Shown: piece after piece, positions 1-64,000 of the stretch
How positions within the stretch are numbered: position 1 is the first letter of the stretch
Layout of the letters: each line of letters opens with the position of its first letter
Source of the DNA: Thermoplasmata archaeon
Lineage (GTDB): Archaea; Thermoplasmatota; Thermoplasmata; GCA-020350865
Assembly: GCA_020348445.1 (NCBI GenBank)
Contig: CP070751.1
Location: 4,353,723 to 4,417,722, forward strand
Length of the DNA: 64,000 bases
Direction of reading: 5' to 3'
The notes under the pieces: model-generated
What the model saw: the letters and a program-made list of their open reading frames with translations, nothing else
What the model was told of the DNA's origin: nothing
The model's database searches: none
Translations under genes and position numbers: made by a program

Positions 1-892
1 AAGCAATTCAAAACTTTTAACAGGAGAACTTGCAACGCATCTTACCGGTAGATACATCGATATCCAACTCTTTCCATTCTCTTTTCGTGAGTTTTTAAGC
101 TTAAAACGTTTTACATCATCGAAGGTATATACTACAAAAGAAAAAGCCAAGTTGTTTGGGCTTCTGAACGAATATTTGAAACTCGGAGGTCTCCCAGAGG
201 TTTATAAATTTGGAAAGGGAATACTTCCCCGTATATATGATGATATCATAACAAAGGATATCGTTTTAAGGTACAGAATAAGAAAGAGAGAGGAGTTAAG
301 GAAGCTAGCAAGGTATCTTGTCACCAACTTTGCCGGAGAAATCAGTTATAGTAAGTTATCAAGGATTTTGGGTATCAAGCATGTCTCAACAGTATCCAAT
401 TGGATATCATATCTCGAACAAGCATTTTTGATAATAAAATTAGAGAGGTTTGATTTCAAGCTGAAACAGCAGTTTGTAGCCCCGAAAAAGGTATACGCAA
501 TCGATAGTGGGATAGCAAATTCAATAGGTTTCAGTTCATCAGAAAACACAGGGCGAATCATGGAGAACACTGTTGCTGTAGAATTACAAAGACAATGTGG
601 TTCTGGGCGGATATTCGAAGTTTACTACTGGAAAGATCATCAACAAAATGAAGTCGATTTTGTATTAAAGGATGGTCCGAAGGTTAAACAGCTTGTCCAG
701 GTTACATATGCCACCGAAAGACATGAGGTGAATGAAAGGGAGACCAAGTCCTTATTAAAAGCGTCCAAAGAATTGAGGTGCAATAATCTATTGGTGATTA
801 CATGGGATCTCTCAGGTAAAGAGAAAATAGGTGAGAAGGAGGTAACCTTCATACCCCTATGGACATGGTTATTACAAATTGATCGATTATGA
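1..892 (+). CDS. AAA+ superfamily ATPase, COG1373/DUF4143 type (5' partial; runs off the window start)
   Basis: The frame is open from base 2 (SNSKLLTGELATHLTGRY...FPFSFREFL). It contains YLKLGGLPE, PKKVYAIDSG and the C-terminal ENTVAVEL / YYWKDHQQNEVDFV motifs typical of this family. Confidence 0.85.
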   Translation, partial: SNSKLLTGELATHLTGRYIDIQLFPFSFREFLSLKRFTSSKVYTTKEKAKLFGLLNEYLKLGGLPEVYKFGKGILPRIYDDIITKDIVLRYRIRKREELRKLARYLVTNFAGEISYSKLSRILGIKHVSTVSNWISYLEQAFLIIKLERFDFKLKQQFVAPKKVYAIDSGIANSIGFSSSENTGRIMENTVAVELQRQCGSGRIFEVYYWKDHQQNEVDFVLKDGPKVKQLVQVTYATERHEVNERETKSLLKASKELRCNNLLVITWDLSGKEKIGEKEVTFIPLWTWLLQIDRL

Positions 893-1132
893 TTTTAAAT
901 CTTCACTCCGCCTCTTTAATCACCCTTATTCGGTCTTTCCCGCCAAACCATGTGCCGTCTAATAATTGCCTTGTGATCACTATGCTTTCTTGCTTCCCGA
1001 CGTTTAGCAAAACCTGAACCTCGGACCTATGGCGCCTCACATGGTCATATTCCGGCGATATAAAACATGAATTCCCCCGAAATCATAATATAACTTCTTT
1101 TTAATCACCGAACCGGGTTGTGGTGATCTATC

Positions 1133-2245
1133 ATGAAATTGCATGAATACAAGGCCAAGGAGATATTCTCTAACTATGGCATTCCTGTTCCTTCTGGCAT
1201 CCTGGTAAAGGATCCAAATGAACTTAAGGAGTTCAAATTTCCGGCGGTGCTCAAATCCCAGGTTCTCGTTGGAGGAAGAGGAAAGGCAGGAGGAATAAAG
1301 TTCGCAGATAATCTTGATGAGGCCAAAGAAAAGATAGACGAACTACTGAAAATGGAAATCAAAGGCCTCCCTGTGAAGTTGGTATTGGTGGAGGCAAAGG
1401 CTGAAATCTTAAAGGAACTGTATGTGGGTTTTGTAGTGGACAGAACAGCCAAAAGAAATGTCCTTATCATGTCCTCAGAAGGTGGAGTGAACATCGAGGA
1501 GGTTGCCCAAAGAAGTCCTGATAAAGTTGTCAAGTTCCAAATCGATCCTTCGGAAGGTCTTCCAACCCATAAGATAACAAACCTGGCAAAGAAGATTGGC
1601 TTGAAAGGCAAGGAAATGGTCTCTGTGGTGGGGGTAGTTAATAGACTGAATAAAGTGTTTTCAGACTACGATGCAGAGCTTGCAGAGATCAACCCCCTCG
1701 CAGTAACACCGGAAGGGCTTTTGGGTGTTGATGCAAAACTCCTCGTTGATGATAATTCACTGTATCGCCACAAAGACCTGGCAAAGGAGTTCGCCAAAAG
1801 TGAGGAATTTACGGACATCGAAAAGAGGGCCAAGGACGCCGGATTATCATACGTAGAGCTGGAGGGCGACATAGGTGTCATCGGATGCGGGGCAGGGCTT
1901 GTTATGGCCTCCCTGGACACCCTCAAACTCTATGGAGGAGCAGCAGCGAACTTCCTTGATGTGGGCGGTGGGGCAACGAAAGAGAACATGAGATCTGCGC
2001 TGGAGCTTGTGGTACAAAAAGAGGGAGTGAAATCAATATTCATCAACATATTCGGTGGTATCACACGTTGTGACGAGATTGCCAAGGGAATAGTTGATTT
2101 CGCACCCAAGACTCCAATCTCTGTTCGAATGATGGGTACAAATGAAGAGGAAGGAAAGCAGATACTGAGGGACAACGGATACAGTGTTTCAGAGACAATA
2201 GAGGAAAGTGCAAAAGAGGCAATAGAGCTTGCCAGGGGTGGGTAA
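1133..2245 (+). CDS. sucC: Succinyl-CoA synthetase (ADP-forming) beta subunit
   Basis: MKLHEYKAKEIF start, KSQVLVGGRGKAGGIK, EINPL, GAGLVMA, NFLDVGGG, NIFGGITRCD; GGTGAT RBS upstream; adjacent to sucD. Confidence 0.97.
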   Translation: MKLHEYKAKEIFSNYGIPVPSGILVKDPNELKEFKFPAVLKSQVLVGGRGKAGGIKFADNLDEAKEKIDELLKMEIKGLPVKLVLVEAKAEILKELYVGFVVDRTAKRNVLIMSSEGGVNIEEVAQRSPDKVVKFQIDPSEGLPTHKITNLAKKIGLKGKEMVSVVGVVNRLNKVFSDYDAELAEINPLAVTPEGLLGVDAKLLVDDNSLYRHKDLAKEFAKSEEFTDIEKRAKDAGLSYVELEGDIGVIGCGAGLVMASLDTLKLYGGAAANFLDVGGGATKENMRSALELVVQKEGVKSIFINIFGGITRCDEIAKGIVDFAPKTPISVRMMGTNEEEGKQILRDNGYSVSETIEESAKEAIELARGG

Positions 2246-3106
2246 ATGGCCATAATAATTGATGAGAATACCAAGGCAATTGTGCAGGGAATAACAGGTG
2301 GTCAAGGGAGATTTCATACAAAAGCCATGAAGGACTATGGTACCAACATAGTGGCTGGTGTGACCCCTGGGAAAGGCGGAAACTCAGTTGAGGATATACC
2401 TGTGTATGACAGCATCAGCGAGGTACCAAACGATATAAACGCATCCATAATATTCGTGCCAGCACCCTTTGCCAAGGATGCTGCATTGGAAGCAATTGAC
2501 TTTGGATTGAATCCTGTGGTGATAATTACAGAGCGCATACCTATTCACGATTCCATACAAATCATGAAAAAGGCGGAGAGCAAGGGAATTGACGTTATTG
2601 GTCCCAACACACCGGGCATCATCTCCCCAGAAAAATCTAAAATGGGTGTCATGCCCTCCCATGTTTTTTCCCAGGGGAGTGTGGGTCTGATTTCCAGAAG
2701 CGGCACACTAACCTACGAGATAGCGAACAATTTAAGCAGGGCAGGTCTTGGGCAGTCCACAACAGTGGGACTTGGAGGCGATCCTGTTGTTGGTCTCAGC
2801 TTTGTAGATGTATTGAAGAAATTTGACAAGGATGATCAAACCAAGGCCGTAGTTCTTGTGGGGGAGATCGGAGGCAATGCCGAGGAGACAGCGGCAAAGT
2901 TCATAAAAGATAGCTTTTCAAAGCCAGTTGTGGCTTATATCGCAGGAAGAACAGCACCCCCAGGAAAAAGAATGGGACATGCTGGGGCCATAGTCTCAGG
3001 AGGAATGGGCACAGCTGACAGCAAGATTGCGGCTTTAGGCGAGGGGGGTGTTGATGTGGCCGAGCTCCCAAGTGATGTCGTGAGATTGCTTAAAGAGAAA
3101 ATGTAA
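2246..3106 (+). CDS. sucD: Succinyl-CoA synthetase alpha subunit
   Basis: [40 protein letters not shown] and GKRMGHAGA (phospho-His motif). Confidence 0.97.
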
Positions 3107-3430
3107 AGAAATGAGAATAATGGGAATATTTGGGGGAACCCTTTTTCTTTTGCTAAGTGAATTTCGCTCACTATTCCCAATCAATGAACAAGTTCCTTTC
3201 TTAGGGCTAAGGGCCCCCTTTCTCCTTTCACCTTGGCCTACCAATATTTAAATTATTTTTTTAATACACTTAGACCTAAGATTATAATTAAATATGTCTA
3301 TTTTTTAATCCTGAGGGTCCCCTTCCCTCTTTTACCCATCCTAACTTCTTCGAATCTCATTGGGATGAACATATTACATTATCATTCCTAATTTAAGCAT
3401 ATACCTTTTTATCCCCCCATTCTATACCCG

Positions 3431-5206
3431 ATGGCGATGAGAATAGCTGTATTATTGAGAGACCGATGCCAGCCCAAACGCTGTGCTTTAGAGTGCTTTA
3501 AATACTGCCCTAAGGTGAGAACAGGGGACGAGACAATTGTAATGGGCGAAGATGAAAAGCCCATAATATCTGAGGAGCTTTGCCCAGGATGCGGAATATG
3601 TATCCACAAGTGTCCCTTCGAAGCCATTAGGGTAATAGGCCTTCCCGAGGAATTGGAGGAGGATCTAGTGCACCAGTTCGGTAAAAACGGCTTTAGGTTA
3701 TTTAGGCTGCCCTGGCCCAAGGAGGGCAAGGTCATCGGACTTCTAGGGCCCAACGCCATAGGAAAGACCACAGTCATCAACATACTTTCCGGCAATTTAG
3801 TACCTAATCTAGGAAATTACGAGTCAGATGCCCGATGGGAACCTGTTTTAGAGTATTATGCAGGAACAGAACTTCATGATCACCTCAAAAAAATAGCAGA
3901 TGAGAACGTAAAAACCTCACTCAAACCCCAATATGTAGATAAAATACCGAAACTCTACAATGAGAAGGTAAAGGGGCTCCTTAGGAAGATGGATGAAATA
4001 GGGAAACTTGATAGTGTTCTTGAAAGCATGGATCTACAAGGCTGTCTTGATAGGAAAACGACCGAACTTTCTGGTGGTGAGCTTCAGAGAATGACCATAG
4101 CTGCAGCCATGCTAAAAGATGCCGATATCTATTTCTTTGACGAGCCGTCATCTTACTTGGATATACACCAGCGATTATCTGTGGCAAAGACCATCAGGGC
4201 ACTATCTTCTGAGAAGCAGGTGGTTGTAATAGAGCACGATCTGGCTGTTTTAGACTTTTTAGGTGATGAGGTTTACCTCATGTACGGCTCTGAGGGGGCC
4301 TACGGTGTAATTGCGCAACCAAGGGCAGTGAGAAGCGCAATCAATACATATCTTTCAGGATACATGAGGGAGGAGAACATAAGGTTCAGGGAGACTGAGA
4401 TAAGGTTTGAAACCCATGCACCCAGGACAGGTTGGGATACGGTAACGCTAGTCTCCTTTGGACAGCTTGAAATGAAGCTAAACGGCTTCGTCCTCGAGAC
4501 TAAAGCCGGAAAATTGAGTGCAGGGGAGGTGGTGGGAGTAGTGGGCCGCAACTCCACTGGCAAGACAACGTTTGTGAAGATGCTTGCAGGGATTATAAAG
4601 CCCACAAAAGGGGATTTGGAATCAACTGTCAAGGTCAGCTACAAACCTCAATATTTAAAACCTGATTTTGATGGAACTGTAAAAGATCTTCTACTCACAA
4701 AAATTACCGATTCATACAAATCCGGATTTTTCACATCTGAGGTTGCCCATCCCCTCAATTTGAAACCCCTTTTGGATTCTGAGGTGATGAGTCTCTCTGG
4801 TGGAGAGCTTCAAAGGGTAGCAATAGCGTTGTGCCTTGGTTCCGAAGCAGATATCTACCTGATAGATGAGCCCTCAGCATACCTTGATTCCAGCCAGAGG
4901 ATGGTTGCCGCAAGGACAATAAGAAGGGTCATGGAAAAAAGCGGAAAATCGGCCTTTATAGTGGATCATGATGTATATTTCATAGATTTGGTCTCCGATT
5001 CACTGATGGTATTTGGTGGAGAGCCATCAATTCATGGGATAGGAGAGGGACCTTTTAACCTTCGCGAAGGAATGAATAAATTCCTGAAAAACGTGGACAT
5101 CACTTTTAGAAGAGATCCAGACACCAAAAGACCCAGGATTAACAAGCTCGATTCTGTTTTGGATAGGGAACAAAAGGCCAAAGGAGAGTTTTACTACACA
5201 AGTTAG
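3431..5206 (+). CDS. rli: Ribosome recycling ATPase ABCE1/RLI
   Basis: N-terminal FeS domain (CQPKRCALECFKYCP, CPGCGICIHKCPF), two ABC domains with LSGGELQR signatures, C-terminal TFRRDPDTKRPRINK. Confidence 0.97.
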   Translation: MAMRIAVLLRDRCQPKRCALECFKYCPKVRTGDETIVMGEDEKPIISEELCPGCGICIHKCPFEAIRVIGLPEELEEDLVHQFGKNGFRLFRLPWPKEGKVIGLLGPNAIGKTTVINILSGNLVPNLGNYESDARWEPVLEYYAGTELHDHLKKIADENVKTSLKPQYVDKIPKLYNEKVKGLLRKMDEIGKLDSVLESMDLQGCLDRKTTELSGGELQRMTIAAAMLKDADIYFFDEPSSYLDIHQRLSVAKTIRALSSEKQVVVIEHDLAVLDFLGDEVYLMYGSEGAYGVIAQPRAVRSAINTYLSGYMREENIRFRETEIRFETHAPRTGWDTVTLVSFGQLEMKLNGFVLETKAGKLSAGEVVGVVGRNSTGKTTFVKMLAGIIKPTKGDLESTVKVSYKPQYLKPDFDGTVKDLLLTKITDSYKSGFFTSEVAHPLNLKPLLDSEVMSLSGGELQRVAIALCLGSEADIYLIDEPSAYLDSSQRMVAARTIRRVMEKSGKSAFIVDHDVYFIDLVSDSLMVFGGEPSIHGIGEGPFNLREGMNKFLKNVDITFRRDPDTKRPRINKLDSVLDREQKAKGEFYYTS

Positions 5207-5386
5207 CATTTATTTTAAGCTTTAAATGGTAATCTCTTCGAATTTCGGACACTTACAAGAGATCGTAACATATAAACAAACTTTCACTCAATTCACTACA
5301 AAGTTTTGCTATATTTTATTTAAATATGTACAGGAGGGATAACATTACATTGAAAGCACATTACTTGAGAATTTACGAGGACTTAC

Positions 5387-8300
5387 ATGCCAACTGAAGA
5401 TAATAACACCCTTTCATGCCCTTTCTGTGGAAAAGAGATATCTTATGGCGATACCAAGTGCAGCAATTGCGGCCGAAAATTGATAAAAGAAAAAGAGAAC
5501 GGCACAAAAAGGGGCCTTGGCAGAGCCCTTTCTGAAAAATACTGGAAAAAGATCACAGAGTTGGAGAGGAGGAAGAAGAAGGAGGCCGAAAAACCACAAG
5601 ATAAGGAGATTATCCTGGGTGTATTCTCCCTCATACCAGACATAGGGCGGAGCCGGGCAGAGGCTTTTTGGGACGCGGGTTTCAGATCATTGGAGGATCT
5701 GAGGAAGGCGTCATTGGATGAAATTGCGGCTGTAAAAGGGATTGGTAGGGCATTGGCCGAGAAAATTCAAAGTAACTTATCAAGACCTGAAAAAAGAATC
5801 GAGAGAGGAGAGCTCCTCATATGCACCAATTGTGGTGCGCTTTTAAGCTCTTCTGCCATACGCTGTGGCCTATGCGGTGTAAAGGTTCAAGAGGAAGAGC
5901 TTGCAGAAGAGGAGATTATAGAAGAAGAAGGGATGGAAGAAGAGCCGGATTTATATCTTTGTCCCGAATGCGGGTCCTTCTTGGCACCTGGGGCTGTTGA
6001 GTGCGGCGAATGCGGAGCCGTCTTCGAAATGGAAGAAGGTGAGGAAGTCGAAGAAATCGAGCCCCCACCAAAGATGGTAAAAGAAAAGGAGGAAGTGGAG
6101 GAGCTCAGGGCACTGTTTCTCTGTCCCAATTGTGGAGCCTTCTTGGCCCCTGACAAAGAGGTATGCGATAAATGTGGTGTCAAGACAAGGGAAATCGAAG
6201 AAAAAATCGAGGAGGAAGGAGAAAGAGAGCGGGAGCTTCTTGAAGAAATGTTGATTGAGTTGGAACCTGAAATAGAGAAGGTTTCTGCAGAATATGGAGA
6301 GGATCTATCTGAACTGTTCATTTGTCCAGAGTGTGGATCATTCCTCACAACCGGGGCTACTGAATGCAGCTATTGCGGTGTTGCCTTTGAGGAAGAAGAA
6401 GAGGTTGAAGAGCTGGAAAAGGTAGAGGTCGCACTTGAGAGAATAGAAGCCGCTCTGGAAAAGGAGATTGAGGCTGAAGAAGTATCTGCAGAATATGGAG
6501 AGGATCTATCTGAACTGTTCATTTGTCCAGAATGCGGTTCTTTTTTAAATATAGGTGCAACTGAATGTAGCTTTTGTGGTGTGGTATTTGAGGAGGAGGT
6601 AGAAGAAGAGATAGCAGAGCCTGAAAAAGAAGTCAAGGTCGAAGAGGTAGCTGCAGAATATGGAGAGGATCTGTCTGAGCTGTTCATCTGTCCTGAGTGC
6701 GGCTCCTTTTTAACCACCGGCGCTGAGAAGTGTAGTTACTGCGGTGTGGTCTTTGAGGAGGAAGAGGAGGAGGTAAAAATTGAGGAAGAAGCTCCCTCTC
6801 TTTTGCCTAAAAAGTTACCTGATTTCTGGTATAAAAAGGAAGAGGAAGAGGTTTATTTATGTCCAAATTGCGGGTCCTTCCTTACCACAGGTGTTGAGGA
6901 ATGCCGCAGTTGCGGTGTGAAAATCGAACCTGGGATGGAGATTAATGCTTTAGCCGAGATTTCAGGGGAGCCAAAAAAGGTACCTGATTACTGGATTAAG
7001 GAAAAGGAGCCATCATCTCTATTTATTTGCCCTGAATGTGGTGCCTTCAACAAAGATGAATCCACCCATTGTAGTATCTGCGGTGTAGGCTTAAAAGAAG
7101 AGGTGGAGGAAGAATTAGAGGAAGAGGTTCCCCTTAAGGAGGTTCTAGGAGAAGAACCGATAGTAGAAGAAGAGCCATTGATAGAGGAAGAGCCACTGGT
7201 ATTAGAAGAAGAGATCAGAAGGAAGGAAATCGATTTGGAGGAGGAAATCGCGGAGGAAATCGAAGAGGAGATCAGGAGCTTAGAGGTATCTTTAGAGGAA
7301 GTAAAACCCTTGAAGGTTCCGGGTTTGATAAATGGGCTGTCAAACGGATTATCAAACGGTCTCTCAAACGGTCTCTCAAATGGCCTTTCAAATGGTCTTC
7401 GAATGAGAAGAAAGAGCCTCGCCGGAGTCACAAATGGTATTACCAATGGTGTAACAAACGGTCTCACAAATGGACTGCGTAGGCTCAGATTGGGTCTTGT
7501 CAATGGCCTTACAAATGGCAATGGAATAACAGACGGAGTAGGTCCCATAAAGGACGCTCTTAAAAGAGCTAGCGGCACTATCCGTGTGGTGGTCCTGGTG
7601 GGCATTGTTTTACTGCTTTTGGCTTCTCCATACCTCATTAATTTGTTGATTCCTTCACGTCATCCCATGGAGATCGATGGCGACTTCAGCGAGTGGGCAG
7701 ATATACCTGGTTATTCGGATTCATTATCAGACCTAACTCGAAATCAGGATGTCAACATCGTTGAGTACAAACTGACCATCAACAAATGGGGCGATATGGC
7801 GTTCTATCTAAAAGTGAACGGTACCATCCTAAATGGGATCTACGGTATGGACTCAGTCAATATTTTCATAGATGAGGACGGTAATTCTAGCACAGGCTAT
7901 AGGATATCCACCTTGGGAGCAGACAAGATGATCGGTGTGGTGGGATGGGACCACAATATATATGAGGGAGCTTACAGCCAATTCAATATGTCGCGCTCGC
8001 AATTGGACCTAAACGGATTCGATGTATTTTATAAAATACCTGTTGCCATTGGCAAAGATAAACTTGAGACTAAGATATGGCTTTCCACCCTGAGTATGGA
8101 ACTGAATAGGCCCGTGAGGATACTTTTCAGCGCAAGGGATACAGCGGGCAATGAAGACATATCAGATGTCATAATAAGCCAAATTTACGGTGCCCTTAAA
8201 ATAAGAGAGACGAGCACAGCCCCAGAGAAAATCCCAAAAGGTGCAAGCAGGGTGTCTATGTTGAAGCTTGATTTGAATGCAATGGGTGAGGATATTTCAA

Positions 8301-10384
8301 TAGCATCCATGAACCTTACCATAACAGGCAGTGCAACAGATGCAGATCTAAAGGGGATTTGGGTTTTCCATGATAGTAACCAAAATGGCATATTAGATGA
8401 GACAGTTGATAGAAAACTATCAAATTTGGGCATTGATATAAGCGAGGGCAAGGTAAATATTCCCTTTGAATTAACGATATCTAAAAATGAAGAAGAGACA
8501 TTATTTGTAGCACTGGATATATCTGAAGGAGCAACGGATGAGAAAACTGTTGGATTGCGGATTGCAGAGCCTGTTGATGTTGTCTTCGACCCAGGTGTTT
8601 TGACTCTCATGCCCATTGATTTAGCGAACAGTTACATAGGCAAGGTTGGGGAAAACATCACCATAGATGGTGCATTCGGTGATTGGGATAAGTCCCAAGC
8701 AACGAGCGATACTTCAGATGATGTGCGAAACGGCTACAACAGGGTCGAAAATGGAAACATTGACATAATGCACTACGATACAAGACACAATTTGGAGTTG
8801 CTCGCCTTTTATTTAGATGTTGATGGTACGATGCTTGGAGGCGTAACTGTACCCTGGAACGGGACACGACCCTCTGAGCCTATAAAGGGTGTGCTAAGAG
8901 ACAGTGACGGTGATGGTTATCCAGATCAGGAGGAACCCTCACAATTCAGATATGACTTCGACAACGATGCAGGATTACCTGATGATCCAAATAATCCCGT
9001 GGAGCCAGACACTGGACCAGATGGTGTTGACCATGACAGCGACAACGATGGTATCGAGGATTGGCCTTGGGGTGGAAATGATACTCTCCTTGAGCAGCCG
9101 CGAACAAAAAAGATGAAGTATATAGGAGAGCCTCGTCTTCCATCTAGGCTGCCTGTGGTCACAGGTGAAGATGTGGCTTATATTTTTATCGACGCTGATA
9201 ATGATGTATCAACTGGATATAATGTAAACGAATTAATTGGTGCAGATTTCATGCTCAATATTTCGGGGAAGGGCAACTTAATAACTTCAAAATATCTAAA
9301 CAGATTCAACTCTGCAAATACTAAGGTTTGGGTTTGGAGCATTGTGGGGAATTTGAGTGCAGCCATCGACTCAAACGAGTTGGAAGCTCAGATAGAATTT
9401 TCTGCCCTTGACATTTTGTTAAACGAACCCTTTAATGTCTGGTTTTTCACAACAGATTGGATGGACTCCTATGACCTGTCTGACTTTGGTCTTTCAGATA
9501 CAAGAGGGAGTAGGGGAACCAGGGCTGGAGGCGGATCAAAGGTTGTTTTGAACGAGATTTTTCCAGATGCAAATGGATGGATTGAATTGTACAATACCGG
9601 AAAAAAAGCGGAGGATATAAGTGGATTTACTATAATTTGGGATGGCAATTCTTATACAATTCCACAGGGAACCACAATCCCCTCTGGTGGTTTTCTTGCA
9701 TATGATGTTGGATCCATTTCCAGCTCAGGAACAGTCACCATGAATAATAACAAGGGCCAGCAGGTTGACTCCACAACATATGCCAGTGTACCTTCTGGGG
9801 AGGGTTGGGGAAGATATCCTGACGGAGCAGATAACTGGATATATACCACTCCTACCAAAGCTGCGGCAAATCAACCTGCAGTTCCTCCACCAACTGCTGA
9901 TGTTGTTATCAACGAGGTGTTTCCCGACGCAAACGGTTGGGTTGAGCTTTATAATAATGGTGATAAAAACACAAATATTGGTGGCTGGTACATCGTTTGG
10001 AGCGGGGGAACCTACACAATACCCCCAAATACCAAGATTCAAAAGGGCTCATTTAACACATTTGATGTGGGCAATATACCATCCACCGATACAGTTACAT
10101 TATATGATGTCAACGATGTACAGCAGGACTCTGAATCCTTTGCGAATGTGCTCTCAGGCTATGGATGGGGGAGGTGCCCAGATGGCACGTCCAGCTGGTG
10201 GCTAACAATCCCCACAAAAGACGCAGCAAACACGATCCCGGAATTTTCCGATGCAATTGCACCGATTCTGTTCATCTTTTTCATCTTTGGCCTGATAAAA
10301 AATCGAAGTAAGAAAAAAAGCAAAGAAATCGAAAAGGAAGGGTGTTTAAGGGAACTGGACAAGGTCCTTTGTGAAAGGTCCTAA
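5387..10384 (+). CDS. Giant membrane-spanning protein A: HhH + 9 C4 zinc ribbons + (NGLT/S)n repeat + TM + extracellular module + 2 lamin-tail-like domains + PEF-CTERM
   Basis: 1665 aa ORF. HhH pair (IPDIGRSRAEAFWDAGFRSLEDL..AVKGIGRALAEKI); nine CxxC-x10-CxxC; NGLS/NGLT repeats ~7322-7545; hydrophobic helix ~7580-7650; two VxNEIFPDANGWxELYN lamin-tail-like units; IPEF + hydrophobic helix + KNRSKKK tail. Confidence 0.85.
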   Translation: MPTEDNNTLSCPFCGKEISYGDTKCSNCGRKLIKEKENGTKRGLGRALSEKYWKKITELERRKKKEAEKPQDKEIILGVFSLIPDIGRSRAEAFWDAGFRSLEDLRKASLDEIAAVKGIGRALAEKIQSNLSRPEKRIERGELLICTNCGALLSSSAIRCGLCGVKVQEEELAEEEIIEEEGMEEEPDLYLCPECGSFLAPGAVECGECGAVFEMEEGEEVEEIEPPPKMVKEKEEVEELRALFLCPNCGAFLAPDKEVCDKCGVKTREIEEKIEEEGERERELLEEMLIELEPEIEKVSAEYGEDLSELFICPECGSFLTTGATECSYCGVAFEEEEEVEELEKVEVALERIEAALEKEIEAEEVSAEYGEDLSELFICPECGSFLNIGATECSFCGVVFEEEVEEEIAEPEKEVKVEEVAAEYGEDLSELFICPECGSFLTTGAEKCSYCGVVFEEEEEEVKIEEEAPSLLPKKLPDFWYKKEEEEVYLCPNCGSFLTTGVEECRSCGVKIEPGMEINALAEISGEPKKVPDYWIKEKEPSSLFICPECGAFNKDESTHCSICGVGLKEEVEEELEEEVPLKEVLGEEPIVEEEPLIEEEPLVLEEEIRRKEIDLEEEIAEEIEEEIRSLEVSLEEVKPLKVPGLINGLSNGLSNGLSNGLSNGLSNGLRMRRKSLAGVTNGITNGVTNGLTNGLRRLRLGLVNGLTNGNGITDGVGPIKDALKRASGTIRVVVLVGIVLLLLASPYLINLLIPSRHPMEIDGDFSEWADIPGYSDSLSDLTRNQDVNIVEYKLTINKWGDMAFYLKVNGTILNGIYGMDSVNIFIDEDGNSSTGYRISTLGADKMIGVVGWDHNIYEGAYSQFNMSRSQLDLNGFDVFYKIPVAIGKDKLETKIWLSTLSMELNRPVRILFSARDTAGNEDISDVIISQIYGALKIRETSTAPEKIPKGASRVSMLKLDLNAMGEDISIASMNLTITGSATDADLKGIWVFHDSNQNGILDETVDRKLSNLGIDISEGKVNIPFELTISKNEEETLFVALDISEGATDEKTVGLRIAEPVDVVFDPGVLTLMPIDLANSYIGKVGENITIDGAFGDWDKSQATSDTSDDVRNGYNRVENGNIDIMHYDTRHNLELLAFYLDVDGTMLGGVTVPWNGTRPSEPIKGVLRDSDGDGYPDQEEPSQFRYDFDNDAGLPDDPNNPVEPDTGPDGVDHDSDNDGIEDWPWGGNDTLLEQPRTKKMKYIGEPRLPSRLPVVTGEDVAYIFIDADNDVSTGYNVNELIGADFMLNISGKGNLITSKYLNRFNSANTKVWVWSIVGNLSAAIDSNELEAQIEFSALDILLNEPFNVWFFTTDWMDSYDLSDFGLSDTRGSRGTRAGGGSKVVLNEIFPDANGWIELYNTGKKAEDISGFTIIWDGNSYTIPQGTTIPSGGFLAYDVGSISSSGTVTMNNNKGQQVDSTTYASVPSGEGWGRYPDGADNWIYTTPTKAAANQPAVPPPTADVVINEVFPDANGWVELYNNGDKNTNIGGWYIVWSGGTYTIPPNTKIQKGSFNTFDVGNIPSTDTVTLYDVNDVQQDSESFANVLSGYGWGRCPDGTSSWWLTIPTKDAANTIPEFSDAIAPILFIFFIFGLIKNRSKKKSKEIEKEGCLRELDKVLCERS
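6284..6696 (+). repeat. Three near-identical in-frame direct repeats encoding AEYGEDLSELFICPECGSFL
   Basis: 47-nt exact match between 6284-6330 and 6485-6531; a third copy with few mismatches from 6651. Spacings of 201 and 165 nt are both multiples of 3. Confidence 0.9.
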
Positions 10385-10463
10385 TAAAGAGAATATGTTG
10401 GTTAAGCTTATGAATCATAAACACTTTTATGTCATGCGATTAAGTGGTTTGTGATGTGATAAA

Positions 10464-11333
10464 ATGAAGAAGATCAAGACCGGAGTTTTTGGATTGAATC
10501 CCCTTTTAGACGGAGGGATAAACGAGAACTCCACCACAGCTGTTATTGGAAGCTCTGGTGCTGGAAAAACAACGTTCGCAATTCAATTCATCAGAAAGGG
10601 CCTGGAATCTGGACAGGAATGTATATTTGTGAGTTTAGATGAGAATAAGGAACAGATTATCAGAGAGGCGGTGGAAATGGGGTGGGAGGAGATCATGGAC
10701 TATTTAAAAGAAGAGACCCTGGTGTTCATCGATGCCTCTGGCAAGGATTTTTCAAATTTCATAAGGAAGGAGCTTCACGAATTTGTCGCCGATTGGAAGG
10801 GCGTTGGGGCGAGAATCGCAATCGATCCTTTGACACCCGTTATATGGGCCGTGGAAAATAACTATGAACAAAGGGAGCTTATTACGATGTTGCTTAAGCA
10901 GACAAGAAAGGTGGGCACGGTGCTCTGCACCCTGGAGGAACATGGAACAGAAAGCGATCTTTCCGGAAAGGAAACAATTATCCCAATGTATCTGGCAGAT
11001 TGTGTAATACACCTGCGCTATAAAGCCATGGAGGGCCCAAAAAACAGAATGCTGAAGATAGTTAAGTGTCGAAACAGCTGGCACAGTGAGGATTTCCATC
11101 AATACAGAATCATAAGCGGGTTGGGTTTGGTTGTGCAGCAGGGTGATTTTGAAAAGAAAACGAAAAAGGAGGCACCAGCAGAGCTAATGAAAATGCTTGA
11201 AAAAAACGCAACTTTACTGCCTGAGGGTGTATATACGAAAATGCACAAAACACTGAAAAGTCTTTCAGATTCTGAACTGGGTGATATCACCCATCCCGAA
11301 CTGATACGTTATATAGTCGATGAGTACAGCTGA
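10464..11333 (+). CDS. KaiC/RAD55-like RecA-superfamily ATPase (single domain with C-terminal helical extension)
   Basis: KTGVFGLNPLLDGGI, Walker A GSSGAGKTT, FVSLDE, Walker B RIAID, YLADCVIHL, KIVKCRNS. Confidence 0.88.
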   Translation: MKKIKTGVFGLNPLLDGGINENSTTAVIGSSGAGKTTFAIQFIRKGLESGQECIFVSLDENKEQIIREAVEMGWEEIMDYLKEETLVFIDASGKDFSNFIRKELHEFVADWKGVGARIAIDPLTPVIWAVENNYEQRELITMLLKQTRKVGTVLCTLEEHGTESDLSGKETIIPMYLADCVIHLRYKAMEGPKNRMLKIVKCRNSWHSEDFHQYRIISGLGLVVQQGDFEKKTKKEAPAELMKMLEKNATLLPEGVYTKMHKTLKSLSDSELGDITHPELIRYIVDEYS

Positions 11334-11360
11334 AGCTGTTAGATTTGGATTGTGATGTGA

Positions 11361-12071
11361 ATGCCAAGAGGTGTTGGGAAGGCGTTGGAGAAGGCCATAT
11401 CCCCAAAAGGAGAAAAGGCATCAGATGAGAAAAGAGAAAGAGAAGGTAAGTACGAATTCATGAATAAGAGCCGCCAAGAAATTTTTCAATTTTTATGCTC
11501 CCACCCTTGCAGTTATGTATCAATGATTTCAAAGGCCACAGGACTTTCAATACACGGAATCAATTGGCATCTAAGAAGGCTTATGGAAAGTGGATTTATC
11601 TCTAAAAGGGTCATGGGAAAGAAAACTGTTTTTTATCCCACTGAGATGATTGCAGAAGAAGACATACCAATTCTCGAGGTATTGAATTTAGATAAAGCAA
11701 AGGCCATATATCTTGTTATTCTTGAAAAAATAGGGATTTCGCAGGGGGATATTTGCAAAATATTGGGTTTAAATCATCAAGCTGTTATCTGGTATGCCAA
11801 AAAACTCGAGAATTTAGATCTGATCAGTTCACTGGAAGATGGGAAATACAGAAGATATTATCCGTCCGCACTTTTAATGAAAAAAAAGGATAAATACCAA
11901 AAGAGAATAAAAAACTTCAAAAACAATATAATTGCACGGTTTAAAGGAGAAAGATTATCCCCGACCATCTTAAGGTCCACAGAAGACAAGATAGTGGTGA
12001 GAATAACCCGAGGGACAGAAAAAGCTGTTCTTACCCTGCACACAAATCCGTTCGTTACCGTTCTTACTTGA
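11361..12071 (+). CDS. Transcriptional regulator with two winged-HTH domains (COG3398-like)
   Basis: Two HTH-wing units: RQEIFQFL..HP..ISKATGLSIHGINWHLRRL..GFI and IYLVILEKIGISQGDICKILGLNHQAVIWYAKKLENLDLI..EDGKYRRYY. Confidence 0.8.
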   Translation: MPRGVGKALEKAISPKGEKASDEKREREGKYEFMNKSRQEIFQFLCSHPCSYVSMISKATGLSIHGINWHLRRLMESGFISKRVMGKKTVFYPTEMIAEEDIPILEVLNLDKAKAIYLVILEKIGISQGDICKILGLNHQAVIWYAKKLENLDLISSLEDGKYRRYYPSALLMKKKDKYQKRIKNFKNNIIARFKGERLSPTILRSTEDKIVVRITRGTEKAVLTLHTNPFVTVLT

Positions 12072-12208
12072 ATTACTAGAATATTATATAATGTGCTATT
12101 ATACATTCTATCGTAATCCAAAATAAAAAATCTTACCGTAGAGTGTTTAATAATTATCAAATTAGTAGATTTACATACCAGGATATATATAAGATACAAC
12201 CACTATAT

Positions 12209-12256
12209 TTTCTAATATTAGTAGAATTTCTATTAAGATTCTACTTGGAGTAGAAT
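12209..12256 (+). promoter_or_regulatory. Two 8-3-8 palindromic operators (ATTCTACT-nnn-AGTAGAAT) upstream of a wHTH gene
   Basis: Perfect inverted repeat at 12238-12245/12249-12256; imperfect copy TTTCTAAT-ATT-AGTAGAAT at 12209-12227; both lie between an AT-rich TATA-like stretch (~12183-12192) and the ATG at 12270. Confidence 0.6.
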
Positions 12257-12269
12257 TTGAGGGATTATT

Positions 12270-12878
12270 ATGAGCGTAGAGCATTTTAAAAGTAGAGTGG
12301 ATGCTCTCTCTGGAGAGCACAGTTTAAAGATACTATTTTATCTCAGGGATAGTGATTGGTCCATTGCCTTGGATATTGCACGGGAACTTCGGCTCCATCC
12401 CACAACAGTTGCGAGATATCTTACAAAGATGCACAATGCCGGGATCATATCAAAAAGACCGAAGTGCGTGAAAACTGGAAAGACTTTTGAATACAGATTA
12501 AAATCGAAAAAAATCGATCTAACTTTGGATTTAAGTGAAGAAACTGATTATAAAAGCCCTTGTTCCATTGTGGATTTGATATCAAGAATCATTGATAGAT
12601 TAGAAAAGGTTGGTTGCCCCTTCAATCAAGACATTTTCAAAGATAAAAGAGAAAGGGAAACTTTTACCCTCATCATATCTAAAAAGGGGGACGAGATCTC
12701 CACTTTGAGCAAGAAGGACAAGGAATCTTTTACAAATGCTCTTGAGAGTCTCATCAAATTCTCTGAAAAATCTTATGGTAAATCTGTCACACAGGATATT
12801 GTTCTTTCAGCATGGCGTTCAATGGAGAAAACCGCGGGCGGATTTATGCCAGAATATATTCAGGAGGTGTTAAATTGA
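12270..12878 (+). CDS. ArsR-like winged-HTH transcriptional regulator with C-terminal extension
   Basis: LKILFYL..WSIALDIARELRLHPTTVARYLTKMHNAGIISK...KTFEYRL. Confidence 0.8.
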   Translation: MSVEHFKSRVDALSGEHSLKILFYLRDSDWSIALDIARELRLHPTTVARYLTKMHNAGIISKRPKCVKTGKTFEYRLKSKKIDLTLDLSEETDYKSPCSIVDLISRIIDRLEKVGCPFNQDIFKDKRERETFTLIISKKGDEISTLSKKDKESFTNALESLIKFSEKSYGKSVTQDIVLSAWRSMEKTAGGFMPEYIQEVLN

Positions 12879-13570
12879 AAGTATCATCTGGAATAGAGGG
12901 AGTGGATACCCTTTCTCATGGTGGATATCCTGAAGGTGGAGTGAATCTGATTTCTGGGGTAGCTGGTTCGGCTAAGACACTATTTGCCCTACATTTTCTG
13001 TGCAAAGGCTTGGAAGATAACGAGATGGGGCTTTTAATTACACTGGAAGAGGAGAAGGAAAGCATAGAGAGGGTTATGTCTCTTATGGATATCAATTCCT
13101 CCTCCAGAAAGATCGATATAATAGACCTCGGATTGATAAGAGCAGAGAAGGCCGAGGTTGGGGAGGGAATGGTAGGTTTTTCTGATCTCAAGGATTTCTT
13201 AAGCAGCTTCTTAGCCTCTCATCCCACTAAAAGGATAGTAATAGATTCCATATCTGCCGTGGGTATATATTACAAGGAAATAGAGAAACTCAGAGAAGAG
13301 CTTTTTTCCTTTGTGAGGTTTCTGAGGGGAAATGATGTAACAACAATTCTAACATCGGAGTCTTTAGAGGGAGGCAGTCTCACCAGATTTGGAGTTGAGC
13401 AGTTCCTTGCCGACTCTTTCATTGTTCTAGGTCTTGAAGAGGTCAAAGGCGAACTTAGGAGAACCATCACAATAAGAAAAATGAGGTTCACAAGCCACGA
13501 CACAGCCAAAAGACCGTTTCTAATCACAGAAAAGGGGATAGAGGTCTTTGTCAAAGAAAAGGTCCTATAA
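12875..13570 (+). CDS. KaiC/RAD55-like ATPase (likely TTG start at 12875)
   Basis: GGAGGTG RBS at 12863-12869 precedes a TTG overlapping the upstream stop. KVSSGIEGVDTLSHGGYP, Walker A variant GVAGSAKT, LITLEE, Walker B RIVIDS, GVEQFLAD, RRTITIRKMR. Confidence 0.88.
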   Translation: MKVSSGIEGVDTLSHGGYPEGGVNLISGVAGSAKTLFALHFLCKGLEDNEMGLLITLEEEKESIERVMSLMDINSSSRKIDIIDLGLIRAEKAEVGEGMVGFSDLKDFLSSFLASHPTKRIVIDSISAVGIYYKEIEKLREELFSFVRFLRGNDVTTILTSESLEGGSLTRFGVEQFLADSFIVLGLEEVKGELRRTITIRKMRFTSHDTAKRPFLITEKGIEVFVKEKVL

Positions 13571-16500
13571 TAAAAAAGTAAAAAGTGGGATTTTAGGTTT
13601 CGATCCTCTAATCGAAGGGGGATTCCCAAAAGGCTCATCCATACTCCTTCAGGGCCCCACTGGCTTGGAGAAAGAGCTATTTTATATGCAATTTATAAAG
13701 GAGGGACTTGAAAATGGAGAATCGACTGTAGTTCTTCTTTCTGTAAAATCCCCAGAGAATTTAAAGGATGAGCTGTTGGATTTGGGCTTAGATGTCGAGC
13801 TCCTCCTAGAACAAAAGAGACTCATTATCATCGACTGGTGCTCTTGGAAAACTGAAAATATAGTATACATTCAGGAGGAGGGATCAATTCTCAGGTGCGC
13901 GGCAGACATAATGAACGTGAGCATAGCCCTTGGTAAGGCCCTTTCCATGATTAAGGGTGAACGCATCAGGGCAGCAGGAGATATTCTTTCAGACGCCCTT
14001 AATTCGGAGACTCTAAGGACAGTATACGAGTTTGCTAAAGGGTGCAAGGTCAAGTTCGATGAGAAAGGCGTAACTGCGCTATTTACTCTAGAAAAGGAAA
14101 TACATGATCCAGAAACAATATCAAAACTTCAAACCCCTTTCGATGGCATCATAGATATAGAGCGGGAGAAAATTGAAAATAAAGTGGTAAGAAAGATAGG
14201 AATACTCGCGATGAAAAATTCTTCTATTCCATCTCATTACGAGGATCTTAATATTGGTAAAAACGAGGTATTTATTGGAGAACTTCCCAAAAGGAAGGAT
14301 AAGACCTCGAAAGAAAAAAGTAAATCCAAGAAATCAAAATCTTCCAAAGCTTCCAAAACCCATTCTGCCCCCAAAAAATCCAAATCATCAAAGAAGTCGG
14401 ATAAGTCAAAAAAATCCAAGTCATCTAAAGAGTCGAAACCATCTAAATCACCTGAGACTTCCAAAAGCCGTCCCCCCTCTAAAAAACCAAAATCGCTTAA
14501 AACATCAAAAAAGCCAAGGTCCTCAACAAAATCTAAATCGTCCAAATCCCCTAAAAAGCCCAAATCATCCAAAGCTCGTAAATCCTCCAAATCATCTGTA
14601 TCTTCTAAGAAAACTAAACAAACAAAATCACCCGAGCCTGATCTTCTTCCAGTTACCGAAGAATCACAAGATGCGGAGCTTGAAGAAAAGGAAGTGAAAG
14701 TAGAAGAGAAGGTAGAAGAAAAACCAAAACAATCCATTTATCTTTGTGTCGAGTGTGGAGCTTTTATAGGTAAACAGGGTGAGAAATGTAGCATTTGCGG
14801 TGCCGTATTTTTCGAAGAGGAAGAAACCGAAGATGAAGAAGATGAAGGGGAAAATATCCCTGAGATCGAGAGGGAGGAAATTGACAGTCATGACCTATAC
14901 CTATGTCCAGAATGCGGAGCTCTATTATCACCTGATGCTGAAATCTGTATCAATTGCGGATCAAGTTTGGAAGAGGAGGAATCAGAAGGGGAGGAACCAG
15001 AAGACGAGTCAACATCCGAGCCTGAGAATGTGCCAGACCTATTGGATAGTGAGCCTAAGACAGAGATTTTTCTATGTCCGGAATGTGGTGCTCTATTGGG
15101 TCCAGATGCTGAAATCTGTGTAAATTGCGGATCAAGTATAAAAGATGTGGAATTCCAAGAAGAGGATATTATATCAGAACTCGAGGATGTTCTGGATTTT
15201 GTAACTCATGATAAGGAAACAGAGATTTTTTTATGTCCTGAGTGCGGGGCCTTCATAAGTTCCATGGTAAATGAATGCTCAATTTGCGGTGTCGTATTTG
15301 AAGAAGAGGAAGGCATTGAGTCAGTCGAAGAAGAGACTATCTTGAAATCTGAAGAAGTACCAGATTTCTGGTATAGAAAAGAGCATGCAATGCCCTACAT
15401 ATGCCCTTGGTGTGGGGCTTTTATCAAAGCAGGGGAGACATGGTGTGATATATGCAATGCAGAAATTGTTTCAGGAAAGCAACATGTTACAGAACCATCA
15501 GAAGAAGAGGATTTTTCACCATTATGGATCCCATCAGAGAATCTATGCCCAAAATGCGGTGCATTCAATGCCAATGATGCCCAGGGTTGTTCAGTCTGCG
15601 GTAAACAAATAAAAGAAGAAATACGAACAGTTGAAGAGGAAATCACACAACAAGAAAGCACATATGATGCAAAAATCGAGGACGAAATCGAGAATTTAAT
15701 TGCCTTACTAGAGGAATTTGATACTGAAGAAGAAGAGAGTTTGACCAGTAGCCCAAAAATAGATATTAAATATGATAGAAAAGACGCAATAGGGATCACT
15801 AATGGACTTACAAATGGCTTAAAAGCACGTACAAGTAAAGTGAGAAAGTGTTTCATAAATGGCATTACAAACGGCATAAAAACGCCAAAAAGAGGAATGA
15901 CAAATGGTCTTACCAACGGTATGATAATGGAGCTTAAAGCCCTAAGAGATGGATTCACAAACGGTAAAGGGATATCAAATGGTCTGACCAACGGTCTAAC
16001 AAATGGTCTTACTAATGGATTGAGAAGGCTGAGAAGGGGAATTACAAACGGAATCACCAACGGAAACGGAATAACCAATGGAATTGGCCCCGTCAAAGAG
16101 ACCATGGTCAAAAAGGCAAAGATTAGTAAAATTCTAGTTACCATTGGCCTTGTGATGTTGCTCTTCATCTCGCCCTTTCTAATAAGTTCATTTGTTCCTT
16201 CCCATGAGCCTCTCCAAATCGATGGTAACTTCAGCGATTGGGATAATTTTATGAGGTATTCGGATTCCCTAACAGACCAAACAAAAAACCAAGATATCAA
16301 TATAGAGGAATTCAAGGTAACTCACAATAGATGGGGTGAAATTGCATTCTATCTCAAAGTCAGGGGCACATTGCTTTCGGGTCAATATGGATTGGACTCG
16401 GTTCATATATTCATAGATGAAGACGATAACACCGAAACAGGCTACCGTATAAGGACGATTGGAGCCGATAAACTGATCTTTATTACAGGATGGAATAACA

Positions 16501-18512
16501 GCATTTTTAAAAGCAGTTATAGCGAATTCAATATTTCTCGAAGCTCCATTGATATTAACGGTTTCAATGTTTTGTATAATCTACCTGCAGCCATTGGAAA
16601 AAATCAACTGGAAACGAAGTTGTGGCTTGCCACACTAAATGAGCATCAAAATACGCCCATCAGGGTATTATTCAGTGTGAGGGATACAGCTGGTAATCAG
16701 GATCTTTCCGATATTATAGTGAACCATTGTAAGGGAGCGTTATTGATCAATGAAACGACCATCGCCCCTTTGATCATCCCCAAAGGCTCAAATGATGTAC
16801 CCATTTTAAAAATTGAATTAAGTGCAATTAATAAGGATATAACTTTTGAATCCCTTAACCTCACTAAAACAGGCACCGCTACCAACACAGATATAGGTCC
16901 CCTTTCTGTTTTTTTAGATAAAAATAATAACGATATCTTCGATATCCACGAGGATGAAAGAATTATACGGGTTTTGGGAGGGTTCATACAAAATAAGCTA
17001 AATATACAAATTGCTCAAAATCTCATAAAAGACCGAACAGAATCCATATTCATCACTTTGGACATATCTGAATCTGCGAAAGATGCAAGTACCATTGGAT
17101 TAAGAATTGCAGAGCCAAAGGATGTTGTTTTCTCCCTTGGTGTTTTGACACTTACTTCTTTTTATCGGACCAACAGCTATATAGATAAAATTGGAGACAA
17201 CATAGCCATAGACGGAGCATTTGGGGATTGGACCTCAAAACCACTTTTGAGTGATTCTTACAAAGATGTGAAACTGGGAAATCATAGTGTTGAAAATCCC
17301 AATATAGATATATTGCGCTATAACATCCAACACAACTCTTCTGCCCTGTCCTTCTTTCTAGATGTAAGCGGCACTATGTTGGGGGGAGTTTGTGTTCCTT
17401 GGAATGCCACACGCCCTCCTGAATCAAGGGAAGGTGGATTGAAGGACAGTGATGGAGACGGGATAGCAGATGAAGATGAACCTGGATTCGAACATGATTT
17501 TGACAACGATGAAGGCCTACCCAATGATCCCAATAATCCAGTAAGTCCGAATACAGGGTCTGATGGCCTCGATCACGACAGCGATGACGATGGTGTTGAG
17601 GATTGGCCCTGGGGAAACGATACAGTCCTCAAAAACCCACGAACAGGGAAGACCAAATATATTGGAGAGCCTGCTTTACCTCCTCCACTTCCCATGGTCA
17701 CAGGGGAGGATATGATATATATTTTCATTGATTCAGATGACAATCCACAAACAGGTTACTTTATCAATGAATTCATGGGGGCTGAATTCATGCTTAACAT
17801 CTCAGGAAAGGGCAATCATATAACTGGGAAATATCTAAACATTTTCAACTCCTCTAATTCTAAAAAATGGAAATGGAACCTGATGAAGGATGTTAACGCT
17901 GCCATAGATTCAAGATCTTTTGAGGCAGACGTTGCATTCGATATTCTGGGGATACCAAACAACAGCACCTTCAATATCTGGTTTTTCACAACTGATTGGC
18001 AAAATCGAGGGGAAATGTCAGATTTAAGTGTCAGTGAAACCAGAGAAAATAGAATGACAAGGGCAAAAGGTGGAGGGGGAAGCGCAGTAATAAATGAGGT
18101 ATTCCCTGATACAAATGGATGGGTTGAGCTTTACAACCCCACCAATAAAGCCGTGGATCTTACTGGTTGGTATGTCACTTGGAGTGGAGGGACATACAAC
18201 ATTCCCGCAGGAACAACCATTCAATCCAACGATTATCTTGTATTCAATATAGGAAACATTCCCTCAACCGACACAACGGGATTGTACAACCAAAAGAACC
18301 AGAAAAAGGATGAAACGAGCTTTACTAACATCCCCTTAAACTTTGGATGGGGTAGGAATCCAAGTAAGACACAGGACTGGTATATTACCTATCCTACACC
18401 AAATGGACCAAATATCATACCTGAGTTTTCTAATGTTTTTATTCCTATCATATTCATAGGAATTGTTTTTTGTTTGTTTAGATACCGCAGAAGAAAATAT
18501 CTTCTTGGGTGA
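13548..18512 (+). CDS. Giant membrane-spanning protein B: degenerate KaiC-like domain + K/S-rich tract + 6 zinc ribbons + (NGLT)n + TM + extracellular module + lamin-tail-like domain + PEF-CTERM
   Basis: 1654 aa. KSGILGFDPLIEGGFP with Walker A degenerated to GPTGLEKE; six CxxC-x10-CxxC; NGLT repeats ~15795-16085; TM ~16131-16195; IPEF + hydrophobic helix + RYRRRK. Confidence 0.85.
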   Translation: MSKKRSYNKKVKSGILGFDPLIEGGFPKGSSILLQGPTGLEKELFYMQFIKEGLENGESTVVLLSVKSPENLKDELLDLGLDVELLLEQKRLIIIDWCSWKTENIVYIQEEGSILRCAADIMNVSIALGKALSMIKGERIRAAGDILSDALNSETLRTVYEFAKGCKVKFDEKGVTALFTLEKEIHDPETISKLQTPFDGIIDIEREKIENKVVRKIGILAMKNSSIPSHYEDLNIGKNEVFIGELPKRKDKTSKEKSKSKKSKSSKASKTHSAPKKSKSSKKSDKSKKSKSSKESKPSKSPETSKSRPPSKKPKSLKTSKKPRSSTKSKSSKSPKKPKSSKARKSSKSSVSSKKTKQTKSPEPDLLPVTEESQDAELEEKEVKVEEKVEEKPKQSIYLCVECGAFIGKQGEKCSICGAVFFEEEETEDEEDEGENIPEIEREEIDSHDLYLCPECGALLSPDAEICINCGSSLEEEESEGEEPEDESTSEPENVPDLLDSEPKTEIFLCPECGALLGPDAEICVNCGSSIKDVEFQEEDIISELEDVLDFVTHDKETEIFLCPECGAFISSMVNECSICGVVFEEEEGIESVEEETILKSEEVPDFWYRKEHAMPYICPWCGAFIKAGETWCDICNAEIVSGKQHVTEPSEEEDFSPLWIPSENLCPKCGAFNANDAQGCSVCGKQIKEEIRTVEEEITQQESTYDAKIEDEIENLIALLEEFDTEEEESLTSSPKIDIKYDRKDAIGITNGLTNGLKARTSKVRKCFINGITNGIKTPKRGMTNGLTNGMIMELKALRDGFTNGKGISNGLTNGLTNGLTNGLRRLRRGITNGITNGNGITNGIGPVKETMVKKAKISKILVTIGLVMLLFISPFLISSFVPSHEPLQIDGNFSDWDNFMRYSDSLTDQTKNQDINIEEFKVTHNRWGEIAFYLKVRGTLLSGQYGLDSVHIFIDEDDNTETGYRIRTIGADKLIFITGWNNSIFKSSYSEFNISRSSIDINGFNVLYNLPAAIGKNQLETKLWLATLNEHQNTPIRVLFSVRDTAGNQDLSDIIVNHCKGALLINETTIAPLIIPKGSNDVPILKIELSAINKDITFESLNLTKTGTATNTDIGPLSVFLDKNNNDIFDIHEDERIIRVLGGFIQNKLNIQIAQNLIKDRTESIFITLDISESAKDASTIGLRIAEPKDVVFSLGVLTLTSFYRTNSYIDKIGDNIAIDGAFGDWTSKPLLSDSYKDVKLGNHSVENPNIDILRYNIQHNSSALSFFLDVSGTMLGGVCVPWNATRPPESREGGLKDSDGDGIADEDEPGFEHDFDNDEGLPNDPNNPVSPNTGSDGLDHDSDDDGVEDWPWGNDTVLKNPRTGKTKYIGEPALPPPLPMVTGEDMIYIFIDSDDNPQTGYFINEFMGAEFMLNISGKGNHITGKYLNIFNSSNSKKWKWNLMKDVNAAIDSRSFEADVAFDILGIPNNSTFNIWFFTTDWQNRGEMSDLSVSETRENRMTRAKGGGGSAVINEVFPDTNGWVELYNPTNKAVDLTGWYVTWSGGTYNIPAGTTIQSNDYLVFNIGNIPSTDTTGLYNQKNQKKDETSFTNIPLNFGWGRNPSKTQDWYITYPTPNGPNIIPEFSNVFIPIIFIGIVFCLFRYRRRKYLLG
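14289..14640 (+). repeat. Lys/Ser-rich low-complexity coding tract
   Basis: ~115 aa of KSKSSK/PKKSKSSK-like units within protein B. Confidence 0.85.
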
Positions 18513-18772
18513 ACGTTGGCGGAAGAAGGTGATTAGGTTAAATATCTCATTTTCCACCTTACAAAAAAAATAGTGCCAATGATCTACATTTGGACTGGAT
18601 CTGAGTCACACTTGTCATGATGTTACACGGTGTAGTTTTTTTCTCCACAGCTTTACAAAAGTTTGTGACACATATTTAAATTATTCTTTCATTTTTGTAC
18701 AATATATTGCTACAAATATTATTACCCAGTAGTAAACTAGGTACTATATAATAGAGGAGAAGAGGGAACTCG

Positions 18773-21700
18773 ATGGAGTTAGGCTCCTTAAAAATCTTCT
18801 TGAGTATGCACGGAATCAGCCCACGGGCAGCGGAGATACTCTACAATGCTGGTTTTGATGATATTCAAAAGCTGAAGAGTGCCTCAATCCAAGAATTAAT
18901 AGAAATTTCAGGCATCGACACACAAACTGCCTTAAAAATCAGGAATGTGGTTCTTAAGACGGATTTTGACGAGAAAGAAGTAAAGGGCGAGATATTCATT
19001 TGTTCTAAATGCGGAGCCTTTGTGTCATCATCATCAAAAAAATGTGATGTTTGTGGAGCTTCAATAAAGGACTTTTTTGAAGAGGGAAAGCAAGAAGCGA
19101 AGGTAGAAGGGGAGATAAAAGGTGTAAAAGATCACACAAGGGATTTAGAAGATATCGATAATTACCTGAATATCCTGGCTGGGATATTAGAGTTAAAGCA
19201 CGGGGATAGAGCACTTACAATTAGAAAAATAGAAAAGGAATTGGACACCTTCATAGATGAACTTGAAGGGGATATACCACACGAGCTTTATTTATCTAAA
19301 TTAGATATAGAGCCCCTATTTTATTGTCCAGAATGCGGAGCATCGATTACCAAGGTGTCTGATAAATGCGAAATATGTGGATTACTTTTCGGGGAGCCAA
19401 TATTTGAACCTTTGGAATTTCCAAAGGATGATATTAGTATAAAGCAACTTTTTGAAAGGGATGTTAATAAGGCGAGCTTACTTGTGGGTATAAGCGTAGA
19501 GTTAAAGAAGGCACAGGACATACCGGAACTTTGGTACTCCAAGGGTGTAATTTTTGCAGATATGGAAGAGCATGAGCTGGCGATAAAAAGTTTTGATAGG
19601 GTCCTTGTTCTTGATAAGAATAACAGCAAGGCATGGAACGCTAAAGCCTCTTCCCTTGCTAAGCTTGGAAGGTATAATGAAGCGTCAGAATGTTTTGGAA
19701 GGGTGACAGGTCTTCTACTTCGGGCTTTCGAGACGAGGCAAAAAGATGAGGAGGAGTTGAAGATCCAGGAGGATGCTGTTTTATATGTCTGTGGTGAATG
19801 TGGTGCTTTTATCGGCGATTACGCACAAACGTGTCAAACATGCGGATCCAAGGTGATCGAGGATATCGAGAGCATCGTGTCCCAAATTCCATCGCATGAG
19901 ATAGAAGAGGAATTACCATCTGAAATTGAAGAGGAATTGGATGTCATAAGTGTGGATCAGGATATATCGACATTGGTGGATACCCAGCTAAGGGCTAAGG
20001 AACCAGCCTTGTTGATGAGCTGTCCCGAGTGTGGGGCCTTCATAGAAAAGGAGGAAAAGAAGTGTAATATATGCGGGTTGATTTTGGGGGTCCCCATCGA
20101 GGAATCACCAGAAGCACTTGAAGAATTTATTCTTGCCACGACACCCATTGGAGTGGAGATCGAGAAAACACGGCATCTGGCGAGTATCAATGCAGAATTG
20201 AAAAAGAAACCAAATGATCTGGAGCTTTGGTATTCAAAGGGTGTAATTCTAGCGGATATGGGTGAGCATGAACTCGCAATAAAATGTTTTGACAGAATTT
20301 TAACACTGGATGATAACCACAGCAAGGCATGGAACGCCAAAGCCTTTTCCCTGGCAAAACTCGGGCGGTTCAATGAGGCATCCATATGTCTTGCTAAGGT
20401 TGCTGAGCCCGTATTTGAAACATTTGACGAGATAGGTAGGTACGAGAAAGAATTATTGTTCGAGGTAAAGGAAAGATTTCAGACGTGTCTTACATGCGGG
20501 GTGCCTCTGAATTGGGATGATACAGTCTGTTACAACTGCGGAACCGCAGTTGCGGAGTTCAAAGAGGCTGTGGAGGAGGAAGCAAAGAAGGGAGTCTCAA
20601 GAGACTTCCGTAAGCGTTGGGAAAAAATATCTCAATTTGAGGAGCCCATAGATACTGATGTCCCTGTTGAGGAAACAAAAGAACCTGAGGAAATCGAGGA
20701 ATCATTTGAAGAACCGAAAGAGTTTGAGATGCCCTATGAGGAGCCTGAGGTTCCGGTTGAAGAATTTGAGGAAGAGATCGAGGCTCCATTTAAAGAACCT
20801 GAGGAGCTTGAATTACCCCATGAAGAACCCGAAGAATTAGAGATTCCATTTGAAGAGTTTGAGGCTCCAATAGAGGAACCTGAAGAAATAAAGGCCCCAT
20901 TCAAGGAACCTGAGGAGCTTGAATTACCTTATGAAGAACAAGAAGAAATAGAGGTTCCAGTTGAAGAATTTGAGGAAGAGGTCGAAGCTCCGATAGAGGA
21001 ACCTGAAGAAATAGAGGCCCCATTTGAAGAACTTGAAGAACTTGAATTACCCCATGAAGAACCTGAAGAGTTTGAAGTTCCCATTGAAGAGGCTAAAAAG
21101 GTTGAGGCCTCCTTTGAAGAACCTGAAGAGTTTAAAGTTCCCATTGAAGAGGCTGAAAAGGATGAGACTCCCTTTGAAGAACCTGAAGAGTTTGAGTTAC
21201 CAATGGAAGAACCTGATGAAGTTGAAGTTCATGAAGAAGAGCCTGTGGTATTTGAATTAGTACAAGAAGAACCAGTAGAGGTCGAAGCTCCTGTCGAAGA
21301 ACCAAAGGAGGTTGAATTACCAGTTGAAGAACCTAAAGAGGTTGAGGTTCCAGTTGAAGAATTTAAGGAAGAAATCGAAGCTCCGATAGAGGAACCGGAA
21401 GAAGTTGAGGCCCCTGTTGAAGAACCAAAAGAGATTGAAGTTCCAGTGGAAGAATTTGAGGAAGAATTCCTAATTAAAGAGCTCAACGAATTTGGGGCAT
21501 TACTTGAAGAACCAGAGGAAGTCGAGGCTCCTTTAGAGGAACCTGAGGAAGTTGAAGTTGCTTTCGAAGAACTTGAAGAGTTTGAACTTCCCAAAGAAGA
21601 ACCTGAGGAAATCGAAGTTCCATTTGAAGAACCAGAGGATATTGAGGCTCCTTTAGAGGAACTTGAGGAAGTCACAGTTCCATTAAAAGAACTAGAAGAC

Positions 21701-24700
21701 ATTGCGTTTCCTATTATAGAGCCTGAAGAAGTTGAAATTCCATTAGAAGAAATAGAAGATATTGAGGCTCCCTTAGAAGAGCTTGAGGAAGTTGAAGTTC
21801 CTGTAGAAGAACCAGAAGACATTGAGGCTCCTTTAGAGGAACCTGAGGCAGTTGAAGTTCCATTAGAAGAACTAGAAGATATTGAGGTTCGTATTGAAGA
21901 ACCAAAAGAAGTTGAAGTTCCTATAGAGGAACCAGAGGAAGTCAAGGCTCCTTTCGAAGAACTTGAAGAGTTTGAGCTTCCCAAAGAAGAACCTGAGGAA
22001 ATTGAAATTCCATTAGAAGAACTAGAAGATATTGGGGCTCCTTTAGAGGAACTAGAAGAAGTCGAGGCTCCTTTCGAAGAACTTGAAGAGTTTGAGCTTC
22101 CCAAGGAAGAACCTGAGGAAATTCCATTTGAGGAGCCCAAAGGGGTCGATACCTTATCCGAAGAGCTTGAGAAGAGGGGTGTTCACTCATGTCCAAATTG
22201 CGGATGGCCGTTCGAAGAGGGTGCCTTTGAATGCGATATCTGCGGTGCAGATGTTGAGATATTTAAAGAAGTACCATCTATAGAGGACAAAGGATTAATA
22301 AGCATAGGAGCTGAGCCCGAAACCGGGGCAAAAATATCAGGTCTTACTAATGGCCTGACCAATGGTACGAGAGCCCACAGAGGAGGGCTTGTCAATGGAA
22401 ATGGGATAACCAATGGATTTACCAACGGAATTACAAATGGTTTAACAAATGGTCTGAAAAAGGCCAGGTTGGGATTGACCAATGGAATCACAAACGGTCT
22501 TACAAATGGATTAACAAACGGTTTGACAAATGGATTAAGGGCTCTGAAGATGGGTATCACAAATGGTATCACAAACGGTAACGGAATCACAAACGGTCTT
22601 AGTGCGCAAACGGTAAAAACCACAACGAAAAAGAGCGCAAGTAGAATTGTTGTCGCATGGTTACTCATTGTGGCTTTGATATCATTTCCTTTTATTTTGA
22701 GCAATCTCAGTGAGGAATCTAAAATAGTGGAGATCGATGGTAATTTCAGAGAATGGCGTGATATCCCTGGCTATTCTGATTCATCGATGGACCAGATTTA
22801 CAATCAAGACATAAACATCGATGAGTACAAGCTGAAACTCAACAATTTAGGGGAACTCGCATTCTATCTAAGGGTGAACGGGACCATGTTAAACGGTGCT
22901 TACGGTATGGACTCAGTTAATATTTTCATAGACGAGGACGATAATTTTGATACTGGTTATAAGATATCTACATTGGGGGCCGACAAGATGATAGCTGTCT
23001 GGGGATGGGACAACATCATATATGATGGAGGTTACAGCGAGTTCAACATGTCGCACTCGCAATTGGACCTAAATGGTTTCGATATATTCTATGAGATACC
23101 AACTGCCATTGATAAGGATAAACTTGAGACGAAGTTATGGCTTTCTGTTTTAAATGTGGAATTGAATCGGCCCGTGAAGGTGCTTTTCAATGCCAGAGAT
23201 ACAGCGGGTAACGAGGATATATCGGATGTGATAATCAGTCAAATAGATGGCGCGCTTCTCATCAACGAAATAAGTATCGCGCCACTGGAAATCCCAAAAG
23301 GTGCGAACAGGTTGCCAATGTTAAAATTGGAATTGAGTGCAAATGGTGAAGATATATTGTTGAAATCCATGAACCTTACCATAACAGGCACCGTAACAAG
23401 TAATGATTTAACGGGAATTAGCATTTATCTTGACAGTAACGAAAACGGTATCTTGGATGGGACAGGAGATGAAGAAATTGCGAGGATAGACAATGGAATT
23501 GACGAAAGCAAGGTCAATGTCCCAGTTTCTTTGTCCATAATAGAGGACAAGGAAGAAACACTCTTTGTGACCATAGATGTATCCTACGAAGTACAAGATA
23601 TAAAAACCATAGGAATACGAATTGCAGAGCCTAGTGATGTCATTTTTGAGCCCGGTGTTATAACACTAATACCTGTGTATGTTACGAGCAGCTACATTGG
23701 TGATGTGGGTGATAACATAACCATCGATGGGGCATTTGCCGATTGGAAAAACCATCCCTCAAGAAGCGATGCTCACCACGATGTTAGAAATCAGGGTAAT
23801 CTAATAGAAAATCTGAACGTTGATATAGCAAACTACAATGTACAAAATGACTTTCATGCTTTATCCTTCTATCTTGATGTTGGGGGTACTATGCTTGGCG
23901 GAGTAACTGTACCCTGGAATGCAACACGTCCTTCTGAACCGATAAGAGGTGGACCAGTTGATAGTGATGGTGATGGAATACCTGATGTGGAGGAAGCCTC
24001 GGAGTTCAGACATGATTTCGACAATGACGCAGGATCCCCTGATGAACTAGATAATCCGGTGAGGCCGAATACCGGGCCAGATGGCTACGATCACGACAGT
24101 GATAACGATGGCCAGGAAGATTGGCCATGGGGTAATGATACGATCCTAAAGCAACCTAAAACAGGGAGGAAGCGATATATAGGCGAACCCCGTCCACCTC
24201 CCAAACTGCCAGTGGTCACGGGTGAAGATGTGGCTTATATTTTCATAGATGCAGATAACGATAAATCCACAGGTTATTATGTTAATGAAATATTTGGTGC
24301 AGATTTCATGCTCAATATTTCGGGGAAAGGTAACCTCATAACATCAAAATACATAAACAGATTCAATTCTACAAATATTAGAAGTTGGAAATGGAACATT
24401 ATAGGGAATTTGAGCGCTGCTATAGATTCACATGCTTTAGAGGCAAAGGCCGACTTCGATGTCCTTGATATTTTACCAAACGAAACCTTTAGTATCTGGT
24501 TTTTCACCACTGATTGGCGGGACTCATATGATTTATCTGATTACAGCCTTTCTGATACCAGAGACATTAGGGGAACCAGGGCCGGAAAGGGAAATCCCAT
24601 AATAAATGAAATTTATCCCGATACAAATGGATGGGTGGAACTGTACAATCCTACAAACAAACAATTACGTCTTACAGGATGGAGTATAACATTTAGCGGT

Positions 24701-25069
24701 GGCACCTTTAATATTCCCGCAGGCACAACGATCCAACCTGGAGGGTATCTAGTATTCTACATTGGAAACGTTCCATCAACTGATACAGTGAGGCTATACA
24801 ATGCGAAGGGTCAAAGAAAGGATGAAACATCTTTTGCCAGCATACCTTCCGGCTTTGGATGGGGTAGAAATCCAAATAAACAACAGGATTGGTATATAAC
24901 CTACCCCACACCTGGTGATATAAATGTCATACCTGAGTTCAGTGATATTCTTCTCCCTATTTTTATCATGATAATCTTCATCGTGGTAAGAATGTTGAAA
25001 AATGACGAAAAAATATTTAAAAGGATAAACCATGCAAAACTCCGATATGATAGAAACCGGTCCAGATAG
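18773..25069 (+). CDS. Giant membrane-spanning protein C: HhH + 6 zinc ribbons + duplicated TPR pairs + acidic decapeptide repeats + (NGLT)n + TM + extracellular module + lamin-tail-like domain + PEF-CTERM
   Basis: 2098 aa. HhH (MHGISPRAAEILYNAGF..EISGID); two TPR blocks (LWYSKGVI.ADM.EHELAIK.FDR.L.LD.N.SKAWNAKA.SLAKLGR.NEAS.C); NGLT repeats ~22340-22600; TM ~22646-22705; IPEF + hydrophobic helix + basic tail. Confidence 0.85.
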   Translation: MELGSLKIFLSMHGISPRAAEILYNAGFDDIQKLKSASIQELIEISGIDTQTALKIRNVVLKTDFDEKEVKGEIFICSKCGAFVSSSSKKCDVCGASIKDFFEEGKQEAKVEGEIKGVKDHTRDLEDIDNYLNILAGILELKHGDRALTIRKIEKELDTFIDELEGDIPHELYLSKLDIEPLFYCPECGASITKVSDKCEICGLLFGEPIFEPLEFPKDDISIKQLFERDVNKASLLVGISVELKKAQDIPELWYSKGVIFADMEEHELAIKSFDRVLVLDKNNSKAWNAKASSLAKLGRYNEASECFGRVTGLLLRAFETRQKDEEELKIQEDAVLYVCGECGAFIGDYAQTCQTCGSKVIEDIESIVSQIPSHEIEEELPSEIEEELDVISVDQDISTLVDTQLRAKEPALLMSCPECGAFIEKEEKKCNICGLILGVPIEESPEALEEFILATTPIGVEIEKTRHLASINAELKKKPNDLELWYSKGVILADMGEHELAIKCFDRILTLDDNHSKAWNAKAFSLAKLGRFNEASICLAKVAEPVFETFDEIGRYEKELLFEVKERFQTCLTCGVPLNWDDTVCYNCGTAVAEFKEAVEEEAKKGVSRDFRKRWEKISQFEEPIDTDVPVEETKEPEEIEESFEEPKEFEMPYEEPEVPVEEFEEEIEAPFKEPEELELPHEEPEELEIPFEEFEAPIEEPEEIKAPFKEPEELELPYEEQEEIEVPVEEFEEEVEAPIEEPEEIEAPFEELEELELPHEEPEEFEVPIEEAKKVEASFEEPEEFKVPIEEAEKDETPFEEPEEFELPMEEPDEVEVHEEEPVVFELVQEEPVEVEAPVEEPKEVELPVEEPKEVEVPVEEFKEEIEAPIEEPEEVEAPVEEPKEIEVPVEEFEEEFLIKELNEFGALLEEPEEVEAPLEEPEEVEVAFEELEEFELPKEEPEEIEVPFEEPEDIEAPLEELEEVTVPLKELEDIAFPIIEPEEVEIPLEEIEDIEAPLEELEEVEVPVEEPEDIEAPLEEPEAVEVPLEELEDIEVRIEEPKEVEVPIEEPEEVKAPFEELEEFELPKEEPEEIEIPLEELEDIGAPLEELEEVEAPFEELEEFELPKEEPEEIPFEEPKGVDTLSEELEKRGVHSCPNCGWPFEEGAFECDICGADVEIFKEVPSIEDKGLISIGAEPETGAKISGLTNGLTNGTRAHRGGLVNGNGITNGFTNGITNGLTNGLKKARLGLTNGITNGLTNGLTNGLTNGLRALKMGITNGITNGNGITNGLSAQTVKTTTKKSASRIVVAWLLIVALISFPFILSNLSEESKIVEIDGNFREWRDIPGYSDSSMDQIYNQDINIDEYKLKLNNLGELAFYLRVNGTMLNGAYGMDSVNIFIDEDDNFDTGYKISTLGADKMIAVWGWDNIIYDGGYSEFNMSHSQLDLNGFDIFYEIPTAIDKDKLETKLWLSVLNVELNRPVKVLFNARDTAGNEDISDVIISQIDGALLINEISIAPLEIPKGANRLPMLKLELSANGEDILLKSMNLTITGTVTSNDLTGISIYLDSNENGILDGTGDEEIARIDNGIDESKVNVPVSLSIIEDKEETLFVTIDVSYEVQDIKTIGIRIAEPSDVIFEPGVITLIPVYVTSSYIGDVGDNITIDGAFADWKNHPSRSDAHHDVRNQGNLIENLNVDIANYNVQNDFHALSFYLDVGGTMLGGVTVPWNATRPSEPIRGGPVDSDGDGIPDVEEASEFRHDFDNDAGSPDELDNPVRPNTGPDGYDHDSDNDGQEDWPWGNDTILKQPKTGRKRYIGEPRPPPKLPVVTGEDVAYIFIDADNDKSTGYYVNEIFGADFMLNISGKGNLITSKYINRFNSTNIRSWKWNIIGNLSAAIDSHALEAKADFDVLDILPNETFSIWFFTTDWRDSYDLSDYSLSDTRDIRGTRAGKGNPIINEIYPDTNGWVELYNPTNKQLRLTGWSITFSGGTFNIPAGTTIQPGGYLVFYIGNVPSTDTVRLYNAKGQRKDETSFASIPSGFGWGRNPNKQQDWYITYPTPGDINVIPEFSDILLPIFIMIIFIVVRMLKNDEKIFKRINHAKLRYDRNRSR
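20690..22150 (+). repeat. Degenerate 30-nt (10 aa) coding tandem repeat, consensus EEPEE[VIF]E[AV]P[FILV]
   Basis: Units such as EEPEEIEAPF, EEPEEFEVPI, EELEEVEAPF run across ~1.45 kb of protein C. Confidence 0.9.
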
Positions 25070-26708
25070 AACCGTATCTGCAAGCGATGTGGAGAAGTAC
25101 GGTTACTGCCCATTAAGTTGGTGGCTTTCAGAACAAAATGAGAGTGAGAAGGCTGAGAACCTGAAAAGAGGTATTCATAACCACGTTCAAATTGGTAAAG
25201 ATGTGAAAAACATCAAAGTCAAAGAGAAAAGGAGCGAGGAATCTGAGCGAAGCGTAATCTGGTTCTCCTTAATCGCTATTATTATCGGCATCAATGGTGT
25301 AGCAATTGTCTACACCATCTACTCGCCTTCCCAACAAGGTGAAACGATAATGATTTTACTATCTATAATTGCTGCGATTTGGGTATTTGTGGCTGCATTT
25401 TTCTTTTATTGGGGTACGAAAATGGAAAGAGAAACAAAGCGCACTACAATGGCTATCTCTAGTCAAAGAGCCATCTCAACGAAATATAAACCTGATAGCA
25501 GCACTGATTCGGAAATAGTGATAAAAAAAAGGGTAAAAGAAGCCAAATGGAGTACCCTTTTATTTTTTATGGTTAGTGGTATTTTGGCTTTGAATGCATT
25601 ATTTATTTTATTTAGTATAGGTGAAACCAATGTTGAGTTTATAAGCAGTATATTTCTTTTCTTATCCCTGATATGGCTTTTTGGCAGCTCCTTTTTCTAT
25701 TATAATTCATTGAAAAGAGAAATTGTATCAAAAGAAAAGAAGCAAGATGAAAAAGCGATTGTAAAACCCTCATTTTCAGATTCTGAGATATCAATAGTAT
25801 TATTTGCTATTGTGGCCACTGTTTTAGCATCAAATAGCCTTGCTATATATCAAAGCCCACATACGAATATCGGCATGATAATTCTAATAATGGCTGTGTT
25901 GTGGCTGTACGGGGGATTTATTTTCTTATATAGGGCAATAAGAGCAGATGTGAAGCTAAAGTTGCTGATCAATAGACTTTTTAGGCCCGTGGATAGTATA
26001 AGAGGGAAAATAGCCACCCGAGTCAAACTCAGTCGTGAAATAGAGGTAGAGAAATTAAATTACGAGCAAATAGTAATATGGTTTGCAGCAATATCAATGG
26101 TACTAGCAATAAATGCCATTTTAATGAACTTCACAAGGAGCCTTGAAGAGGAGATATATGGTACTTTAATAGCCCACATTTTTGAGGTCGTTGCTTTACT
26201 TTGGTTAATTGGTGCATTTTTCTTCTTATATAGGGTCATGCTTCATTCTTTAACTGCATCGAAATTGAGAACAGAACACGGTATTTCTGAGGGTAAGATA
26301 GATTATGTGGATGCCCTGGATGGGCAATCAGAAATGCTAAGATCTGAGAAATACGGACTTCGGGGAAGGCCAGATTATATCCTAGATAAAAAAGGAGAAC
26401 TCATACCTGTTGAGGTAAAGACAGGCCGCATACCGCGAGGTCCTCTTTTTTCCCATATAATACAATTGGCTGCCTATTGTTTGCTTTTGGAAGAAAAAAA
26501 TAACCGCACTCCTCCGTACGGCATTATCAAATATGGCGACACTCAGCATAAAATAGAATACACAAAAGAACTGAGGGATATTCTTATTAATAAACTTGAT
26601 GAGATGAAAAAAATCATGGTAACTGGGGAAGCTCATAGAAATCATAGACGGGAAAATAAATGTAGGGGCTGCTCCAGAAGAGAAATATGTCCCGAAAGAT
26701 TGGCCTAA
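25032..26708 (+). CDS. Cas4-like PD-(D/E)XK nuclease with an inserted 8-TM domain (solo, no CRISPR array)
   Basis: N-terminal SASDVEKYGYCPLSWWL; C-terminal GLRGRPDY..PVEVKTG..QLAAY and KCRGCSRREIC giving the 1+3 Cys arrangement; eight hydrophobic helices between them; start overlaps the end of protein C. Confidence 0.85.
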   Translation: MQNSDMIETGPDRTVSASDVEKYGYCPLSWWLSEQNESEKAENLKRGIHNHVQIGKDVKNIKVKEKRSEESERSVIWFSLIAIIIGINGVAIVYTIYSPSQQGETIMILLSIIAAIWVFVAAFFFYWGTKMERETKRTTMAISSQRAISTKYKPDSSTDSEIVIKKRVKEAKWSTLLFFMVSGILALNALFILFSIGETNVEFISSIFLFLSLIWLFGSSFFYYNSLKREIVSKEKKQDEKAIVKPSFSDSEISIVLFAIVATVLASNSLAIYQSPHTNIGMIILIMAVLWLYGGFIFLYRAIRADVKLKLLINRLFRPVDSIRGKIATRVKLSREIEVEKLNYEQIVIWFAAISMVLAINAILMNFTRSLEEEIYGTLIAHIFEVVALLWLIGAFFFLYRVMLHSLTASKLRTEHGISEGKIDYVDALDGQSEMLRSEKYGLRGRPDYILDKKGELIPVEVKTGRIPRGPLFSHIIQLAAYCLLLEEKNNRTPPYGIIKYGDTQHKIEYTKELRDILINKLDEMKKIMVTGEAHRNHRRENKCRGCSRREICPERLA

Positions 26709-27064
26709 TCCTCCTCATCTTCCTTACTTTCATCATCATTATTGATATTAGGATTCTTTTGAGCCATTAAAGAGTCAAGTTTGGTATTAATGGACTTAAT
26801 CTCTTCTCGCATTTTCAACATTTCCTCCTCAAAAGGGGTAAAGCCTCCTATAGAGAGGATTCTATGGCTAAGGAACATACCAATGAAAATCGCACCGATG
26901 AGGGCCATCAGAATTAGGGCTACCCATGTGACAATTGCCATCCTGACGAAAAAGAACACATCTGTGATATCTGGATAAAAGAAAAGGGTAAGGAATAATG
27001 CAATAATACCCAACAATATTATCCATCCTATCAATGATTTTGGAGTTTTAACCTTCAATTTCAT
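26705..27064 (-). CDS. Small two-TM membrane protein with a C-terminal coiled coil
   Basis: Two hydrophobic stretches, then FTPFEEEMLKMREEIKSINTKLD; overlaps the upstream gene by 4 nt. Confidence 0.6.
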   Translation of the reverse strand: MKLKVKTPKSLIGWIILLGIIALFLTLFFYPDITDVFFFVRMAIVTWVALILMALIGAIFIGMFLSHRILSIGGFTPFEEEMLKMREEIKSINTKLDSLMAQKNPNINNDDESKEDEED

Positions 27065-27483
27065 TCCTTTCTCTCCATAATGATCTTATGGGGAAACGTT
27101 TTTTCAACTTCATGATTATCCCCAGATTTCTTGATATACATTTTCATTTCCCCATCATCATCAAACAGTCTAATAGTACCTTTGTACTCATATTCCTTTT
27201 GTTTATCCCAAACAGAGACATGTAGAAGAAAAGCTTCAAGGGATGTGCTCATGTGAGATTCATAGGTATAATTTTCTTCTAAGCTCTCATCTTTTATTCT
27301 TATTGTGATGTTTGAAAATAGACGGTCATCTATACCGCGTATGAAGATTTTCGTCTCTTCAGTCTCTTCAATATAATCAATTAAAATTGTGGGTATCCCA
27401 GATAATGGGGGTTGATTCTCTGTACATCCCGTTAGGATGAAAAGGAAAAAAACAACACCTAAACTAAGGTATTTATATGGCAT
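27061..27483 (-). CDS. Putative lipoprotein
   Basis: MPYKYLSLGVVFFLFILTGC resembles a lipobox signal, followed by a soluble domain. Confidence 0.6.
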   Translation of the reverse strand: MPYKYLSLGVVFFLFILTGCTENQPPLSGIPTILIDYIEETEETKIFIRGIDDRLFSNITIRIKDESLEENYTYESHMSTSLEAFLLHVSVWDKQKEYEYKGTIRLFDDDGEMKMYIKKSGDNHEVEKTFPHKIIMERKE

Positions 27484-27614
27484 CGTATCCTAATAAACTA
27501 TAAAGTATTTAAAAGTTAGATGAGCTTGGACTACTCCAACTGGGTTAAACCTTTCGTAACCAGAGGGAAGACAAAAAAGTAAAGAAAGTGGAGTGAATTT
27601 ATGAAAAACTGGTA

Positions 27615-27914
27615 TTAATAGCGGTATTCGTCGCGATATCCTGGTTGTTGGTATGACGTTCCACGAGGTTGGGTTGTTCCCCGACCGTCTAGTTGGTTGG
27701 CCTTCATTTCCATCTCGCGCACTTGAGCTTGTATCTTTTTTAATTTTGCTTCTAATTTTGCTGCCTCGCCCCTCTTTTTTGCGACCTTAGCCCTTAATTT
27801 AGCCGCCTTGGCCGTGGCTTTTGCATCCTTTTGTACGGCCTTGGCCTTCTTGACCTGGTCCTTAGCTCTTTGCTTAGCAGCTTTTACTTGAGTTCTATTA
27901 CTCATAGATATCAC
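27615..27914 (-). CDS. Lys/Ala-rich basic coiled-coil protein of unknown function
   Basis: KAAKQRAKDQVKKAKAVQKDAKATAKAAKLRAK; own TATA-like TTTATAAA upstream on the minus strand. Confidence 0.55.
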   Translation of the reverse strand: MISMSNRTQVKAAKQRAKDQVKKAKAVQKDAKATAKAAKLRAKVAKKRGEAAKLEAKLKKIQAQVREMEMKANQLDGRGTTQPRGTSYQQPGYRDEYRY

Positions 27915-28040
27915 ATTAGCATATATTCGTACCCGTTTATAAACCTTGCCATGTTATTCTTTAATCTTGAAATCGTACTGGGAGATGTATATAAATATAC
28001 TTATATATGAAAATAATAAGCGAGGTATACGATACCCCAA

Positions 28041-28140
28041 AACTTTTATATACCGATTCTCTACCCTACTTCGCTCTTTTAGAGCCAATGATTGATGAAG
28101 TGATCTGCATAAAATGCAGAAAACAGAAGGAGGTACAAAT
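28041..28140 (+). promoter_or_regulatory. Promoter and structured 5' leader of the rpl7ae operon
   Basis: TATA-like TTTTATATA ~28044-28052; hairpins GCTCT-TTT-AGAGC (28073-28085) and TCTGCAT-AAA-ATGCAGA (28104-28120) flanking TGA-rich AATGATTGATGAAGTGA; GGAGG RBS at ~28129. Confidence 0.45.
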
Positions 28141-28512
28141 ATGGTGAAAAACATCTATGTCAGATTCGAAATGCCCAAAGAACTCGTGGATAAAACATAT
28201 GAAGCTGTTGAACTGGCAAGAGATTCCGGAAAAGTTCGAAAAGGAGTAAACGAGGTAACAAAACTCGTGGAGAGGGGGAGTGTGGCCTTCGTTGTCATGT
28301 CCGAGGATGTCCAACCCCCGGAGATTTTGGCGCACATGCCCATTCTTTGTGAGGAGAAGAACATCATATACGCTTATGTACCCAGTAAACAGGAATTGGG
28401 AGTGGCATCGGGATTAAAGGTTCCCACAGCAAGTGTTGCTATCATCGATCCAGGGAAGGGTAAGCAGCTTTTGGAGGACCTGATCTCCAAAATAAAATCA
28501 CTGAGAAAATAA
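28141..28512 (+). CDS. rpl7ae: 50S ribosomal protein L7Ae
   Basis: [60 protein letters not shown]; start taken at the ATG after the GGAGG RBS. Confidence 0.97.
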
Positions 28513-28524
28513 GGAGTCGTTAAG

Positions 28525-28731
28525 ATGGTTGAAGGTATACCTGCTGAGGTTATAGAATTGATTGGCAGGACAGGTATGACGGGTGAGGCAACACAGGTTA
28601 AGGTCAGGGTCTTAGACGGTAGGGATAAGGGCAGAATCATCACCCGGAATGTGAAAGGCCCTGTTCAGTTGGGCGATATTCTCTTGCTCCAGGAGACTGC
28701 TAGAGAAGCAAGAAAACTCAGCATTAAATAG
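28525..28731 (+). CDS. rps28e: 30S ribosomal protein S28e
   Basis: [55 protein letters not shown]. Confidence 0.97.
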
Positions 28732-28745
28732 TTGTGCGTGAGAAC

Positions 28746-29102
28746 ATGGTTGAGCGTAGAGTGTGCTCGTTTTGTGGAAACGAAATAGAACCCGGTACAG
28801 GGAAGATGTATATTAAGATAGACGGAACAGTGTACAACTTCTGTAAAAACAAATGCCACAAGAACCTAATCGAGCTCAAAAGGGTCCCAAGAAGGACCAC
28901 ATGGACCCAGCCCTATATGAGGGAAAAGTCGGCCAAGATGTCCACAAAGGAGAAGAAGGTAAAGAAGAAAGGCAAGGGAAAACCAGTAAAGAAAAAGGTG
29001 AAGAAACGAAAAAAGGTCGCCGATACAAAATCTAAAGATGAAAAAGAGAAGGAAAGTAAAAAGGAAACTGGTAAAAAGGTTGAGAAAAAGGAGGAGAAAT
29101 AA
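28746..29102 (+). CDS. rpl24e: 50S ribosomal protein L24e with a K/E-rich tail
   Basis: CSFCGNEIEPGTGKMYIKIDGTVYNFCKNKCHKN..KRVPRRTTWT. Confidence 0.95.
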   Translation: MVERRVCSFCGNEIEPGTGKMYIKIDGTVYNFCKNKCHKNLIELKRVPRRTTWTQPYMREKSAKMSTKEKKVKKKGKGKPVKKKVKKRKKVADTKSKDEKEKESKKETGKKVEKKEEK

Positions 29103-29124
29103 TTATTAAAAAGGAGGGGGCTTC

Positions 29125-29574
29125 ATGGAGCAGACTTTAGTATTGTTAAAACCAGGTTCGATTCAAAGAGGTTTGATGGGCAGTATAATCTCCAGGTTCG
29201 AGAACCGAGGATTGAAGATAGTGGCCATGAAGATGATGCAGGTATCAACCGAACTTGCAAAGCAACATTATGCAGAGCATACAGAAAAACCATTTTTCGG
29301 GGAGCTTGTAAGTTACATCACCTCCGGTCCCGTGGTCGCCATGGTCTTGGAGGGGCCAAATGCCATCTCCGTTGTAAGGGACATGAACGGTAAGACAGAT
29401 CCTCAGGAGGCTGCACCAGGCACCATTCGCGGGGATTTCGGTCTTTTTACGGGAAAGAACATAGTCCATGGCTCGGATTCTAAGGAGAGTGCAATAAGGG
29501 AGATTGCGCTTTTTTTTAAGGCAGAGGAATTTGTTACCTATAAGAAGTGCGATGAGGATTGGATATACGAGTGA
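29125..29574 (+). CDS. ndk: Nucleoside diphosphate kinase
   Basis: [45 protein letters not shown]. Confidence 0.98.
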
Positions 29575-29635
29575 AGTCGGATACTTCCAATTGAATCCGA
29601 GTTCTTTTAAGAAAAGGTGGCAAATGCCCACTTTT

Positions 29636-30925
29636 TCATTTTGCCTCGTACTTTATTTGGGGCCCCTTCCCTATCTTTTTTACAAGACCAAATCGCATCA
29701 TTTTTTTCATGTGGAGTAGGACAGATGGTTTGGATAACCCAATAGCCTTGGAGATTTCCCCGCTTTTTTTCGGTTCCTTTAGGATCTTTAGTATCTTCAG
29801 ATCCACATGGTCCAAAAGGGTATCAAAGTCTTTTGAAAGCGTTATATCGAATCTGTGGGGTCTGCAGTCAAAATCCAATTTAAGCCAAGGGTGTTTCTTC
29901 ACCTCTGCTCTGATCATGTTAATGCCATTACCATATCTTTCAATGAATCCGGCATCAAAAAGAAGATTACATAGTGCAGGATTTCTTGGAATGTGTTCGG
30001 GATCATCCAAATCGACCCCGGGTAAAAGTCCCCCTGGATTTCTTATTACTATCCGGTTTGCGTGCAAAAACACCCTGATATCTGCCTGTATCATATAGTT
30101 GCGGTGTGCAATTGCATTTATTATGGCCTCTCTTATGGCGCGAAAAGGGTACTCCTCCACCTTTTTCCTCCTTGTGGATATGATGACCTCTGTTTTTCCT
30201 GTTTCCCTGAGGACATCTGTATAAATATCTTCTATTATTCTCCAAACTGGTCCTGCATACTCTTTACTTCCCACAGGTTCGTTATCCTCCATATATATCA
30301 ATCGGAGTTTCGACCAGGGAATGATTTCTGTTCCGTTTGTGAAAAAAAGTGCTCCTGCGTTGGTCAGCTTATCTTTTTTGGCCGCACCAATACTTCGAAG
30401 ATATCGTGTCCATTGTTTTTTATCTATCTTCCTGCCCCTGGTCTCTTCCATCCTGTCAAAGAACCATTTTATATATTCTTTTTTCGCTTGCTTAAAAGGG
30501 GCGGTGGGAGCGCTATCCCAATCAACGGTCCCCAATTCAGATGAAAGTACAAGGACTTCCTGAATTGACAATGGCCTTATTCCCGCACCAATGCGAATGT
30601 AGGCCATTCCGCCCATGGAACACAGGACATTTGATTTCTCTACCTCAATTACCAGAACCTCTTTCTTTTCTAATAAAAACTTGTTTGTGGATATCTTCGG
30701 GGAGGGAATTACGGACTGCAGGGAATTTGCGATTATATTCATTGCTTTCTTGATATCTGTTCCCACGATGGTTCCATCATCATCCACCCCAATCAGTATA
30801 TGTCCGCCCTCGGCATTGGCCAGTGCGATGATAACCTTCTGAATATCCTTTCCAGGGCTCTTTTTGAACTCTATATGTTCCGATTCACCGGCCTTAATCA
30901 GATTCAACAAATCACTGAGGTTCAT
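29636..30925 (-). CDS. AlbA_2 (Schlafen-like) + HATPase-like + wHTH protein (COG2865 type)
   Basis: GESEHIEFK..ALANAEGGHILIGVDDDG; REAIINAIAHRNY; NPGGL; RNPALCNLL..GFIERYGNG; C-terminal HTH (EISKAIGLSKPSVLLHMKKM). Confidence 0.85.
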   Translation of the reverse strand: MNLSDLLNLIKAGESEHIEFKKSPGKDIQKVIIALANAEGGHILIGVDDDGTIVGTDIKKAMNIIANSLQSVIPSPKISTNKFLLEKKEVLVIEVEKSNVLCSMGGMAYIRIGAGIRPLSIQEVLVLSSELGTVDWDSAPTAPFKQAKKEYIKWFFDRMEETRGRKIDKKQWTRYLRSIGAAKKDKLTNAGALFFTNGTEIIPWSKLRLIYMEDNEPVGSKEYAGPVWRIIEDIYTDVLRETGKTEVIISTRRKKVEEYPFRAIREAIINAIAHRNYMIQADIRVFLHANRIVIRNPGGLLPGVDLDDPEHIPRNPALCNLLFDAGFIERYGNGINMIRAEVKKHPWLKLDFDCRPHRFDITLSKDFDTLLDHVDLKILKILKEPKKSGEISKAIGLSKPSVLLHMKKMMRFGLVKKIGKGPQIKYEAK

Positions 30926-30929
30926 ATTT

Positions 30930-31014
30930 TACTGTAAAGTAATGTAAACCTTAAATACTTTACGGTAAGCATCTACTGTAAAGAAAAACCACTTTACAGT
31001 ATTTAACAGTAGAT
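30930..31014. promoter_or_regulatory. Array of inverted TACTGTAAAG half-sites (putative operators) around the promoter of the AlbA_2/wHTH gene
   Basis: TACTGTAAAGT 30930-30940 / ACTTTACGGTA 30957-30967; TACTGTAAAG 30974-30983 / CTTTACAGTA 30992-31001 (perfect IR); ATCTACTGT 30971-30979 / ACAGTAGAT 31006-31014. Confidence 0.6.
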
Positions 31015-31033
31015 TGGTCGATATCGAGGATCA

Positions 31034-31351
31034 TTACCCTATGTCCAGAGTTATAATTGCCCTCCCACTGTCATCATCTTCCACGACTAAAGTTACAGTA
31101 CCTGGCCCTTCATATGTCAATGCAATCGTGTCTATGATGTCCATGGGATTTACTTCCGGTGAGGGATAGGAATCAGTATTTGGAGGATTATTAAGGTATG
31201 TAACAGTCACAGTCTGAGTGCCATAGGAGTAAGTGAAAGTTAAATCATCGCATCCAGGATCTGTGACATGAGAGGTAATCTCAAATGAGCACCCGATAAA
31301 ATGGCTATTCAAATCCACCTCCCAGGGGTCGATGTGGTTCAAGTGATCGCT
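31034..31351 (-). pseudogene. Orphan C-terminal fragment of a PKD surface-protein paralogue
   Basis: (SDH)LNHIDPWEVDLNSHFIGCSFEITSHVTDPGCDDLTFTYSYG...EGPGTVTLVVEDDD aligns with the C-termini of 32224-40545 and 48879-54386; no signal peptide, and similarity stops at ~31351. Confidence 0.75.
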
Positions 31352-31439
31352 ATTTCACTCCCTCTATACCCTTGCATTAGGTGAAATCCATAGGGGGGAC
31401 TCAATTGCATAAGCGATTATTTATAAAATGTTCCTCTTA

Positions 31440-31970
31440 TTAAATCTTACAAATTTTAACTAATTCCTTAGTGATTTCGAAACAATCATCTACGGCCATT
31501 AAAAGCTCATCATGTATCGCACTTCTTGAATAATAAAGTTGAACTAATACACCTGCATCTTTTGCGGCTTCTATTGCTGGAACAAAGTCGCTGTCACCTG
31601 TCACCATTATTGCTTTTCCGATCTGTCTTCCCCAACTCATTCTGACCAGGTCAACAGCCATTAATATATCGACACGTTTTTGTACAAATTCGCCTCCGAT
31701 TCTCCCTAATTTCCCTAATCTGACCTCAAATCTTGGGAGCTTTCGCAATGTATAAATAAATCTATCCATTGCAGAAAATCTTCGTCTTTCGTCGTCTGTT
31801 GGAGGATCATGCTGATAAGGCATACAATTATAATAGTATGTTCTTAATCTTTCAGATCCTTTACATAGCTCTTCAGATAATTTTAAAAGGTCAACCCTTA
31901 CACGATTAAAATCGCTATCTAAAATCTTAGCTAGATAACCACCGTCTATTAAAACAACTGCCCTTTCCAA
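31440..31970 (-). CDS. NYN domain (LabA/DUF88, PIN-like) protein
   Basis: VLIDGGYL, QKRVDILMAVDL, TGDSDFVPAIEAAKDAG; TTG start with GGTGA RBS. Confidence 0.9.
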   Translation of the reverse strand: MERAVVLIDGGYLAKILDSDFNRVRVDLLKLSEELCKGSERLRTYYYNCMPYQHDPPTDDERRRFSAMDRFIYTLRKLPRFEVRLGKLGRIGGEFVQKRVDILMAVDLVRMSWGRQIGKAIMVTGDSDFVPAIEAAKDAGVLVQLYYSRSAIHDELLMAVDDCFEITKELVKICKI

Positions 31971-32223
31971 AAAATCACCTTATTATATTTGACTGTCATC
32001 CCCGAAAGAACGACAGCGGTTATATATATTAATAATAATCATTTAACTCGTATATAAGGCCTTCGGTCTGTTTTCATTATTAAGAAAATAATGCTCCTAT
32101 CCAGGTACTGAAAAAAGCCACAAGAATTGGCTTCAGAATACCACATTCAAAGGGATGAGTGAACTATATAAATTTCATAAAATAATTATTTCTAGAGAAC
32201 CGCGGTTTTTGGTGGTGCACACA

Positions 32224-35200
32224 TTATTCTACATCAATCGAATTTGAACTTTGACCTACTCCCAACCTGATATTGTCATCATCTTTCACAACCAATGTCA
32301 CCGTTCCTGAGCCCTCATAAACCAGAGTTGTCGTATCTACGATGTCCATGGGGCTCACTTCTGGTGAAGGATAAGGATCTAGATTTGGAGGATTGCTCAG
32401 ATAAGTAACTATCACATTCTGAGTGCTATAGGAGTAAGTCAGAGTTAAATCATCGCTTCCGGGGTCTGTGAGATGAGAAGTAACCTCAAATGAGCACCCA
32501 ATTAAATGGCCATTCAGATTCGCTTCCCAGGGGTCTATGTGATTCCAATGGTCGCTGTCCCAGTATGACTGTCTAACGTTAAACGTGTGATGTAAACATG
32601 CTATTGAACCGTCCTGAGCTTCAATATCTATCCATACTGGGTTGCCGCCCCAGACATTGCCATTCACTCTTGGATCGTTTGGCAGGTAATCGACCTTGGT
32701 TGAATACCTCTTAGTCATGTCCAACTTGATATTTGTTATCGTGGCTTTTTGATCGTCAGGACTTCCCGGGTACCTGGTCACCTTTCCCGTCCAAATCTGA
32801 GAATCGTCCTCGAAGAGATAAATATCTACAGAGTGATATTTTTCTCCTGCCACTCTGAGGGAGATGTTCACATACATGTAGGCTTCTATTTTCTCGATGA
32901 CTGGCGCCACATTTTTTACCGTGATATTTGTAGTGTATTTTGTTGCTCCCCCATCATCATCTTCCACTGTCAAGGTTAATACAAACACTCCATTATCACC
33001 GTATGTGTGCTCAACATCGTCTGCAGCAGAGAACGGGTATGTCCCCCACGGACTCGGATATGGATCAGGTCCTGTGCCATCATTGTAGTATGAACTCACA
33101 TATGTTGGCCCGTAATCAAATTCCCAGGTGAAAGTCAAATCGTCGCTGCCCGGATCTGTGGAGGTGGCTGTGATATCCAAAGGTGAGGCTTCATCCACTG
33201 TAAATGGTCCAAATGGCTGAATCTGCGGAGCTACATTATAAATTGTAAAATTCGATATAAAGGAGACGACCCCTTTATCATCATCTTCTACAGTCAGAGT
33301 AACAGTATAAACACCATTATCGCCATAAGCATGGGTTACCTGGTCAGTTGCCGAGAATGGGTATGTTCCCCAAGGGCTTGGGTATGGGTCTAGCCCTGTA
33401 CCATCATTATAGTGAATATTTGTAGTGGCTGGTACAAGTTCAAATTTCCAACTAAAAGTGAGGTCATCACTTCCCTGGTCTGTGGAATTTGCAGAAAGGG
33501 TAAAGGGCGTGCCCTCTTCCATAACAGTTGTAGGCCAGATTGCGGTGATCGTGGGTGCGACATTGTTTACTGTGATATTTGTGGTGTATGATGTTTTTCC
33601 GTTGTCATCATCAATTACAGTCAAGGCTACCGTGAAAACACCGTTATCACCATAGGTGTGAGTCACCGTATCGGTAACATTGAAGGGATAATTTCCTTCT
33701 GGGCTTGGGTAAGGATCAGGATTCACACCGTCATTGTAATGAACATTCGATATTGTTGGGCCGTATTCGAATTCCCAGGTGAAAGTCAAATCATCGCTGC
33801 CTAAATCAGTTGAAATTGCAGTAAGGTCCAATGGCATTCCTTCATCAACAGTGAATGGCCCAAAAGGCTGGATTGTTGGAGCGACATTATCCACATAAAC
33901 TGTGGTCGACAATGTGGTTACCGCACCGTCATCGTCAGTTACCTTGAAAGTCAGTGTGTAATTGTAATTGTCACCATAAGTATGGTCTATTGTATCTTGG
34001 GCAATAAACGGAAAGATTCCGTCGGGACTTGGGTATGGATCTGGAGTTGTTCCATTATTATAGAATGTATTTTTGATAACTGGGGTTGAATCACCAAAGT
34101 CCCATTCAAAAGTCAGATCATCGCTTCCCAGGTCTTTTACAGTTGCCCTGTAAGCTGCCGATGTACCTTCGTAGGCCACATATGGGATTGCGAGCTCGAT
34201 AATGGACGGAGCCACATTGTCCACAGAAACTGTGGTCGTATATGTGGTCATGGCACCGTCATCGTCAGTAACTGTTAGAACAAGTGTATAATCATAATTA
34301 TCCCCATATGTGTGGGTCACCATATCTGAGGCATTAAAGGGATATGTGCCTTGTGGACTTTTAATCTCGTTTGTAACGGGATCGTAAACTGGCTCGGGAC
34401 TCACACCATTATTGTAGTATGTGTTTTCGATTGTAGGGCCATATTCGAACGCCCAGGAGAATGTCAGATCATCGCTTCCAGGGTCAACAGCATTTGCTGT
34501 GAACGTTATTGGATAACTTTCATAGTAATCATTAGAACTTGCAGGAGAATATTTTATGGTGGCATAATCATAACCTGTCCCACTTCCCCAACTAGCACCG
34601 GTAACATATACATTTCCCATTGAATCAGTAACTATGGCTTGCACCCGATCTTGATAATTTCCGAGACCATTGTATCTTTCAACCCATAGTTCATTACCTG
34701 ATAAATCATAAGCAACGGTGGCATAGTCTATATCTGTTCCGACACCATCACTCATTCCTGTAATATAGATATTTCCAGAAGGATCTAGCGTCATCGCATC
34801 TGCCGAATTATAACCGGTTACAGAACCGCTGTATCTTGCAATCCATAGCTGATTTCCATTGGTATCGTAGGCTATTGTGGTAAAGTCTGTACCTGATTGA
34901 CTGTTTGGACTTTTTCCCGTTACAAAGACATTTCCCGATGGATCCACACATAAATCATATGCAAAATCATCATTACCTGGACCATCATATCTTTTTACCC
35001 AGATTTGGTTGCCAAATTGATCATATTTGATGGTCGCATAATCACATTCTGTTGTTATTCCATTGTGAAACAAACTAGTCCCAGTTACATATACGTTTCC
35101 TGATGAATCGACATCCAATCCCATACTAGCATCTTGACTATTTCCTGGGCCGTTATATCTTGCCACCCAAATCTCATTTCCATAGTTGTCATATTTTATT

Positions 35201-38200
35201 GTGGCATAATCATCATCTGTTCCACTGCCAGGACTATTACCTGTAACGTAAATATTTCCATTGTTATCCAATGAAATTCTTCTAGGCTCATCCCAATCAT
35301 GTCCTGGGCCATCATATCGTGCCGTCCAGAGCTGATTTCCTGAAGAATCATATGCTACTGTAGCAAAATCGCGACTGGTTCCGCTTCCTTGACTTTCGCC
35401 TACTACGTAAATATTTCCCATGGAATCAATAGCCATAGAATGGGCTGCATCATAACCACTTGCAGGACCATTGTATCTTGCTTCCCATAGTAGATTTCCT
35501 GACGAATCATATTTTAAGGTCGCAAAGTCGCTGTATGTGCCAGAACCTCTACTTCCCCCTGTGACATAGACATTTCCCAATGAATCGACAACAATGGAAG
35601 TACCAAAATCCCAATCATTTGCAGGACCATCATATCTTGCCCTCCATAGTTCGTTACCAAGGGAGTCATATGCAATTGTGACATAGTCCCAACTTGTTGT
35701 ACTGCTATCGCTAGACCCTGTAACATACACATTTCCCGTCGAATCTACGGTAAGTGCCCTACCCCAATCATGACCATATCCTGGGGAATTGTATCTTGCT
35801 ACCCATTCTTCTGTAACATCTTGGGACATCAATGTCGTATTTTGTACTATGATCGCTTCTATTGTTGGCACAACATTATTGACACTCACCGTGGTTTCAT
35901 AGGAAGTAGAACCACCTTCATCATCTTCTACTGTCAGAGTAATTGTATAAACACCGTTATCTCCATAGGTATGCTGGACAGTGTCTGTAACTGTAAATGG
36001 ATATGTGCCCAATGGGCTTTGAGGAGGATCCGGGCTAGCGCCATTGTTGTAGTAGATGGTGGTTGTCGTGGAAGTCCCGTCTCCCCATTCCCATGTAAAA
36101 GTGAGATCGTCACTGCCTTGATCCGTGGCAGTGGAACTGAAGGTTATTGGTGATCCTTCAAAACCCGAAGGTGCAGTTATTGAATTTACAGAGGGAGCGA
36201 TGTTTTTTACATTAATAGTGGTTGTGGAGGTTGATATTTCGTCATCATCATCGGTAACTGTCAGTGTGATGGTATAAACACCATTGTCTCCGTAAGTGTG
36301 GCTTACGGTATCTGTAACTGTAAATGGGTGAGTTCCCCATGGACTCTTGATTTTATTTGTGGCAGGATCGTAATCAGGTTCCGGGCTTAAGCCATTGTTA
36401 TAATATTTGGTCACAGTATCGGGTGTTCCATCGCCCCAGTTCCATGTGAATGTGAGGTCGTCGGTGCCTGGGTCGGAAGCAGTTCCTGTGAATGTTACAA
36501 GAGAGCCTTCATCGCATTCATAATGAGTTGGTAGGGAATATTTTATTGTGCAATAGTCACGCCCAGTTTTGTTAGCTCGGCTATATCCAGTCACAAATAT
36601 ATTTCCGGAGGACTCTACAGCGACATCAAGTGAAATATCATATTTATTTCCTGGGCCATTATATCTAGCCACCCAAAGCTCATTACCTAATAAGTCATAA
36701 GCTACAGTTGCATAGTCACCCTCTGTTCCATTTCCATGGCTTTGACCAGTCACATAAATTATACCTAATAAGTCGTTAATCGCCAGGGCTCGGGCAGAAT
36801 CCGAACTATTTCCTGGGCCATTGTATCTAGCCACCCAGAGTTCGGTACCCTCATTGTCATAAGCTACAGTTGCATAGTCATTATCTGTCCAAATACCTCT
36901 GCTCCTCCCGAATACATAAACATTTCCTGATATGTCTATAGCTATGTCCTGAGGATAATCTGCTTCATTTGCTGGGCCGTTGTATCTTGCGACCCAGAGT
37001 TCATTACCTGAGGGATCATACTTTACTGTAGCATAGTCAGCGCTTGTTCCATTACCATAACTTTGTCCAGTAACATATACATTTCTTAAGGAATCTATAA
37101 CTATCTCATAAGCCTTATCCCAACTATTTCCTGGGCCATTATATCTTGCCACCCATAGTTCATTACCAGCTGAGTTGTAAGCCACAGTAGCAAAATCACT
37201 TTTATTTACACCACCGTCACAACCTCCTGTCACATAGACATTCCCAGACAAATCAATGGCAATGTCTGATGCCATACCTCCATTAAATCTCGCCATCCAG
37301 ATCTCGTTTCCATTTAAATCATACTTTATTGTGTCACAACCATTTCCGTAATACCCTGTCACATAGACATTTCCCGATGTATCAACTGCAATTGCCCGTC
37401 CATAATTATCACCAGTTCCTGGCGGATTGGATCTCGCTACCCAAAGCTCATTACCGTTTGTATTATATTTGATCGTGGCATAATCATAATCTCCTTTACT
37501 ATTTCTACTCTTACCTGTTATGTAAACATTCCCTAAAGAATCTACTGCTATGTCATAGGCTTGATCAATGCTATTCCCAGGGCCATTGTACTTAGCCACC
37601 CAGAGCTCGTTACCATTTGAATCGTATTTTATCGTAGTATAGGTTGAGTTGGATGGATTGTAACTACTATAACTCCATCCAGTTACGTAGACATTTCCTA
37701 AGGAATCCACAGCTAAGGATTCGGCCACGTCATCTCCAAATCCTGGTCCATTATACCTTGCAACCCATTCCTCCATCACACTTTTTTGTAAAGCTGTTGC
37801 ACCTAAGGCAGTAATTGGTTCCACTGCCGGAGCAACATTCCTCACAGTCACCTGCATAGTGTCAGTGTCAAGCAGTCTGCCTGCAGAATAATTTTCCACG
37901 ATTTCCGATATTTCATTATAAATTGTTTCTAAATATCCAGCGTCCGGTGCCGGGAAGTACTTCCCATCCGTGATGTCGGCTATCTCTTTAAGAAGCAGCT
38001 CTTCCGTGGAGTTAGGCAACATGGCCAATCCGATGGTAAATATTTTTACGTCCCTGCTTGCTGCAATATTTGCCTCAATTAAACAGTAGTTGTTGTCAAT
38101 TGGGTCATTGTTCTGTGCATCTGTGAGAAGAATCATGATTGGAACATGACTTGGGTCTGCATTATTTCTCAGTTCCTCATTTGAAAGATTGAGTCCTCTG

Positions 38201-40545
38201 GAAATTCCTGTACCTCCCATGCTATCAATGTAATCGAGATTGCCCTTGATTCTAGCATAATCCATACTTAGGTGATCATCATAAGGCCCAGGTGGCATGA
38301 GATCTGCATCTGTATCAAAATCAACTACACAGCCCCTGTCATCAGGCGTCATCTTGTCAACATATTGCTTTGCAGCATCTATTCTGAAGTTGAGGGGATC
38401 GTTCCACCCCATGCTTCCAGAGCTGTCCATTACCAAAACACAATCCTGGGCAACCTTTATGACATCACCAGTTTGATATGGAGTTGACACAGTGAGGGTT
38501 ACAGTATAGATGCCATCATCGCCAAAAATATGGGTTGGAGTGGGGCCGGTTGCATCGACATCGTTGGTATAGTTGCCATCTCCATCCAAATCAACATCTG
38601 AATCGAAGTCCCATTCGTAGGTAAGTTCGCCTGATTGAGAATAATTAAGGCTTCCGGTTTGGTATATTCTTAGAATGTCCTGATCAGACAGGGCACAGTC
38701 ATATATTGCCACTTCATCGATAATACCCTTGAAAAGGGCAACTCCATAGCGGCCAATTCCAACATTTGCGGCACTTGTCCTTATTATACCTGTGAAGTTC
38801 ACACAATCCTCGACTTGGCCGTTGTAAAACACCTTCAGCACATTGCCGTCCCAGGTCATGGCAATGTGTTGCCATACATCGTAAACGATATCTGTGGTGC
38901 CTGTGGCCTGATGCCAATTGTTTACAGGGCTATCTTCACGAAGTATTGATCTCACCTGCCCCGGGTAGATGTCCAGGGTGTACAGGCCACCTCGCCCTTC
39001 ATGTCCAGGATTAAGCTCCTTGCAGACAACATATCCATAGTCAGTTCTTTTGGGTTTGATCCATGCGTGTATTGTCATCATATCAGTGATATTCAATGAA
39101 GGTGAAGTGGGTACATCCACGAAGTCCTTGAGTCCGTCAAAATTCAGGGCGCTGCCGTATTTTCCAGTTGTCCATGTAGCCTTATATATTTCACCGTCGT
39201 TGTGATTGTCGGTCTCATCATAAATCGTATCTCCAGATCCCTCATCCATATGCCATACTGCAACGGCATCGGGAATTACTCCCCCACCTGCTGTAGAGCC
39301 GCTTCCATTGAATTGAACTACATCTCCTTCGTTTACGGTTTGGTCTGGGCCTGCGTCGGCGGTTGGGGGTTGGGATTGAGGAGGGGAGGGTGTGCCGATG
39401 GCGTAGAGGTTACCATCTGAAGAGCCGACATATATCGTGCCATCTGAACCTATCGCAGGAGATGAACACACCTCGCCGCCGGTTGAGAAATTCCATTTCT
39501 CAGTTCCATCGGGATTTATTGCATATAGTTTATTGTCATCGGAGCCAATATAAATTGTACCGTCAGAGCTAATTGCAGGTGATGAGCGTATATAATATTC
39601 AGTCGTAAAGTTCCATTTCTCTGTACCATCTGGATTAATCGCATACAATTTTCCATCCCAGGAGCCAATATAAATTGTTTCATCAGAACCAATTGCAGGT
39701 GAAGAGGTAATAATGTGATCTGTTGAAAAGTTCCATATCTCTGTTCCGTCTGGGTTAATTGCATACAGTTTATAATCACAAGAGCCTACATAAATTGTAC
39801 CGTCAGAACCAATTGCGGGTGAAGACCATACCGAACTACCAGTTTTATAACTCCATTTCTCTGTGCCATCCGGATTAATTGCGTATAAATAATAATAATA
39901 GGAACCAATATAAATTGTACCATCAGAGGCAATTGCTGGTGAAGAGTGCAAATCCATAGCAGTTGTGTAACTCCATTTCTCAGTACCATCTGGATTGATT
40001 GCATAAAGTATATTGTCCTCAGATCCAACATAAATTGTTCCATCAGAACCGATTGCAGGTGATGATCTCACTTCACCGTTAGTCGAGAAATTCCATTTCT
40101 CAGTTCCATCCGGATTGATCGTATGTAGCTTTCTATCCCAACAACCAACATAAATCTCACCGTTGAAACCGATTACAGGAGAGGAACTTACCCAATAACC
40201 TGTCGTAAAATTCCACTTTATCGTACCATCTATATTAATAGCATAGAGTAGACCATCGTGTGAACCCACATAGATGGTATTATCGGAACCGATTGTAGGT
40301 GATGATTCAATTCTATTATTAGTCGCAAAATTCCACTTTAATTTTCCAGGGTTTGTGCTAGTATCATACGGGCTGAGACCTGTATGATTGAGATTTTGCC
40401 GGAACATCGGCCACGGGGAATCAGCCAGACCTCCCCCTCCCCCACTCGAACTTGAATCCGGTTCCCCAACATCAAGGGTTATCGGTGTGGAAGTAGAAGC
40501 TAACATAACCAAACATAAAAACAAACTTTCAATCTTGGAATTCAT
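32224..40545 (-). CDS. Giant secreted/surface protein: PQQ-like beta-propeller, PKD, LamG, VWA, two SBBP beta-propellers, multiple PKD repeats
   Basis: 2773 aa. Signal-like N-terminus; SSPAIGSDGTIYVGS repeats (~39390-40380); LamG (~38660-39270); VWA MIDAS DSSGS (~37900-38450); WVARYNGPG..IAVDS.GNVYVTG repeats (36540-37770 and 34550-35810); DPGSDDLTFTW..HTYGDNG PKD units. Confidence 0.88.
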   Translation of the reverse strand: MNSKIESLFLCLVMLASTSTPITLDVGEPDSSSSGGGGGLADSPWPMFRQNLNHTGLSPYDTSTNPGKLKWNFATNNRIESSPTIGSDNTIYVGSHDGLLYAINIDGTIKWNFTTGYWVSSSPVIGFNGEIYVGCWDRKLHTINPDGTEKWNFSTNGEVRSSPAIGSDGTIYVGSEDNILYAINPDGTEKWSYTTAMDLHSSPAIASDGTIYIGSYYYYLYAINPDGTEKWSYKTGSSVWSSPAIGSDGTIYVGSCDYKLYAINPDGTEIWNFSTDHIITSSPAIGSDETIYIGSWDGKLYAINPDGTEKWNFTTEYYIRSSPAISSDGTIYIGSDDNKLYAINPDGTEKWNFSTGGEVCSSPAIGSDGTIYVGSSDGNLYAIGTPSPPQSQPPTADAGPDQTVNEGDVVQFNGSGSTAGGGVIPDAVAVWHMDEGSGDTIYDETDNHNDGEIYKATWTTGKYGSALNFDGLKDFVDVPTSPSLNITDMMTIHAWIKPKRTDYGYVVCKELNPGHEGRGGLYTLDIYPGQVRSILREDSPVNNWHQATGTTDIVYDVWQHIAMTWDGNVLKVFYNGQVEDCVNFTGIIRTSAANVGIGRYGVALFKGIIDEVAIYDCALSDQDILRIYQTGSLNYSQSGELTYEWDFDSDVDLDGDGNYTNDVDATGPTPTHIFGDDGIYTVTLTVSTPYQTGDVIKVAQDCVLVMDSSGSMGWNDPLNFRIDAAKQYVDKMTPDDRGCVVDFDTDADLMPPGPYDDHLSMDYARIKGNLDYIDSMGGTGISRGLNLSNEELRNNADPSHVPIMILLTDAQNNDPIDNNYCLIEANIAASRDVKIFTIGLAMLPNSTEELLLKEIADITDGKYFPAPDAGYLETIYNEISEIVENYSAGRLLDTDTMQVTVRNVAPAVEPITALGATALQKSVMEEWVARYNGPGFGDDVAESLAVDSLGNVYVTGWSYSSYNPSNSTYTTIKYDSNGNELWVAKYNGPGNSIDQAYDIAVDSLGNVYITGKSRNSKGDYDYATIKYNTNGNELWVARSNPPGTGDNYGRAIAVDTSGNVYVTGYYGNGCDTIKYDLNGNEIWMARFNGGMASDIAIDLSGNVYVTGGCDGGVNKSDFATVAYNSAGNELWVARYNGPGNSWDKAYEIVIDSLRNVYVTGQSYGNGTSADYATVKYDPSGNELWVARYNGPANEADYPQDIAIDISGNVYVFGRSRGIWTDNDYATVAYDNEGTELWVARYNGPGNSSDSARALAINDLLGIIYVTGQSHGNGTEGDYATVAYDLLGNELWVARYNGPGNKYDISLDVAVESSGNIFVTGYSRANKTGRDYCTIKYSLPTHYECDEGSLVTFTGTASDPGTDDLTFTWNWGDGTPDTVTKYYNNGLSPEPDYDPATNKIKSPWGTHPFTVTDTVSHTYGDNGVYTITLTVTDDDDEISTSTTTINVKNIAPSVNSITAPSGFEGSPITFSSTATDQGSDDLTFTWEWGDGTSTTTTIYYNNGASPDPPQSPLGTYPFTVTDTVQHTYGDNGVYTITLTVEDDEGGSTSYETTVSVNNVVPTIEAIIVQNTTLMSQDVTEEWVARYNSPGYGHDWGRALTVDSTGNVYVTGSSDSSTTSWDYVTIAYDSLGNELWRARYDGPANDWDFGTSIVVDSLGNVYVTGGSRGSGTYSDFATLKYDSSGNLLWEARYNGPASGYDAAHSMAIDSMGNIYVVGESQGSGTSRDFATVAYDSSGNQLWTARYDGPGHDWDEPRRISLDNNGNIYVTGNSPGSGTDDDYATIKYDNYGNEIWVARYNGPGNSQDASMGLDVDSSGNVYVTGTSLFHNGITTECDYATIKYDQFGNQIWVKRYDGPGNDDFAYDLCVDPSGNVFVTGKSPNSQSGTDFTTIAYDTNGNQLWIARYSGSVTGYNSADAMTLDPSGNIYITGMSDGVGTDIDYATVAYDLSGNELWVERYNGLGNYQDRVQAIVTDSMGNVYVTGASWGSGTGYDYATIKYSPASSNDYYESYPITFTANAVDPGSDDLTFSWAFEYGPTIENTYYNNGVSPEPVYDPVTNEIKSPQGTYPFNASDMVTHTYGDNYDYTLVLTVTDDDGAMTTYTTTVSVDNVAPSIIELAIPYVAYEGTSAAYRATVKDLGSDDLTFEWDFGDSTPVIKNTFYNNGTTPDPYPSPDGIFPFIAQDTIDHTYGDNYNYTLTFKVTDDDGAVTTLSTTVYVDNVAPTIQPFGPFTVDEGMPLDLTAISTDLGSDDLTFTWEFEYGPTISNVHYNDGVNPDPYPSPEGNYPFNVTDTVTHTYGDNGVFTVALTVIDDDNGKTSYTTNITVNNVAPTITAIWPTTVMEEGTPFTLSANSTDQGSDDLTFSWKFELVPATTNIHYNDGTGLDPYPSPWGTYPFSATDQVTHAYGDNGVYTVTLTVEDDDKGVVSFISNFTIYNVAPQIQPFGPFTVDEASPLDITATSTDPGSDDLTFTWEFDYGPTYVSSYYNDGTGPDPYPSPWGTYPFSAADDVEHTYGDNGVFVLTLTVEDDDGGATKYTTNITVKNVAPVIEKIEAYMYVNISLRVAGEKYHSVDIYLFEDDSQIWTGKVTRYPGSPDDQKATITNIKLDMTKRYSTKVDYLPNDPRVNGNVWGGNPVWIDIEAQDGSIACLHHTFNVRQSYWDSDHWNHIDPWEANLNGHLIGCSFEVTSHLTDPGSDDLTLTYSYSTQNVIVTYLSNPPNLDPYPSPEVSPMDIVDTTTLVYEGSGTVTLVVKDDDNIRLGVGQSSNSIDVE

Positions 40546-40759
40546 TCTAACCTCTCCCTACCGCCAGCTTGATTGGAAACGCCCTTCTAAGTAGCTTTTC
40601 GAGGCTTATTGGATATAATGGTTTTATTAAATATTTATAATTTGGCTTTTAAGATACTGTTGCAGGAAGGCACCTGAGGTGAAAATGTGTTAAAACTCAA
40701 AGAAAAATCCAAAAAAGAGCGATTTTGCAATATACGTTATCCTCAAATATCTTTATTAC

Positions 40760-41338
40760 ATGGGGGTATTGGGGAAGAATATGGGCTGGGAAGATATAAT
40801 GGGAGATTGGCGATTTTGGACAACTTCAATTTCAATAATCATGGCTATTGTAATTCTAAAAAGTATTGGGATTAAAATGTATAAACCAAAATTCAAAATT
40901 ATGTATGAAACGGGTCGATTAGATTTTATCAAAACGAAAGATGGCGATATAACGGATTGCAAACTATTTTTTGCTTTAAATCACACCAATGGTTTTAAGG
41001 AAATTCCAATTCCAACTTTTATTAAACGGAATTTTATTAAGAAAGATAGTGTGACCTATGCCTTTCCCGAAAATTTCCCTTATCGGCGTATAGATAGTCC
41101 AATCATTTGGAAATTGGGATATTATAATCATCCATTTTGGTTGTATAGTTGTGAATGTTTCGATTGGGATGGACATAAATGGGTGTCAAGAAATTGGAAT
41201 GAATTATATGCCATTGGAAATTGGGCGTGGTTATTTCTTATGGGGAAATTGAGAAAGAAAGGGTATAAACAAATAAAAAGATGGAAGAAGGAAATTAAAA
41301 AGGAAGAGAAAGAAGAAAAATATAGGACAGTCACATAA
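40760..41338 (+). CDS. Hypothetical protein with an N-terminal hydrophobic helix
   Basis: 192 aa ORF in the AT-rich island; no recognisable motif. Confidence 0.5.
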   Translation: MGVLGKNMGWEDIMGDWRFWTTSISIIMAIVILKSIGIKMYKPKFKIMYETGRLDFIKTKDGDITDCKLFFALNHTNGFKEIPIPTFIKRNFIKKDSVTYAFPENFPYRRIDSPIIWKLGYYNHPFWLYSCECFDWDGHKWVSRNWNELYAIGNWAWLFLMGKLRKKGYKQIKRWKKEIKKEEKEEKYRTVT

Positions 41339-41533
41339 TATTAATAAAACAGAACGAGACAGGAGCATTTCAGATTCAACCATATTGACCGTATATTGAA
41401 TTCTTGTTTATGTTCCTGTCTCCTGTAACGATTTTTTTATATTAAGAGAAATCAAAATATCTGGTAATAAAAATCTATTATTGTAACGAAATCGTTAAAT
41501 GTGCGTTTTGAGTTATAGTTTTTTGCGGTCAAT

Positions 41534-42520
41534 ATGGCAAAAAAGAAAGCATCAAAGATAATTGAAGAATGGCTTGAAGGAACTGAATTCGATTCAAGAG
41601 AAACTTTAGATATAGGCGGGCTTCTATTCTTTCCTGAGGATATCTATAATGAATTAAAATCTGAAAATAAAATAATACGAGAAACAAATAAACGATTAAA
41701 TGAAGAAAATGAAAAATTAAAGGAAAAGATAATTGATTTGGAAAAAAAACATAACATAGAAGGGTTAAAAAAACAATTAAAAGGTAAAGATATGAAATTC
41801 TCAAAACTTAATACTGATTATAATAAACTTAGAGAAAAATTAGAATCTCAAATAGAAGATTTAAAAATAAAATTATCTGGAAAAGAAAGTGAGATTAAAC
41901 ATTTAACTCGGGAAGTGAAAAGATATAAAATGGATAAAGAAGAATGGTTTACCAGATACCAAAGTAATTTACCACAATGGAGTTTAGAATCGTTGGAGGA
42001 TAAAAAGTATAGTTTTTACGCCTCATGGGTTAATCCTTATTCAAGAAAAACCGAAGGGAAATATATTCCAAAAGATTTTAATCCACATCATAAAAATAGG
42101 ATAGAACGTGACAAACGGGATTATTATACTATTTATTATAAGGTTGGAAACAAAAACCGAAGAATAAGACTTCATAAATCTTTATTTGAAAAATTAAAAG
42201 ATGAAATTGAACCAAGAAAGAAAAAAACATTTCAAGTCCAATCCCCAATAGATATAGAAAAAAAAGATTTAATAAAAGTCGATAATTTAAATCAAATAAA
42301 AAAAATATATGCTGAAAAAGGGAAGGCAAGTATGATAACTGATAAAATGGAAAAAATTGCCAATCATTTCTTTGATAACAGGGGTATTCCTATATCAACA
42401 GGAGAAGTTAAATCTATAGCAAAATGTGATCAAAAAACTATCAATAGACATTTAAATTTCATGAAGGATTTTGGCATTATTGAAAAATTAAGTCATGGAC
42501 AATGGAGAATGCCAGATTGA
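41534..42520 (+). CDS. Coiled-coil protein with a C-terminal winged-HTH
   Basis: Heptad-rich segment (KIIRETNKRLNEENEKLKEKIIDLEKK..IEDLKIKLSGKESEIKHL); C-terminal STGEVKSIAKCDQKTINRHLNFMKDFGIIEKLSHGQWR. Confidence 0.65.
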   Translation: MAKKKASKIIEEWLEGTEFDSRETLDIGGLLFFPEDIYNELKSENKIIRETNKRLNEENEKLKEKIIDLEKKHNIEGLKKQLKGKDMKFSKLNTDYNKLREKLESQIEDLKIKLSGKESEIKHLTREVKRYKMDKEEWFTRYQSNLPQWSLESLEDKKYSFYASWVNPYSRKTEGKYIPKDFNPHHKNRIERDKRDYYTIYYKVGNKNRRIRLHKSLFEKLKDEIEPRKKKTFQVQSPIDIEKKDLIKVDNLNQIKKIYAEKGKASMITDKMEKIANHFFDNRGIPISTGEVKSIAKCDQKTINRHLNFMKDFGIIEKLSHGQWRMPD

Positions 42521-42778
42521 TTAAAATCTATTTTCATGCCACAATTATGCTATTTTCATTCCACTTTCAATTCCTATTTAGTTCCATAAATCCAATTTAA
42601 ATGCAATAACTATGCAATTATGAAACGATATTCGATGGAAAATCCCTTTTAAACCTATAATTCCCTATCTAAAATGTAAGTAGGCAGGTAGTAATAGAGC
42701 CCATCATTAGGGACACGAACCCTGCCTTCTTACTCTTGGTGATGTAATGGGAATGGAAAACTTAAATCTTTCGACAAA

Positions 42779-44146
42779 TTGAAAAAGACTATTTTTGACG
42801 ATTCCACCCTACAAACCACGATTGAGGGCTTTTTAACCCCTAAATGCCCCCAAACAGGGGTGAAGTATATATACCCTATACCCCATATGGGTATTGAGAA
42901 GGGGCAAAGTGACCCCAAAAGAGGTGGAAAATATGGAGATAAGGTTGGAAAAAGTAAAGGTAGTAGAAGAAAAGAAAATCAGTTCAGACGGGAGAATATA
43001 CGGCTTGAGCGACTTTGCAGGTTATACCGCAAAGGTGTGCATCATAGAAGGGAGCAAAAAGAAGTAAGAAAAACCTTTCAAAGTGACCTAAGGGGTGTTT
43101 GTGGCACCCCAAAGGTCGGGAGGCTTGATAATATGGTATCAAACCCCAAAGAAGATATGGAAAAAGAACCTAATAAAACCTTTGGAAAAGGTGTGAAGTG
43201 TAAGTTTTGTGGAAAGACAAATACAATAAAAAAGGGAAAAAGAAATGGTGTCCAGAGATTTATGTGCAAGGATTGTGGGAAGTATTTTTTAGATAATGGA
43301 AATTTCCCAAGGATGCATGTGGATAAAGATGTAATCAGATTTGCTTTGGATACATATTTTGAGGGATTATCTGTAAGAAAAGTTGCCAGACAAATAAAGA
43401 AGATATGGAATATAGATGTAAATCCTTCAACCATTTATCGATGGATAAGAAAATATGTTCCAATGATAAATGATTACCTTAAGAAATTCCATCCCTATGC
43501 ATGGCAACATGATTGGCATAATGATGAGACTATGATCCCTGTGGGTGGGGAGAAAGTCTATTTCTGGGATTTAATTGATAGGGATACAAAATTTCTATTA
43601 TCAGGCTTTGTGAGTGGGAGAGAAAGGAATGTAAAACAAGCTAGAAGGATGTATAAAGAGGCAAGAGATTTGGCTGATGGTTTACCTGATGCAGTTTACT
43701 GTGATAGAAATCCAACCTATGAGAGGGCATTTCATAGTGTCTTTAAAAAAAGAGATATTGGATTCCACAATAAGATAGGAATAAGGAGCAAAGAGAATAC
43801 AAATAATGCAATTGAGAGATTTCATTCTACTCTTAAGGATAGGCTTAAACCAATGAGAGGGATGCAAAATCCTCATGCAGTTTTGGATGGCTTTAGAATC
43901 CATTACAACTATCTTAGGGTGCATCAATCATTAGATGGTCAGACACCTGCACAAGCCTCTGGGATTGATTTACCCTTTGAAGATGGATGGGGTGATTTAA
44001 TAGATTGGGCTACTTATAATCAAAATGGAAATATCATTAAATCAAAGCCAAGAAAGGGATGGGAACATAAATTCTGCTCTGAAAGACAATGGAGAATTAA
44101 GAAAGAAAAAGAGATAGATTCATTTATTTCCACAATAAGGGCATAG
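42779..44146 (+). mobile_element. IS6/IS240-like DDE transposase with an N-terminal zinc ribbon (recognisable part begins ~43157)
   Basis: CKFCG..KKGKRNGVQRFMCKDCG, HTH, WHNDETMI..FWDLID, CDRNPTY, NNAIERFHSTLK, HYNYLRVHQSLDGQTPAQ. Terminal inverted repeats were not recognised. Confidence 0.8.
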
Positions 44147-44503
44147 ATTACTATCAATCGGGATTTGTTTTTTACAGTTATTACATTGTCTACTTTGAGG
44201 TTGTTGTTGGAGATGTTCTAATATCTGTTTAGATAGTTTTTGTTGTTGAGATTGAGATTTACCGATAACAATTAAGGCAAAGCCTATAACCAAAAAAAAT
44301 ACTCCACCTGATACGCAGTTTGTATAATCATCAGTATAATCATCAGTAGGCCTATTAGTGACTGCTTCACTGGTTTCTTCATTTTCCTTTTCTAAACTTT
44401 TACTTATTTCTCCAACTATTGCTATGCTTAAAAACACTATACCTATCACTACGCAAATTATTCCTAGCAATATTGACGGTTTAGTTTTAATTTCACCCAA
44501 CAT
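44120..44503 (-). CDS. Two-TM membrane protein with a C-terminal zinc ribbon
   Basis: Two hydrophobic helices and CNNCKKQIPIDSNLCPYC. Confidence 0.7.
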   Translation of the reverse strand: MLGEIKTKPSILLGIICVVIGIVFLSIAIVGEISKSLEKENEETSEAVTNRPTDDYTDDYTNCVSGGVFFLVIGFALIVIGKSQSQQQKLSKQILEHLQQQPQSRQCNNCKKQIPIDSNLCPYCGNK

Positions 44504-44671
44504 ATAACATTCCCCTCACATGATGATAATAATCTGTTGGGTATTTAATAATAGTTGTTATTATGGGTGCCTTCCCGCAACAGTATCATCAACCATAAAA
44601 TATTTATATAAAGAACTTCCTTTTAATAATAGTCGGAAAACTCGATAGGTGAATGCGAAAAGGGAGGCTTA

Positions 44672-44995
44672 ATTATTTCAATAAGAAATAATAAAAAGAT
44701 TATAACAATAGAAGATTTAATTTTTTTACACCTTTTAAATAATTATCAGAACCAAGATGAATATTATGTTTCGGAATTATTAACAGAAGAAGGCATTCAA
44801 CATGTGATAAATTGTAGTCTTTGCTATATCTCCCGAATATTAAAGAAAATTGAGGAAGAAGGATATGTATATCGAAGATTAATGAGAATCGAGAATAAGA
44901 AACGAAAACATAATGCATTTTTTTTAACTGACAAAGGATTTAAGCTTGCAGAGAAAATAAGAGAAAAAAATTCGGATCGAATTGAAAAGATATAA
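44672..44995 (+). CDS. Stand-alone winged-HTH protein; start uncertain (possibly ATT)
   Basis: The frame is open from 44633 without ATG: ITIEDLIFLHLL..LTEEGIQHVINCSLCYISRILKKIEEEGYV..RKHNAFFLTDKGFKLA. GGGAGG at 44662-44667 precedes ATT codons at 44672 and 44675. Confidence 0.55.
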   Translation: MISIRNNKKIITIEDLIFLHLLNNYQNQDEYYVSELLTEEGIQHVINCSLCYISRILKKIEEEGYVYRRLMRIENKKRKHNAFFLTDKGFKLAEKIREKNSDRIEKI

Positions 44996-45309
44996 CAACA
45001 ATCTAGTAAAAAATAAGTATAAAAATAATTTATGCATAATTAAAATTCTAATGAATTTTATAGTTAAATTTAACTCAAAATTAACTTAAATTTAACAACT
45101 AGGTATATTAAGATTAAATGTGATTCAAATATTATAATATATAGTTTGAAGGGGGGTGATAGAAGACTAAAGAAAAAAGTATGGGAACCAGATTTTCTAT
45201 TTAGTGATTTCTTTGCTATAATTTTTATAGCAACGCAACCGATTGACAGTTTTCGAAAGCATTGGCAAGGAAAAAATCTAGCATTAAAAATTAATAAGGA
45301 GGAAAATAA

Positions 45310-47172
45310 ATGAAAAATGAAATAAAAAGAAAAGCGATAGGAAGAATATTTGCGATTATTTTTGTTGGGATATTTATGGTACCTGCACTTGCTCCTTCTG
45401 TTGTTGGTGATCCATGTGATGTTTGGGAAAGAGATGCTCAAAATGAAATATCCCCTAAGGTTTTGACTGATGAGGTTGGTATAGGGACAGCAGATCCAGG
45501 TGCTATGTTACATGTAGTGGGTGATGTAAAAATCGATTCAGGCGATTTAAATGTTGACTCAGGAACCTTTTTTGTAGATGAATCTGGAAATAAAGTTGGT
45601 ATAGGGACAACTAACCCTGCAGCTTCTTTAGAGGTTGCGGGAAGTGCACATCAAATCATGTTATCAGACAGTGGAGACAACTATAATGAAAGAGCATCTT
45701 TTGGCCATGTTGACGGAGCCAATGGTGGTGGTTACCTAAGATTATTTAATAACCAGGAAATTCAAAATGTCGGTATAAGGTCTTACGGAGATAGCTTCTT
45801 TAATGGTGGCAATGTTGGAATCGGAACAGTGAATCCAGGTGCATTATTAGATTTATCGTCAAATGGAAATACAAAACTAAGATTTACAGATACCGTTGTT
45901 AGCACATATTATATAAAACACGATGGTGGTGGCGATAGTCTTTCAATTGGTCGTTTAACAGGTGGAGCTGCTATCGAGAGTGATTATCTTACTATAGATA
46001 ATGGCAATGTCGGTATTGGAACTGCGGACCCCCAGAGATTGCTACACTTATCACTGGATGGTTCCCCTGAAATTGCTATCGAAAACTCATGTGCAGCTAC
46101 AGACAACAAGGTTTGGAGAATCAGAGGCTCAAGTGGAACAATATCCAATCTTCATTTTGAGACAGTTAATGACGCTTTCTCGTCTGCAACAAATGTTATG
46201 ACATTATTAAGAACTGGCAATGTCGGTATCGGAACGCCGGATCCAGGAGATAAACTTGAAGTACGGGGCTCTATTAGGCTAGACAGTGATTCTTCTGATG
46301 GCCCTAATGTAATGCTATATGATAATACTGAGACGCCTTGGGAAATAGATAACTACAATGGACGATTACGTTTCTACCGCCCTGGTGAAGAGAAGATGAC
46401 CATCAATTCTGATGGCAATATCGGCATAGGAACTTCAACTACCCCAGCTAACTTAAACATATTCGACGATACATATCCTTGGATGAATTTCGTGAATACC
46501 GCCTCAGGAGGAACATCAAGTGATGGAGTAGGATTAGGTATGACTAATATTAGGGACGGTTTTATCTCAAACGGTGAGGAAGGAAAAAGTTTGTTATTTC
46601 AGACAAAGAATGCAGAGGGCGTTAGTTCTGTTAAACTAGAAATAGAGGGTGATGGTGATGTCGGAATCGGGAGACAGAATCCTGTGGCAAAACTGGAGGT
46701 TGCGGGAGAAAATCATCAAATCATGCTATCAGACAGTGGAGACTTCTACAATGAAAGAGCATCTATTGGCCATCTTAACGACCATGGTGGTTATCTAAGA
46801 TTATTTAAAGATGATGAAACCCAAACTGTCGGTATAAGGTCTTACGGAGATAGCTTCTTTAATGGTGGTAACGTCGGCATTGGGACCACAGACCCTGGTT
46901 CAGCTAAGTTAGCTGTGATGGGCGGCAATGTCGGCATTGGTACAACACAACCAGATACAGATTTACATCTCGGTGGTGATGGTATTCTCACATTTAAGGC
47001 CATGTGGGATATGCCATCAGGAGATCCAAGTGATGATACTTGTTGGTTGTATGTTGACATGGATCGTGATCCTTTAGATCAAGGAACTTATTATAGATTA
47101 ATCTTTGAATGCCCTGGTCCTAGCGAATTTAATAGAATTGTCGTTAAACAAATATATCGTATAGACGATTAA
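45310..47172 (+). CDS. Secreted GxVGIGT-repeat (tail-fibre/trimeric beta-helix-like) protein
   Basis: Signal peptide (KRKAIGRIFAIIFVGIFMVPALA); nine xxVGIG[T/R] motifs; internal duplication 45631-45827 vs 46696-46886 with a 42-nt exact core. Confidence 0.7.
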   Translation: MKNEIKRKAIGRIFAIIFVGIFMVPALAPSVVGDPCDVWERDAQNEISPKVLTDEVGIGTADPGAMLHVVGDVKIDSGDLNVDSGTFFVDESGNKVGIGTTNPAASLEVAGSAHQIMLSDSGDNYNERASFGHVDGANGGGYLRLFNNQEIQNVGIRSYGDSFFNGGNVGIGTVNPGALLDLSSNGNTKLRFTDTVVSTYYIKHDGGGDSLSIGRLTGGAAIESDYLTIDNGNVGIGTADPQRLLHLSLDGSPEIAIENSCAATDNKVWRIRGSSGTISNLHFETVNDAFSSATNVMTLLRTGNVGIGTPDPGDKLEVRGSIRLDSDSSDGPNVMLYDNTETPWEIDNYNGRLRFYRPGEEKMTINSDGNIGIGTSTTPANLNIFDDTYPWMNFVNTASGGTSSDGVGLGMTNIRDGFISNGEEGKSLLFQTKNAEGVSSVKLEIEGDGDVGIGRQNPVAKLEVAGENHQIMLSDSGDFYNERASIGHLNDHGGYLRLFKDDETQTVGIRSYGDSFFNGGNVGIGTTDPGSAKLAVMGGNVGIGTTQPDTDLHLGGDGILTFKAMWDMPSGDPSDDTCWLYVDMDRDPLDQGTYYRLIFECPGPSEFNRIVVKQIYRIDD

Positions 47173-47480
47173 ATTTATAATATAAAAAAAGATGTCTTTT
47201 AAAATAGTATAAACTTAATTAATAAAATAGCTGATTTTATTCTTTTTTCTTTTTATTTTAAATGGTGGGCGAGATATATTTACCTTACATTGAATTCATC
47301 TTCTATCTTTCAAATCCTGGAAATCATGTAATTACCCCTATTGCATGGTGGTTGATATAATTGGCAAAGGGTATATAAGCTTGGAAGCTATTTTAGCTAT
47401 TTAGAAGAAGTCAAAGCCGGAGTTTGAAGAGGTAAAATGTATATTAATAAATGGATATTATTGAAAGGGGGTGATCTAAA

Positions 47481-47642
47481 ATGAAAATTAAAAATATTTT
47501 AAAAATAATTATTGAATTATTTATAATCTTCATCATAATACTGTTATTTGCCATTTTTCCTTCTCCACCATGTTTCTGGGTTATTATTGGTATGATAGGG
47601 GCTATGATATTTTATATGATGCATAAAGAAAGGGATAGATAA
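47481..47642 (+). CDS. Small (53 aa) two-TM membrane protein, below the ORF-track cutoff
   Basis: Manual translation MKIKNILKIIIELFIIFIIILLFAIFPSPPCFWVIIGMIGAMIFYMMHKERDR; GGGGTGA RBS at ~47467-47474. Confidence 0.55.
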   Translation: MKIKNILKIIIELFIIFIIILLFAIFPSPPCFWVIIGMIGAMIFYMMHKERDR

Positions 47643-47895
47643 ATACAAAAGATAGGATAGATCGCTAATACTCGGGTTTTTAGAGGTTTTTGATTGAAAT
47701 AAACGGGAAACGAAACATTAGTCAATAGCATTACTACTGTTCATTTAACCTATTATTATGATTTGTTAACGATGAACAATTCATACACTGTTCAACTAAC
47801 CACGAGAGGATATGCTACACATCAATTAAGTTACTGCTCATCTAATTACCAGAAAGCGTTATAGAGATTAAAAATGAAGGATTATAGATTTAAAT

Positions 47896-48750
47896 TTAAA
47901 TAACATCTACTTTTTGTCCACAAATCTTGCAATAGGGAGTATCCACAGGTTTTCCACAATATCCACAATAACTTGGAGTAACTTCTTTAGCGATTTCAGG
48001 TTCCTCTTGTCTTTCCTCTAAAATCTTGTGCTCTTTAAGTTCGGTTTCTTTTAGTTTCCGAGAGTCAGACCTCTCGGAGGATGTATTTTTCAATACTTCT
48101 GGCCTTACCTTTTTTACCTTGCGTTTCCTGATCTTTTTAGAGGGACCTTTAGTGGTCGCTTGCTTGTATTTTCGGATTTTAAATGAGAGAGCAATAAGAA
48201 GAACAACGAGAATTATCACCAAAACAAGTAGAATATATAGAGAAATGGAAGTATCCTCAGAAGAAGTTTTAACAAATTCCTTCGTATAGGTTCTTATTTC
48301 ATAAACAACATTTACCTCAACACTTCGATTATTGTAATTTACCATAACAAGTTTATATAGATCATGTTCTTTCAAAGTTACGATATTTTTCGTATATATG
48401 ACTTCTCGCTCGGACCCATCTATATAATATAAAAACTGCTCAGCTCCGCTTGAAAACAACAAATAATTATCCTCATTCATAAACCAGACATTGATGGGAA
48501 TGCCTTGTTTCACGAGCAATGTGAATACGATCTCGATTTGTTCCCCTTCTTGAAAATTGAAATCGATGAATTGGTAACTATATTCCGCGATGGTTATATT
48601 TTCATCAAATTTGTCCACATCATATTCTTGATGGTCAGATGCAGCTGTTGATAGAAAAGGTTTTGGCTCTAATGGAAGAAGAGTGGTTAAAAAAAAGATA
48701 AAAAGAGCCAAACATACTATAACTCCCCCACGGTATCTGTTTTTCTTCAT
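47896..48750 (-). CDS. Membrane protein: signal anchor, extracellular beta domain, TM, cytoplasmic zinc ribbon
   Basis: N-terminal hydrophobic helix, second TM (LYILLVLVIILVVLLIALSF), basic tail and CGYCGKPVDTPYCKIC. Confidence 0.7.
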   Translation of the reverse strand: MKKNRYRGGVIVCLALFIFFLTTLLPLEPKPFLSTAASDHQEYDVDKFDENITIAEYSYQFIDFNFQEGEQIEIVFTLLVKQGIPINVWFMNEDNYLLFSSGAEQFLYYIDGSEREVIYTKNIVTLKEHDLYKLVMVNYNNRSVEVNVVYEIRTYTKEFVKTSSEDTSISLYILLVLVIILVVLLIALSFKIRKYKQATTKGPSKKIRKRKVKKVRPEVLKNTSSERSDSRKLKETELKEHKILEERQEEPEIAKEVTPSYCGYCGKPVDTPYCKICGQKVDVI

Positions 48751-48878
48751 AAAGGTCCCCCATATGTAATCTACTTATAATACAGAAAATTTTCGTCAGA
48801 AGGCTTGTTTTTTTTGATAAAAAGAATATGACAAGTTACCTTACAGACTTTTTTCCGCGATTCCTACGCAACTAAATC

Positions 48879-51800
48879 TTACAATCCAATTTCCAAGGTT
48901 GTTACTGTTACAGCACCATCATCATCCTCTACAACCAGAGTAATCGTGTAAGTTCCAGCTGTAGTATATGCATGCACACAAGTATCAGTAACATTCATTG
49001 GATTGATGTCCGGACTCGGATATGGATCAGGACTTACTCCGTTGTTGTAGTAGGTGGTCGGTCCTGCAGTTGCACCATCACCAAAGTCCCAGGTAAAGGT
49101 TAAGTCATCACTACCAGGATCAGTGGCAATTCCCTCGAGGGTAATGTTATGTCCCAATAGATGAGGATTAAGCTCCACCTCCCAGGGGTCGATATGGTTC
49201 CAGTGGTCGCTGTTCCAGTAGGACTTCCGGACGTTGAATGTATGATGTAAGCGTTTTGAGTCTCCGTCCTCAAAGCCTATGTCCACCCATACAGGATTTG
49301 CGCCCCAGACGTTGCCGTTCACCCTTGGATCGTTGGGAAGATAATCTATCAGGACAGTATAGGTTTTTGTTACGTCTATCCTTGCGCCAACAATGGTTCC
49401 AGTTTGCTCGTCAGGATTTCCGGGACGCCTTGTGATCATTGCAGCTAAAATATCTTTTCCGTCCTCAAGAAGATGGATTCCCACAGAATGATATTTCTCC
49501 CCCGCTATCCTGAGAGTGAGGTCCACATACATGAAGGCCTCGATCTTTACAGTTGGAGCAACGTTTCTAACAATGACATTAATTATTATGGATATTTCTC
49601 CACCGTCGTCATCCACTACTGTCAAAAGCACATCGAAATTCCCGTTGTCCCCGTATGTATGGGTTGCTGAATCCACAATATCCATTGGATTGATCTCTGG
49701 GCTCGGATAAGGATCAGGGGATGCACCGTTATTGTAATAGATAGTATTTGTGTCAGATGCTCCATATCCCCAATTCCAGGTAAAAGTCAGATCATCGCTC
49801 CCTGGGTCTGTTGAATGACCCTCAAGTGTTATGGGCGAGCCCTCATCAACTACTTTGATACTTCTATCCACAGAAAGGGAAGGTGCGACATTGTAAACCG
49901 TGACGTTCGTGGTTACTACCATGACTCCATTGTCATCATCTTCCACTGTTAGTGTCACTGTGAATACACCGTTGTCACCGTAGGTATGTGTCACGACATC
50001 AGTGATGTCCCTGGGATTGATTTCTGGGCTTGGATAAGGATCAGGAGAAACACCATTGTTGTAATAGATTGTAATTGTGTCAGATGTTCCATCGCCCCAG
50101 CTCCAGGTAAATGTGAGATCGTCGCTACCAGGATCTGTTGCATGCCCAGAAAGGGATACAGCCAGGTTCTCATCTGTCTCGTAGGGTAGCAAGTGATCTA
50201 TTGTTGGTGCGACGTTGTTTACAGTCACGGTTGTAGTTCTTTGGGTGACTCCATTATCATCATCTTCTACAGTTAAAGTGACTGTGAAGACACCGTTATC
50301 ACCATATGTATGGCTTACAGTATCGGTTACAGTAATAGGATTGATTTCAGGGCTGGGATATGGATCAGGGGAAATACCATTGTTGTAGTATATCGTGATT
50401 GTATCCGAGGTTCCATCTCCCCAATCCCATGTGAATGTCAGATCATCGCTGCCTGGATCTGAAGCAGTCCCAGAAAGTGTCACTCCGACGTTTTCATCTG
50501 TTTCGTAAGTTGAAAGTGGGTCGATTTCAGGAGCGACATTATGGACCGTGATATCTATTGTTATCACAGTGATGTCACCGTCGTCATCCTTTACTGTCAG
50601 AGTGACTGTGAACACTCCATTGTCTCCATATGTATGACTAACAAAGTCTGTGATATTCATGGGATTGATATCTGGGCTTAAAGGCGGATCAGGTGAAACA
50701 CCGTTGTTGTAATAGACAGTCACAGTATCTGAAGTTCCATCCCCCCAGTCCCACGTGAACGTCAGATCATCACTGCCTGGGTCGTATGCAGTTGCCGAAA
50801 GAGATACAGCCTGATTTTCGTCTGTCTCTTCATCGTCCACGGGCTCGATTTGGGGAGCAACGTTATTCACTGTGATATTTGTAGTTACCACAGTGGTTCC
50901 ATTATCATCGTCCTTAACAGTTAAAGTCACAATAAATACTCCGTTGTCTCCATAGGTATGTGTCTGCGAATCAATAACATCCATGGGATTGACATCAGGG
51001 CTTGGATAGGGATCAGGAGAAACTCCGTTGTTGTAGTATATTATGACAGTATCGGAAGTTCCGTCACCCCAATTCCATGTGAAAGTGAGATCATCGCTTC
51101 CTGGGTCTGTGACATGTCCATTCAATGTTATGGGGGTATTTTCGTCTACAACATGATTGTTTAGGGAAACAATTGAAGGAGCTACATTGTTCACCATCAC
51201 CAAAAAGACATCGGAACCAGAATCACCGTCGTCGTCTGTAACAGTGACTGTGACAATGAATACTCCATCGTCTCCATAAACGTGATCTCCTGAAACTGTA
51301 CCACTTCCATTGATTTCATTTACAACACCGGTATCAGAAGTCCCATCGCCCCAAGCTATGGTGGCAATGTGAGTGTCCAGCCAGCCGGGATCAAAGAAGG
51401 GGCAGGAAATGGATACTGTGTCGCCTTCATATACAGTCCGGTTCTGTCCTGCATCAATTGTGGGTGGCACATTGAGTATTGTGACGTTGTAGGAAATTGA
51501 ATCGGTGGAGCCATCGTCATCTGTTACAGTTAAAGTCACCAGATATACATCGTTATCTCCGTAGATATGGATTGGATCAGTCAGTGTGCTTGAACCACCG
51601 TCTCCAAAGTCCCACATCCAGCCTACAATGAGGTCTGGATAGGATGTGGAATTGTCAGTGAATTGGACAGGTGAGCCCTCGGACTGCGGCTCTGGAGACC
51701 ACTGGAAATTGGCAGTGGGTGCCAAATCGCGGATCGTGACATTGTGGGACTTGGAATGTGTAGAGCCGTCATCATCTGTCACAGTAAGGGTCACGACGTA

Positions 51801-54386
51801 GGTTCCGTCGTCCATGAAAATGAATTGCGGGTCCTCTTTATCGGATGAATCCAATCCTCCAAAGTCCCATAACCAAGATACGATGACATCAGGATAAGAA
51901 GTAGAGAGGTCAGTGAACTGCACAGGGGAGCCCTCATCCTGGGGTTCGGGGGACCAGGAAAATTCGGCCTGGGGAGCCAAATCGAGTATCGTTATATTGT
52001 GCACACAAATATCTTGGGAGCCGTCATCGTCCGTTACCCTGAGGATCACTATGTAAATTCCATGGTCCATGAATGTGACCTGGGGATTTGGTTGATTGCT
52101 TGTGCCAACACCTACAAAGGTCCACTCCCACGCAACAATTACATCAGGGTAGGAGGTGGAGAGATCTGTGAATTGCACAGGCGCCCCCTCGTCCTGAGGT
52201 GAAGGAGACCAAGTGAATTTTGCAGTAGGCCCCAAATCGCGGATAGTGACATTGTGGGAAACAGAACTGGATGAGCCGTCGTCGTCCCAGACAGTGAGGG
52301 TCACCATGTAGATCCCGTTGTCCATGAACGTGAATTGAGGATGTTGCAAGTTGCTTGTTCCAAGACCTGCAAAATCCCAAAGCCAGGCAGTTATATTGCC
52401 TGTATCTGAGGTGGAAATATCAGTGAACTGGACAGGCTTTCCCTCATCCTGGGGCTCGGGAGTCCAAATAAAATCTGCATCAGGTGCCAAATCCAGTATG
52501 GTAACGTTGTGAACGCATGAATCCATGGAGCCGTCATCGTCTATCACCGTTAGCATCACAGGATAAATGCCGTCATTTGGGAACGTGAACTCTGGATTCT
52601 GTTTATTTGATGTGTCCAATCCTGCAAAATTCCATTTCCATCCAACGATATCATCTGGATCTGAGGTGGACAGGTCAGTGAACTGCACAGGTGATCCCTC
52701 GACCTGCGGCTTGGGAGACCAGTCAAATTCTGCATTGGGTCCCAAATCAAGGACAGTGACCCTGAAGTGCTCCTGCGCAACTCCACTGTCATCATCCTTC
52801 ACAGTTACTGTGACATCGTATATTCCATTGGAAGCATATACATGCTTCACAACATGTGTAATGTCCATTGGATTTATATCAGGACTTGGATATGGATCAG
52901 GTGAAACACCGTTGTTGTAGAATATCTTGACTGTATCAGATGTTGTATCACCCCAATCCCATGTGAAAGTGAGATCATCGCTTCCTGGGTCCTGAGCCCG
53001 GGCTTGGAATGTGCCGATTTCTCCTTCATATAAATGATCAAGGACCGTTACATCTGGGATATGATCTATTTTCGGTGGAATATTTTGGACCTTTACTATG
53101 GCAATTGCAGAGCCACTTGCACCGTAGGAGTCAGTTACAGTTAGTTTGACCTTAAAATTCCCATTATCACCATAATCTTGATAAATTATGGGTCCGTATT
53201 CATCTGTTATTCCATCATCATCCAGGTCCCATTCATAACTTATTATGTAATCGCCATAATCTGTATCTGGATCATATGAGGCAGAGCCGTTTAGGCAGGC
53301 AGTTTCGTTATTTTCCAATATGTTAACATCAGGAACAATTGCCACAGGTGGTCTGTTCACCAAAATCGTTTCCAAAAGCGGCTTTTCTGATTCTGCATCA
53401 TTTTTGCCGTTGCCGTTTTTATCAACAAAGGTTCTTGGTAAAAAGATTCTAAGATCGGGATTCAGTACCGGGGTAATTAATTTGTAACCTATGTACTCAG
53501 TTGTGTAATCTGTGGGTTGACTGTCCGGGGTTTCAACAGCGGCGTCGATCTTGTTTAATTTCCATTTTATAGTTATAGAACCGTCGGAGTTGTTTGTAAT
53601 GGATAAGGGCGTGTGGGTGAAGCTTGAAGGATCGTAAGAAAACCCAGAGGGGATCTTGTCTGTGACCATGATATTTTCTGCATCTTCAAATCCGATATTT
53701 GTCACCTCAAGAGTGATATTTACCTCATCGCCTATATTGTCAATCTCCTCCCAGAGAGGTAATTTACCCACAACCACTGTGGGATTTTCTCGCAGATGGT
53801 CCCAGATATCGTCCTGTGTGTCTTCGGTGTAATTCTCCATCATGGACCAGAACACATATGGAAATATCTCTCCAGATAGCGAGATTTCGATGCCATCGTG
53901 TGTGTATTCCGAGTCCTCGGTGCACCACCAGGGAGGGGGATCTTCGAGATGCATTGCAACATATTCGCCGTATTTGTATGTAAAGGAGCTTCCCGGTGCG
54001 ATTCTATGGGTTATGGTCAATACTCCGTCCTGGGTTTCGTCGTCAATATCTGGGTCATCCTCATCCATATATGCGGGACTCGGGCTCATTAGCAAAATAT
54101 ATTCATCAATTATTATTGTTTTAGATCCATAGTTATAAACTGTATAGGTTCCTCCGTAAGCTCCAAAATTCGTCTGTCTAACAATGGCATCTCCTTTGGC
54201 CCAGGCCTCCCACAGTCTTATATCAGAGGAAAGGGTCCTTATCTGTCCCTCCAAAGGACTGTCAATAGGTGAATCATCAGAATCCATACTGCTTTGTTCT
54301 TCCAACTCAAAAATACCCACCGTCATGGGATTCATGGGGACTACAATCAAGGTCAAAACCAATCCTATCGTCATTATTTGCCTCAT
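48879..54386 (-). CDS. Large PKD-repeat surface protein
   Basis: 1835 aa. Signal peptide; DUF11-like segment (VNITLEVTNIG..VTDKIPSG); many PQxEGSPVQFTDLS and DPGSDDLTFTW PKD repeats; conserved LRIAGEKYHSV C-terminal module. Confidence 0.88.
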   Translation of the reverse strand: MRQIMTIGLVLTLIVVPMNPMTVGIFELEEQSSMDSDDSPIDSPLEGQIRTLSSDIRLWEAWAKGDAIVRQTNFGAYGGTYTVYNYGSKTIIIDEYILLMSPSPAYMDEDDPDIDDETQDGVLTITHRIAPGSSFTYKYGEYVAMHLEDPPPWWCTEDSEYTHDGIEISLSGEIFPYVFWSMMENYTEDTQDDIWDHLRENPTVVVGKLPLWEEIDNIGDEVNITLEVTNIGFEDAENIMVTDKIPSGFSYDPSSFTHTPLSITNNSDGSITIKWKLNKIDAAVETPDSQPTDYTTEYIGYKLITPVLNPDLRIFLPRTFVDKNGNGKNDAESEKPLLETILVNRPPVAIVPDVNILENNETACLNGSASYDPDTDYGDYIISYEWDLDDDGITDEYGPIIYQDYGDNGNFKVKLTVTDSYGASGSAIAIVKVQNIPPKIDHIPDVTVLDHLYEGEIGTFQARAQDPGSDDLTFTWDWGDTTSDTVKIFYNNGVSPDPYPSPDINPMDITHVVKHVYASNGIYDVTVTVKDDDSGVAQEHFRVTVLDLGPNAEFDWSPKPQVEGSPVQFTDLSTSDPDDIVGWKWNFAGLDTSNKQNPEFTFPNDGIYPVMLTVIDDDGSMDSCVHNVTILDLAPDADFIWTPEPQDEGKPVQFTDISTSDTGNITAWLWDFAGLGTSNLQHPQFTFMDNGIYMVTLTVWDDDGSSSSVSHNVTIRDLGPTAKFTWSPSPQDEGAPVQFTDLSTSYPDVIVAWEWTFVGVGTSNQPNPQVTFMDHGIYIVILRVTDDDGSQDICVHNITILDLAPQAEFSWSPEPQDEGSPVQFTDLSTSYPDVIVSWLWDFGGLDSSDKEDPQFIFMDDGTYVVTLTVTDDDGSTHSKSHNVTIRDLAPTANFQWSPEPQSEGSPVQFTDNSTSYPDLIVGWMWDFGDGGSSTLTDPIHIYGDNDVYLVTLTVTDDDGSTDSISYNVTILNVPPTIDAGQNRTVYEGDTVSISCPFFDPGWLDTHIATIAWGDGTSDTGVVNEINGSGTVSGDHVYGDDGVFIVTVTVTDDDGDSGSDVFLVMVNNVAPSIVSLNNHVVDENTPITLNGHVTDPGSDDLTFTWNWGDGTSDTVIIYYNNGVSPDPYPSPDVNPMDVIDSQTHTYGDNGVFIVTLTVKDDDNGTTVVTTNITVNNVAPQIEPVDDEETDENQAVSLSATAYDPGSDDLTFTWDWGDGTSDTVTVYYNNGVSPDPPLSPDINPMNITDFVSHTYGDNGVFTVTLTVKDDDGDITVITIDITVHNVAPEIDPLSTYETDENVGVTLSGTASDPGSDDLTFTWDWGDGTSDTITIYYNNGISPDPYPSPEINPITVTDTVSHTYGDNGVFTVTLTVEDDDNGVTQRTTTVTVNNVAPTIDHLLPYETDENLAVSLSGHATDPGSDDLTFTWSWGDGTSDTITIYYNNGVSPDPYPSPEINPRDITDVVTHTYGDNGVFTVTLTVEDDDNGVMVVTTNVTVYNVAPSLSVDRSIKVVDEGSPITLEGHSTDPGSDDLTFTWNWGYGASDTNTIYYNNGASPDPYPSPEINPMDIVDSATHTYGDNGNFDVLLTVVDDDGGEISIIINVIVRNVAPTVKIEAFMYVDLTLRIAGEKYHSVGIHLLEDGKDILAAMITRRPGNPDEQTGTIVGARIDVTKTYTVLIDYLPNDPRVNGNVWGANPVWVDIGFEDGDSKRLHHTFNVRKSYWNSDHWNHIDPWEVELNPHLLGHNITLEGIATDPGSDDLTFTWDFGDGATAGPTTYYNNGVSPDPYPSPDINPMNVTDTCVHAYTTAGTYTITLVVEDDDGAVTVTTLEIGL

Positions 54387-54628
54387 ACTATTCCTCCCTA
54401 TTCTTTTTGATATAGGGGTTAACCCCCCATATAGAGGCTTTTTTTCGAATCAAGTGACATATATATGCATAAGGGGGGTTAATATTTTTGGTTCAGTTGT
54501 AAAAATTAAGTTTATTCTTTATAAAGTTTCTATGGTAATTACCACGAAAACACCATGTTATCTTTTTTACCTCCAGATGTATCTTTTAAAATAATGAAAA
54601 AAAGAGAAATTAAAAAAAAGCAATAAAC

Positions 54629-56023
54629 TCAGGTTCCGGGCCAGAACTGTTCAATGTACTTCTTGTCGATTCTTGTCAACTGCTCCTTTGGTAATGTGGA
54701 CATAAGCTCCCATCCAAGGCCCAGCGTCTCCTCTATGGACCTGTCCTCGTCCTCTGTCTGGGCAATGAATCTTCTTTCAAAGATGTCGGCGAACTCCAAA
54801 AACTTCCTGTCCCTTGGAGTCAAAGCCTCCTCTCCAACAACAGCAACAAGCTCCCTGAGATCAACTCCCTCTGCATAGGCTGCGTACAACTGATTTGAGA
54901 CATCGTCGTGGTCCTCCCTTGTCCTGCCCTTTCCAATTCCCTGTTTCATAAGCCTGGACAAACATGGCAGCACATCAACAGGCGGTCTTATACCCCTTCT
55001 GTGAAAGTCCCTGGAAAGCACTATCTGTCCCTCGGTAATATATCCAGTCAAATCAGGTATCGGATGCGTGATGTCATCATCAGGCATTGTTAAAATTGGA
55101 ATCTGGGTGATTGTGCCCTCTTTCCCAAATATCCTGCCCGCCCTTTCATAGATACTTGCCAAATCTGTATACATGTATCCAGGATAGCCTCTTCTTCCTG
55201 GAACCTCTTCCCTTGCAGCAGCGATCTCCCTAAGAGCCTCGCAGTAGTTTGTCATGTCAGTTAAGATCACGAGAACGTGCATGTCATTGTCAAAGGCAAG
55301 AAACTCTGCGGCAGTCAAGGCCATCCTTGGAATGATGATTCTCTCGATTGCGGGATCGTCTGCCAAATTCAAGAACAAAACTGCACGCTCTAAAGCACCT
55401 GTTCTCTCAAAGTCATTTATAAAATAATTTGATTCCTCTGCAGTGATTCCCATTGCACAGAACACGACAGCGAACTCCTCCTCCTGCCCCTTTACCTTTG
55501 CCTGTCTTGCAATCTGTGCCGCAAGGCTGTTGTGGGGTAAACCAGAGGCTGAAAATATAGGTAACTTCTGTCCACGAACCAGGGTGTTCAATCCATCTAT
55601 AGTTGAAATTCCACTCTCGATAAACTCCCTTGGATACTCCCTTGCAGAGGGATTAATTGGCTGGCCATTTATGTCCCTTCTTTCAACAGGTATGATTTCA
55701 GGGCCGCCGTCTATGGGCCTTCCAGTTCCGTCAAAGACCCTTCCCAGCATATCAGTTGATACAGGAAGCTTCATTGTCTCTCCTATGAACCGTACAGAGG
55801 TGCCCTTGGTATCAAGGCCTTTTGTGCCCTCGAACACCTGGACAACTGCTGTTTCAGTCCTTGCCTCGAGAACCTGCCCCAGTCTTTCTGTACCATCTGA
55901 AGCCCGAATCCGCACCACCTCTCCAAAGGCCACACCTCGGACCTTCTCAACAACCATAAGGGGACCTGCGATTTCAGCCACAGTGGTGTACTCCTTGCTT
56001 TTTGATGTGTCGAGCATTGCCAT
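54629..56023 (-). CDS. atpB: A/V-type ATP synthase subunit B
   Basis: [60 protein letters not shown]; start taken after the GGAGGTGA RBS. Confidence 0.97.
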
Positions 56024-56024
56024 T

Positions 56025-57797
56025 TCAGTCACCTCCCAAAGAGGCGATCTCATTTTTTATATTCTCTTCGATCTTGGTAAAAGGGCCTTCAAAATTATCA
56101 TTTGGTACGGTTGCCATCCTGCCTATGCTCTCCCTGGTCTTCATGCCCTTCAACTTCTCCATCTGAACACCAGTTTCAACGGCATCATCCAGAAGATCGT
56201 AGTAATTCAGCATTATGCGCATCATCTCGTACTGCTTCTTTGCAGGACAGTAAGTGTCGATATCGTGGAATGCGTTCTGCTGTAAAAAGTCCTCTCTAAT
56301 CGCCCTTGCACCTTCCAATACAGCCTGTTCCTTTGGAGGCAGGGCATCAGGTCCAACAAGCTGGATGATCTCCTGTAGCTCGTTCTCCTTTTGAAGCAGC
56401 TGCATTGACTTTCTTCTCATATTGAGCCATTCCCCGCCAATATCCTTTTGCCACCAGTCTTTTACATGATCAACATAAAGTGAATAGGATCGCAACCAAT
56501 TGATTGACGGGAAGTGCCTTCTGTCGGCGAGGTCAGCATCCAAGGCCCAGAACACCTTCACGATGCGAAGGGTATTTTGGGTAACTGGCTCTGAAAAGTC
56601 ACCGCCAGGTGGAGACACGGCACCAACCACTGTAATTGAACCGAGCTTCTCCTCAGAACCTATGACCTCAACTATTCCTGCCCTCTCATAGAACTGGGCC
56701 AGTCTAGACGCAAGATATGCGGGGTAGCCCTCCTCTCCAGGCATCTCCTCCAACCTTCCCGAAATCTCCCTCATTGCCTCTGCCCATCTTGAGGTGGAGT
56801 CAGCCATCAGGGCCACATCATAACCCATATCTCTGTAATACTCAGCTAAAGTAATACCAGTGTAAACACTTGCCTCCCGAGCAGCCACTGGCATGTTGCT
56901 TGTATTGGCGATGAGCACTGTTCTGTTCATAAGAGGCTCTCCGGTTCTGGGGTCCTCCAGTTTGGGAAATTCCCTGAGAACGTCAGTCATCTCGTTGCCT
57001 CTTTCCCCGCAGCCAACATACACGATTATATCAGCATCGCACCATTTTGCAAGCTGATGCTGCATCACTGTTTTCCCTGTTCCAAAACCACCTGGGATTG
57101 CTGCAGTTCCTCCTTTGGATATTGGAAAGAACGCATCGAAGATCCTCTGGCCAGTTATCAGGGGGAATTTGGGGTCAAGCTTCTTCTTAAAATGCCTTTC
57201 CATACGCACAGGCCACCTCTGGAGCATGGCAATCTCCTTTACTCCAGATGAGGTGTTGATCTTGGCAATCACATCCTCGACCTTGTAATCACCTTCAGCT
57301 GCTATCTCAGCCACCTCTCCCTCAACTCCCCAGGGCACCATGATCCTATGCTCCACAACAGGTGTTTCAGGCACTATGCCCAAGATATCACCGGGCTGGA
57401 CCTTTGTGCCCGGGGCAACAGATGGTGTGAAATGCCACATCTTCTCTCTATTTACAGCTGGTATCTCAACCCCTCTTGCTATGAAATCACCTGTCGCCTC
57501 CTTGATCAGAGGCAGGGGTCTTTGGATACCGTCGTAGATCTGGCCCATGAGCCCAGGCGCGAGCTCAACTGAAAGAGGGATTCCTGTTCTATCCACGGGC
57601 TCCCCTGGTACCAAGCCAGTTGTCTCCTCATACACCTGGACTGTCACAGTGTCCTCCTTTAGCTCGATGATCTCGCCGATAAGGCGCTCCTTTCCCACCC
57701 TGACAACATCGTACATCTTGGCTCCGCGCATCCTGTCAGCAACCACCACCGGTCCTGCGATCTTTATGATGGTTCCAATCTCTTCAACTTCATCCAT
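56025..57797 (-). CDS. atpA: A/V-type ATP synthase subunit A (no intein)
   Basis: PGGFGTGKT Walker [35 protein letters not shown]. Confidence 0.98.
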
Positions 57798-57833
57798 ATC
57801 TACACCACCTTTCTGATTTTATTATCTATCTTT

Positions 57834-58163
57834 CTATTTGACATCGCTTGCCTCGATATCCAGGCCAACAGCCCTTTTTATGAGAATGCGGATGGGATCC
57901 TCCTTTTCCATGGGTCCTCTTTTATCCTGAACCTCTACAATCAGGGGATACAAGGGCCTCTCCTCCCTAAATCTTTGTATGTCCTCTCTAAGGGAATGGG
58001 CGTACCTTTCAGTGATTATCAGAACACCCATATCGGGGTCTTGCATCACCTCTGCCAGGGCGGTCTTCGCCTCCTCTCTATTGCCAACTGCGTATAAATC
58101 CTTTATCCCGGTAAGTGCGAAACCCATTGTGGTATCCTTGTCCGCGATGACAGAGATCTTCAA
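57834..58163 (-). CDS. atpF: A/V-type ATP synthase subunit F
   Basis: MKISVIADKDTTMGFALTGI, GVLIITE, PLIVEV; operon position. Confidence 0.92.
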   Translation of the reverse strand: MKISVIADKDTTMGFALTGIKDLYAVGNREEAKTALAEVMQDPDMGVLIITERYAHSLREDIQRFREERPLYPLIVEVQDKRGPMEKEDPIRILIKRAVGLDIEASDVK

Positions 58164-59332
58164 ATTCCTTCCTCCATAATGAGCATGGGCATGATTCTCT
58201 CTGGCGATAATCCCTCATGCATTCCCCGAAGCACGGCCTTGATGTTCCTAACCTCGAATTCCTTTGCAACTATGAACTTTATCGTGGGCCCGGCTGCTAT
58301 GAGGGCGCTGCTTGATATCTCCTGTGCTTCTGTAAGAAGCAGTTTATCAAGGGCCATCTCAAAGGAGTAGATGCTCCTTGACACGTTATAATCCTGCATG
58401 GCGTTTCTCATGATCTCCAGATACGGAGTGCCCTCCAGTTCTGTTATCATCTCAGGGATGCCCTTTACCTCGATTAACTGGCGCAGCTTCCATAAAGCCA
58501 GAATCCTGCCACCTTCAACAAGGAAGCGCTCTGTTGTTTGTGGATCAAGACCCTGCTGCTTCGACCTTATTATATGCTTCAGGTTCGTTATGTCTGCATG
58601 CTTGCCTATAAAGAGTGTTACAGTCTCAGAAACAGAGGTATCAACCCTTGTTATCGACAACCGCAGCTCCTTGGAGAAGAACTGATCAAGTGCGAGATCC
58701 AATGCAACGATGTCGTCCTTGTACTCGCCTGCGGTTTTGCTCAATGTGTCACCGAACCTTGTGGATTTAACTGCACTTATAACCTCATCAACACTGCCTG
58801 CTTCGAGCATGTTCTCTATTATCTCTTCATCTATTTCCTTAACTGGAACGAGCCTCATCTTCAAGTCTTCGAATGACATACCGTTTTTCTTGGCACGTAA
58901 TGCTTTTTTGACCTGCATGGCATCGTATTTGATGAGATAGGCCTCCAAAAACGGCCTTAGGCTCTGAGGATCAGAGGCGAGCACCTTCTTCAAGAATTCC
59001 ACATGGGTCAGCTCAATCAGTCTCTCGGCCTCGTCCAATCCCACTTTCTCGATGTTGGGGGGCAGCTTGTACCCCTCCTTTGATATCTCCAATGCCGCCT
59101 CTTGGGAGCTTGACAACTCCAGAAGCTCGGTGAGCCTCTTTTTCGTGACAAAGGGATTTCCCATTGCCCGAAGCCTGGCATTGGGATACGAGAAGCTGGC
59201 AATCGTGATTAGGATATTGAAGTAGCTCATAAGAAGAATGATGGTTATAAGAACAGCGACACCAATAACCAAGAGAGCAAATGCCAGGGTATCTTTCAAT
59301 ACCAGCTCTTCAATTATTTCCATAAGACCCAA
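58160..59332 (-). CDS. atpC: A/V-type ATP synthase subunit C (N-terminal hydrophobic helix)
   Basis: SYPNARLRAM, DITNLK.IIR, AKEFEVRNIKAV; operon position. Confidence 0.92.
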   Translation of the reverse strand: MGLMEIIEELVLKDTLAFALLVIGVAVLITIILLMSYFNILITIASFSYPNARLRAMGNPFVTKKRLTELLELSSSQEAALEISKEGYKLPPNIEKVGLDEAERLIELTHVEFLKKVLASDPQSLRPFLEAYLIKYDAMQVKKALRAKKNGMSFEDLKMRLVPVKEIDEEIIENMLEAGSVDEVISAVKSTRFGDTLSKTAGEYKDDIVALDLALDQFFSKELRLSITRVDTSVSETVTLFIGKHADITNLKHIIRSKQQGLDPQTTERFLVEGGRILALWKLRQLIEVKGIPEMITELEGTPYLEIMRNAMQDYNVSRSIYSFEMALDKLLLTEAQEISSSALIAAGPTIKFIVAKEFEVRNIKAVLRGMHEGLSPERIMPMLIMEEGI

Positions 59333-59333
59333 T

Positions 59334-59942
59334 TTACTCCTCCTTTACCTTGGCTTGTTTTGCTTGAAACAGTATCTCGGCAACCTCCCTTCGAAGGTCG
59401 TTTCTGAGCCTTTCGAGCACACCCTCGAATGTGGCGTCTATTCGTGATGTACCGTCCTTTGCCAAGATCACCAAACCACCGATATTATCAAAGCCTTGAG
59501 AGGACACCTTTATTCTCGGGTCCACTGCAGATGCTAATCTCTGAACGAGCTGCTGGTCTTTTGCATTGCACAGCACATCAAATTCGCTTCCCATTTCTGT
59601 TGCAGCACTTTTTAGGGCTGCGCTTATGTAGCGTTCTGTGGAATTTAAATCCACCTCCTTAAGGCGTGCTTCTGCAAGGGCGAAGGCCTTTGAGATAACG
59701 TCTTCCTTTGCATTGAGCATCATCTTTCTGGCTTCAAGTTTCCCCTCGGACGTTGCCCGGCTTCTCTGTATCTTTATGACCTTTTCGGTCTCGAGTTCCA
59801 TGGCCCTTTTCTCCTTTTCAAGCTCTGATTTGGCCTGACTCAATATCTTTTTTGCTTCTTTCTTGGCCTCATCTATCTGCTGCTTGGCTTTTTGCGATGC
59901 GTCCTTTTTAATTCTGCTGGTGATGTTCTCAACTGCCCCCAT
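59334..59942 (-). CDS. atpE: A/V-type ATP synthase subunit E
   Basis: MGAVENITSRIKKDA coiled coil; GGLVILAKDG..RIDATFEG.L; operon position. Confidence 0.9.
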   Translation of the reverse strand: MGAVENITSRIKKDASQKAKQQIDEAKKEAKKILSQAKSELEKEKRAMELETEKVIKIQRSRATSEGKLEARKMMLNAKEDVISKAFALAEARLKEVDLNSTERYISAALKSAATEMGSEFDVLCNAKDQQLVQRLASAVDPRIKVSSQGFDNIGGLVILAKDGTSRIDATFEGVLERLRNDLRREVAEILFQAKQAKVKEE

Positions 59943-59947
59943 GAAGT

Positions 59948-61810
59948 TCAGCCCCCCATCAATTTGATACCGAACATGATCAGTATGGCGATAAGCAATC
60001 CAAATATCGCGAATGTCTCTGACATGACTGAGAATATGATGCTCTTCCCAAAGGCCTGGGGATTTCTGGCTGTGGCACCGATGCCCGCACTGGCTGTTAT
60101 ACCTTGACCTATGGCAGACAGTCCCGATATTCCTATGGCAAGACCTGCTCCCAAAGCGGCAAGTCCCATGCCTTCAGTTGCCGTGAATTCCCCAGTGAAC
60201 ATGCCTGTGAATGCCATAAGAAGTATGGCAATGAGCAAACCGTAGATGGCCTGGGTCTCTGGGAGAACAGAGAACACGATACCTTTGCCGAACATCTTGG
60301 GATCCTCTGCCGTGGCTCCGACACCGCCGCTTGCAGCTATGCCCTGACCTATTGCAGACAAACCCGCGATTCCTATTGATAGACCGCAGGCAATGGCCAC
60401 AAGACCGATTCCAATGCCTTGGTCAACTGCCTCGTTAAGTGATACAATATCCCCTGCAAACAGCCCTCCAAAGGCCATAAGAAGTATGGCAACGAGCAGC
60501 CCGTATATAGCTTGTGTCTCTGGGAGAACAGAGAAGACAATGCCCTTTCCAAACATCTTGGGATCCTCTGCCGTGGCCCCGATACCTCCTGACGCTGCAA
60601 TGCCCTGACCTATTGCAGACAAACCTGCAATTCCAATTGAAAGACCGCAGCCAATTGCAATGAGTCCCACAGCAACAGAGACCACAGAAAAGTCCTGGGC
60701 AAACATGCCTGTGAAGGCCATAAGAAGTATAGCGATGAGCAGTCCATAGATGGCCTGGGTCTCGGGAAGAACAGAGAACACAATGCCCTTGCCAAACATC
60801 TTGGGATCAGATGCAGTTGCACCTACACCCCCGCTTGCCGCAATGCCCTGGCCTATGGCAGAAAGTCCTGCCACACCAATTGAAAGACCGCAGCCAATGG
60901 CCACAAGTCCCACTGCTGGAACATTTCTTACTGCCTCAAAGTCTCCCCCGAGAAGGCCAGAGAAGTTCATAAGAAGTATGGCCACCAGAAGGCCGTATAT
61001 GGCCTGGGTCTCAGGTAAAACCGAGAATACTATGCCCTTGCCCAGCATCTTCGGGTCGTTTGCAGTGGCAGATATGCCACTTCCAGCTGCAATTCCCTGG
61101 CCTATTGCTGAGAGACCAGCTAGGCCCACTGCAAGACCGCAGCCTATTGCAACAAGACCGATTGTGATGGGGATGTCCCCTCCTGTGCCCCCTAGAAGTC
61201 CGCTGTACATGAGTATCATGATGGCAATCAACAGCCCGTAGATGGCCTGGGTCTGGGGCAGGGCCTGGAAGACCAGGGATTTTCCGAACATTTCGGGCTT
61301 CTCAGCCACTGTGCCGGCCCCTGTAGCACCAGTTATACCAACTCCTATCCCGGCACCCATACCTGCAATTCCAATGGCAAGGCCTGCTCCGATGGCAGCC
61401 AAATATGCCCCTGTGCTCAATTCATCCTTGCCTCTGACCTTGATTGTCACTGTGTCCCTGTCAGAAAGACCGTTTTCGTCAGTAACCTTGAATTTCACCT
61501 CGTAGGTGCCGGCTTCATCATAAGTATGGGTGACATTGCTTGAGGTTTGATTTATTTCATATACTCCATCCCCGTTGAAATCCCATTTATAATAGAGTAT
61601 CGTGAAATTGGTTGTGGCAGAGCCAGTTACTGTGAATTCCTCCCCCTCCTGAACCTCCATATCCCCTCCAGCATGGGCAATGGGTCCATCTTGAGCACTA
61701 GCAATGGGTATGACCAGTGATAGTATCAGCACAAACGCACTCAGAAATAGCACGAGGCCAAGGTATTTTCTTTGCCTTCCCAAACCTGTATTTTCTTTAT
61801 TTCGGCTCAT
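59948..61810 (-). CDS. atpK: A/V-type ATP synthase subunit K (c): signal peptide + PKD domain + six proteolipid hairpins
   Basis: Six repeats of GxGLx.G.AGxxAIGQG..FGK..F..LP[Q/E]TQAIYGLL; N-terminal PKD (YYKWDFNGDG..THTYDEAGTYEVKFKVTD). Confidence 0.93.
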   Translation of the reverse strand: MSRNKENTGLGRQRKYLGLVLFLSAFVLILSLVIPIASAQDGPIAHAGGDMEVQEGEEFTVTGSATTNFTILYYKWDFNGDGVYEINQTSSNVTHTYDEAGTYEVKFKVTDENGLSDRDTVTIKVRGKDELSTGAYLAAIGAGLAIGIAGMGAGIGVGITGATGAGTVAEKPEMFGKSLVFQALPQTQAIYGLLIAIMILMYSGLLGGTGGDIPITIGLVAIGCGLAVGLAGLSAIGQGIAAGSGISATANDPKMLGKGIVFSVLPETQAIYGLLVAILLMNFSGLLGGDFEAVRNVPAVGLVAIGCGLSIGVAGLSAIGQGIAASGGVGATASDPKMFGKGIVFSVLPETQAIYGLLIAILLMAFTGMFAQDFSVVSVAVGLIAIGCGLSIGIAGLSAIGQGIAASGGIGATAEDPKMFGKGIVFSVLPETQAIYGLLVAILLMAFGGLFAGDIVSLNEAVDQGIGIGLVAIACGLSIGIAGLSAIGQGIAASGGVGATAEDPKMFGKGIVFSVLPETQAIYGLLIAILLMAFTGMFTGEFTATEGMGLAALGAGLAIGISGLSAIGQGITASAGIGATARNPQAFGKSIIFSVMSETFAIFGLLIAILIMFGIKLMGG

Positions 61811-64000
61811 TTCGGAACCTCCACATATCCCTTTTCGGTCTTCTCAATAACTGTGTGTTCCCTTTCTGCAACAAAGGGTGAGAACTTCTTGCCTCCACCA
61901 GAATAGAATTGACCAAAGAATTCCACATAGTGTAATCTTAATGCATGAATGAATCCGCCAAGGGCCTGAAGCACGGCATTTATTATATGGCCAAATATGA
62001 ATATTATCAGCAAGATCAAGGCAATGGATACAGCAATTGCCCCAATTGCTCCAAATATACCCATGAGAAGGAGCAGAATTGATATTCCTTTAATGGCGTT
62101 ATTTTGCTTTTGAAAGCCCACGGCAATAAGTACTATGCCCACAAGGAAAAGCGCGGCGCAAACAGGCGCCGTAATAGCAGAAAAAACATCCTTTATGAGG
62201 GTCGCGATGATATTTATGGTCATTGCGATTCCAGCTGTTGCAAGTCCAAGGGCAAGTATCCTGGCATAGGAGAGCCAGTTCCCTATAAAACCTGTGAGGT
62301 CAAAGAATCCCAAAGGACCTTTTCTCTTTCTCTTTCCCTCGGGGGATTCCTCGCCAAATTGGAGGAAAACAAGAATCAAACCGATGATACCGCAGATGTA
62401 AGCGGGGATTTTAATGAGCATTGGAAAAGTGAACCAGCCAAAGAATCCACCGAAAACCACAACACCAGCATACTGCAAAAGGAACCAGGAAACCTGGCTG
62501 TAAAGAATATCCCCATATGCCTTTCTTCTTGCATTTTGCCACACTGCCAATATCAATCCCATATTCAGGTGTATGAGCCCGATGATCAGCGCAAGGACCA
62601 GGAGGGGTATGGGATTGTTCATGGAATCCAGCACTATGATGTGATTGGCTCCAATGCCATTGTATGTGACACCCCCGATCTCACCAGAATACAGCGCTGG
62701 GGTCAGGGGATTGTCCGAAGTGAGGGGCCCCAGATATGAGCCTTGTATTATCCCGAAAATCACGCCCGAGAATCCTATCCAAGCCAGTATGACACCCATA
62801 TCGTACATGCTCTTGCTTACTTTTCCCTGGCCCCTGTAAAGCAGTAACCCTGTCAGAAGCACCAGGGCACCATAGACTGCATCACCCAGCATTAATCCAA
62901 AGAATATCACGAATATGGGACCTAGAATCAGTGTTGGATCAACTTCATGATGGTATGGAAGCGCGAACATCTCGGTGAGCATCTCAAAGGGCTTTGCCCA
63001 TCTGGGATTTCGTCTGTATATGGGTATTTCCTCTGAATTTTGCGGATCATTTGAGTAAAGAAAGGACAAACCATCTGTTTCTTTGTCCACTACCCTTTCC
63101 AGTTCTTCTAAGTGTCTTTCAGGGGTCCAACCAGTAACCACGCTGGTCTCCTTTGTCCTTCCAAATTTTGTTTGAGCCTCTCCCCTGGCCTTGAATATAC
63201 CGATTTCCTCTCTTATGATGATGAGATCTTTAAGATGTTTCTTTCTAAGTTCTATGAGTTCTTCCCAAAGGGCCTTTCTTTTTTCTGTGATTTCCTTTGT
63301 TCTCTTTTGGATTTCGTCAAGGGCTTCCTGGGGATTTCCTTTGTAATCCTGAAGTGAAAACGATGAAAATACACCTTTAAGGGAGCTCTCCAAGGCATCT
63401 TTTTCATCTATATGGGCAGCAACCACAGCACTGTAGAGCTTCTTTTCGATCTGGTGTGTAAATATCAATGAATCGCGGACCTTGCTCACCGAGCTACTGA
63501 GCCTTTGCTCGTCTGTTGTTGTTCCCGCCTTCACGATGAGGTATTTGCTTACTCCGAGATATTCCAGCCTTATATCAAGGGGAGCCAGCATGGAGATTTG
63601 CTTTTCATGCTCTGCCAAGGTGGCCCTTTCCTCTGAAATTTCCTCGAGCTTACGTTCGATCTCCGTGATATTTGTTTCAAGTGCAAATAAAAGCTCCTGC
63701 GCATTTTTAATTACCTCGTGAATGCTTTTGGGTTTGACGGTGTATTTGGGAGGAAGCCCTGGGGACAAGAATTCCTTTATGGTCTCTCCAAGACCAATTT
63801 CTCCCCCTTCCTCTGCCTTTTCGAGAACCTCTATCAACTTGTTGAGCTGTAATTCCAAATCTCCGCATTGTGATGCGATTTTATGGGCCTTGGATTGCGA
63901 AAGAAGTTTGGCAAAATCCCTTCCCGATTTACCCACATCCACAATTTCGATTAGGCCTGATTCATGAAGACCGTCAACGAGTCTTTCGACATAATCATCA
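61807..64000 (-). CDS. atpI: A/V-type ATP synthase subunit I (a) (5' partial; runs off the window end)
   Basis: FGLMLGDAVYG, GNWLSYARILALGLAT (essential Arg), IHALRLHYVEFF; the frame is open to the window edge (DDYVERLVDGLHESGLIEI). Confidence 0.95.
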   Translation of the reverse strand, partial: DDYVERLVDGLHESGLIEIVDVGKSGRDFAKLLSQSKAHKIASQCGDLELQLNKLIEVLEKAEEGGEIGLGETIKEFLSPGLPPKYTVKPKSIHEVIKNAQELLFALETNITEIERKLEEISEERATLAEHEKQISMLAPLDIRLEYLGVSKYLIVKAGTTTDEQRLSSSVSKVRDSLIFTHQIEKKLYSAVVAAHIDEKDALESSLKGVFSSFSLQDYKGNPQEALDEIQKRTKEITEKRKALWEELIELRKKHLKDLIIIREEIGIFKARGEAQTKFGRTKETSVVTGWTPERHLEELERVVDKETDGLSFLYSNDPQNSEEIPIYRRNPRWAKPFEMLTEMFALPYHHEVDPTLILGPIFVIFFGLMLGDAVYGALVLLTGLLLYRGQGKVSKSMYDMGVILAWIGFSGVIFGIIQGSYLGPLTSDNPLTPALYSGEIGGVTYNGIGANHIIVLDSMNNPIPLLVLALIIGLIHLNMGLILAVWQNARRKAYGDILYSQVSWFLLQYAGVVVFGGFFGWFTFPMLIKIPAYICGIIGLILVFLQFGEESPEGKRKRKGPLGFFDLTGFIGNWLSYARILALGLATAGIAMTINIIATLIKDVFSAITAPVCAALFLVGIVLIAVGFQKQNNAIKGISILLLLMGIFGAIGAIAVSIALILLIIFIFGHIINAVLQALGGFIHALRLHYVEFFGQFYSGGGKKFSPFVAEREHTVIEKTEKGYVEVPK

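Follow-up and report, generated by a model that had tools for sequence, protein, structure and literature searches.

The locus lies in a 64,000-nucleotide stretch of the genome of a Thermoplasmata archaeon (contig CP070751.1, positions 4,353,723 to 4,417,722; hereafter the window). It comprises eight genes on the + strand, an AT-rich spacer and a small convergent gene, listed here with their positions in the window.

5387 to 10384, + strand: giant A, 1665 aa
10464 to 11333, + strand: KaiC1, single-domain KaiC-family ATPase (PF06745)
11361 to 12071, + strand: wHTH1, regulator with two winged-helix domains, partner of KaiC1 (HTH_24, two stretches)
12072 to 12269, no strand: AT-rich spacer 5' of wHTH2, candidate promoter/operator, read by eye
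12270 to 12878, + strand: wHTH2, ArsR/MarR-like winged-helix protein (Pfam), first gene of the wHTH2-KaiC2-B unit
12812 to 13570 (likely start 12875), + strand: KaiC2, active-looking KaiC-family ATPase (PF06745)
13548 to 18512, + strand: giant B, 1654 aa
18773 to 25069, + strand: giant C, 2098 aa
25032 to 26708, + strand: TM-Cas4, Cas4-family PD-(D/E)XK nuclease (TIGR00372), a neighbour and not a core component
26705 to 27064, - strand: small 2-TM protein ending in an acidic tail; its gene is convergent with TM-Cas4 and conserved as its partner

A check of the open reading frames of the window returned all eight co-oriented genes described by the sequence-only reading, and the overlaps between stop and start codons that it had noticed are real. 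The likely start of KaiC2 overlaps the stop of wHTH2 (the first ATG is at 12812, the start at 12875 agrees better with homologues), KaiC2 and giant B overlap by 23 nt, and giant C and TM-Cas4 by 38 nt. Other genes lie 80-260 nt apart, and these gaps, with the TATA-like sequences in them, suggest several transcription units at the locus. In the spacer at 12072-12269, TATA-like sequences are accompanied by (T)AGTAGA(A)TTT in three direct copies.

Architecture and topology of the giant proteins

The three giants follow one plan, in which a cytoplasmic head of Zn-ribbon, HhH, TPR and KaiC elements is followed by an (NGLT)n repeat, a TM helix, an ectodomain, the LTD and a PEF-type tail. The head of giant A carries nine CxxC..CxxC Zn-ribbons and HhH, with ten NG[LI][TS] units before the TM helix at residues 725-758; its outer part consists of ectodomain domains D1-D3, two LTDs and an IPEF-TM-basic tail. 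Giant B begins with a KaiC domain, followed by a K/S-rich tract, six Zn-ribbons, NGLT units, a TM helix at 856-886, the ectodomain, an LTD and an IPEF tail. In giant C, the head is made up of HhH, Zn-ribbons, two TPR blocks, an acidic 10-aa repeat of about 42 copies (20851-22116) and NGLT units, and the TM helix at 1287-1314 leads to the ectodomain, an LTD and an IPEF tail. The Lamin tail domain (PF00932, cut-off 34.3 bits) was matched with 78.7 bits in A (two copies), 44.4 in B and 58.4 in C. With ectodomains 57-68% identical to one another, the paralogy of A, B and C is far beyond chance at the sequence level. The shared layout and paralogy proposed for the three giants were found, but the figure of about 900 aa for the conserved module was too high; a conserved core of about 640 aa and one or two LTDs add up to 735-857 aa in all.

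An N-in/C-out orientation of the giants is supported by several sequence features. The heads contain 27-36 cysteines versus 0-2 in the ectodomain, N-x-S/T sequons are 3-8 times denser on the outside part, K/R residues precede the TM helix, and an ATPase-fold domain is located at the N-terminus.

Read by eye, the termini of A, B and C consist of IPEF, a hydrophobic helix and a K/R tail. The PEF-CTERM model TIGR03024 gave 16.9 bits for giant B against a cut-off of 23, and A and C were not among its matches. Elsewhere in the genome (2831818-2832426), a 409 aa protein had archaeosortase C as best match at 53.8 bits, under the cut-off of 100, and carried the exo/archaeosortase signature with a score of 43.9, above the cut-off of 23. 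The giants resemble substrates of the PEF-CTERM/archaeosortase C system (TIGR03024, TIGR03762), likewise large surface proteins, in their C-terminal (I/V)PEF, hydrophobic helix and basic tail, and an ArtC-like gene is present in this genome. They differ from such substrates in having HMM scores under the curated cut-offs and no N-terminal signal peptide; instead, an internal signal-anchor leaves a cytoplasmic head of 700-1300 aa. This combination of an internal signal-anchor with a PEF tail would be an unusual anchoring for archaeosortase-type substrates.

In an AF2 model (pLDDT 88), the ectodomain folds as CBM9/sialidase-N/CLIPPER-like β-sandwiches. Alignment of the model with VIA-align gave Z 13.3 for D2 with a sialidase N-domain, and Z 12.1 and 11.4 for D3 with Sas6 and CBM9, respectively (Z 11-13 over 135-174 aligned residues, rmsd 2.9-3.7 Å). 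D2 and D3 thus share the fold of CBM9/DOMON-like and sialidase N-terminal/CLIPPER modules of bacterial adhesins and glycosidases, but the identity to these is 8-14% and a Pfam match is absent for the module of the window. Foldseek with the whole 636 aa ectodomain returned low-TM generic β-sandwich matches only. D3 carries a TSP3-like Ca-loop insert, and a TSP3-like loop (5wtl, 27 bits) was the sole match of the ectodomain in a PDB profile search. The outward-facing ectodomain is thus glycan-binding-like in fold and Ca-binding, with the reservation that a CBM-like fold does not imply sugar binding.

The fold searches gave CBM and adhesin matches at the level of single domains, with no S-layer protein among them. 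The curated Pfam and NCBIfam models had no match over the ectodomain and the searched literature contained no description of the giant family, in line with the earlier statement that this architecture was not recognised as a described system: no ectodomain model in these collections, characterised S-layer match or paper was found. The ectodomain family comprises 958 cluster representatives at E ≤ 1e-30. Within this genome (5.16 Mb) about 20 proteins contain the module, about 17 of them with the full NGLT-TM layout.

KaiC ATPases and conserved gene order

All three KaiC domains of the locus exceeded the PF06745 cut-off of 26.6 bits (KaiC1 135, KaiC2 191, N-terminus of giant B 85.5). KaiC1 has an intact Walker A (GSSGAGKT), Walker B and K-x-R, and a C-terminal extension of about 60 aa; KaiC2 has the Walker A GVAGSAKT and an EE pair. 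On alignment, both free proteins show Walker A, acidic residues after strand 2 and Walker B. The domain of giant B does not: with a degenerate Walker A (GPTGLEKE) and without EE it departs from this catalytic pattern, and it is therefore, as judged from its motifs, an inactivated KaiC (iKaiC). The one distant fused relative that was aligned (locus L113) has a P-loop degraded in the same manner, GPAGDEKD, and the free KaiC neighbour of a fused KaiC domain retains the catalytic motifs. Assignment to circadian KaiC (TIGR02655/PRK09302) was rejected, the domains being single and scoring 73-162 bits against cut-offs of 408-546, as was assignment to ArlH (NF052589; 22-46 bits against an equivalog cut-off of 215). 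This genome encodes 22 KaiC domains. KaiC1 is 81-86% identical in congeners, versus 54-62% for the giants. A 50% paralogue of KaiC2 lies directly 5' of another KaiC-fused giant at 603-610 kb, and wHTH2 has one paralogue in this genome, also adjoining a giant.

All four congeners retain the order sucC-sucD-ABCE1-A-KaiC1-wHTH1-giant, with the giant A orthologue directly 5' of KaiC1; in two of them (G001 and G002) a C-like giant comes after wHTH1. In this genome the wHTH2-KaiC2-B unit appears to have been inserted between wHTH1 and C. The wHTH1 family was present in 22 of 41 related genomes. Starting from wHTH1 homologues at 20 loci in about 12 other families of the class, a KaiC gene was found directly 5' in 17 and a giant directly 3' in 12 (11 complete, one cut by a contig end). 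A second survey started from the ectodomain alignment in GTDB species-representative genomes and yielded 46 evaluable giants. In more than half of these (24), a KaiC, whether free or fused, or a wHTH came immediately before the giant: in 17 a KaiC-wHTH pair, in five a fused KaiC (two with an extra free KaiC) and in two a single partner. Six followed another giant, and 16, about a third, had no nearby KaiC or wHTH.

The same KaiC-wHTH-giant triad was seen in a metagenome relative at 30% identity, and the cassette is also present at 603-610 kb, 1145-1158 kb and 4654-4658 kb of this genome. An active KaiC together with a giant carrying a fused inactivated KaiC forms a second recurring module; at locus L050 the order wHTH-KaiC-iKaiC-giant is that of the wHTH2-KaiC2-B unit. 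The association of giants, KaiC-like ATPases and wHTH regulators in one system, put forward from the sequence alone, was borne out at the level of gene order: since many families of the class keep the triad in synteny, and relatives have KaiC and the giant in a single protein, a functional link is supported.

A membrane-embedded Cas4-family nuclease

The membrane-embedded Cas4-like nuclease is present as described from the sequence. TM-Cas4 scored 86.6 bits with TIGR00372 (cut-off 65), and matched PDB Cas4 8d3l at 1.7e-8; an insertion of eight TM helices (four hairpins) separates its catalytic core from the N-terminal YCP cysteine. Across 26 homologues there is no variation at D448, E461, K463, Q478, Y482, C26, C544, C547 and C553. 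The AF2 model was moderate (pLDDT 68.9), with a low-confidence Cys-cluster tail in which the meeting of the four cysteines is unproven. TM-Cas4 shares the PD-(D/E)XK core (D, ExK, QxxxY) and four Fe-S cysteines with Cas4, the CRISPR adaptation nuclease (PDB 8d3l, 4ic1). It differs in the four to eight TM helices that its family has inserted after the first cysteine, in that no cas genes were found in this genome, and in its class-wide pairing with a small 2-TM protein. Cas genes gave no matches among the window neighbours and Cas1 (PF01867) was not found in this genome (81.7% complete), on which ground a CRISPR-associated Cas4 was rejected.

The proposal that this nuclease is a component of the system did not survive the neighbourhood analysis. 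The TM-Cas4 gene occurs in 36 of 41 related genomes and pairs with the small convergent 2-TM gene. The co-occurrence expected in related genomes was found for giant, KaiC and wHTH, but not for TM-Cas4, which has a giant upstream in this genus only, with the C/TM-Cas4 overlap retained within the genus. In the TM-Cas4 neighbour survey, for which the ectodomain and KaiC results were used, neither a giant nor a KaiC adjoined the gene in any of 24 loci examined outside the genus, the only KaiC genes seen lying about 5 kb away (loci L146 and L149). Judged by its neighbourhoods, TM-Cas4 is a separate class-wide gene and merely a local neighbour of the cassette, to be treated as a membrane nuclease in its own right, apart from the giant/KaiC system.

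In another family, the TM-Cas4 gene comes after an LTD-PLD-PKD surface protein. LTDs were detected by Pfam at locus L026. The C orthologue of congener G001 appears split (986 aa at 705 kb, 1049 aa at 88 kb); because runs of N border both sides, this was treated as a gap and not as evidence of TM-Cas4/triad unlinking.

A proposed KaiC-coupled surface cassette and its alternatives

KaiC-like ATPases, including inactivated KaiC (iKaiC/MEDS), have been proposed as archaeal signalling hubs (Makarova, Galperin and Koonin 2017, as represented in PMC5847659 and PMC13700489). As far as these citing papers convey the proposal, the locus resembles such predicted regulatory hubs in its single-domain KaiC ATPases beside wHTH output proteins and in an inactivated KaiC fused to other modules, here giant B. 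The partner differs, being a bitopic surface protein of 1.4-4 kaa with a conserved ectodomain absent from Pfam. In the searched literature, which covers the 2017 proposal through citing papers, no description of the KaiC-wHTH-giant neighbourhood was found. ArlH of the archaellum and CirA have a single RecA-fold KaiC-like domain, which forms oligomers and engages partners under the control of ATP binding or autophosphorylation (bioRxiv 10.1101/2021.03.19.436134; PMC10983859); oligomerisation and autophosphorylation of ArlH regulate its partners (bioRxiv 10.1101/2021.03.19.436134). The KaiC proteins of the locus share this single domain. Unlike the setting of ArlH, the locus has no archaellum genes, and the partners are a transcription factor and a surface protein. 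In the GvpD/GvpE pair of haloarchaeal gas vesicles, a KaiC-family ATPase acts on an activator encoded beside the controlled structural genes. The likeness here is the arrangement of a KaiC-family ATPase and a regulator beside a structural gene; at this locus the structural gene is a surface giant, and the fused iKaiC has no counterpart.

We read the locus, with a probability of about 0.55, as two versions, joined together, of a single conserved Thermoplasmata cassette in which a giant is coupled to a KaiC ATPase and a wHTH factor. It is most likely a KaiC-coupled surface receptor or adhesin cassette, a gene combination probably connecting the cell surface with the regulation of genes. Version 1 would be KaiC1, the double-wHTH1 and a giant, the latter being C by descent, with A upstream in this genus; version 2 would consist of wHTH2, the active KaiC2 and giant B with the inactivated KaiC at its cytoplasmic N-terminus. 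The ectodomain would attach to a neighbouring cell or to a ligand, either a glycan or a surface one, and binding would alter the cytoplasmic head in its clustering or its conformation. In response, the head may recruit or release the KaiC ATPase, in version 2 through mixed oligomers of iKaiC and KaiC2. The ATP- or phosphorylation-dependent state of KaiC would control the wHTH factor and hence transcription, with the giant genes themselves probably among the genes affected. In this genus TM-Cas4 is predicted to be co-transcribed with C, but it belongs to a separate class-wide membrane nuclease pair.

Synteny alone fits both signalling from giant to KaiC and control of the giant's gene by KaiC and wHTH. 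A rather unlikely alternative takes the latter course: KaiC and wHTH form a two-gene switch for the adjacent giant, which is cargo (an adhesin or envelope protein) with a head that anchors or scaffolds. This would explain why KaiC and wHTH usually overlap or abut with a gap of about 100 nt before the giant, why KaiC-wHTH pairs also lie beside other signal-peptide surface proteins (L044, L045; 142-146 kb in this genome), and why many giants have neither partner. However, giants with a fused iKaiC recur beside an active free KaiC in distant lineages, which argues for physical contact between KaiC and giant, and the heads are large, costly and conserved in kind (Zn-ribbon, HhH, TPR), a poor match to a passive anchor.

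DNA uptake, exchange or defence, the function favoured by the sequence-only reading, was not supported, no signal of defence or DNA uptake having been found. A trans-envelope machine in which the giants, RecA-fold ATPases and membrane Cas4 act on DNA would account for the HhH motifs in A and C, the basic K/S tract in B, the RecA-fold ATPases themselves and the C/TM-Cas4 overlap kept in the genus, and the surface protein preceding TM-Cas4 in another family would fit it. It is nevertheless very improbable, as TM-Cas4 is class-wide and outside the genus stands apart from giants and KaiC, the triad is widespread without Cas4, and Cas1 was not found in the 81.7% complete genome. Among the genes examined within the window's first 31 kb, Pfam matches include no secretin, pilus or translocase. 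PADLOC gave generic matches only (wHTH to the Csa3 HTH, KaiC1 to mad8 at 33 bits, and Cas4) and no system-level match; a known anti-phage defence system was rejected for want of a multi-component match. That the locus is no functional unit, with expanding surface-protein paralogues lying by chance beside common archaeal KaiC and HTH genes, can hardly be credited: some chance adjacency is expected from about 20 giants and 22 KaiC domains in this one genome, yet the same order recurs in about a dozen families whether the search starts from wHTH or from the giant, domain fusions accompany it, and the synteny survey contradicts this reading.

How archaea sense the outside is largely open; classical two-component systems are scarce among them, and the KaiC-hub idea, a computational proposal, has been tested in very few cases. 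Going beyond the two-version cassette, we tentatively suggest that the giants could be sensor subunits of an undescribed archaeal outside-in system, "KaiC-coupled receptors", with the three receptors of this locus (A, B, C) arrayed on two KaiC/wHTH outputs. Each ectodomain, on binding a glycan or making contact, would act through a Zn-ribbon/TPR or pseudo-KaiC head on a cytoplasmic KaiC, and by way of KaiC on the wHTH. If so, such receptors would take the place of bacterial histidine-kinase receptors in Thermoplasmata. One ectodomain type appears connected to KaiC by two routes, either through neighbouring KaiC and wHTH genes or through a fused, inactive KaiC domain next to an active KaiC, and its family would give the KaiC-hub idea a concrete, testable membrane input.

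The three giants may form a hetero-oligomer, as the sequence-only reading proposed; tandem arrays of giants are common and could have arisen by plain duplication. A, B and C are not a closed set, other tandem giant trios being present in this genome, and assembly GCA_964396265.1 carries three tandem KaiC-fused giants.

Gene content of the cluster and plan of the giant proteins

The window occupies positions 4,353,723-4,417,722 of a single-contig genome of 5.16 Mb, whose closest relative with a name is "MAG: Methanomassiliicoccales archaeon bin396" (CP070739.1). Eight + strand ORFs are present at 5387-26708, co-oriented as claimed in the sequence-only reading. They are flanked by housekeeping genes, sucCD and ABCE1 upstream and L7Ae, L24e and NDK downstream. 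Four small genes lie between giants A and B:

5387-10384, +, giant A, 1665 aa
10464-11333, +, KaiC1
11361-12071, +, wHTH1, two winged helices
12270-12878, +, wHTH2
12875 (likely start) to 13570, +, KaiC2
13548-18512, +, giant B, 1654 aa
18773-25069, +, giant C, 2098 aa
25032-26708, +, TM-Cas4, a Cas4-family protein overlapping the end of giant C

The giants follow one common plan. Their N-terminal halves are enriched in CxxC..CxxC Zn-ribbons (nine in A, six each in B and C), with HhH in A and C. Giant C additionally contains TPR and an acidic 10-aa repeat in about 42 copies, and in giant B a KaiC domain is joined by a K/S-rich tract. These heads are followed by 10-13 NG[LI][TS] units (NGLT), a single TM helix, the ectodomain and a C-terminal end of IPEF, helix and basic tail (PEF). 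The NGLT-TM-ectodomain-PEF layout described earlier is indeed common to A, B and C; the module put at about 900 aa measures 735-857 aa, including the one or two lamin tail domains (LTD) that form its last part. The heads are placed in the cytoplasm and the conserved module outside the cell, based on the cysteine split (27-36 in the heads, 0-2 in the ectodomains), a 3-8x higher N-x-S/T sequon density C-terminal to the TM helix, the Lys and Arg preceding this helix and the ATPase-fold domain at the N-terminus of giant B.

Walker A, Walker B and the basic finger are retained in KaiC1 and KaiC2. The KaiC domain of giant B has GPTGLEKE at Walker A, without the EE pair, and in a distant fused giant the corresponding residues are GPAGDEKD. 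Giant B gave a weak MEDS match, and the domain fits the "iKaiC/MEDS" class of KaiC-like domains named in PMC5847659. The circadian KaiC and ArlH cut-offs were reached by none of KaiC1, KaiC2 and the giant B domain.

The ectodomain and its distribution

Ectodomain identity is 57-68% among A, B and C over about 640 aa, and 28-34% with relatives in the class. No Pfam family was matched by the window's module, and the sole match in a PDB profile search was a TSP3-like Ca loop. An AF2 model (63 input sequences, mean pLDDT 88) was resolved by VIA-align into three β-sandwich domains. D1 gave generic matches only (Z about 7). In the same model, D2 (172-323) resembles sialidase N-terminal domains (6mnj, Z 13.3, rmsd 2.9, 139 aa), as well as CLIPPER or cohesin domains, and D3 (325-611), which carries an acidic loop insert, resembles CBM9/DOMON-like modules (7uwu, Z 12.1; 1i82, Z 11.4).

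The ectodomain profile matched 958 of 1.84 billion representatives at E ≤ 1e-30, or 2604 at E ≤ 1e-10, as a rule with hundreds of residues ahead of the module. Homologues with names are just "DUF11 domain-containing" or "hypothetical". In species-representative genomes 384 related stretches were found, and the best 77 loci were all from Thermoplasmata-type MAGs.

The window's own genome encodes about 20 proteins with the module, about 17 of them with the NGLT-TM layout and the longest of 4377 aa. Tandem giant trios occur at 870-893 kb (C1:869907-893113) and 1075-1104 kb (C1:1074677-1104330), whose largest members have 4377 and 4239 aa, respectively; the first trio is followed, some 4 kb further downstream, by a protein of 844 aa that combines KaiC with Zn-ribbon. 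Further copies are a KaiC2-like gene with a KaiC-fused giant (603-610 kb), KaiC1-like and wHTH1-like genes with a 3667 aa giant (1145-1158 kb), and a wHTH2-like gene with a giant (4654-4658 kb). At C1:137332-146149, four consecutive small Zn-ribbon and single-TM proteins (285-595 aa) precede a KaiC1-like/wHTH1-like pair, and behind the pair comes a 570 aa protein with a helix at either end; the group resembles the KaiC-wHTH-surface-protein theme on a small scale.

Conservation of the KaiC-wHTH-giant order and its interpretation

The order A-KaiC1-wHTH1 is kept in all four other genomes of the genus, in one of them (G001, CP070739.1) together with the upstream sucC-sucD-ABCE1. A C-like giant follows wHTH1 in G001 and in a second congener, G002. 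Since wHTH2-KaiC2-B is absent at this position in both, it looks, from gene order, like an insertion in the window genome. The AT-rich spacer upstream of wHTH2 contains (T)AGTAGA(A)TTT as three direct repeats (12150-12262), a possible operator.

Beyond the genus, 20 loci from about 12 other families were picked via wHTH1 homologues. A KaiC of about 295 aa lay directly upstream in 17, and a head-TM-EXT-C-terminal-helix protein of 1.4-2.9 kaa (EXT, ectodomain) directly downstream in 11 complete loci and in a further one where the giant is cut by the contig end (12/20). Anchored on the ectodomain, 46 giants had enough upstream DNA to be evaluated: KaiC-wHTH preceded 17, five had a fused N-terminal KaiC (two of these with an extra free KaiC), two had one partner only, six followed another giant and 16 had neither KaiC nor wHTH. 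The same association was seen in metagenome relatives, and locus L050 has the order wHTH-KaiC-iKaiC-giant (iKaiC, inactivated KaiC domain), as in wHTH2-KaiC2-B. The expected co-occurrence of giants with KaiC and wHTH genes is therefore borne out outside the genus, and chance adjacency is for practical purposes excluded. Locus L036 (GCA_964396265.1, CAYNEM010000002.1) has a tandem array of giants, of 3873, 1591 and 2533 aa, whose stop and start codons overlap; all three have KaiC, DUF7504 and TPR in their N-terminal part.

The best-supported reading, at a probability of roughly 0.55, is that of a cassette in which a surface receptor or adhesin is coupled to KaiC. A ligand at the giant's ectodomain would act on the KaiC ATPase, and this in turn on the wHTH transcription factor, as suggested by the conserved synteny, the pairing of live and dead KaiC domains and precedents of KaiC-like proteins that switch their partners through oligomerisation (bioRxiv 10.1101/2021.03.19.436134). 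The chief rival, that KaiC-wHTH merely regulates the gene of the giant, is considered appreciably less probable. The role in DNA uptake, exchange or defence proposed from sequence is a weak candidate and quite improbable. A search of the genome (81.7% complete) turned up no Cas1, and PADLOC returned no system-like match.

No description of the triad (KaiC, double wHTH and giant) or of the ectodomain was found in a literature search that covered the 2017 KaiC-hub paper through papers citing it. The receptor or adhesin cassette is filed under the known idea of KaiC-hub signalling, to which its membrane input is new. What the window locus adds is a compound arrangement, with both cassette versions adjoining, and a clear negative result for the TM-Cas4 gene.

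The TM-Cas4 gene and other features of the window

TM-Cas4 scores above the Cas4 equivalog cut-off (86.6 vs 65) and resembles Cas4 proteins of known structure. All 26 homologues share the N-terminal YCP cysteine, the D/ExK/QxxxY motifs and the three C-terminal cysteines without variation, and in the AF2 model the helical hairpins accompany a nuclease core of high confidence. Two TM hairpins are the rule in most families; the four in the window's order are a hairpin duplication.

The gene is present in 36 of 41 related genomes. In G002 and in another congener, G004, its start falls inside the end of a gene for a PEF-tailed giant, and in G001 a giant precedes it. Outside the genus, neither giant nor KaiC adjoined it in any of 24 loci examined, the nearest KaiC being about 5 kb off, in L146 and L149 only. 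A small convergent gene lies beside it in at least 14 of 28 loci, the window's copy encoding a 2-TM protein, and this tail-to-tail pair (window 25032-27064; L022-L030, L136-L154) is kept across many Thermoplasmata families. Because of the missing giant and KaiC neighbours, the small-gene pairing and the class-wide presence, TM-Cas4 is treated as a neighbour, probably co-transcribed with giant C in the genus, and the claim that it is a component of the system was abandoned.

In one family (L026:9566-12202, also L027 and L140) TM-Cas4 is directly preceded by a gene for a protein of 879 aa with two LTD, two PLD-like domains and PKD, possibly a nuclease or phospholipase that acts outside the cell. 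Alongside the LTD-bearing giants of the window, this is a second instance in which an LTD surface protein lies ahead of TM-Cas4. The giant C orthologue of G001, a MAG chromosome labelled "complete", is apparently split (L021:16777-19923 and L031:16108-19065, at 88 kb vs 705 kb); since each half breaks off at a run of N within the acidic-repeat region, this is probably an assembly gap or a withheld stretch.

Elsewhere in the window, GC is 0.32-0.36 at 40000-48000 vs 0.40-0.50 around it, and this stretch may be a foreign island. An architecture of AlbA_2, HATPase_c_4 and wHTH is frequent among defence-type regulators, and a protein with Schlafen AlbA_2, HATPase_c_4 and wHTH is encoded at 29636-30925 (-). 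Two more giant ORFs, of 2773 and 1835 aa, lie at 32224-40545 (-) and 48879-54386 (-). These seem to belong to another class of surface protein. A signal-like helix lies at the N-terminus of the 1835 aa ORF, and likewise in a similar ORF elsewhere in the genome.

Follow-up and report, generated by a model that had tools for sequence, protein, structure and literature searches.

A predicted membrane-anchored Cas4-family nuclease interrupted by transmembrane hairpins in Thermoplasmatota

The Cas4-family gene and its neighbors

The window, which is the whole 64,000-nucleotide stretch of Thermoplasmata archaeon DNA that was analyzed (contig CP070751.1), contains a Cas4-family gene placed between a giant upstream membrane protein gene and a small convergent gene (Table 1). 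The ORF check and translation gave an open frame of 558 amino acids, referred to here as TM-Cas4, with an AGGA motif 8 nucleotides 5' of its ATG. An alternative start, the methionine at residue 6 (position 25047), corresponds to the database version of the protein. TM-Cas4 matched TIGR00372 with 86.6 bits (NCBIfam cut-off, 65), PF01930 (Cas_Cas4) with 47.4 bits at residues 432 to 554 (cut-off, 22.7), and PF12705 (PDDEXK_1) with 52.8 bits (cut-off, 22). In the transmembrane (TM) region, Yip1, DUF3995 and other Pfam families scored under their thresholds, and these hits were attributed to composition.

Table 1. Features of the TM-Cas4 locus (positions in the window)
Feature	Position	Strand	Basis or characteristics
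Giant upstream membrane protein, 2098 aa (HhH, zinc ribbons, TPR, LTD)	18773..25069	+	3' end overlaps Cas4 start by 38 nt
TM-Cas4 gene, 558 aa, Cas4-family nuclease	25032..26708	+	ORF and translation; Pfam and NCBIfam Cas4 matches above cut-off
N-terminal Cas4 piece, aa 14-66	25071..25229	+	First Fe-S Cys helix and invariant His51 helix, the latter continuous with TM1
TM hairpin 1, aa 74-127	25251..25412	+	Hydropathy; HHalign 96.6-98.5% against hairpins 2-4 and S1/S2; N88, W117 invariant
TM hairpin 2, aa 173-225	25548..25706	+	Hydropathy, HHalign; W215, L216 invariant
TM hairpin 3, aa 253-301	25788..25934	+	Hydropathy, HHalign; W291, F296, F298, Y300 invariant
TM hairpin 4, aa 346-400	26067..26231	+	Hydropathy, HHalign; N361, W391, L392, G394 invariant
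Cas4 nuclease core, aa 417-558	26280..26705	+	GRPD448, E461-V-K463, Q478...Y482, C544-x2-C547-x5-C553
Convergent neighbor, 119 aa, two TM helices	26705..27064	-	Sequence; conserved tail-to-tail position

The cysteines of TM-Cas4 are at residues 26, 483, 544, 547 and 553. The original prediction, made from the sequence of this stretch, held that the protein keeps the one-plus-three cysteine pattern of the Cas4 iron-sulfur cluster, and the pattern was found as C26 (codon 25107-25109) followed by C-x2-C-x5-C at C544, C547 and C553, with all four cysteines invariant in 33 homologues that have eight TM helices (8-TM). The RecB-type catalytic motifs (His, D, E-x-K and Q-x3-Y) are represented by H51, D448, E461, K463, Q478 and Y482, which are also invariant in the 33 homologues; in 89 homologues with four TM helices (4-TM), the equivalent positions are invariant or, for the E and Y, at least 90% conserved. 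Further residues of the N-terminal piece (S16, S18, D19, E21, Y25, W30, W31 and G47) are as invariant among the 8-TM homologues as C26 and H51. We also found Cas4 to be split as had been proposed, since the helices bearing C26 and H51 are separated from the core with the other three cysteines by about 330 residues that hold eight TM helices.

The stop codons of TM-Cas4 and the 119-residue neighbor overlap, and the two genes lie tail to tail in 63 of the 70 class genomes that carry both. The neighbor ends in an acidic tail and carries the motif GAIFIG..SHR..FTPFEEEML.MR. It matched no Pfam family at an E value of 0.01 or better and no PADLOC family, and the ESM Atlas automatically names its cluster 'LapA domain'. 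Co-directional downstream open frames (set c24) were antisense shadows of this small gene, and frames of 330 to 430 residues around it in family f11 were open-frame artefacts of high G+C content. Upstream, the giant LTD protein is a genus-specific context, and a homologue of the LTD protein directly adjoins the TM-Cas4 orthologue in a congeneric genome (L033). Since LTD domains gave 55 matches in this genome, the adjacency is weak evidence of function. The neighbors of TM-Cas4 are otherwise housekeeping genes (L15e, GlmS, GlmU and an L7Ae/L24e/NDK cluster).

Transmembrane hairpins and structure models

The hydropathy profile of TM-Cas4 has eight peaks between residues 74 and 400, and all eight hairpin motifs quoted in the original prediction were found: IGIN, LALN, LASN and LAIN in helix 1, and IWVFVAAFFFY, IWLFGSSFFYY, LWLYGGFIFLY and LWLIGAFFFLY in helix 2. 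Using profiles of the four hairpins from an alignment of 40 homologues, together with profiles of S1 and S2, the hairpin pair of the 4-TM relatives, we found that the four hairpins matched each other and S1/S2 with HHalign probabilities of 96.4 to 99.4% (E values of 1e-9 to 3e-21). Hairpin 4 was nearest to S2 (99.4%; E value, 3e-21). The two controls, reversed hairpin profiles and an unrelated 2-TM hairpin family, reached at most 5.1% and 3.2%, respectively. The profile comparisons indicate that the four hairpins, which had been described as similar, are truly homologous copies, beyond chance. The hairpin of the small neighbor was ruled out as a fifth copy (HHalign, at most 3.2%).

A search of 1.84 billion representative proteins found the TM module only in this Cas4 family (83 clusters). 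The helices contain very few polar residues, and the conservation of the hairpins, with an invariant Trp and with Asn and small residues conserved, exceeds the needs of a passive anchor. Lysines and arginines number 30 in the internal linkers versus 1 in the outer loops, and by the positive-inside rule both termini are therefore predicted to be cytoplasmic, in agreement with the topology first proposed.

In the AF2 model of the 8-TM form, residues 41 to 97 make a single helix. The pLDDT was 81 to 93 in the nuclease core, 55 to 67 in the TM region, and 46 to 63 in the iron-sulfur region of both the 8-TM and the 4-TM models, the last being as low as expected for a region modeled without its cofactor. 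The 8-TM model superposed on a solved Cas4 (7mi5_A) with a Z score of 18.7 and an rmsd of 2.9 Å, with the N- and C-terminal pieces both superposing, and on 8d3l_J with a Z score of 17.3 (182 of 217 residues aligned; model range, 12..558). The superposition on solved Cas4 begins at model residue 10 to 12. The 4-TM model had a pLDDT of 80.5 and Z scores of 17.2 and 16.4 to solved Cas4. Foldseek and VIA matches of the nuclease core were Cas4, AdnAB, Exo5, MGME1 and Dna2. The fold check asked of the original prediction places both pieces on solved Cas4 (Z scores of 17 to 19), with low pLDDT in the cysteine region itself, and in the models the N-terminal cysteine helix packs on the C-terminal cysteine region as in Cas4.

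The proposed pseudo-4-fold arrangement of the hairpins was not supported, because a pLDDT of just 55 to 67 in the TM region is too low. The 4-TM module was modeled as a plain four-helix bundle that matched generic bundles alone (Z scores of 8 to 10), a result that by itself says little on pore function.

Distribution of the family and its relation to CRISPR genes

TM-split Cas4 was found in 212 of 301 sampled Thermoplasmatota genomes, in 162 of 201 genomes of the class, and in more than 696 database clusters; it was not found in families f6, f11 and f18. The class tallies for TM-Cas4 and for its pairing with the small neighbor include one unpublished genome (G097), on which no individual claim depends. 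The proteins have two, four or eight TM helices, the 4-TM form of about 330 residues being the commonest; in one family the gene is split in two at a hairpin loop (L066, with ORFs of 87 and 177 residues), and a TRAM domain is fused C-terminally in three relatives. There is roughly one copy per genome, and the sequences group by taxonomic family in the tree of nuclease cores, which fits one or several origins of the 8-TM form. The family is best read as vertically inherited.

The architecture is not unique to this locus: relatives bearing multiple TM hairpins occur widely and without any tie to it, an outcome that the original prediction had named as lowering the novelty of the gene. The large family, present in most Thermoplasmatota, is apparently undescribed: the literature searchable outside subscription journals held no description of a TM-containing Cas4, and the word 'transmembrane' does not appear in the 2017 Cas4 phylogenomic survey of Hudaiberdiev et al. 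(PMC5704561).

Neither Cas1 (PF01867) nor a CRISPR array was found in the 5.16-Mb single-contig genome (35,300 bases of which read N), and TM-Cas4 is in this respect a solo cas4. Cas1 occurs in 63 of the 201 class genomes, mainly in families without the TM form; among carrier families it was found in 0/4 (f1), 1/22 (f4), 8/24 (f16), 0/6 (f22) and 0/5 (f17) genomes. None of 41 inspected TM-Cas4 neighborhoods contained cas genes, and the cas1/cas2 genes and array that accompany an adaptation Cas4 do not stand alongside TM-Cas4. The family is independent of CRISPR adaptation.

Functional readings and known systems

On balance, we favor the explanation that TM-Cas4 is an intact, probably active solo Cas4-family iron-sulfur nuclease built into the cytoplasmic membrane with a housekeeping role at DNA ends. 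The architecture is very likely correct, and the function as a membrane-anchored DNA-end nuclease is put forward tentatively. Four homologous copies of the family-private hairpin would be inserted between the Cys/His helices and the catalytic core, and both soluble pieces would lie in the cytoplasm and refold together as one Cas4 domain. With the His51 helix continuous with TM1 and TM8 predicted to head straight to the first core strand, the active site would be held near the inner membrane face. The role of the hairpins may be modular anchoring, possibly along with oligomerization, rather than formation of a pore. The basic cytoplasmic linkers carry a net charge of about +12 and may aid in retaining nucleic acid, and the conserved convergent 2-TM neighbor may act together with TM-Cas4. 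The enzyme would trim free DNA ends or single-stranded DNA at the membrane, in housekeeping surveillance or processing of ends. The TRAM fusions in three relatives point to a nucleic acid substrate, and the distribution and the neighboring genes are what suggest housekeeping.

A wider form of this proposal is that most Thermoplasmatota keep a housekeeping membrane machine in which a Cas4 with one, two or four private hairpins, even as two chains, and a conserved LapA-like 2-TM partner together process membrane-located DNA, whether in import, export or the surveillance of ends. We consider this wider form improbable; if true, it would give the solo-Cas4 class a concrete cellular role.

It is about as unlikely that TM-Cas4 is an innate defence sentinel, a constitutive membrane exonuclease acting on free ends of incoming viral or plasmid DNA like RecBCD/AddAB on linear DNA in bacteria. 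The Cas4 fold is the nuclease fold of AddB/AdnAB, the models place the active site at the inner membrane face, the PADLOC matches of TM-Cas4 are limited to Cas4 and DruK nuclease models, and defence roles are reported for solo-Cas4 and ACE1 relatives. However, a near-universal, family-congruent distribution with about one copy per genome, among housekeeping neighbors and outside defence islands, is atypical for defence genes. A widely conserved defence nuclease (compare RecBCD/AddAB) would show the same pattern as that expected under housekeeping.

The original prediction described an intact nuclease anchored in the membrane by a domain that might be a channel or docking site for DNA. The first part is supported, with catalytic residues and cysteines invariant and the predicted fold superposing on Cas4, and the channel or docking role is not. 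That role would have a pseudo-4-fold channel admit DNA and the nuclease process the arrivals, in uptake or in catabolism of extracellular DNA. In its favor, extracellular LTD+PLD nuclease-like proteins are encoded beside TM-Cas4 at 5 of 41 loci (L037, L038, L045, L047 and L049), the giant LTD protein overlaps the gene start here, and the source genome is from sediment. However, the commonest relatives have four helices, modeled as an ordinary bundle, and some make do with two; the helices nearly lack polar residues; and LTD domains are abundant in the genome. The competence domain of the ComEC/Rec2 type (PF03772) was found by profile search in 0 of the 201 class genomes, this one included. We regard the channel as very unlikely.

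Scarcely more credible is a membrane iron-sulfur sensor or scaffold (redox or iron) that keeps the nuclease fold with DNA cutting no longer its main job: the four cysteines are invariant and the TM module is conserved unusually well for an anchor, but the PD-(D/E)XK catalytic residues are all invariant too, and fusions to the nucleic acid-binding TRAM domain exist. A role in CRISPR adaptation, with PAM-side prespacer trimming by Cas1-Cas2 and an incidental membrane anchor, would agree with the best structure and HMM matches being CAS-Cas4 proteins, but it is already contradicted by the genome content and is extremely improbable.

Solo-Cas4 genes are widespread in archaea, and the solo-Cas4 proteins described are, to our knowledge, soluble and about 200 residues long. 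Here, one large phylum-wide solo-Cas4 lineage is predicted to be integral to the membrane; it keeps its active site strictly conserved and lacks a CRISPR partner. This would locate one or more solo-Cas4 functions at the cell membrane. How a soluble iron-sulfur enzyme tolerates an inserted membrane domain could be studied in this family as a natural series, which runs from two through four to eight TM helices and includes a version divided over two chains and others fused to TRAM. Its members are annotated publicly as plain 'CRISPR-associated protein Cas4', a misleading label for those genomes that lack a CRISPR system.

Among known systems, membrane-anchored defence modules such as Kiwa KwaA (PMC11785009) resemble TM-Cas4 in broad concept, as a small helical unit in the membrane coupled to a cytoplasmic effector; the comparison is by analogy only. 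The iron-staple nuclease domains of AddB/AdnAB, Dna2, Exo5 and MGME1 have a related fold (Z scores of 11 to 13) and, unlike TM-Cas4, are soluble, mostly fused to helicases, and without a TM insertion. The CAS-Cas4 of Cas4-Cas1-Cas2 complexes (7MI4/7MI5 and 8D3L) and SSO0001 (4IC1) have the same fold (Z scores of 17 to 19; rmsd, 2.9 to 3.7 Å; 162 to 182 residues aligned), and catalytic residues and iron-sulfur ligands are common to CAS-Cas4 and TM-Cas4; however, TM-Cas4 has no Cas1/Cas2 partner or array, and its membrane domain breaks the fold after the His-bearing helix. The solo-Cas4 of Methanosarcina mazei Go1 (PMC12501428) and the class of Hudaiberdiev et al. (PMC5704561) are likewise away from cas operons and have the one-plus-three cysteines and PD-(D/E)XK motifs, but TM-Cas4 carries a 327-residue insertion with eight TM helices.

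A Cas4 nuclease with inserted membrane hairpins

The gene under study encodes a Cas4-family nuclease with eight transmembrane (TM) helices, here called TM-Cas4. An AGGA motif lies 8 nt upstream of its ATG (25032), and the upstream gene (2098 aa) runs 38 nt into the open reading frame; database entries of the protein begin at Met6. Pfam Cas_Cas4 and PDDEXK_1 both map to aa 432-554, and NCBIfam TIGR00372 (cas4) scored 86.6 bits over two stretches of the protein, against a cut-off of 65. Hydropathy analysis showed eight peaks in aa 74-400, and the hairpin motifs quoted in the original prediction are all present in the translation. Cysteines are found at positions 26, 544, 547 and 553, with another (483) within the QxxxY motif. 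H51, D448, E461, K463, Q478, Y482, C26, C544, C547 and C553 are invariant across 33 sequences with eight TM helices (8-TM form), as are N88, N361 and the Trp of every second helix in the membrane part. The catalytic and Cys positions are likewise kept in 89 sequences with four TM helices (4-TM form).

The internal linkers contain 30 Lys and Arg residues, whereas the four outer loops, each just 7-11 aa long, contain 1; this places the N terminus, the nuclease core and every long linker in the cytoplasm, in line with the proposal that both termini are cytoplasmic. The AlphaFold2 model of the 8-TM protein (33 homologues) had a mean pLDDT of 62.9 (core 81-93, TM helices 55-67, linkers <50). In this model, the His51 helix (aa 41-97) continues unbroken into TM1, and the TM8 helix (aa 374-415) stops just ahead of the core's first strand (aa 422). 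Foldseek matched the model to Cas4, MGME1, Dna2, AdnAB and Exo5, and VIA-align superposed it on 7mi5_A (Z 18.7, rmsd 2.9 A, 162 residues aligned, model range 10..536) and 8d3l_J (Z 17.3, rmsd 3.7 A, 182/217 residues aligned, model range 12..558). The 142 residues of the C-terminal piece cannot by themselves account for this, so some 40 residues from the N-terminal side have to be superposed as well; the split fold is therefore rebuilt in the model.

The model of a 4-TM orthologue (89 sequences; pLDDT 80.5, pTM 0.73) matched the same Cas4 structures with Z 17.2 and 16.4, while the only matches to its TM part were generic four-helix bundles (Z 8-10). Thus, the predicted models bear out the idea of an intact Cas4 fold made from two separated pieces. 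The Cys-triad tail is a low-confidence region of both models, which is to be expected because they lack the cluster.

Repeat structure and distribution of the family

Hairpin profiles were built from alignments of 40 8-TM homologues (four profiles) and 71 4-TM homologues (two profiles) and compared by HHalign. All 15 hairpin pairs scored a probability of 96.4-99.4% (E 1e-9 to 3e-21). With one profile of each pair reversed, the probability was at most 5.1% (E >=0.0077), and an unrelated 2-TM hairpin family, that of the neighbour gene, reached at most 3.2% (E >=0.014) against the six profiles. The four similar hairpins described earlier are therefore a true repeat. Hairpin 4 came closest to hairpin two of the 4-TM proteins. 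If the 8-TM form were a duplicated two-hairpin module, each of its hairpins would have an expected counterpart by position, and hairpins 1-4 all scored slightly better with that counterpart; this hints weakly at an origin by tandem duplication. In the maximum-likelihood tree of nuclease cores, sequences grouped by taxonomic family; the 8-TM forms were spread over two or more well-supported clades and some singletons, and may have arisen once or several times.

The profile search with the TM module suggested in the original prediction returned only TM-Cas4 members and fragments: the 4-TM-module profile alone matched only 83 clusters among 1.84 billion representatives. Because every full-length match bears Cas4 motifs, the remainder being short fragments, the hairpin is private to the TM-Cas4 family.

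A word-indexed search found more than 696 clusters, which divide by size into one class of about 330 aa (four TM helices) and one of about 550 aa (eight). The protein query P0001 matched in 162 of the 201 sampled genomes of the class, and matches were found in 212 of 301 genomes phylum-wide; homologues with several TM hairpins are thus common and not tied to this locus. Within the class sample, the 8-TM form was seen only in the genus of the window and in a single additional family from its order, and most other families had the 4-TM form. Family f6 gave no match in 20 genomes, and families f11 and f18 gave just weak matches typical of soluble Cas4. Inspection of 20 further loci showed 2-TM (280 aa), 3-4-TM (about 400 aa) and 4-TM forms, 8-TM forms (499-645 aa) from no fewer than five additional families, and one member with a 690-aa N-terminal extension. 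A single or double TRAM domain is found at the C terminus of three 8-TM relatives; the ORFs at two of these loci (L056, L057) are, as called, without the N-terminal Cys helix. Family f43 has a split gene, broken in the hairpin loop into an N-piece with the Cys helix and TM1 (87-92 aa) and a C-piece with TM2 and the core. At one of the two loci (L158), the C-piece has no canonical start upstream of its TM helix.

A pattern scan picked up 355 relatives among 185,579 species genomes. All but three of the 80 that were listed are titled Thermoplasmata, Thermoplasmatota, Methanomassiliicoccales or Methanobacteriota MAGs; the exceptions are one 'uncultured archaeon', one 'archaeon' and one Aenigmatarchaeota. 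The family sequences are public and annotated 'CRISPR-associated protein Cas4'. Our literature search found no paper describing a transmembrane Cas4, and a term search of the 2017 phylogenomic survey of Cas4 (PMC5704561) did not return the word 'transmembrane'. The window's locus is ordinary within the TM-Cas4 family; the family itself deserves attention.

Genomic surroundings

The window's genome, of sediment metagenome origin, is a single contig of 5,156,303 bp. It gave no match to Cas1, and a k-mer scan, in which 35,300 bases read N, found no CRISPR-like array, consistent with a solo cas4. The one other Cas4-like gene in this genome is soluble. Cas1 was present in 63 of the 201 class genomes, concentrated in families without the TM form (f18, 15/20; f6, 10/20) and rare in carrier families (f1, 0/4; f4, 1/22; f22, 0/6; f17, 0/5; f20, 0/4; f16, 8/24). 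No cas genes were found near TM-Cas4 in the 41 neighbourhoods inspected, where recurrent neighbours were L15e, GlmS, GlmU, a TPD-motif protein and an Fe-ADH-type gene; those in the window include L7Ae, L24e and NDK.

The neighbour gene is convergent with TM-Cas4, and their stop codons overlap (in CTAA, the plus strand gives TAA and the minus strand TAG). Comparing the coordinates of both genes across class genomes, we found them tail-to-tail in 63 of the 70 genomes having both, either slightly overlapping or separated by up to about 100 nt; these 63 genomes span at least 15 families, while other neighbours vary. Since convergent genes are not co-transcribed, this conserved order is a lead to, not proof of, a functional link. 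The neighbour gene is also present in f11 (23/23), there without TM-Cas4, and this query did not find it in f4, f9, f14 or f26 of the class sample. It has no Pfam or PADLOC family, and its ESM Atlas clusters carry the automatic name 'LapA domain'. A genome of the window's genus (G029) has a second copy far from TM-Cas4 (G029:C1:1142218-1142547, minus strand).

Features of the TM-Cas4 locus and of relatives (coordinates without prefix refer to the window; L, loci in relatives; G000, the window's genome)
Feature	Position	Strand	Remarks
TM-Cas4	25032-26708	+	open reading frame, 558 aa
Neighbour gene	26705-27064	-	119 aa, two TM helices; motif GAIFIG..SHR..FTPFEEEML.MR, coiled-coil-like segment, acidic tail
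Small ORFs without any family	27061-27483, 27615-27914	-	140 and 99 aa; order kept in same-genus genome (L033)
Three giant membrane proteins	5387-10384, 13548-18512, 18773-25069	+	common LTD-containing outer half; differing cytoplasmic heads
Soluble PD-(D/E)XK / Cas4-like protein	G000:C1:2531849-2532994 (L002:1135-2280)	+	381 aa, long charged C-terminal extension
8-TM relatives with TRAM	L056:7142-8884, L057:7467-9401, protein P0048	+, -, 	TRAM, nucleic-acid-binding
Split Cas4, f43	L066:7914-8707	-	ORFs of 87 aa and 177 aa, 4-nt overlap
Split Cas4, f43	L158:1192-2000	+	92-aa ORF; C-piece in different frame
Extracellular-looking LTD + PLD-like (+PKD) protein	L047:10103-12850; L049, L045, L037, L038	- (L047)	three families

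Biological role

The structural reading is firm: TM-Cas4 is an intact Cas4 nuclease, which a modular hairpin anchor specific to the family keeps at the inner face of the membrane. Unlike this, its biological role is one that we infer. The near-universal, approximately single-copy and family-congruent spread, together with the housekeeping neighbours, fits a housekeeping enzyme better than a typical defence gene. The same distribution and neighbours count against the main rival, a constitutive defence sentinel.

The original prediction also proposed that the TM domain might be a channel or docking site for DNA entering the cell. At 5 of the 41 loci, TM-Cas4 has an LTD+PLD protein no more than a few genes away, and in the window one of the LTD giant proteins is its upstream neighbour. 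The heads of the three giant proteins are HhH + zinc ribbons, a KaiC-like ATPase, and HhH + TPR + zinc ribbons. However, LTD is abundant in the window's genome (55 matches, mostly in proteins of 1000-4000 aa), ComEC was not found in the 201 class genomes, and the relatives with two or four apolar helices are unlike pores, so a channel or uptake role is unlikely.

For a housekeeping TM-Cas4, we tentatively suggest that the enzyme might trim DNA ends or single-stranded DNA at the membrane, since the TRAM fusions point to a nucleic-acid substrate and the predicted fold is that of the 5'-end single-stranded DNA nucleases.
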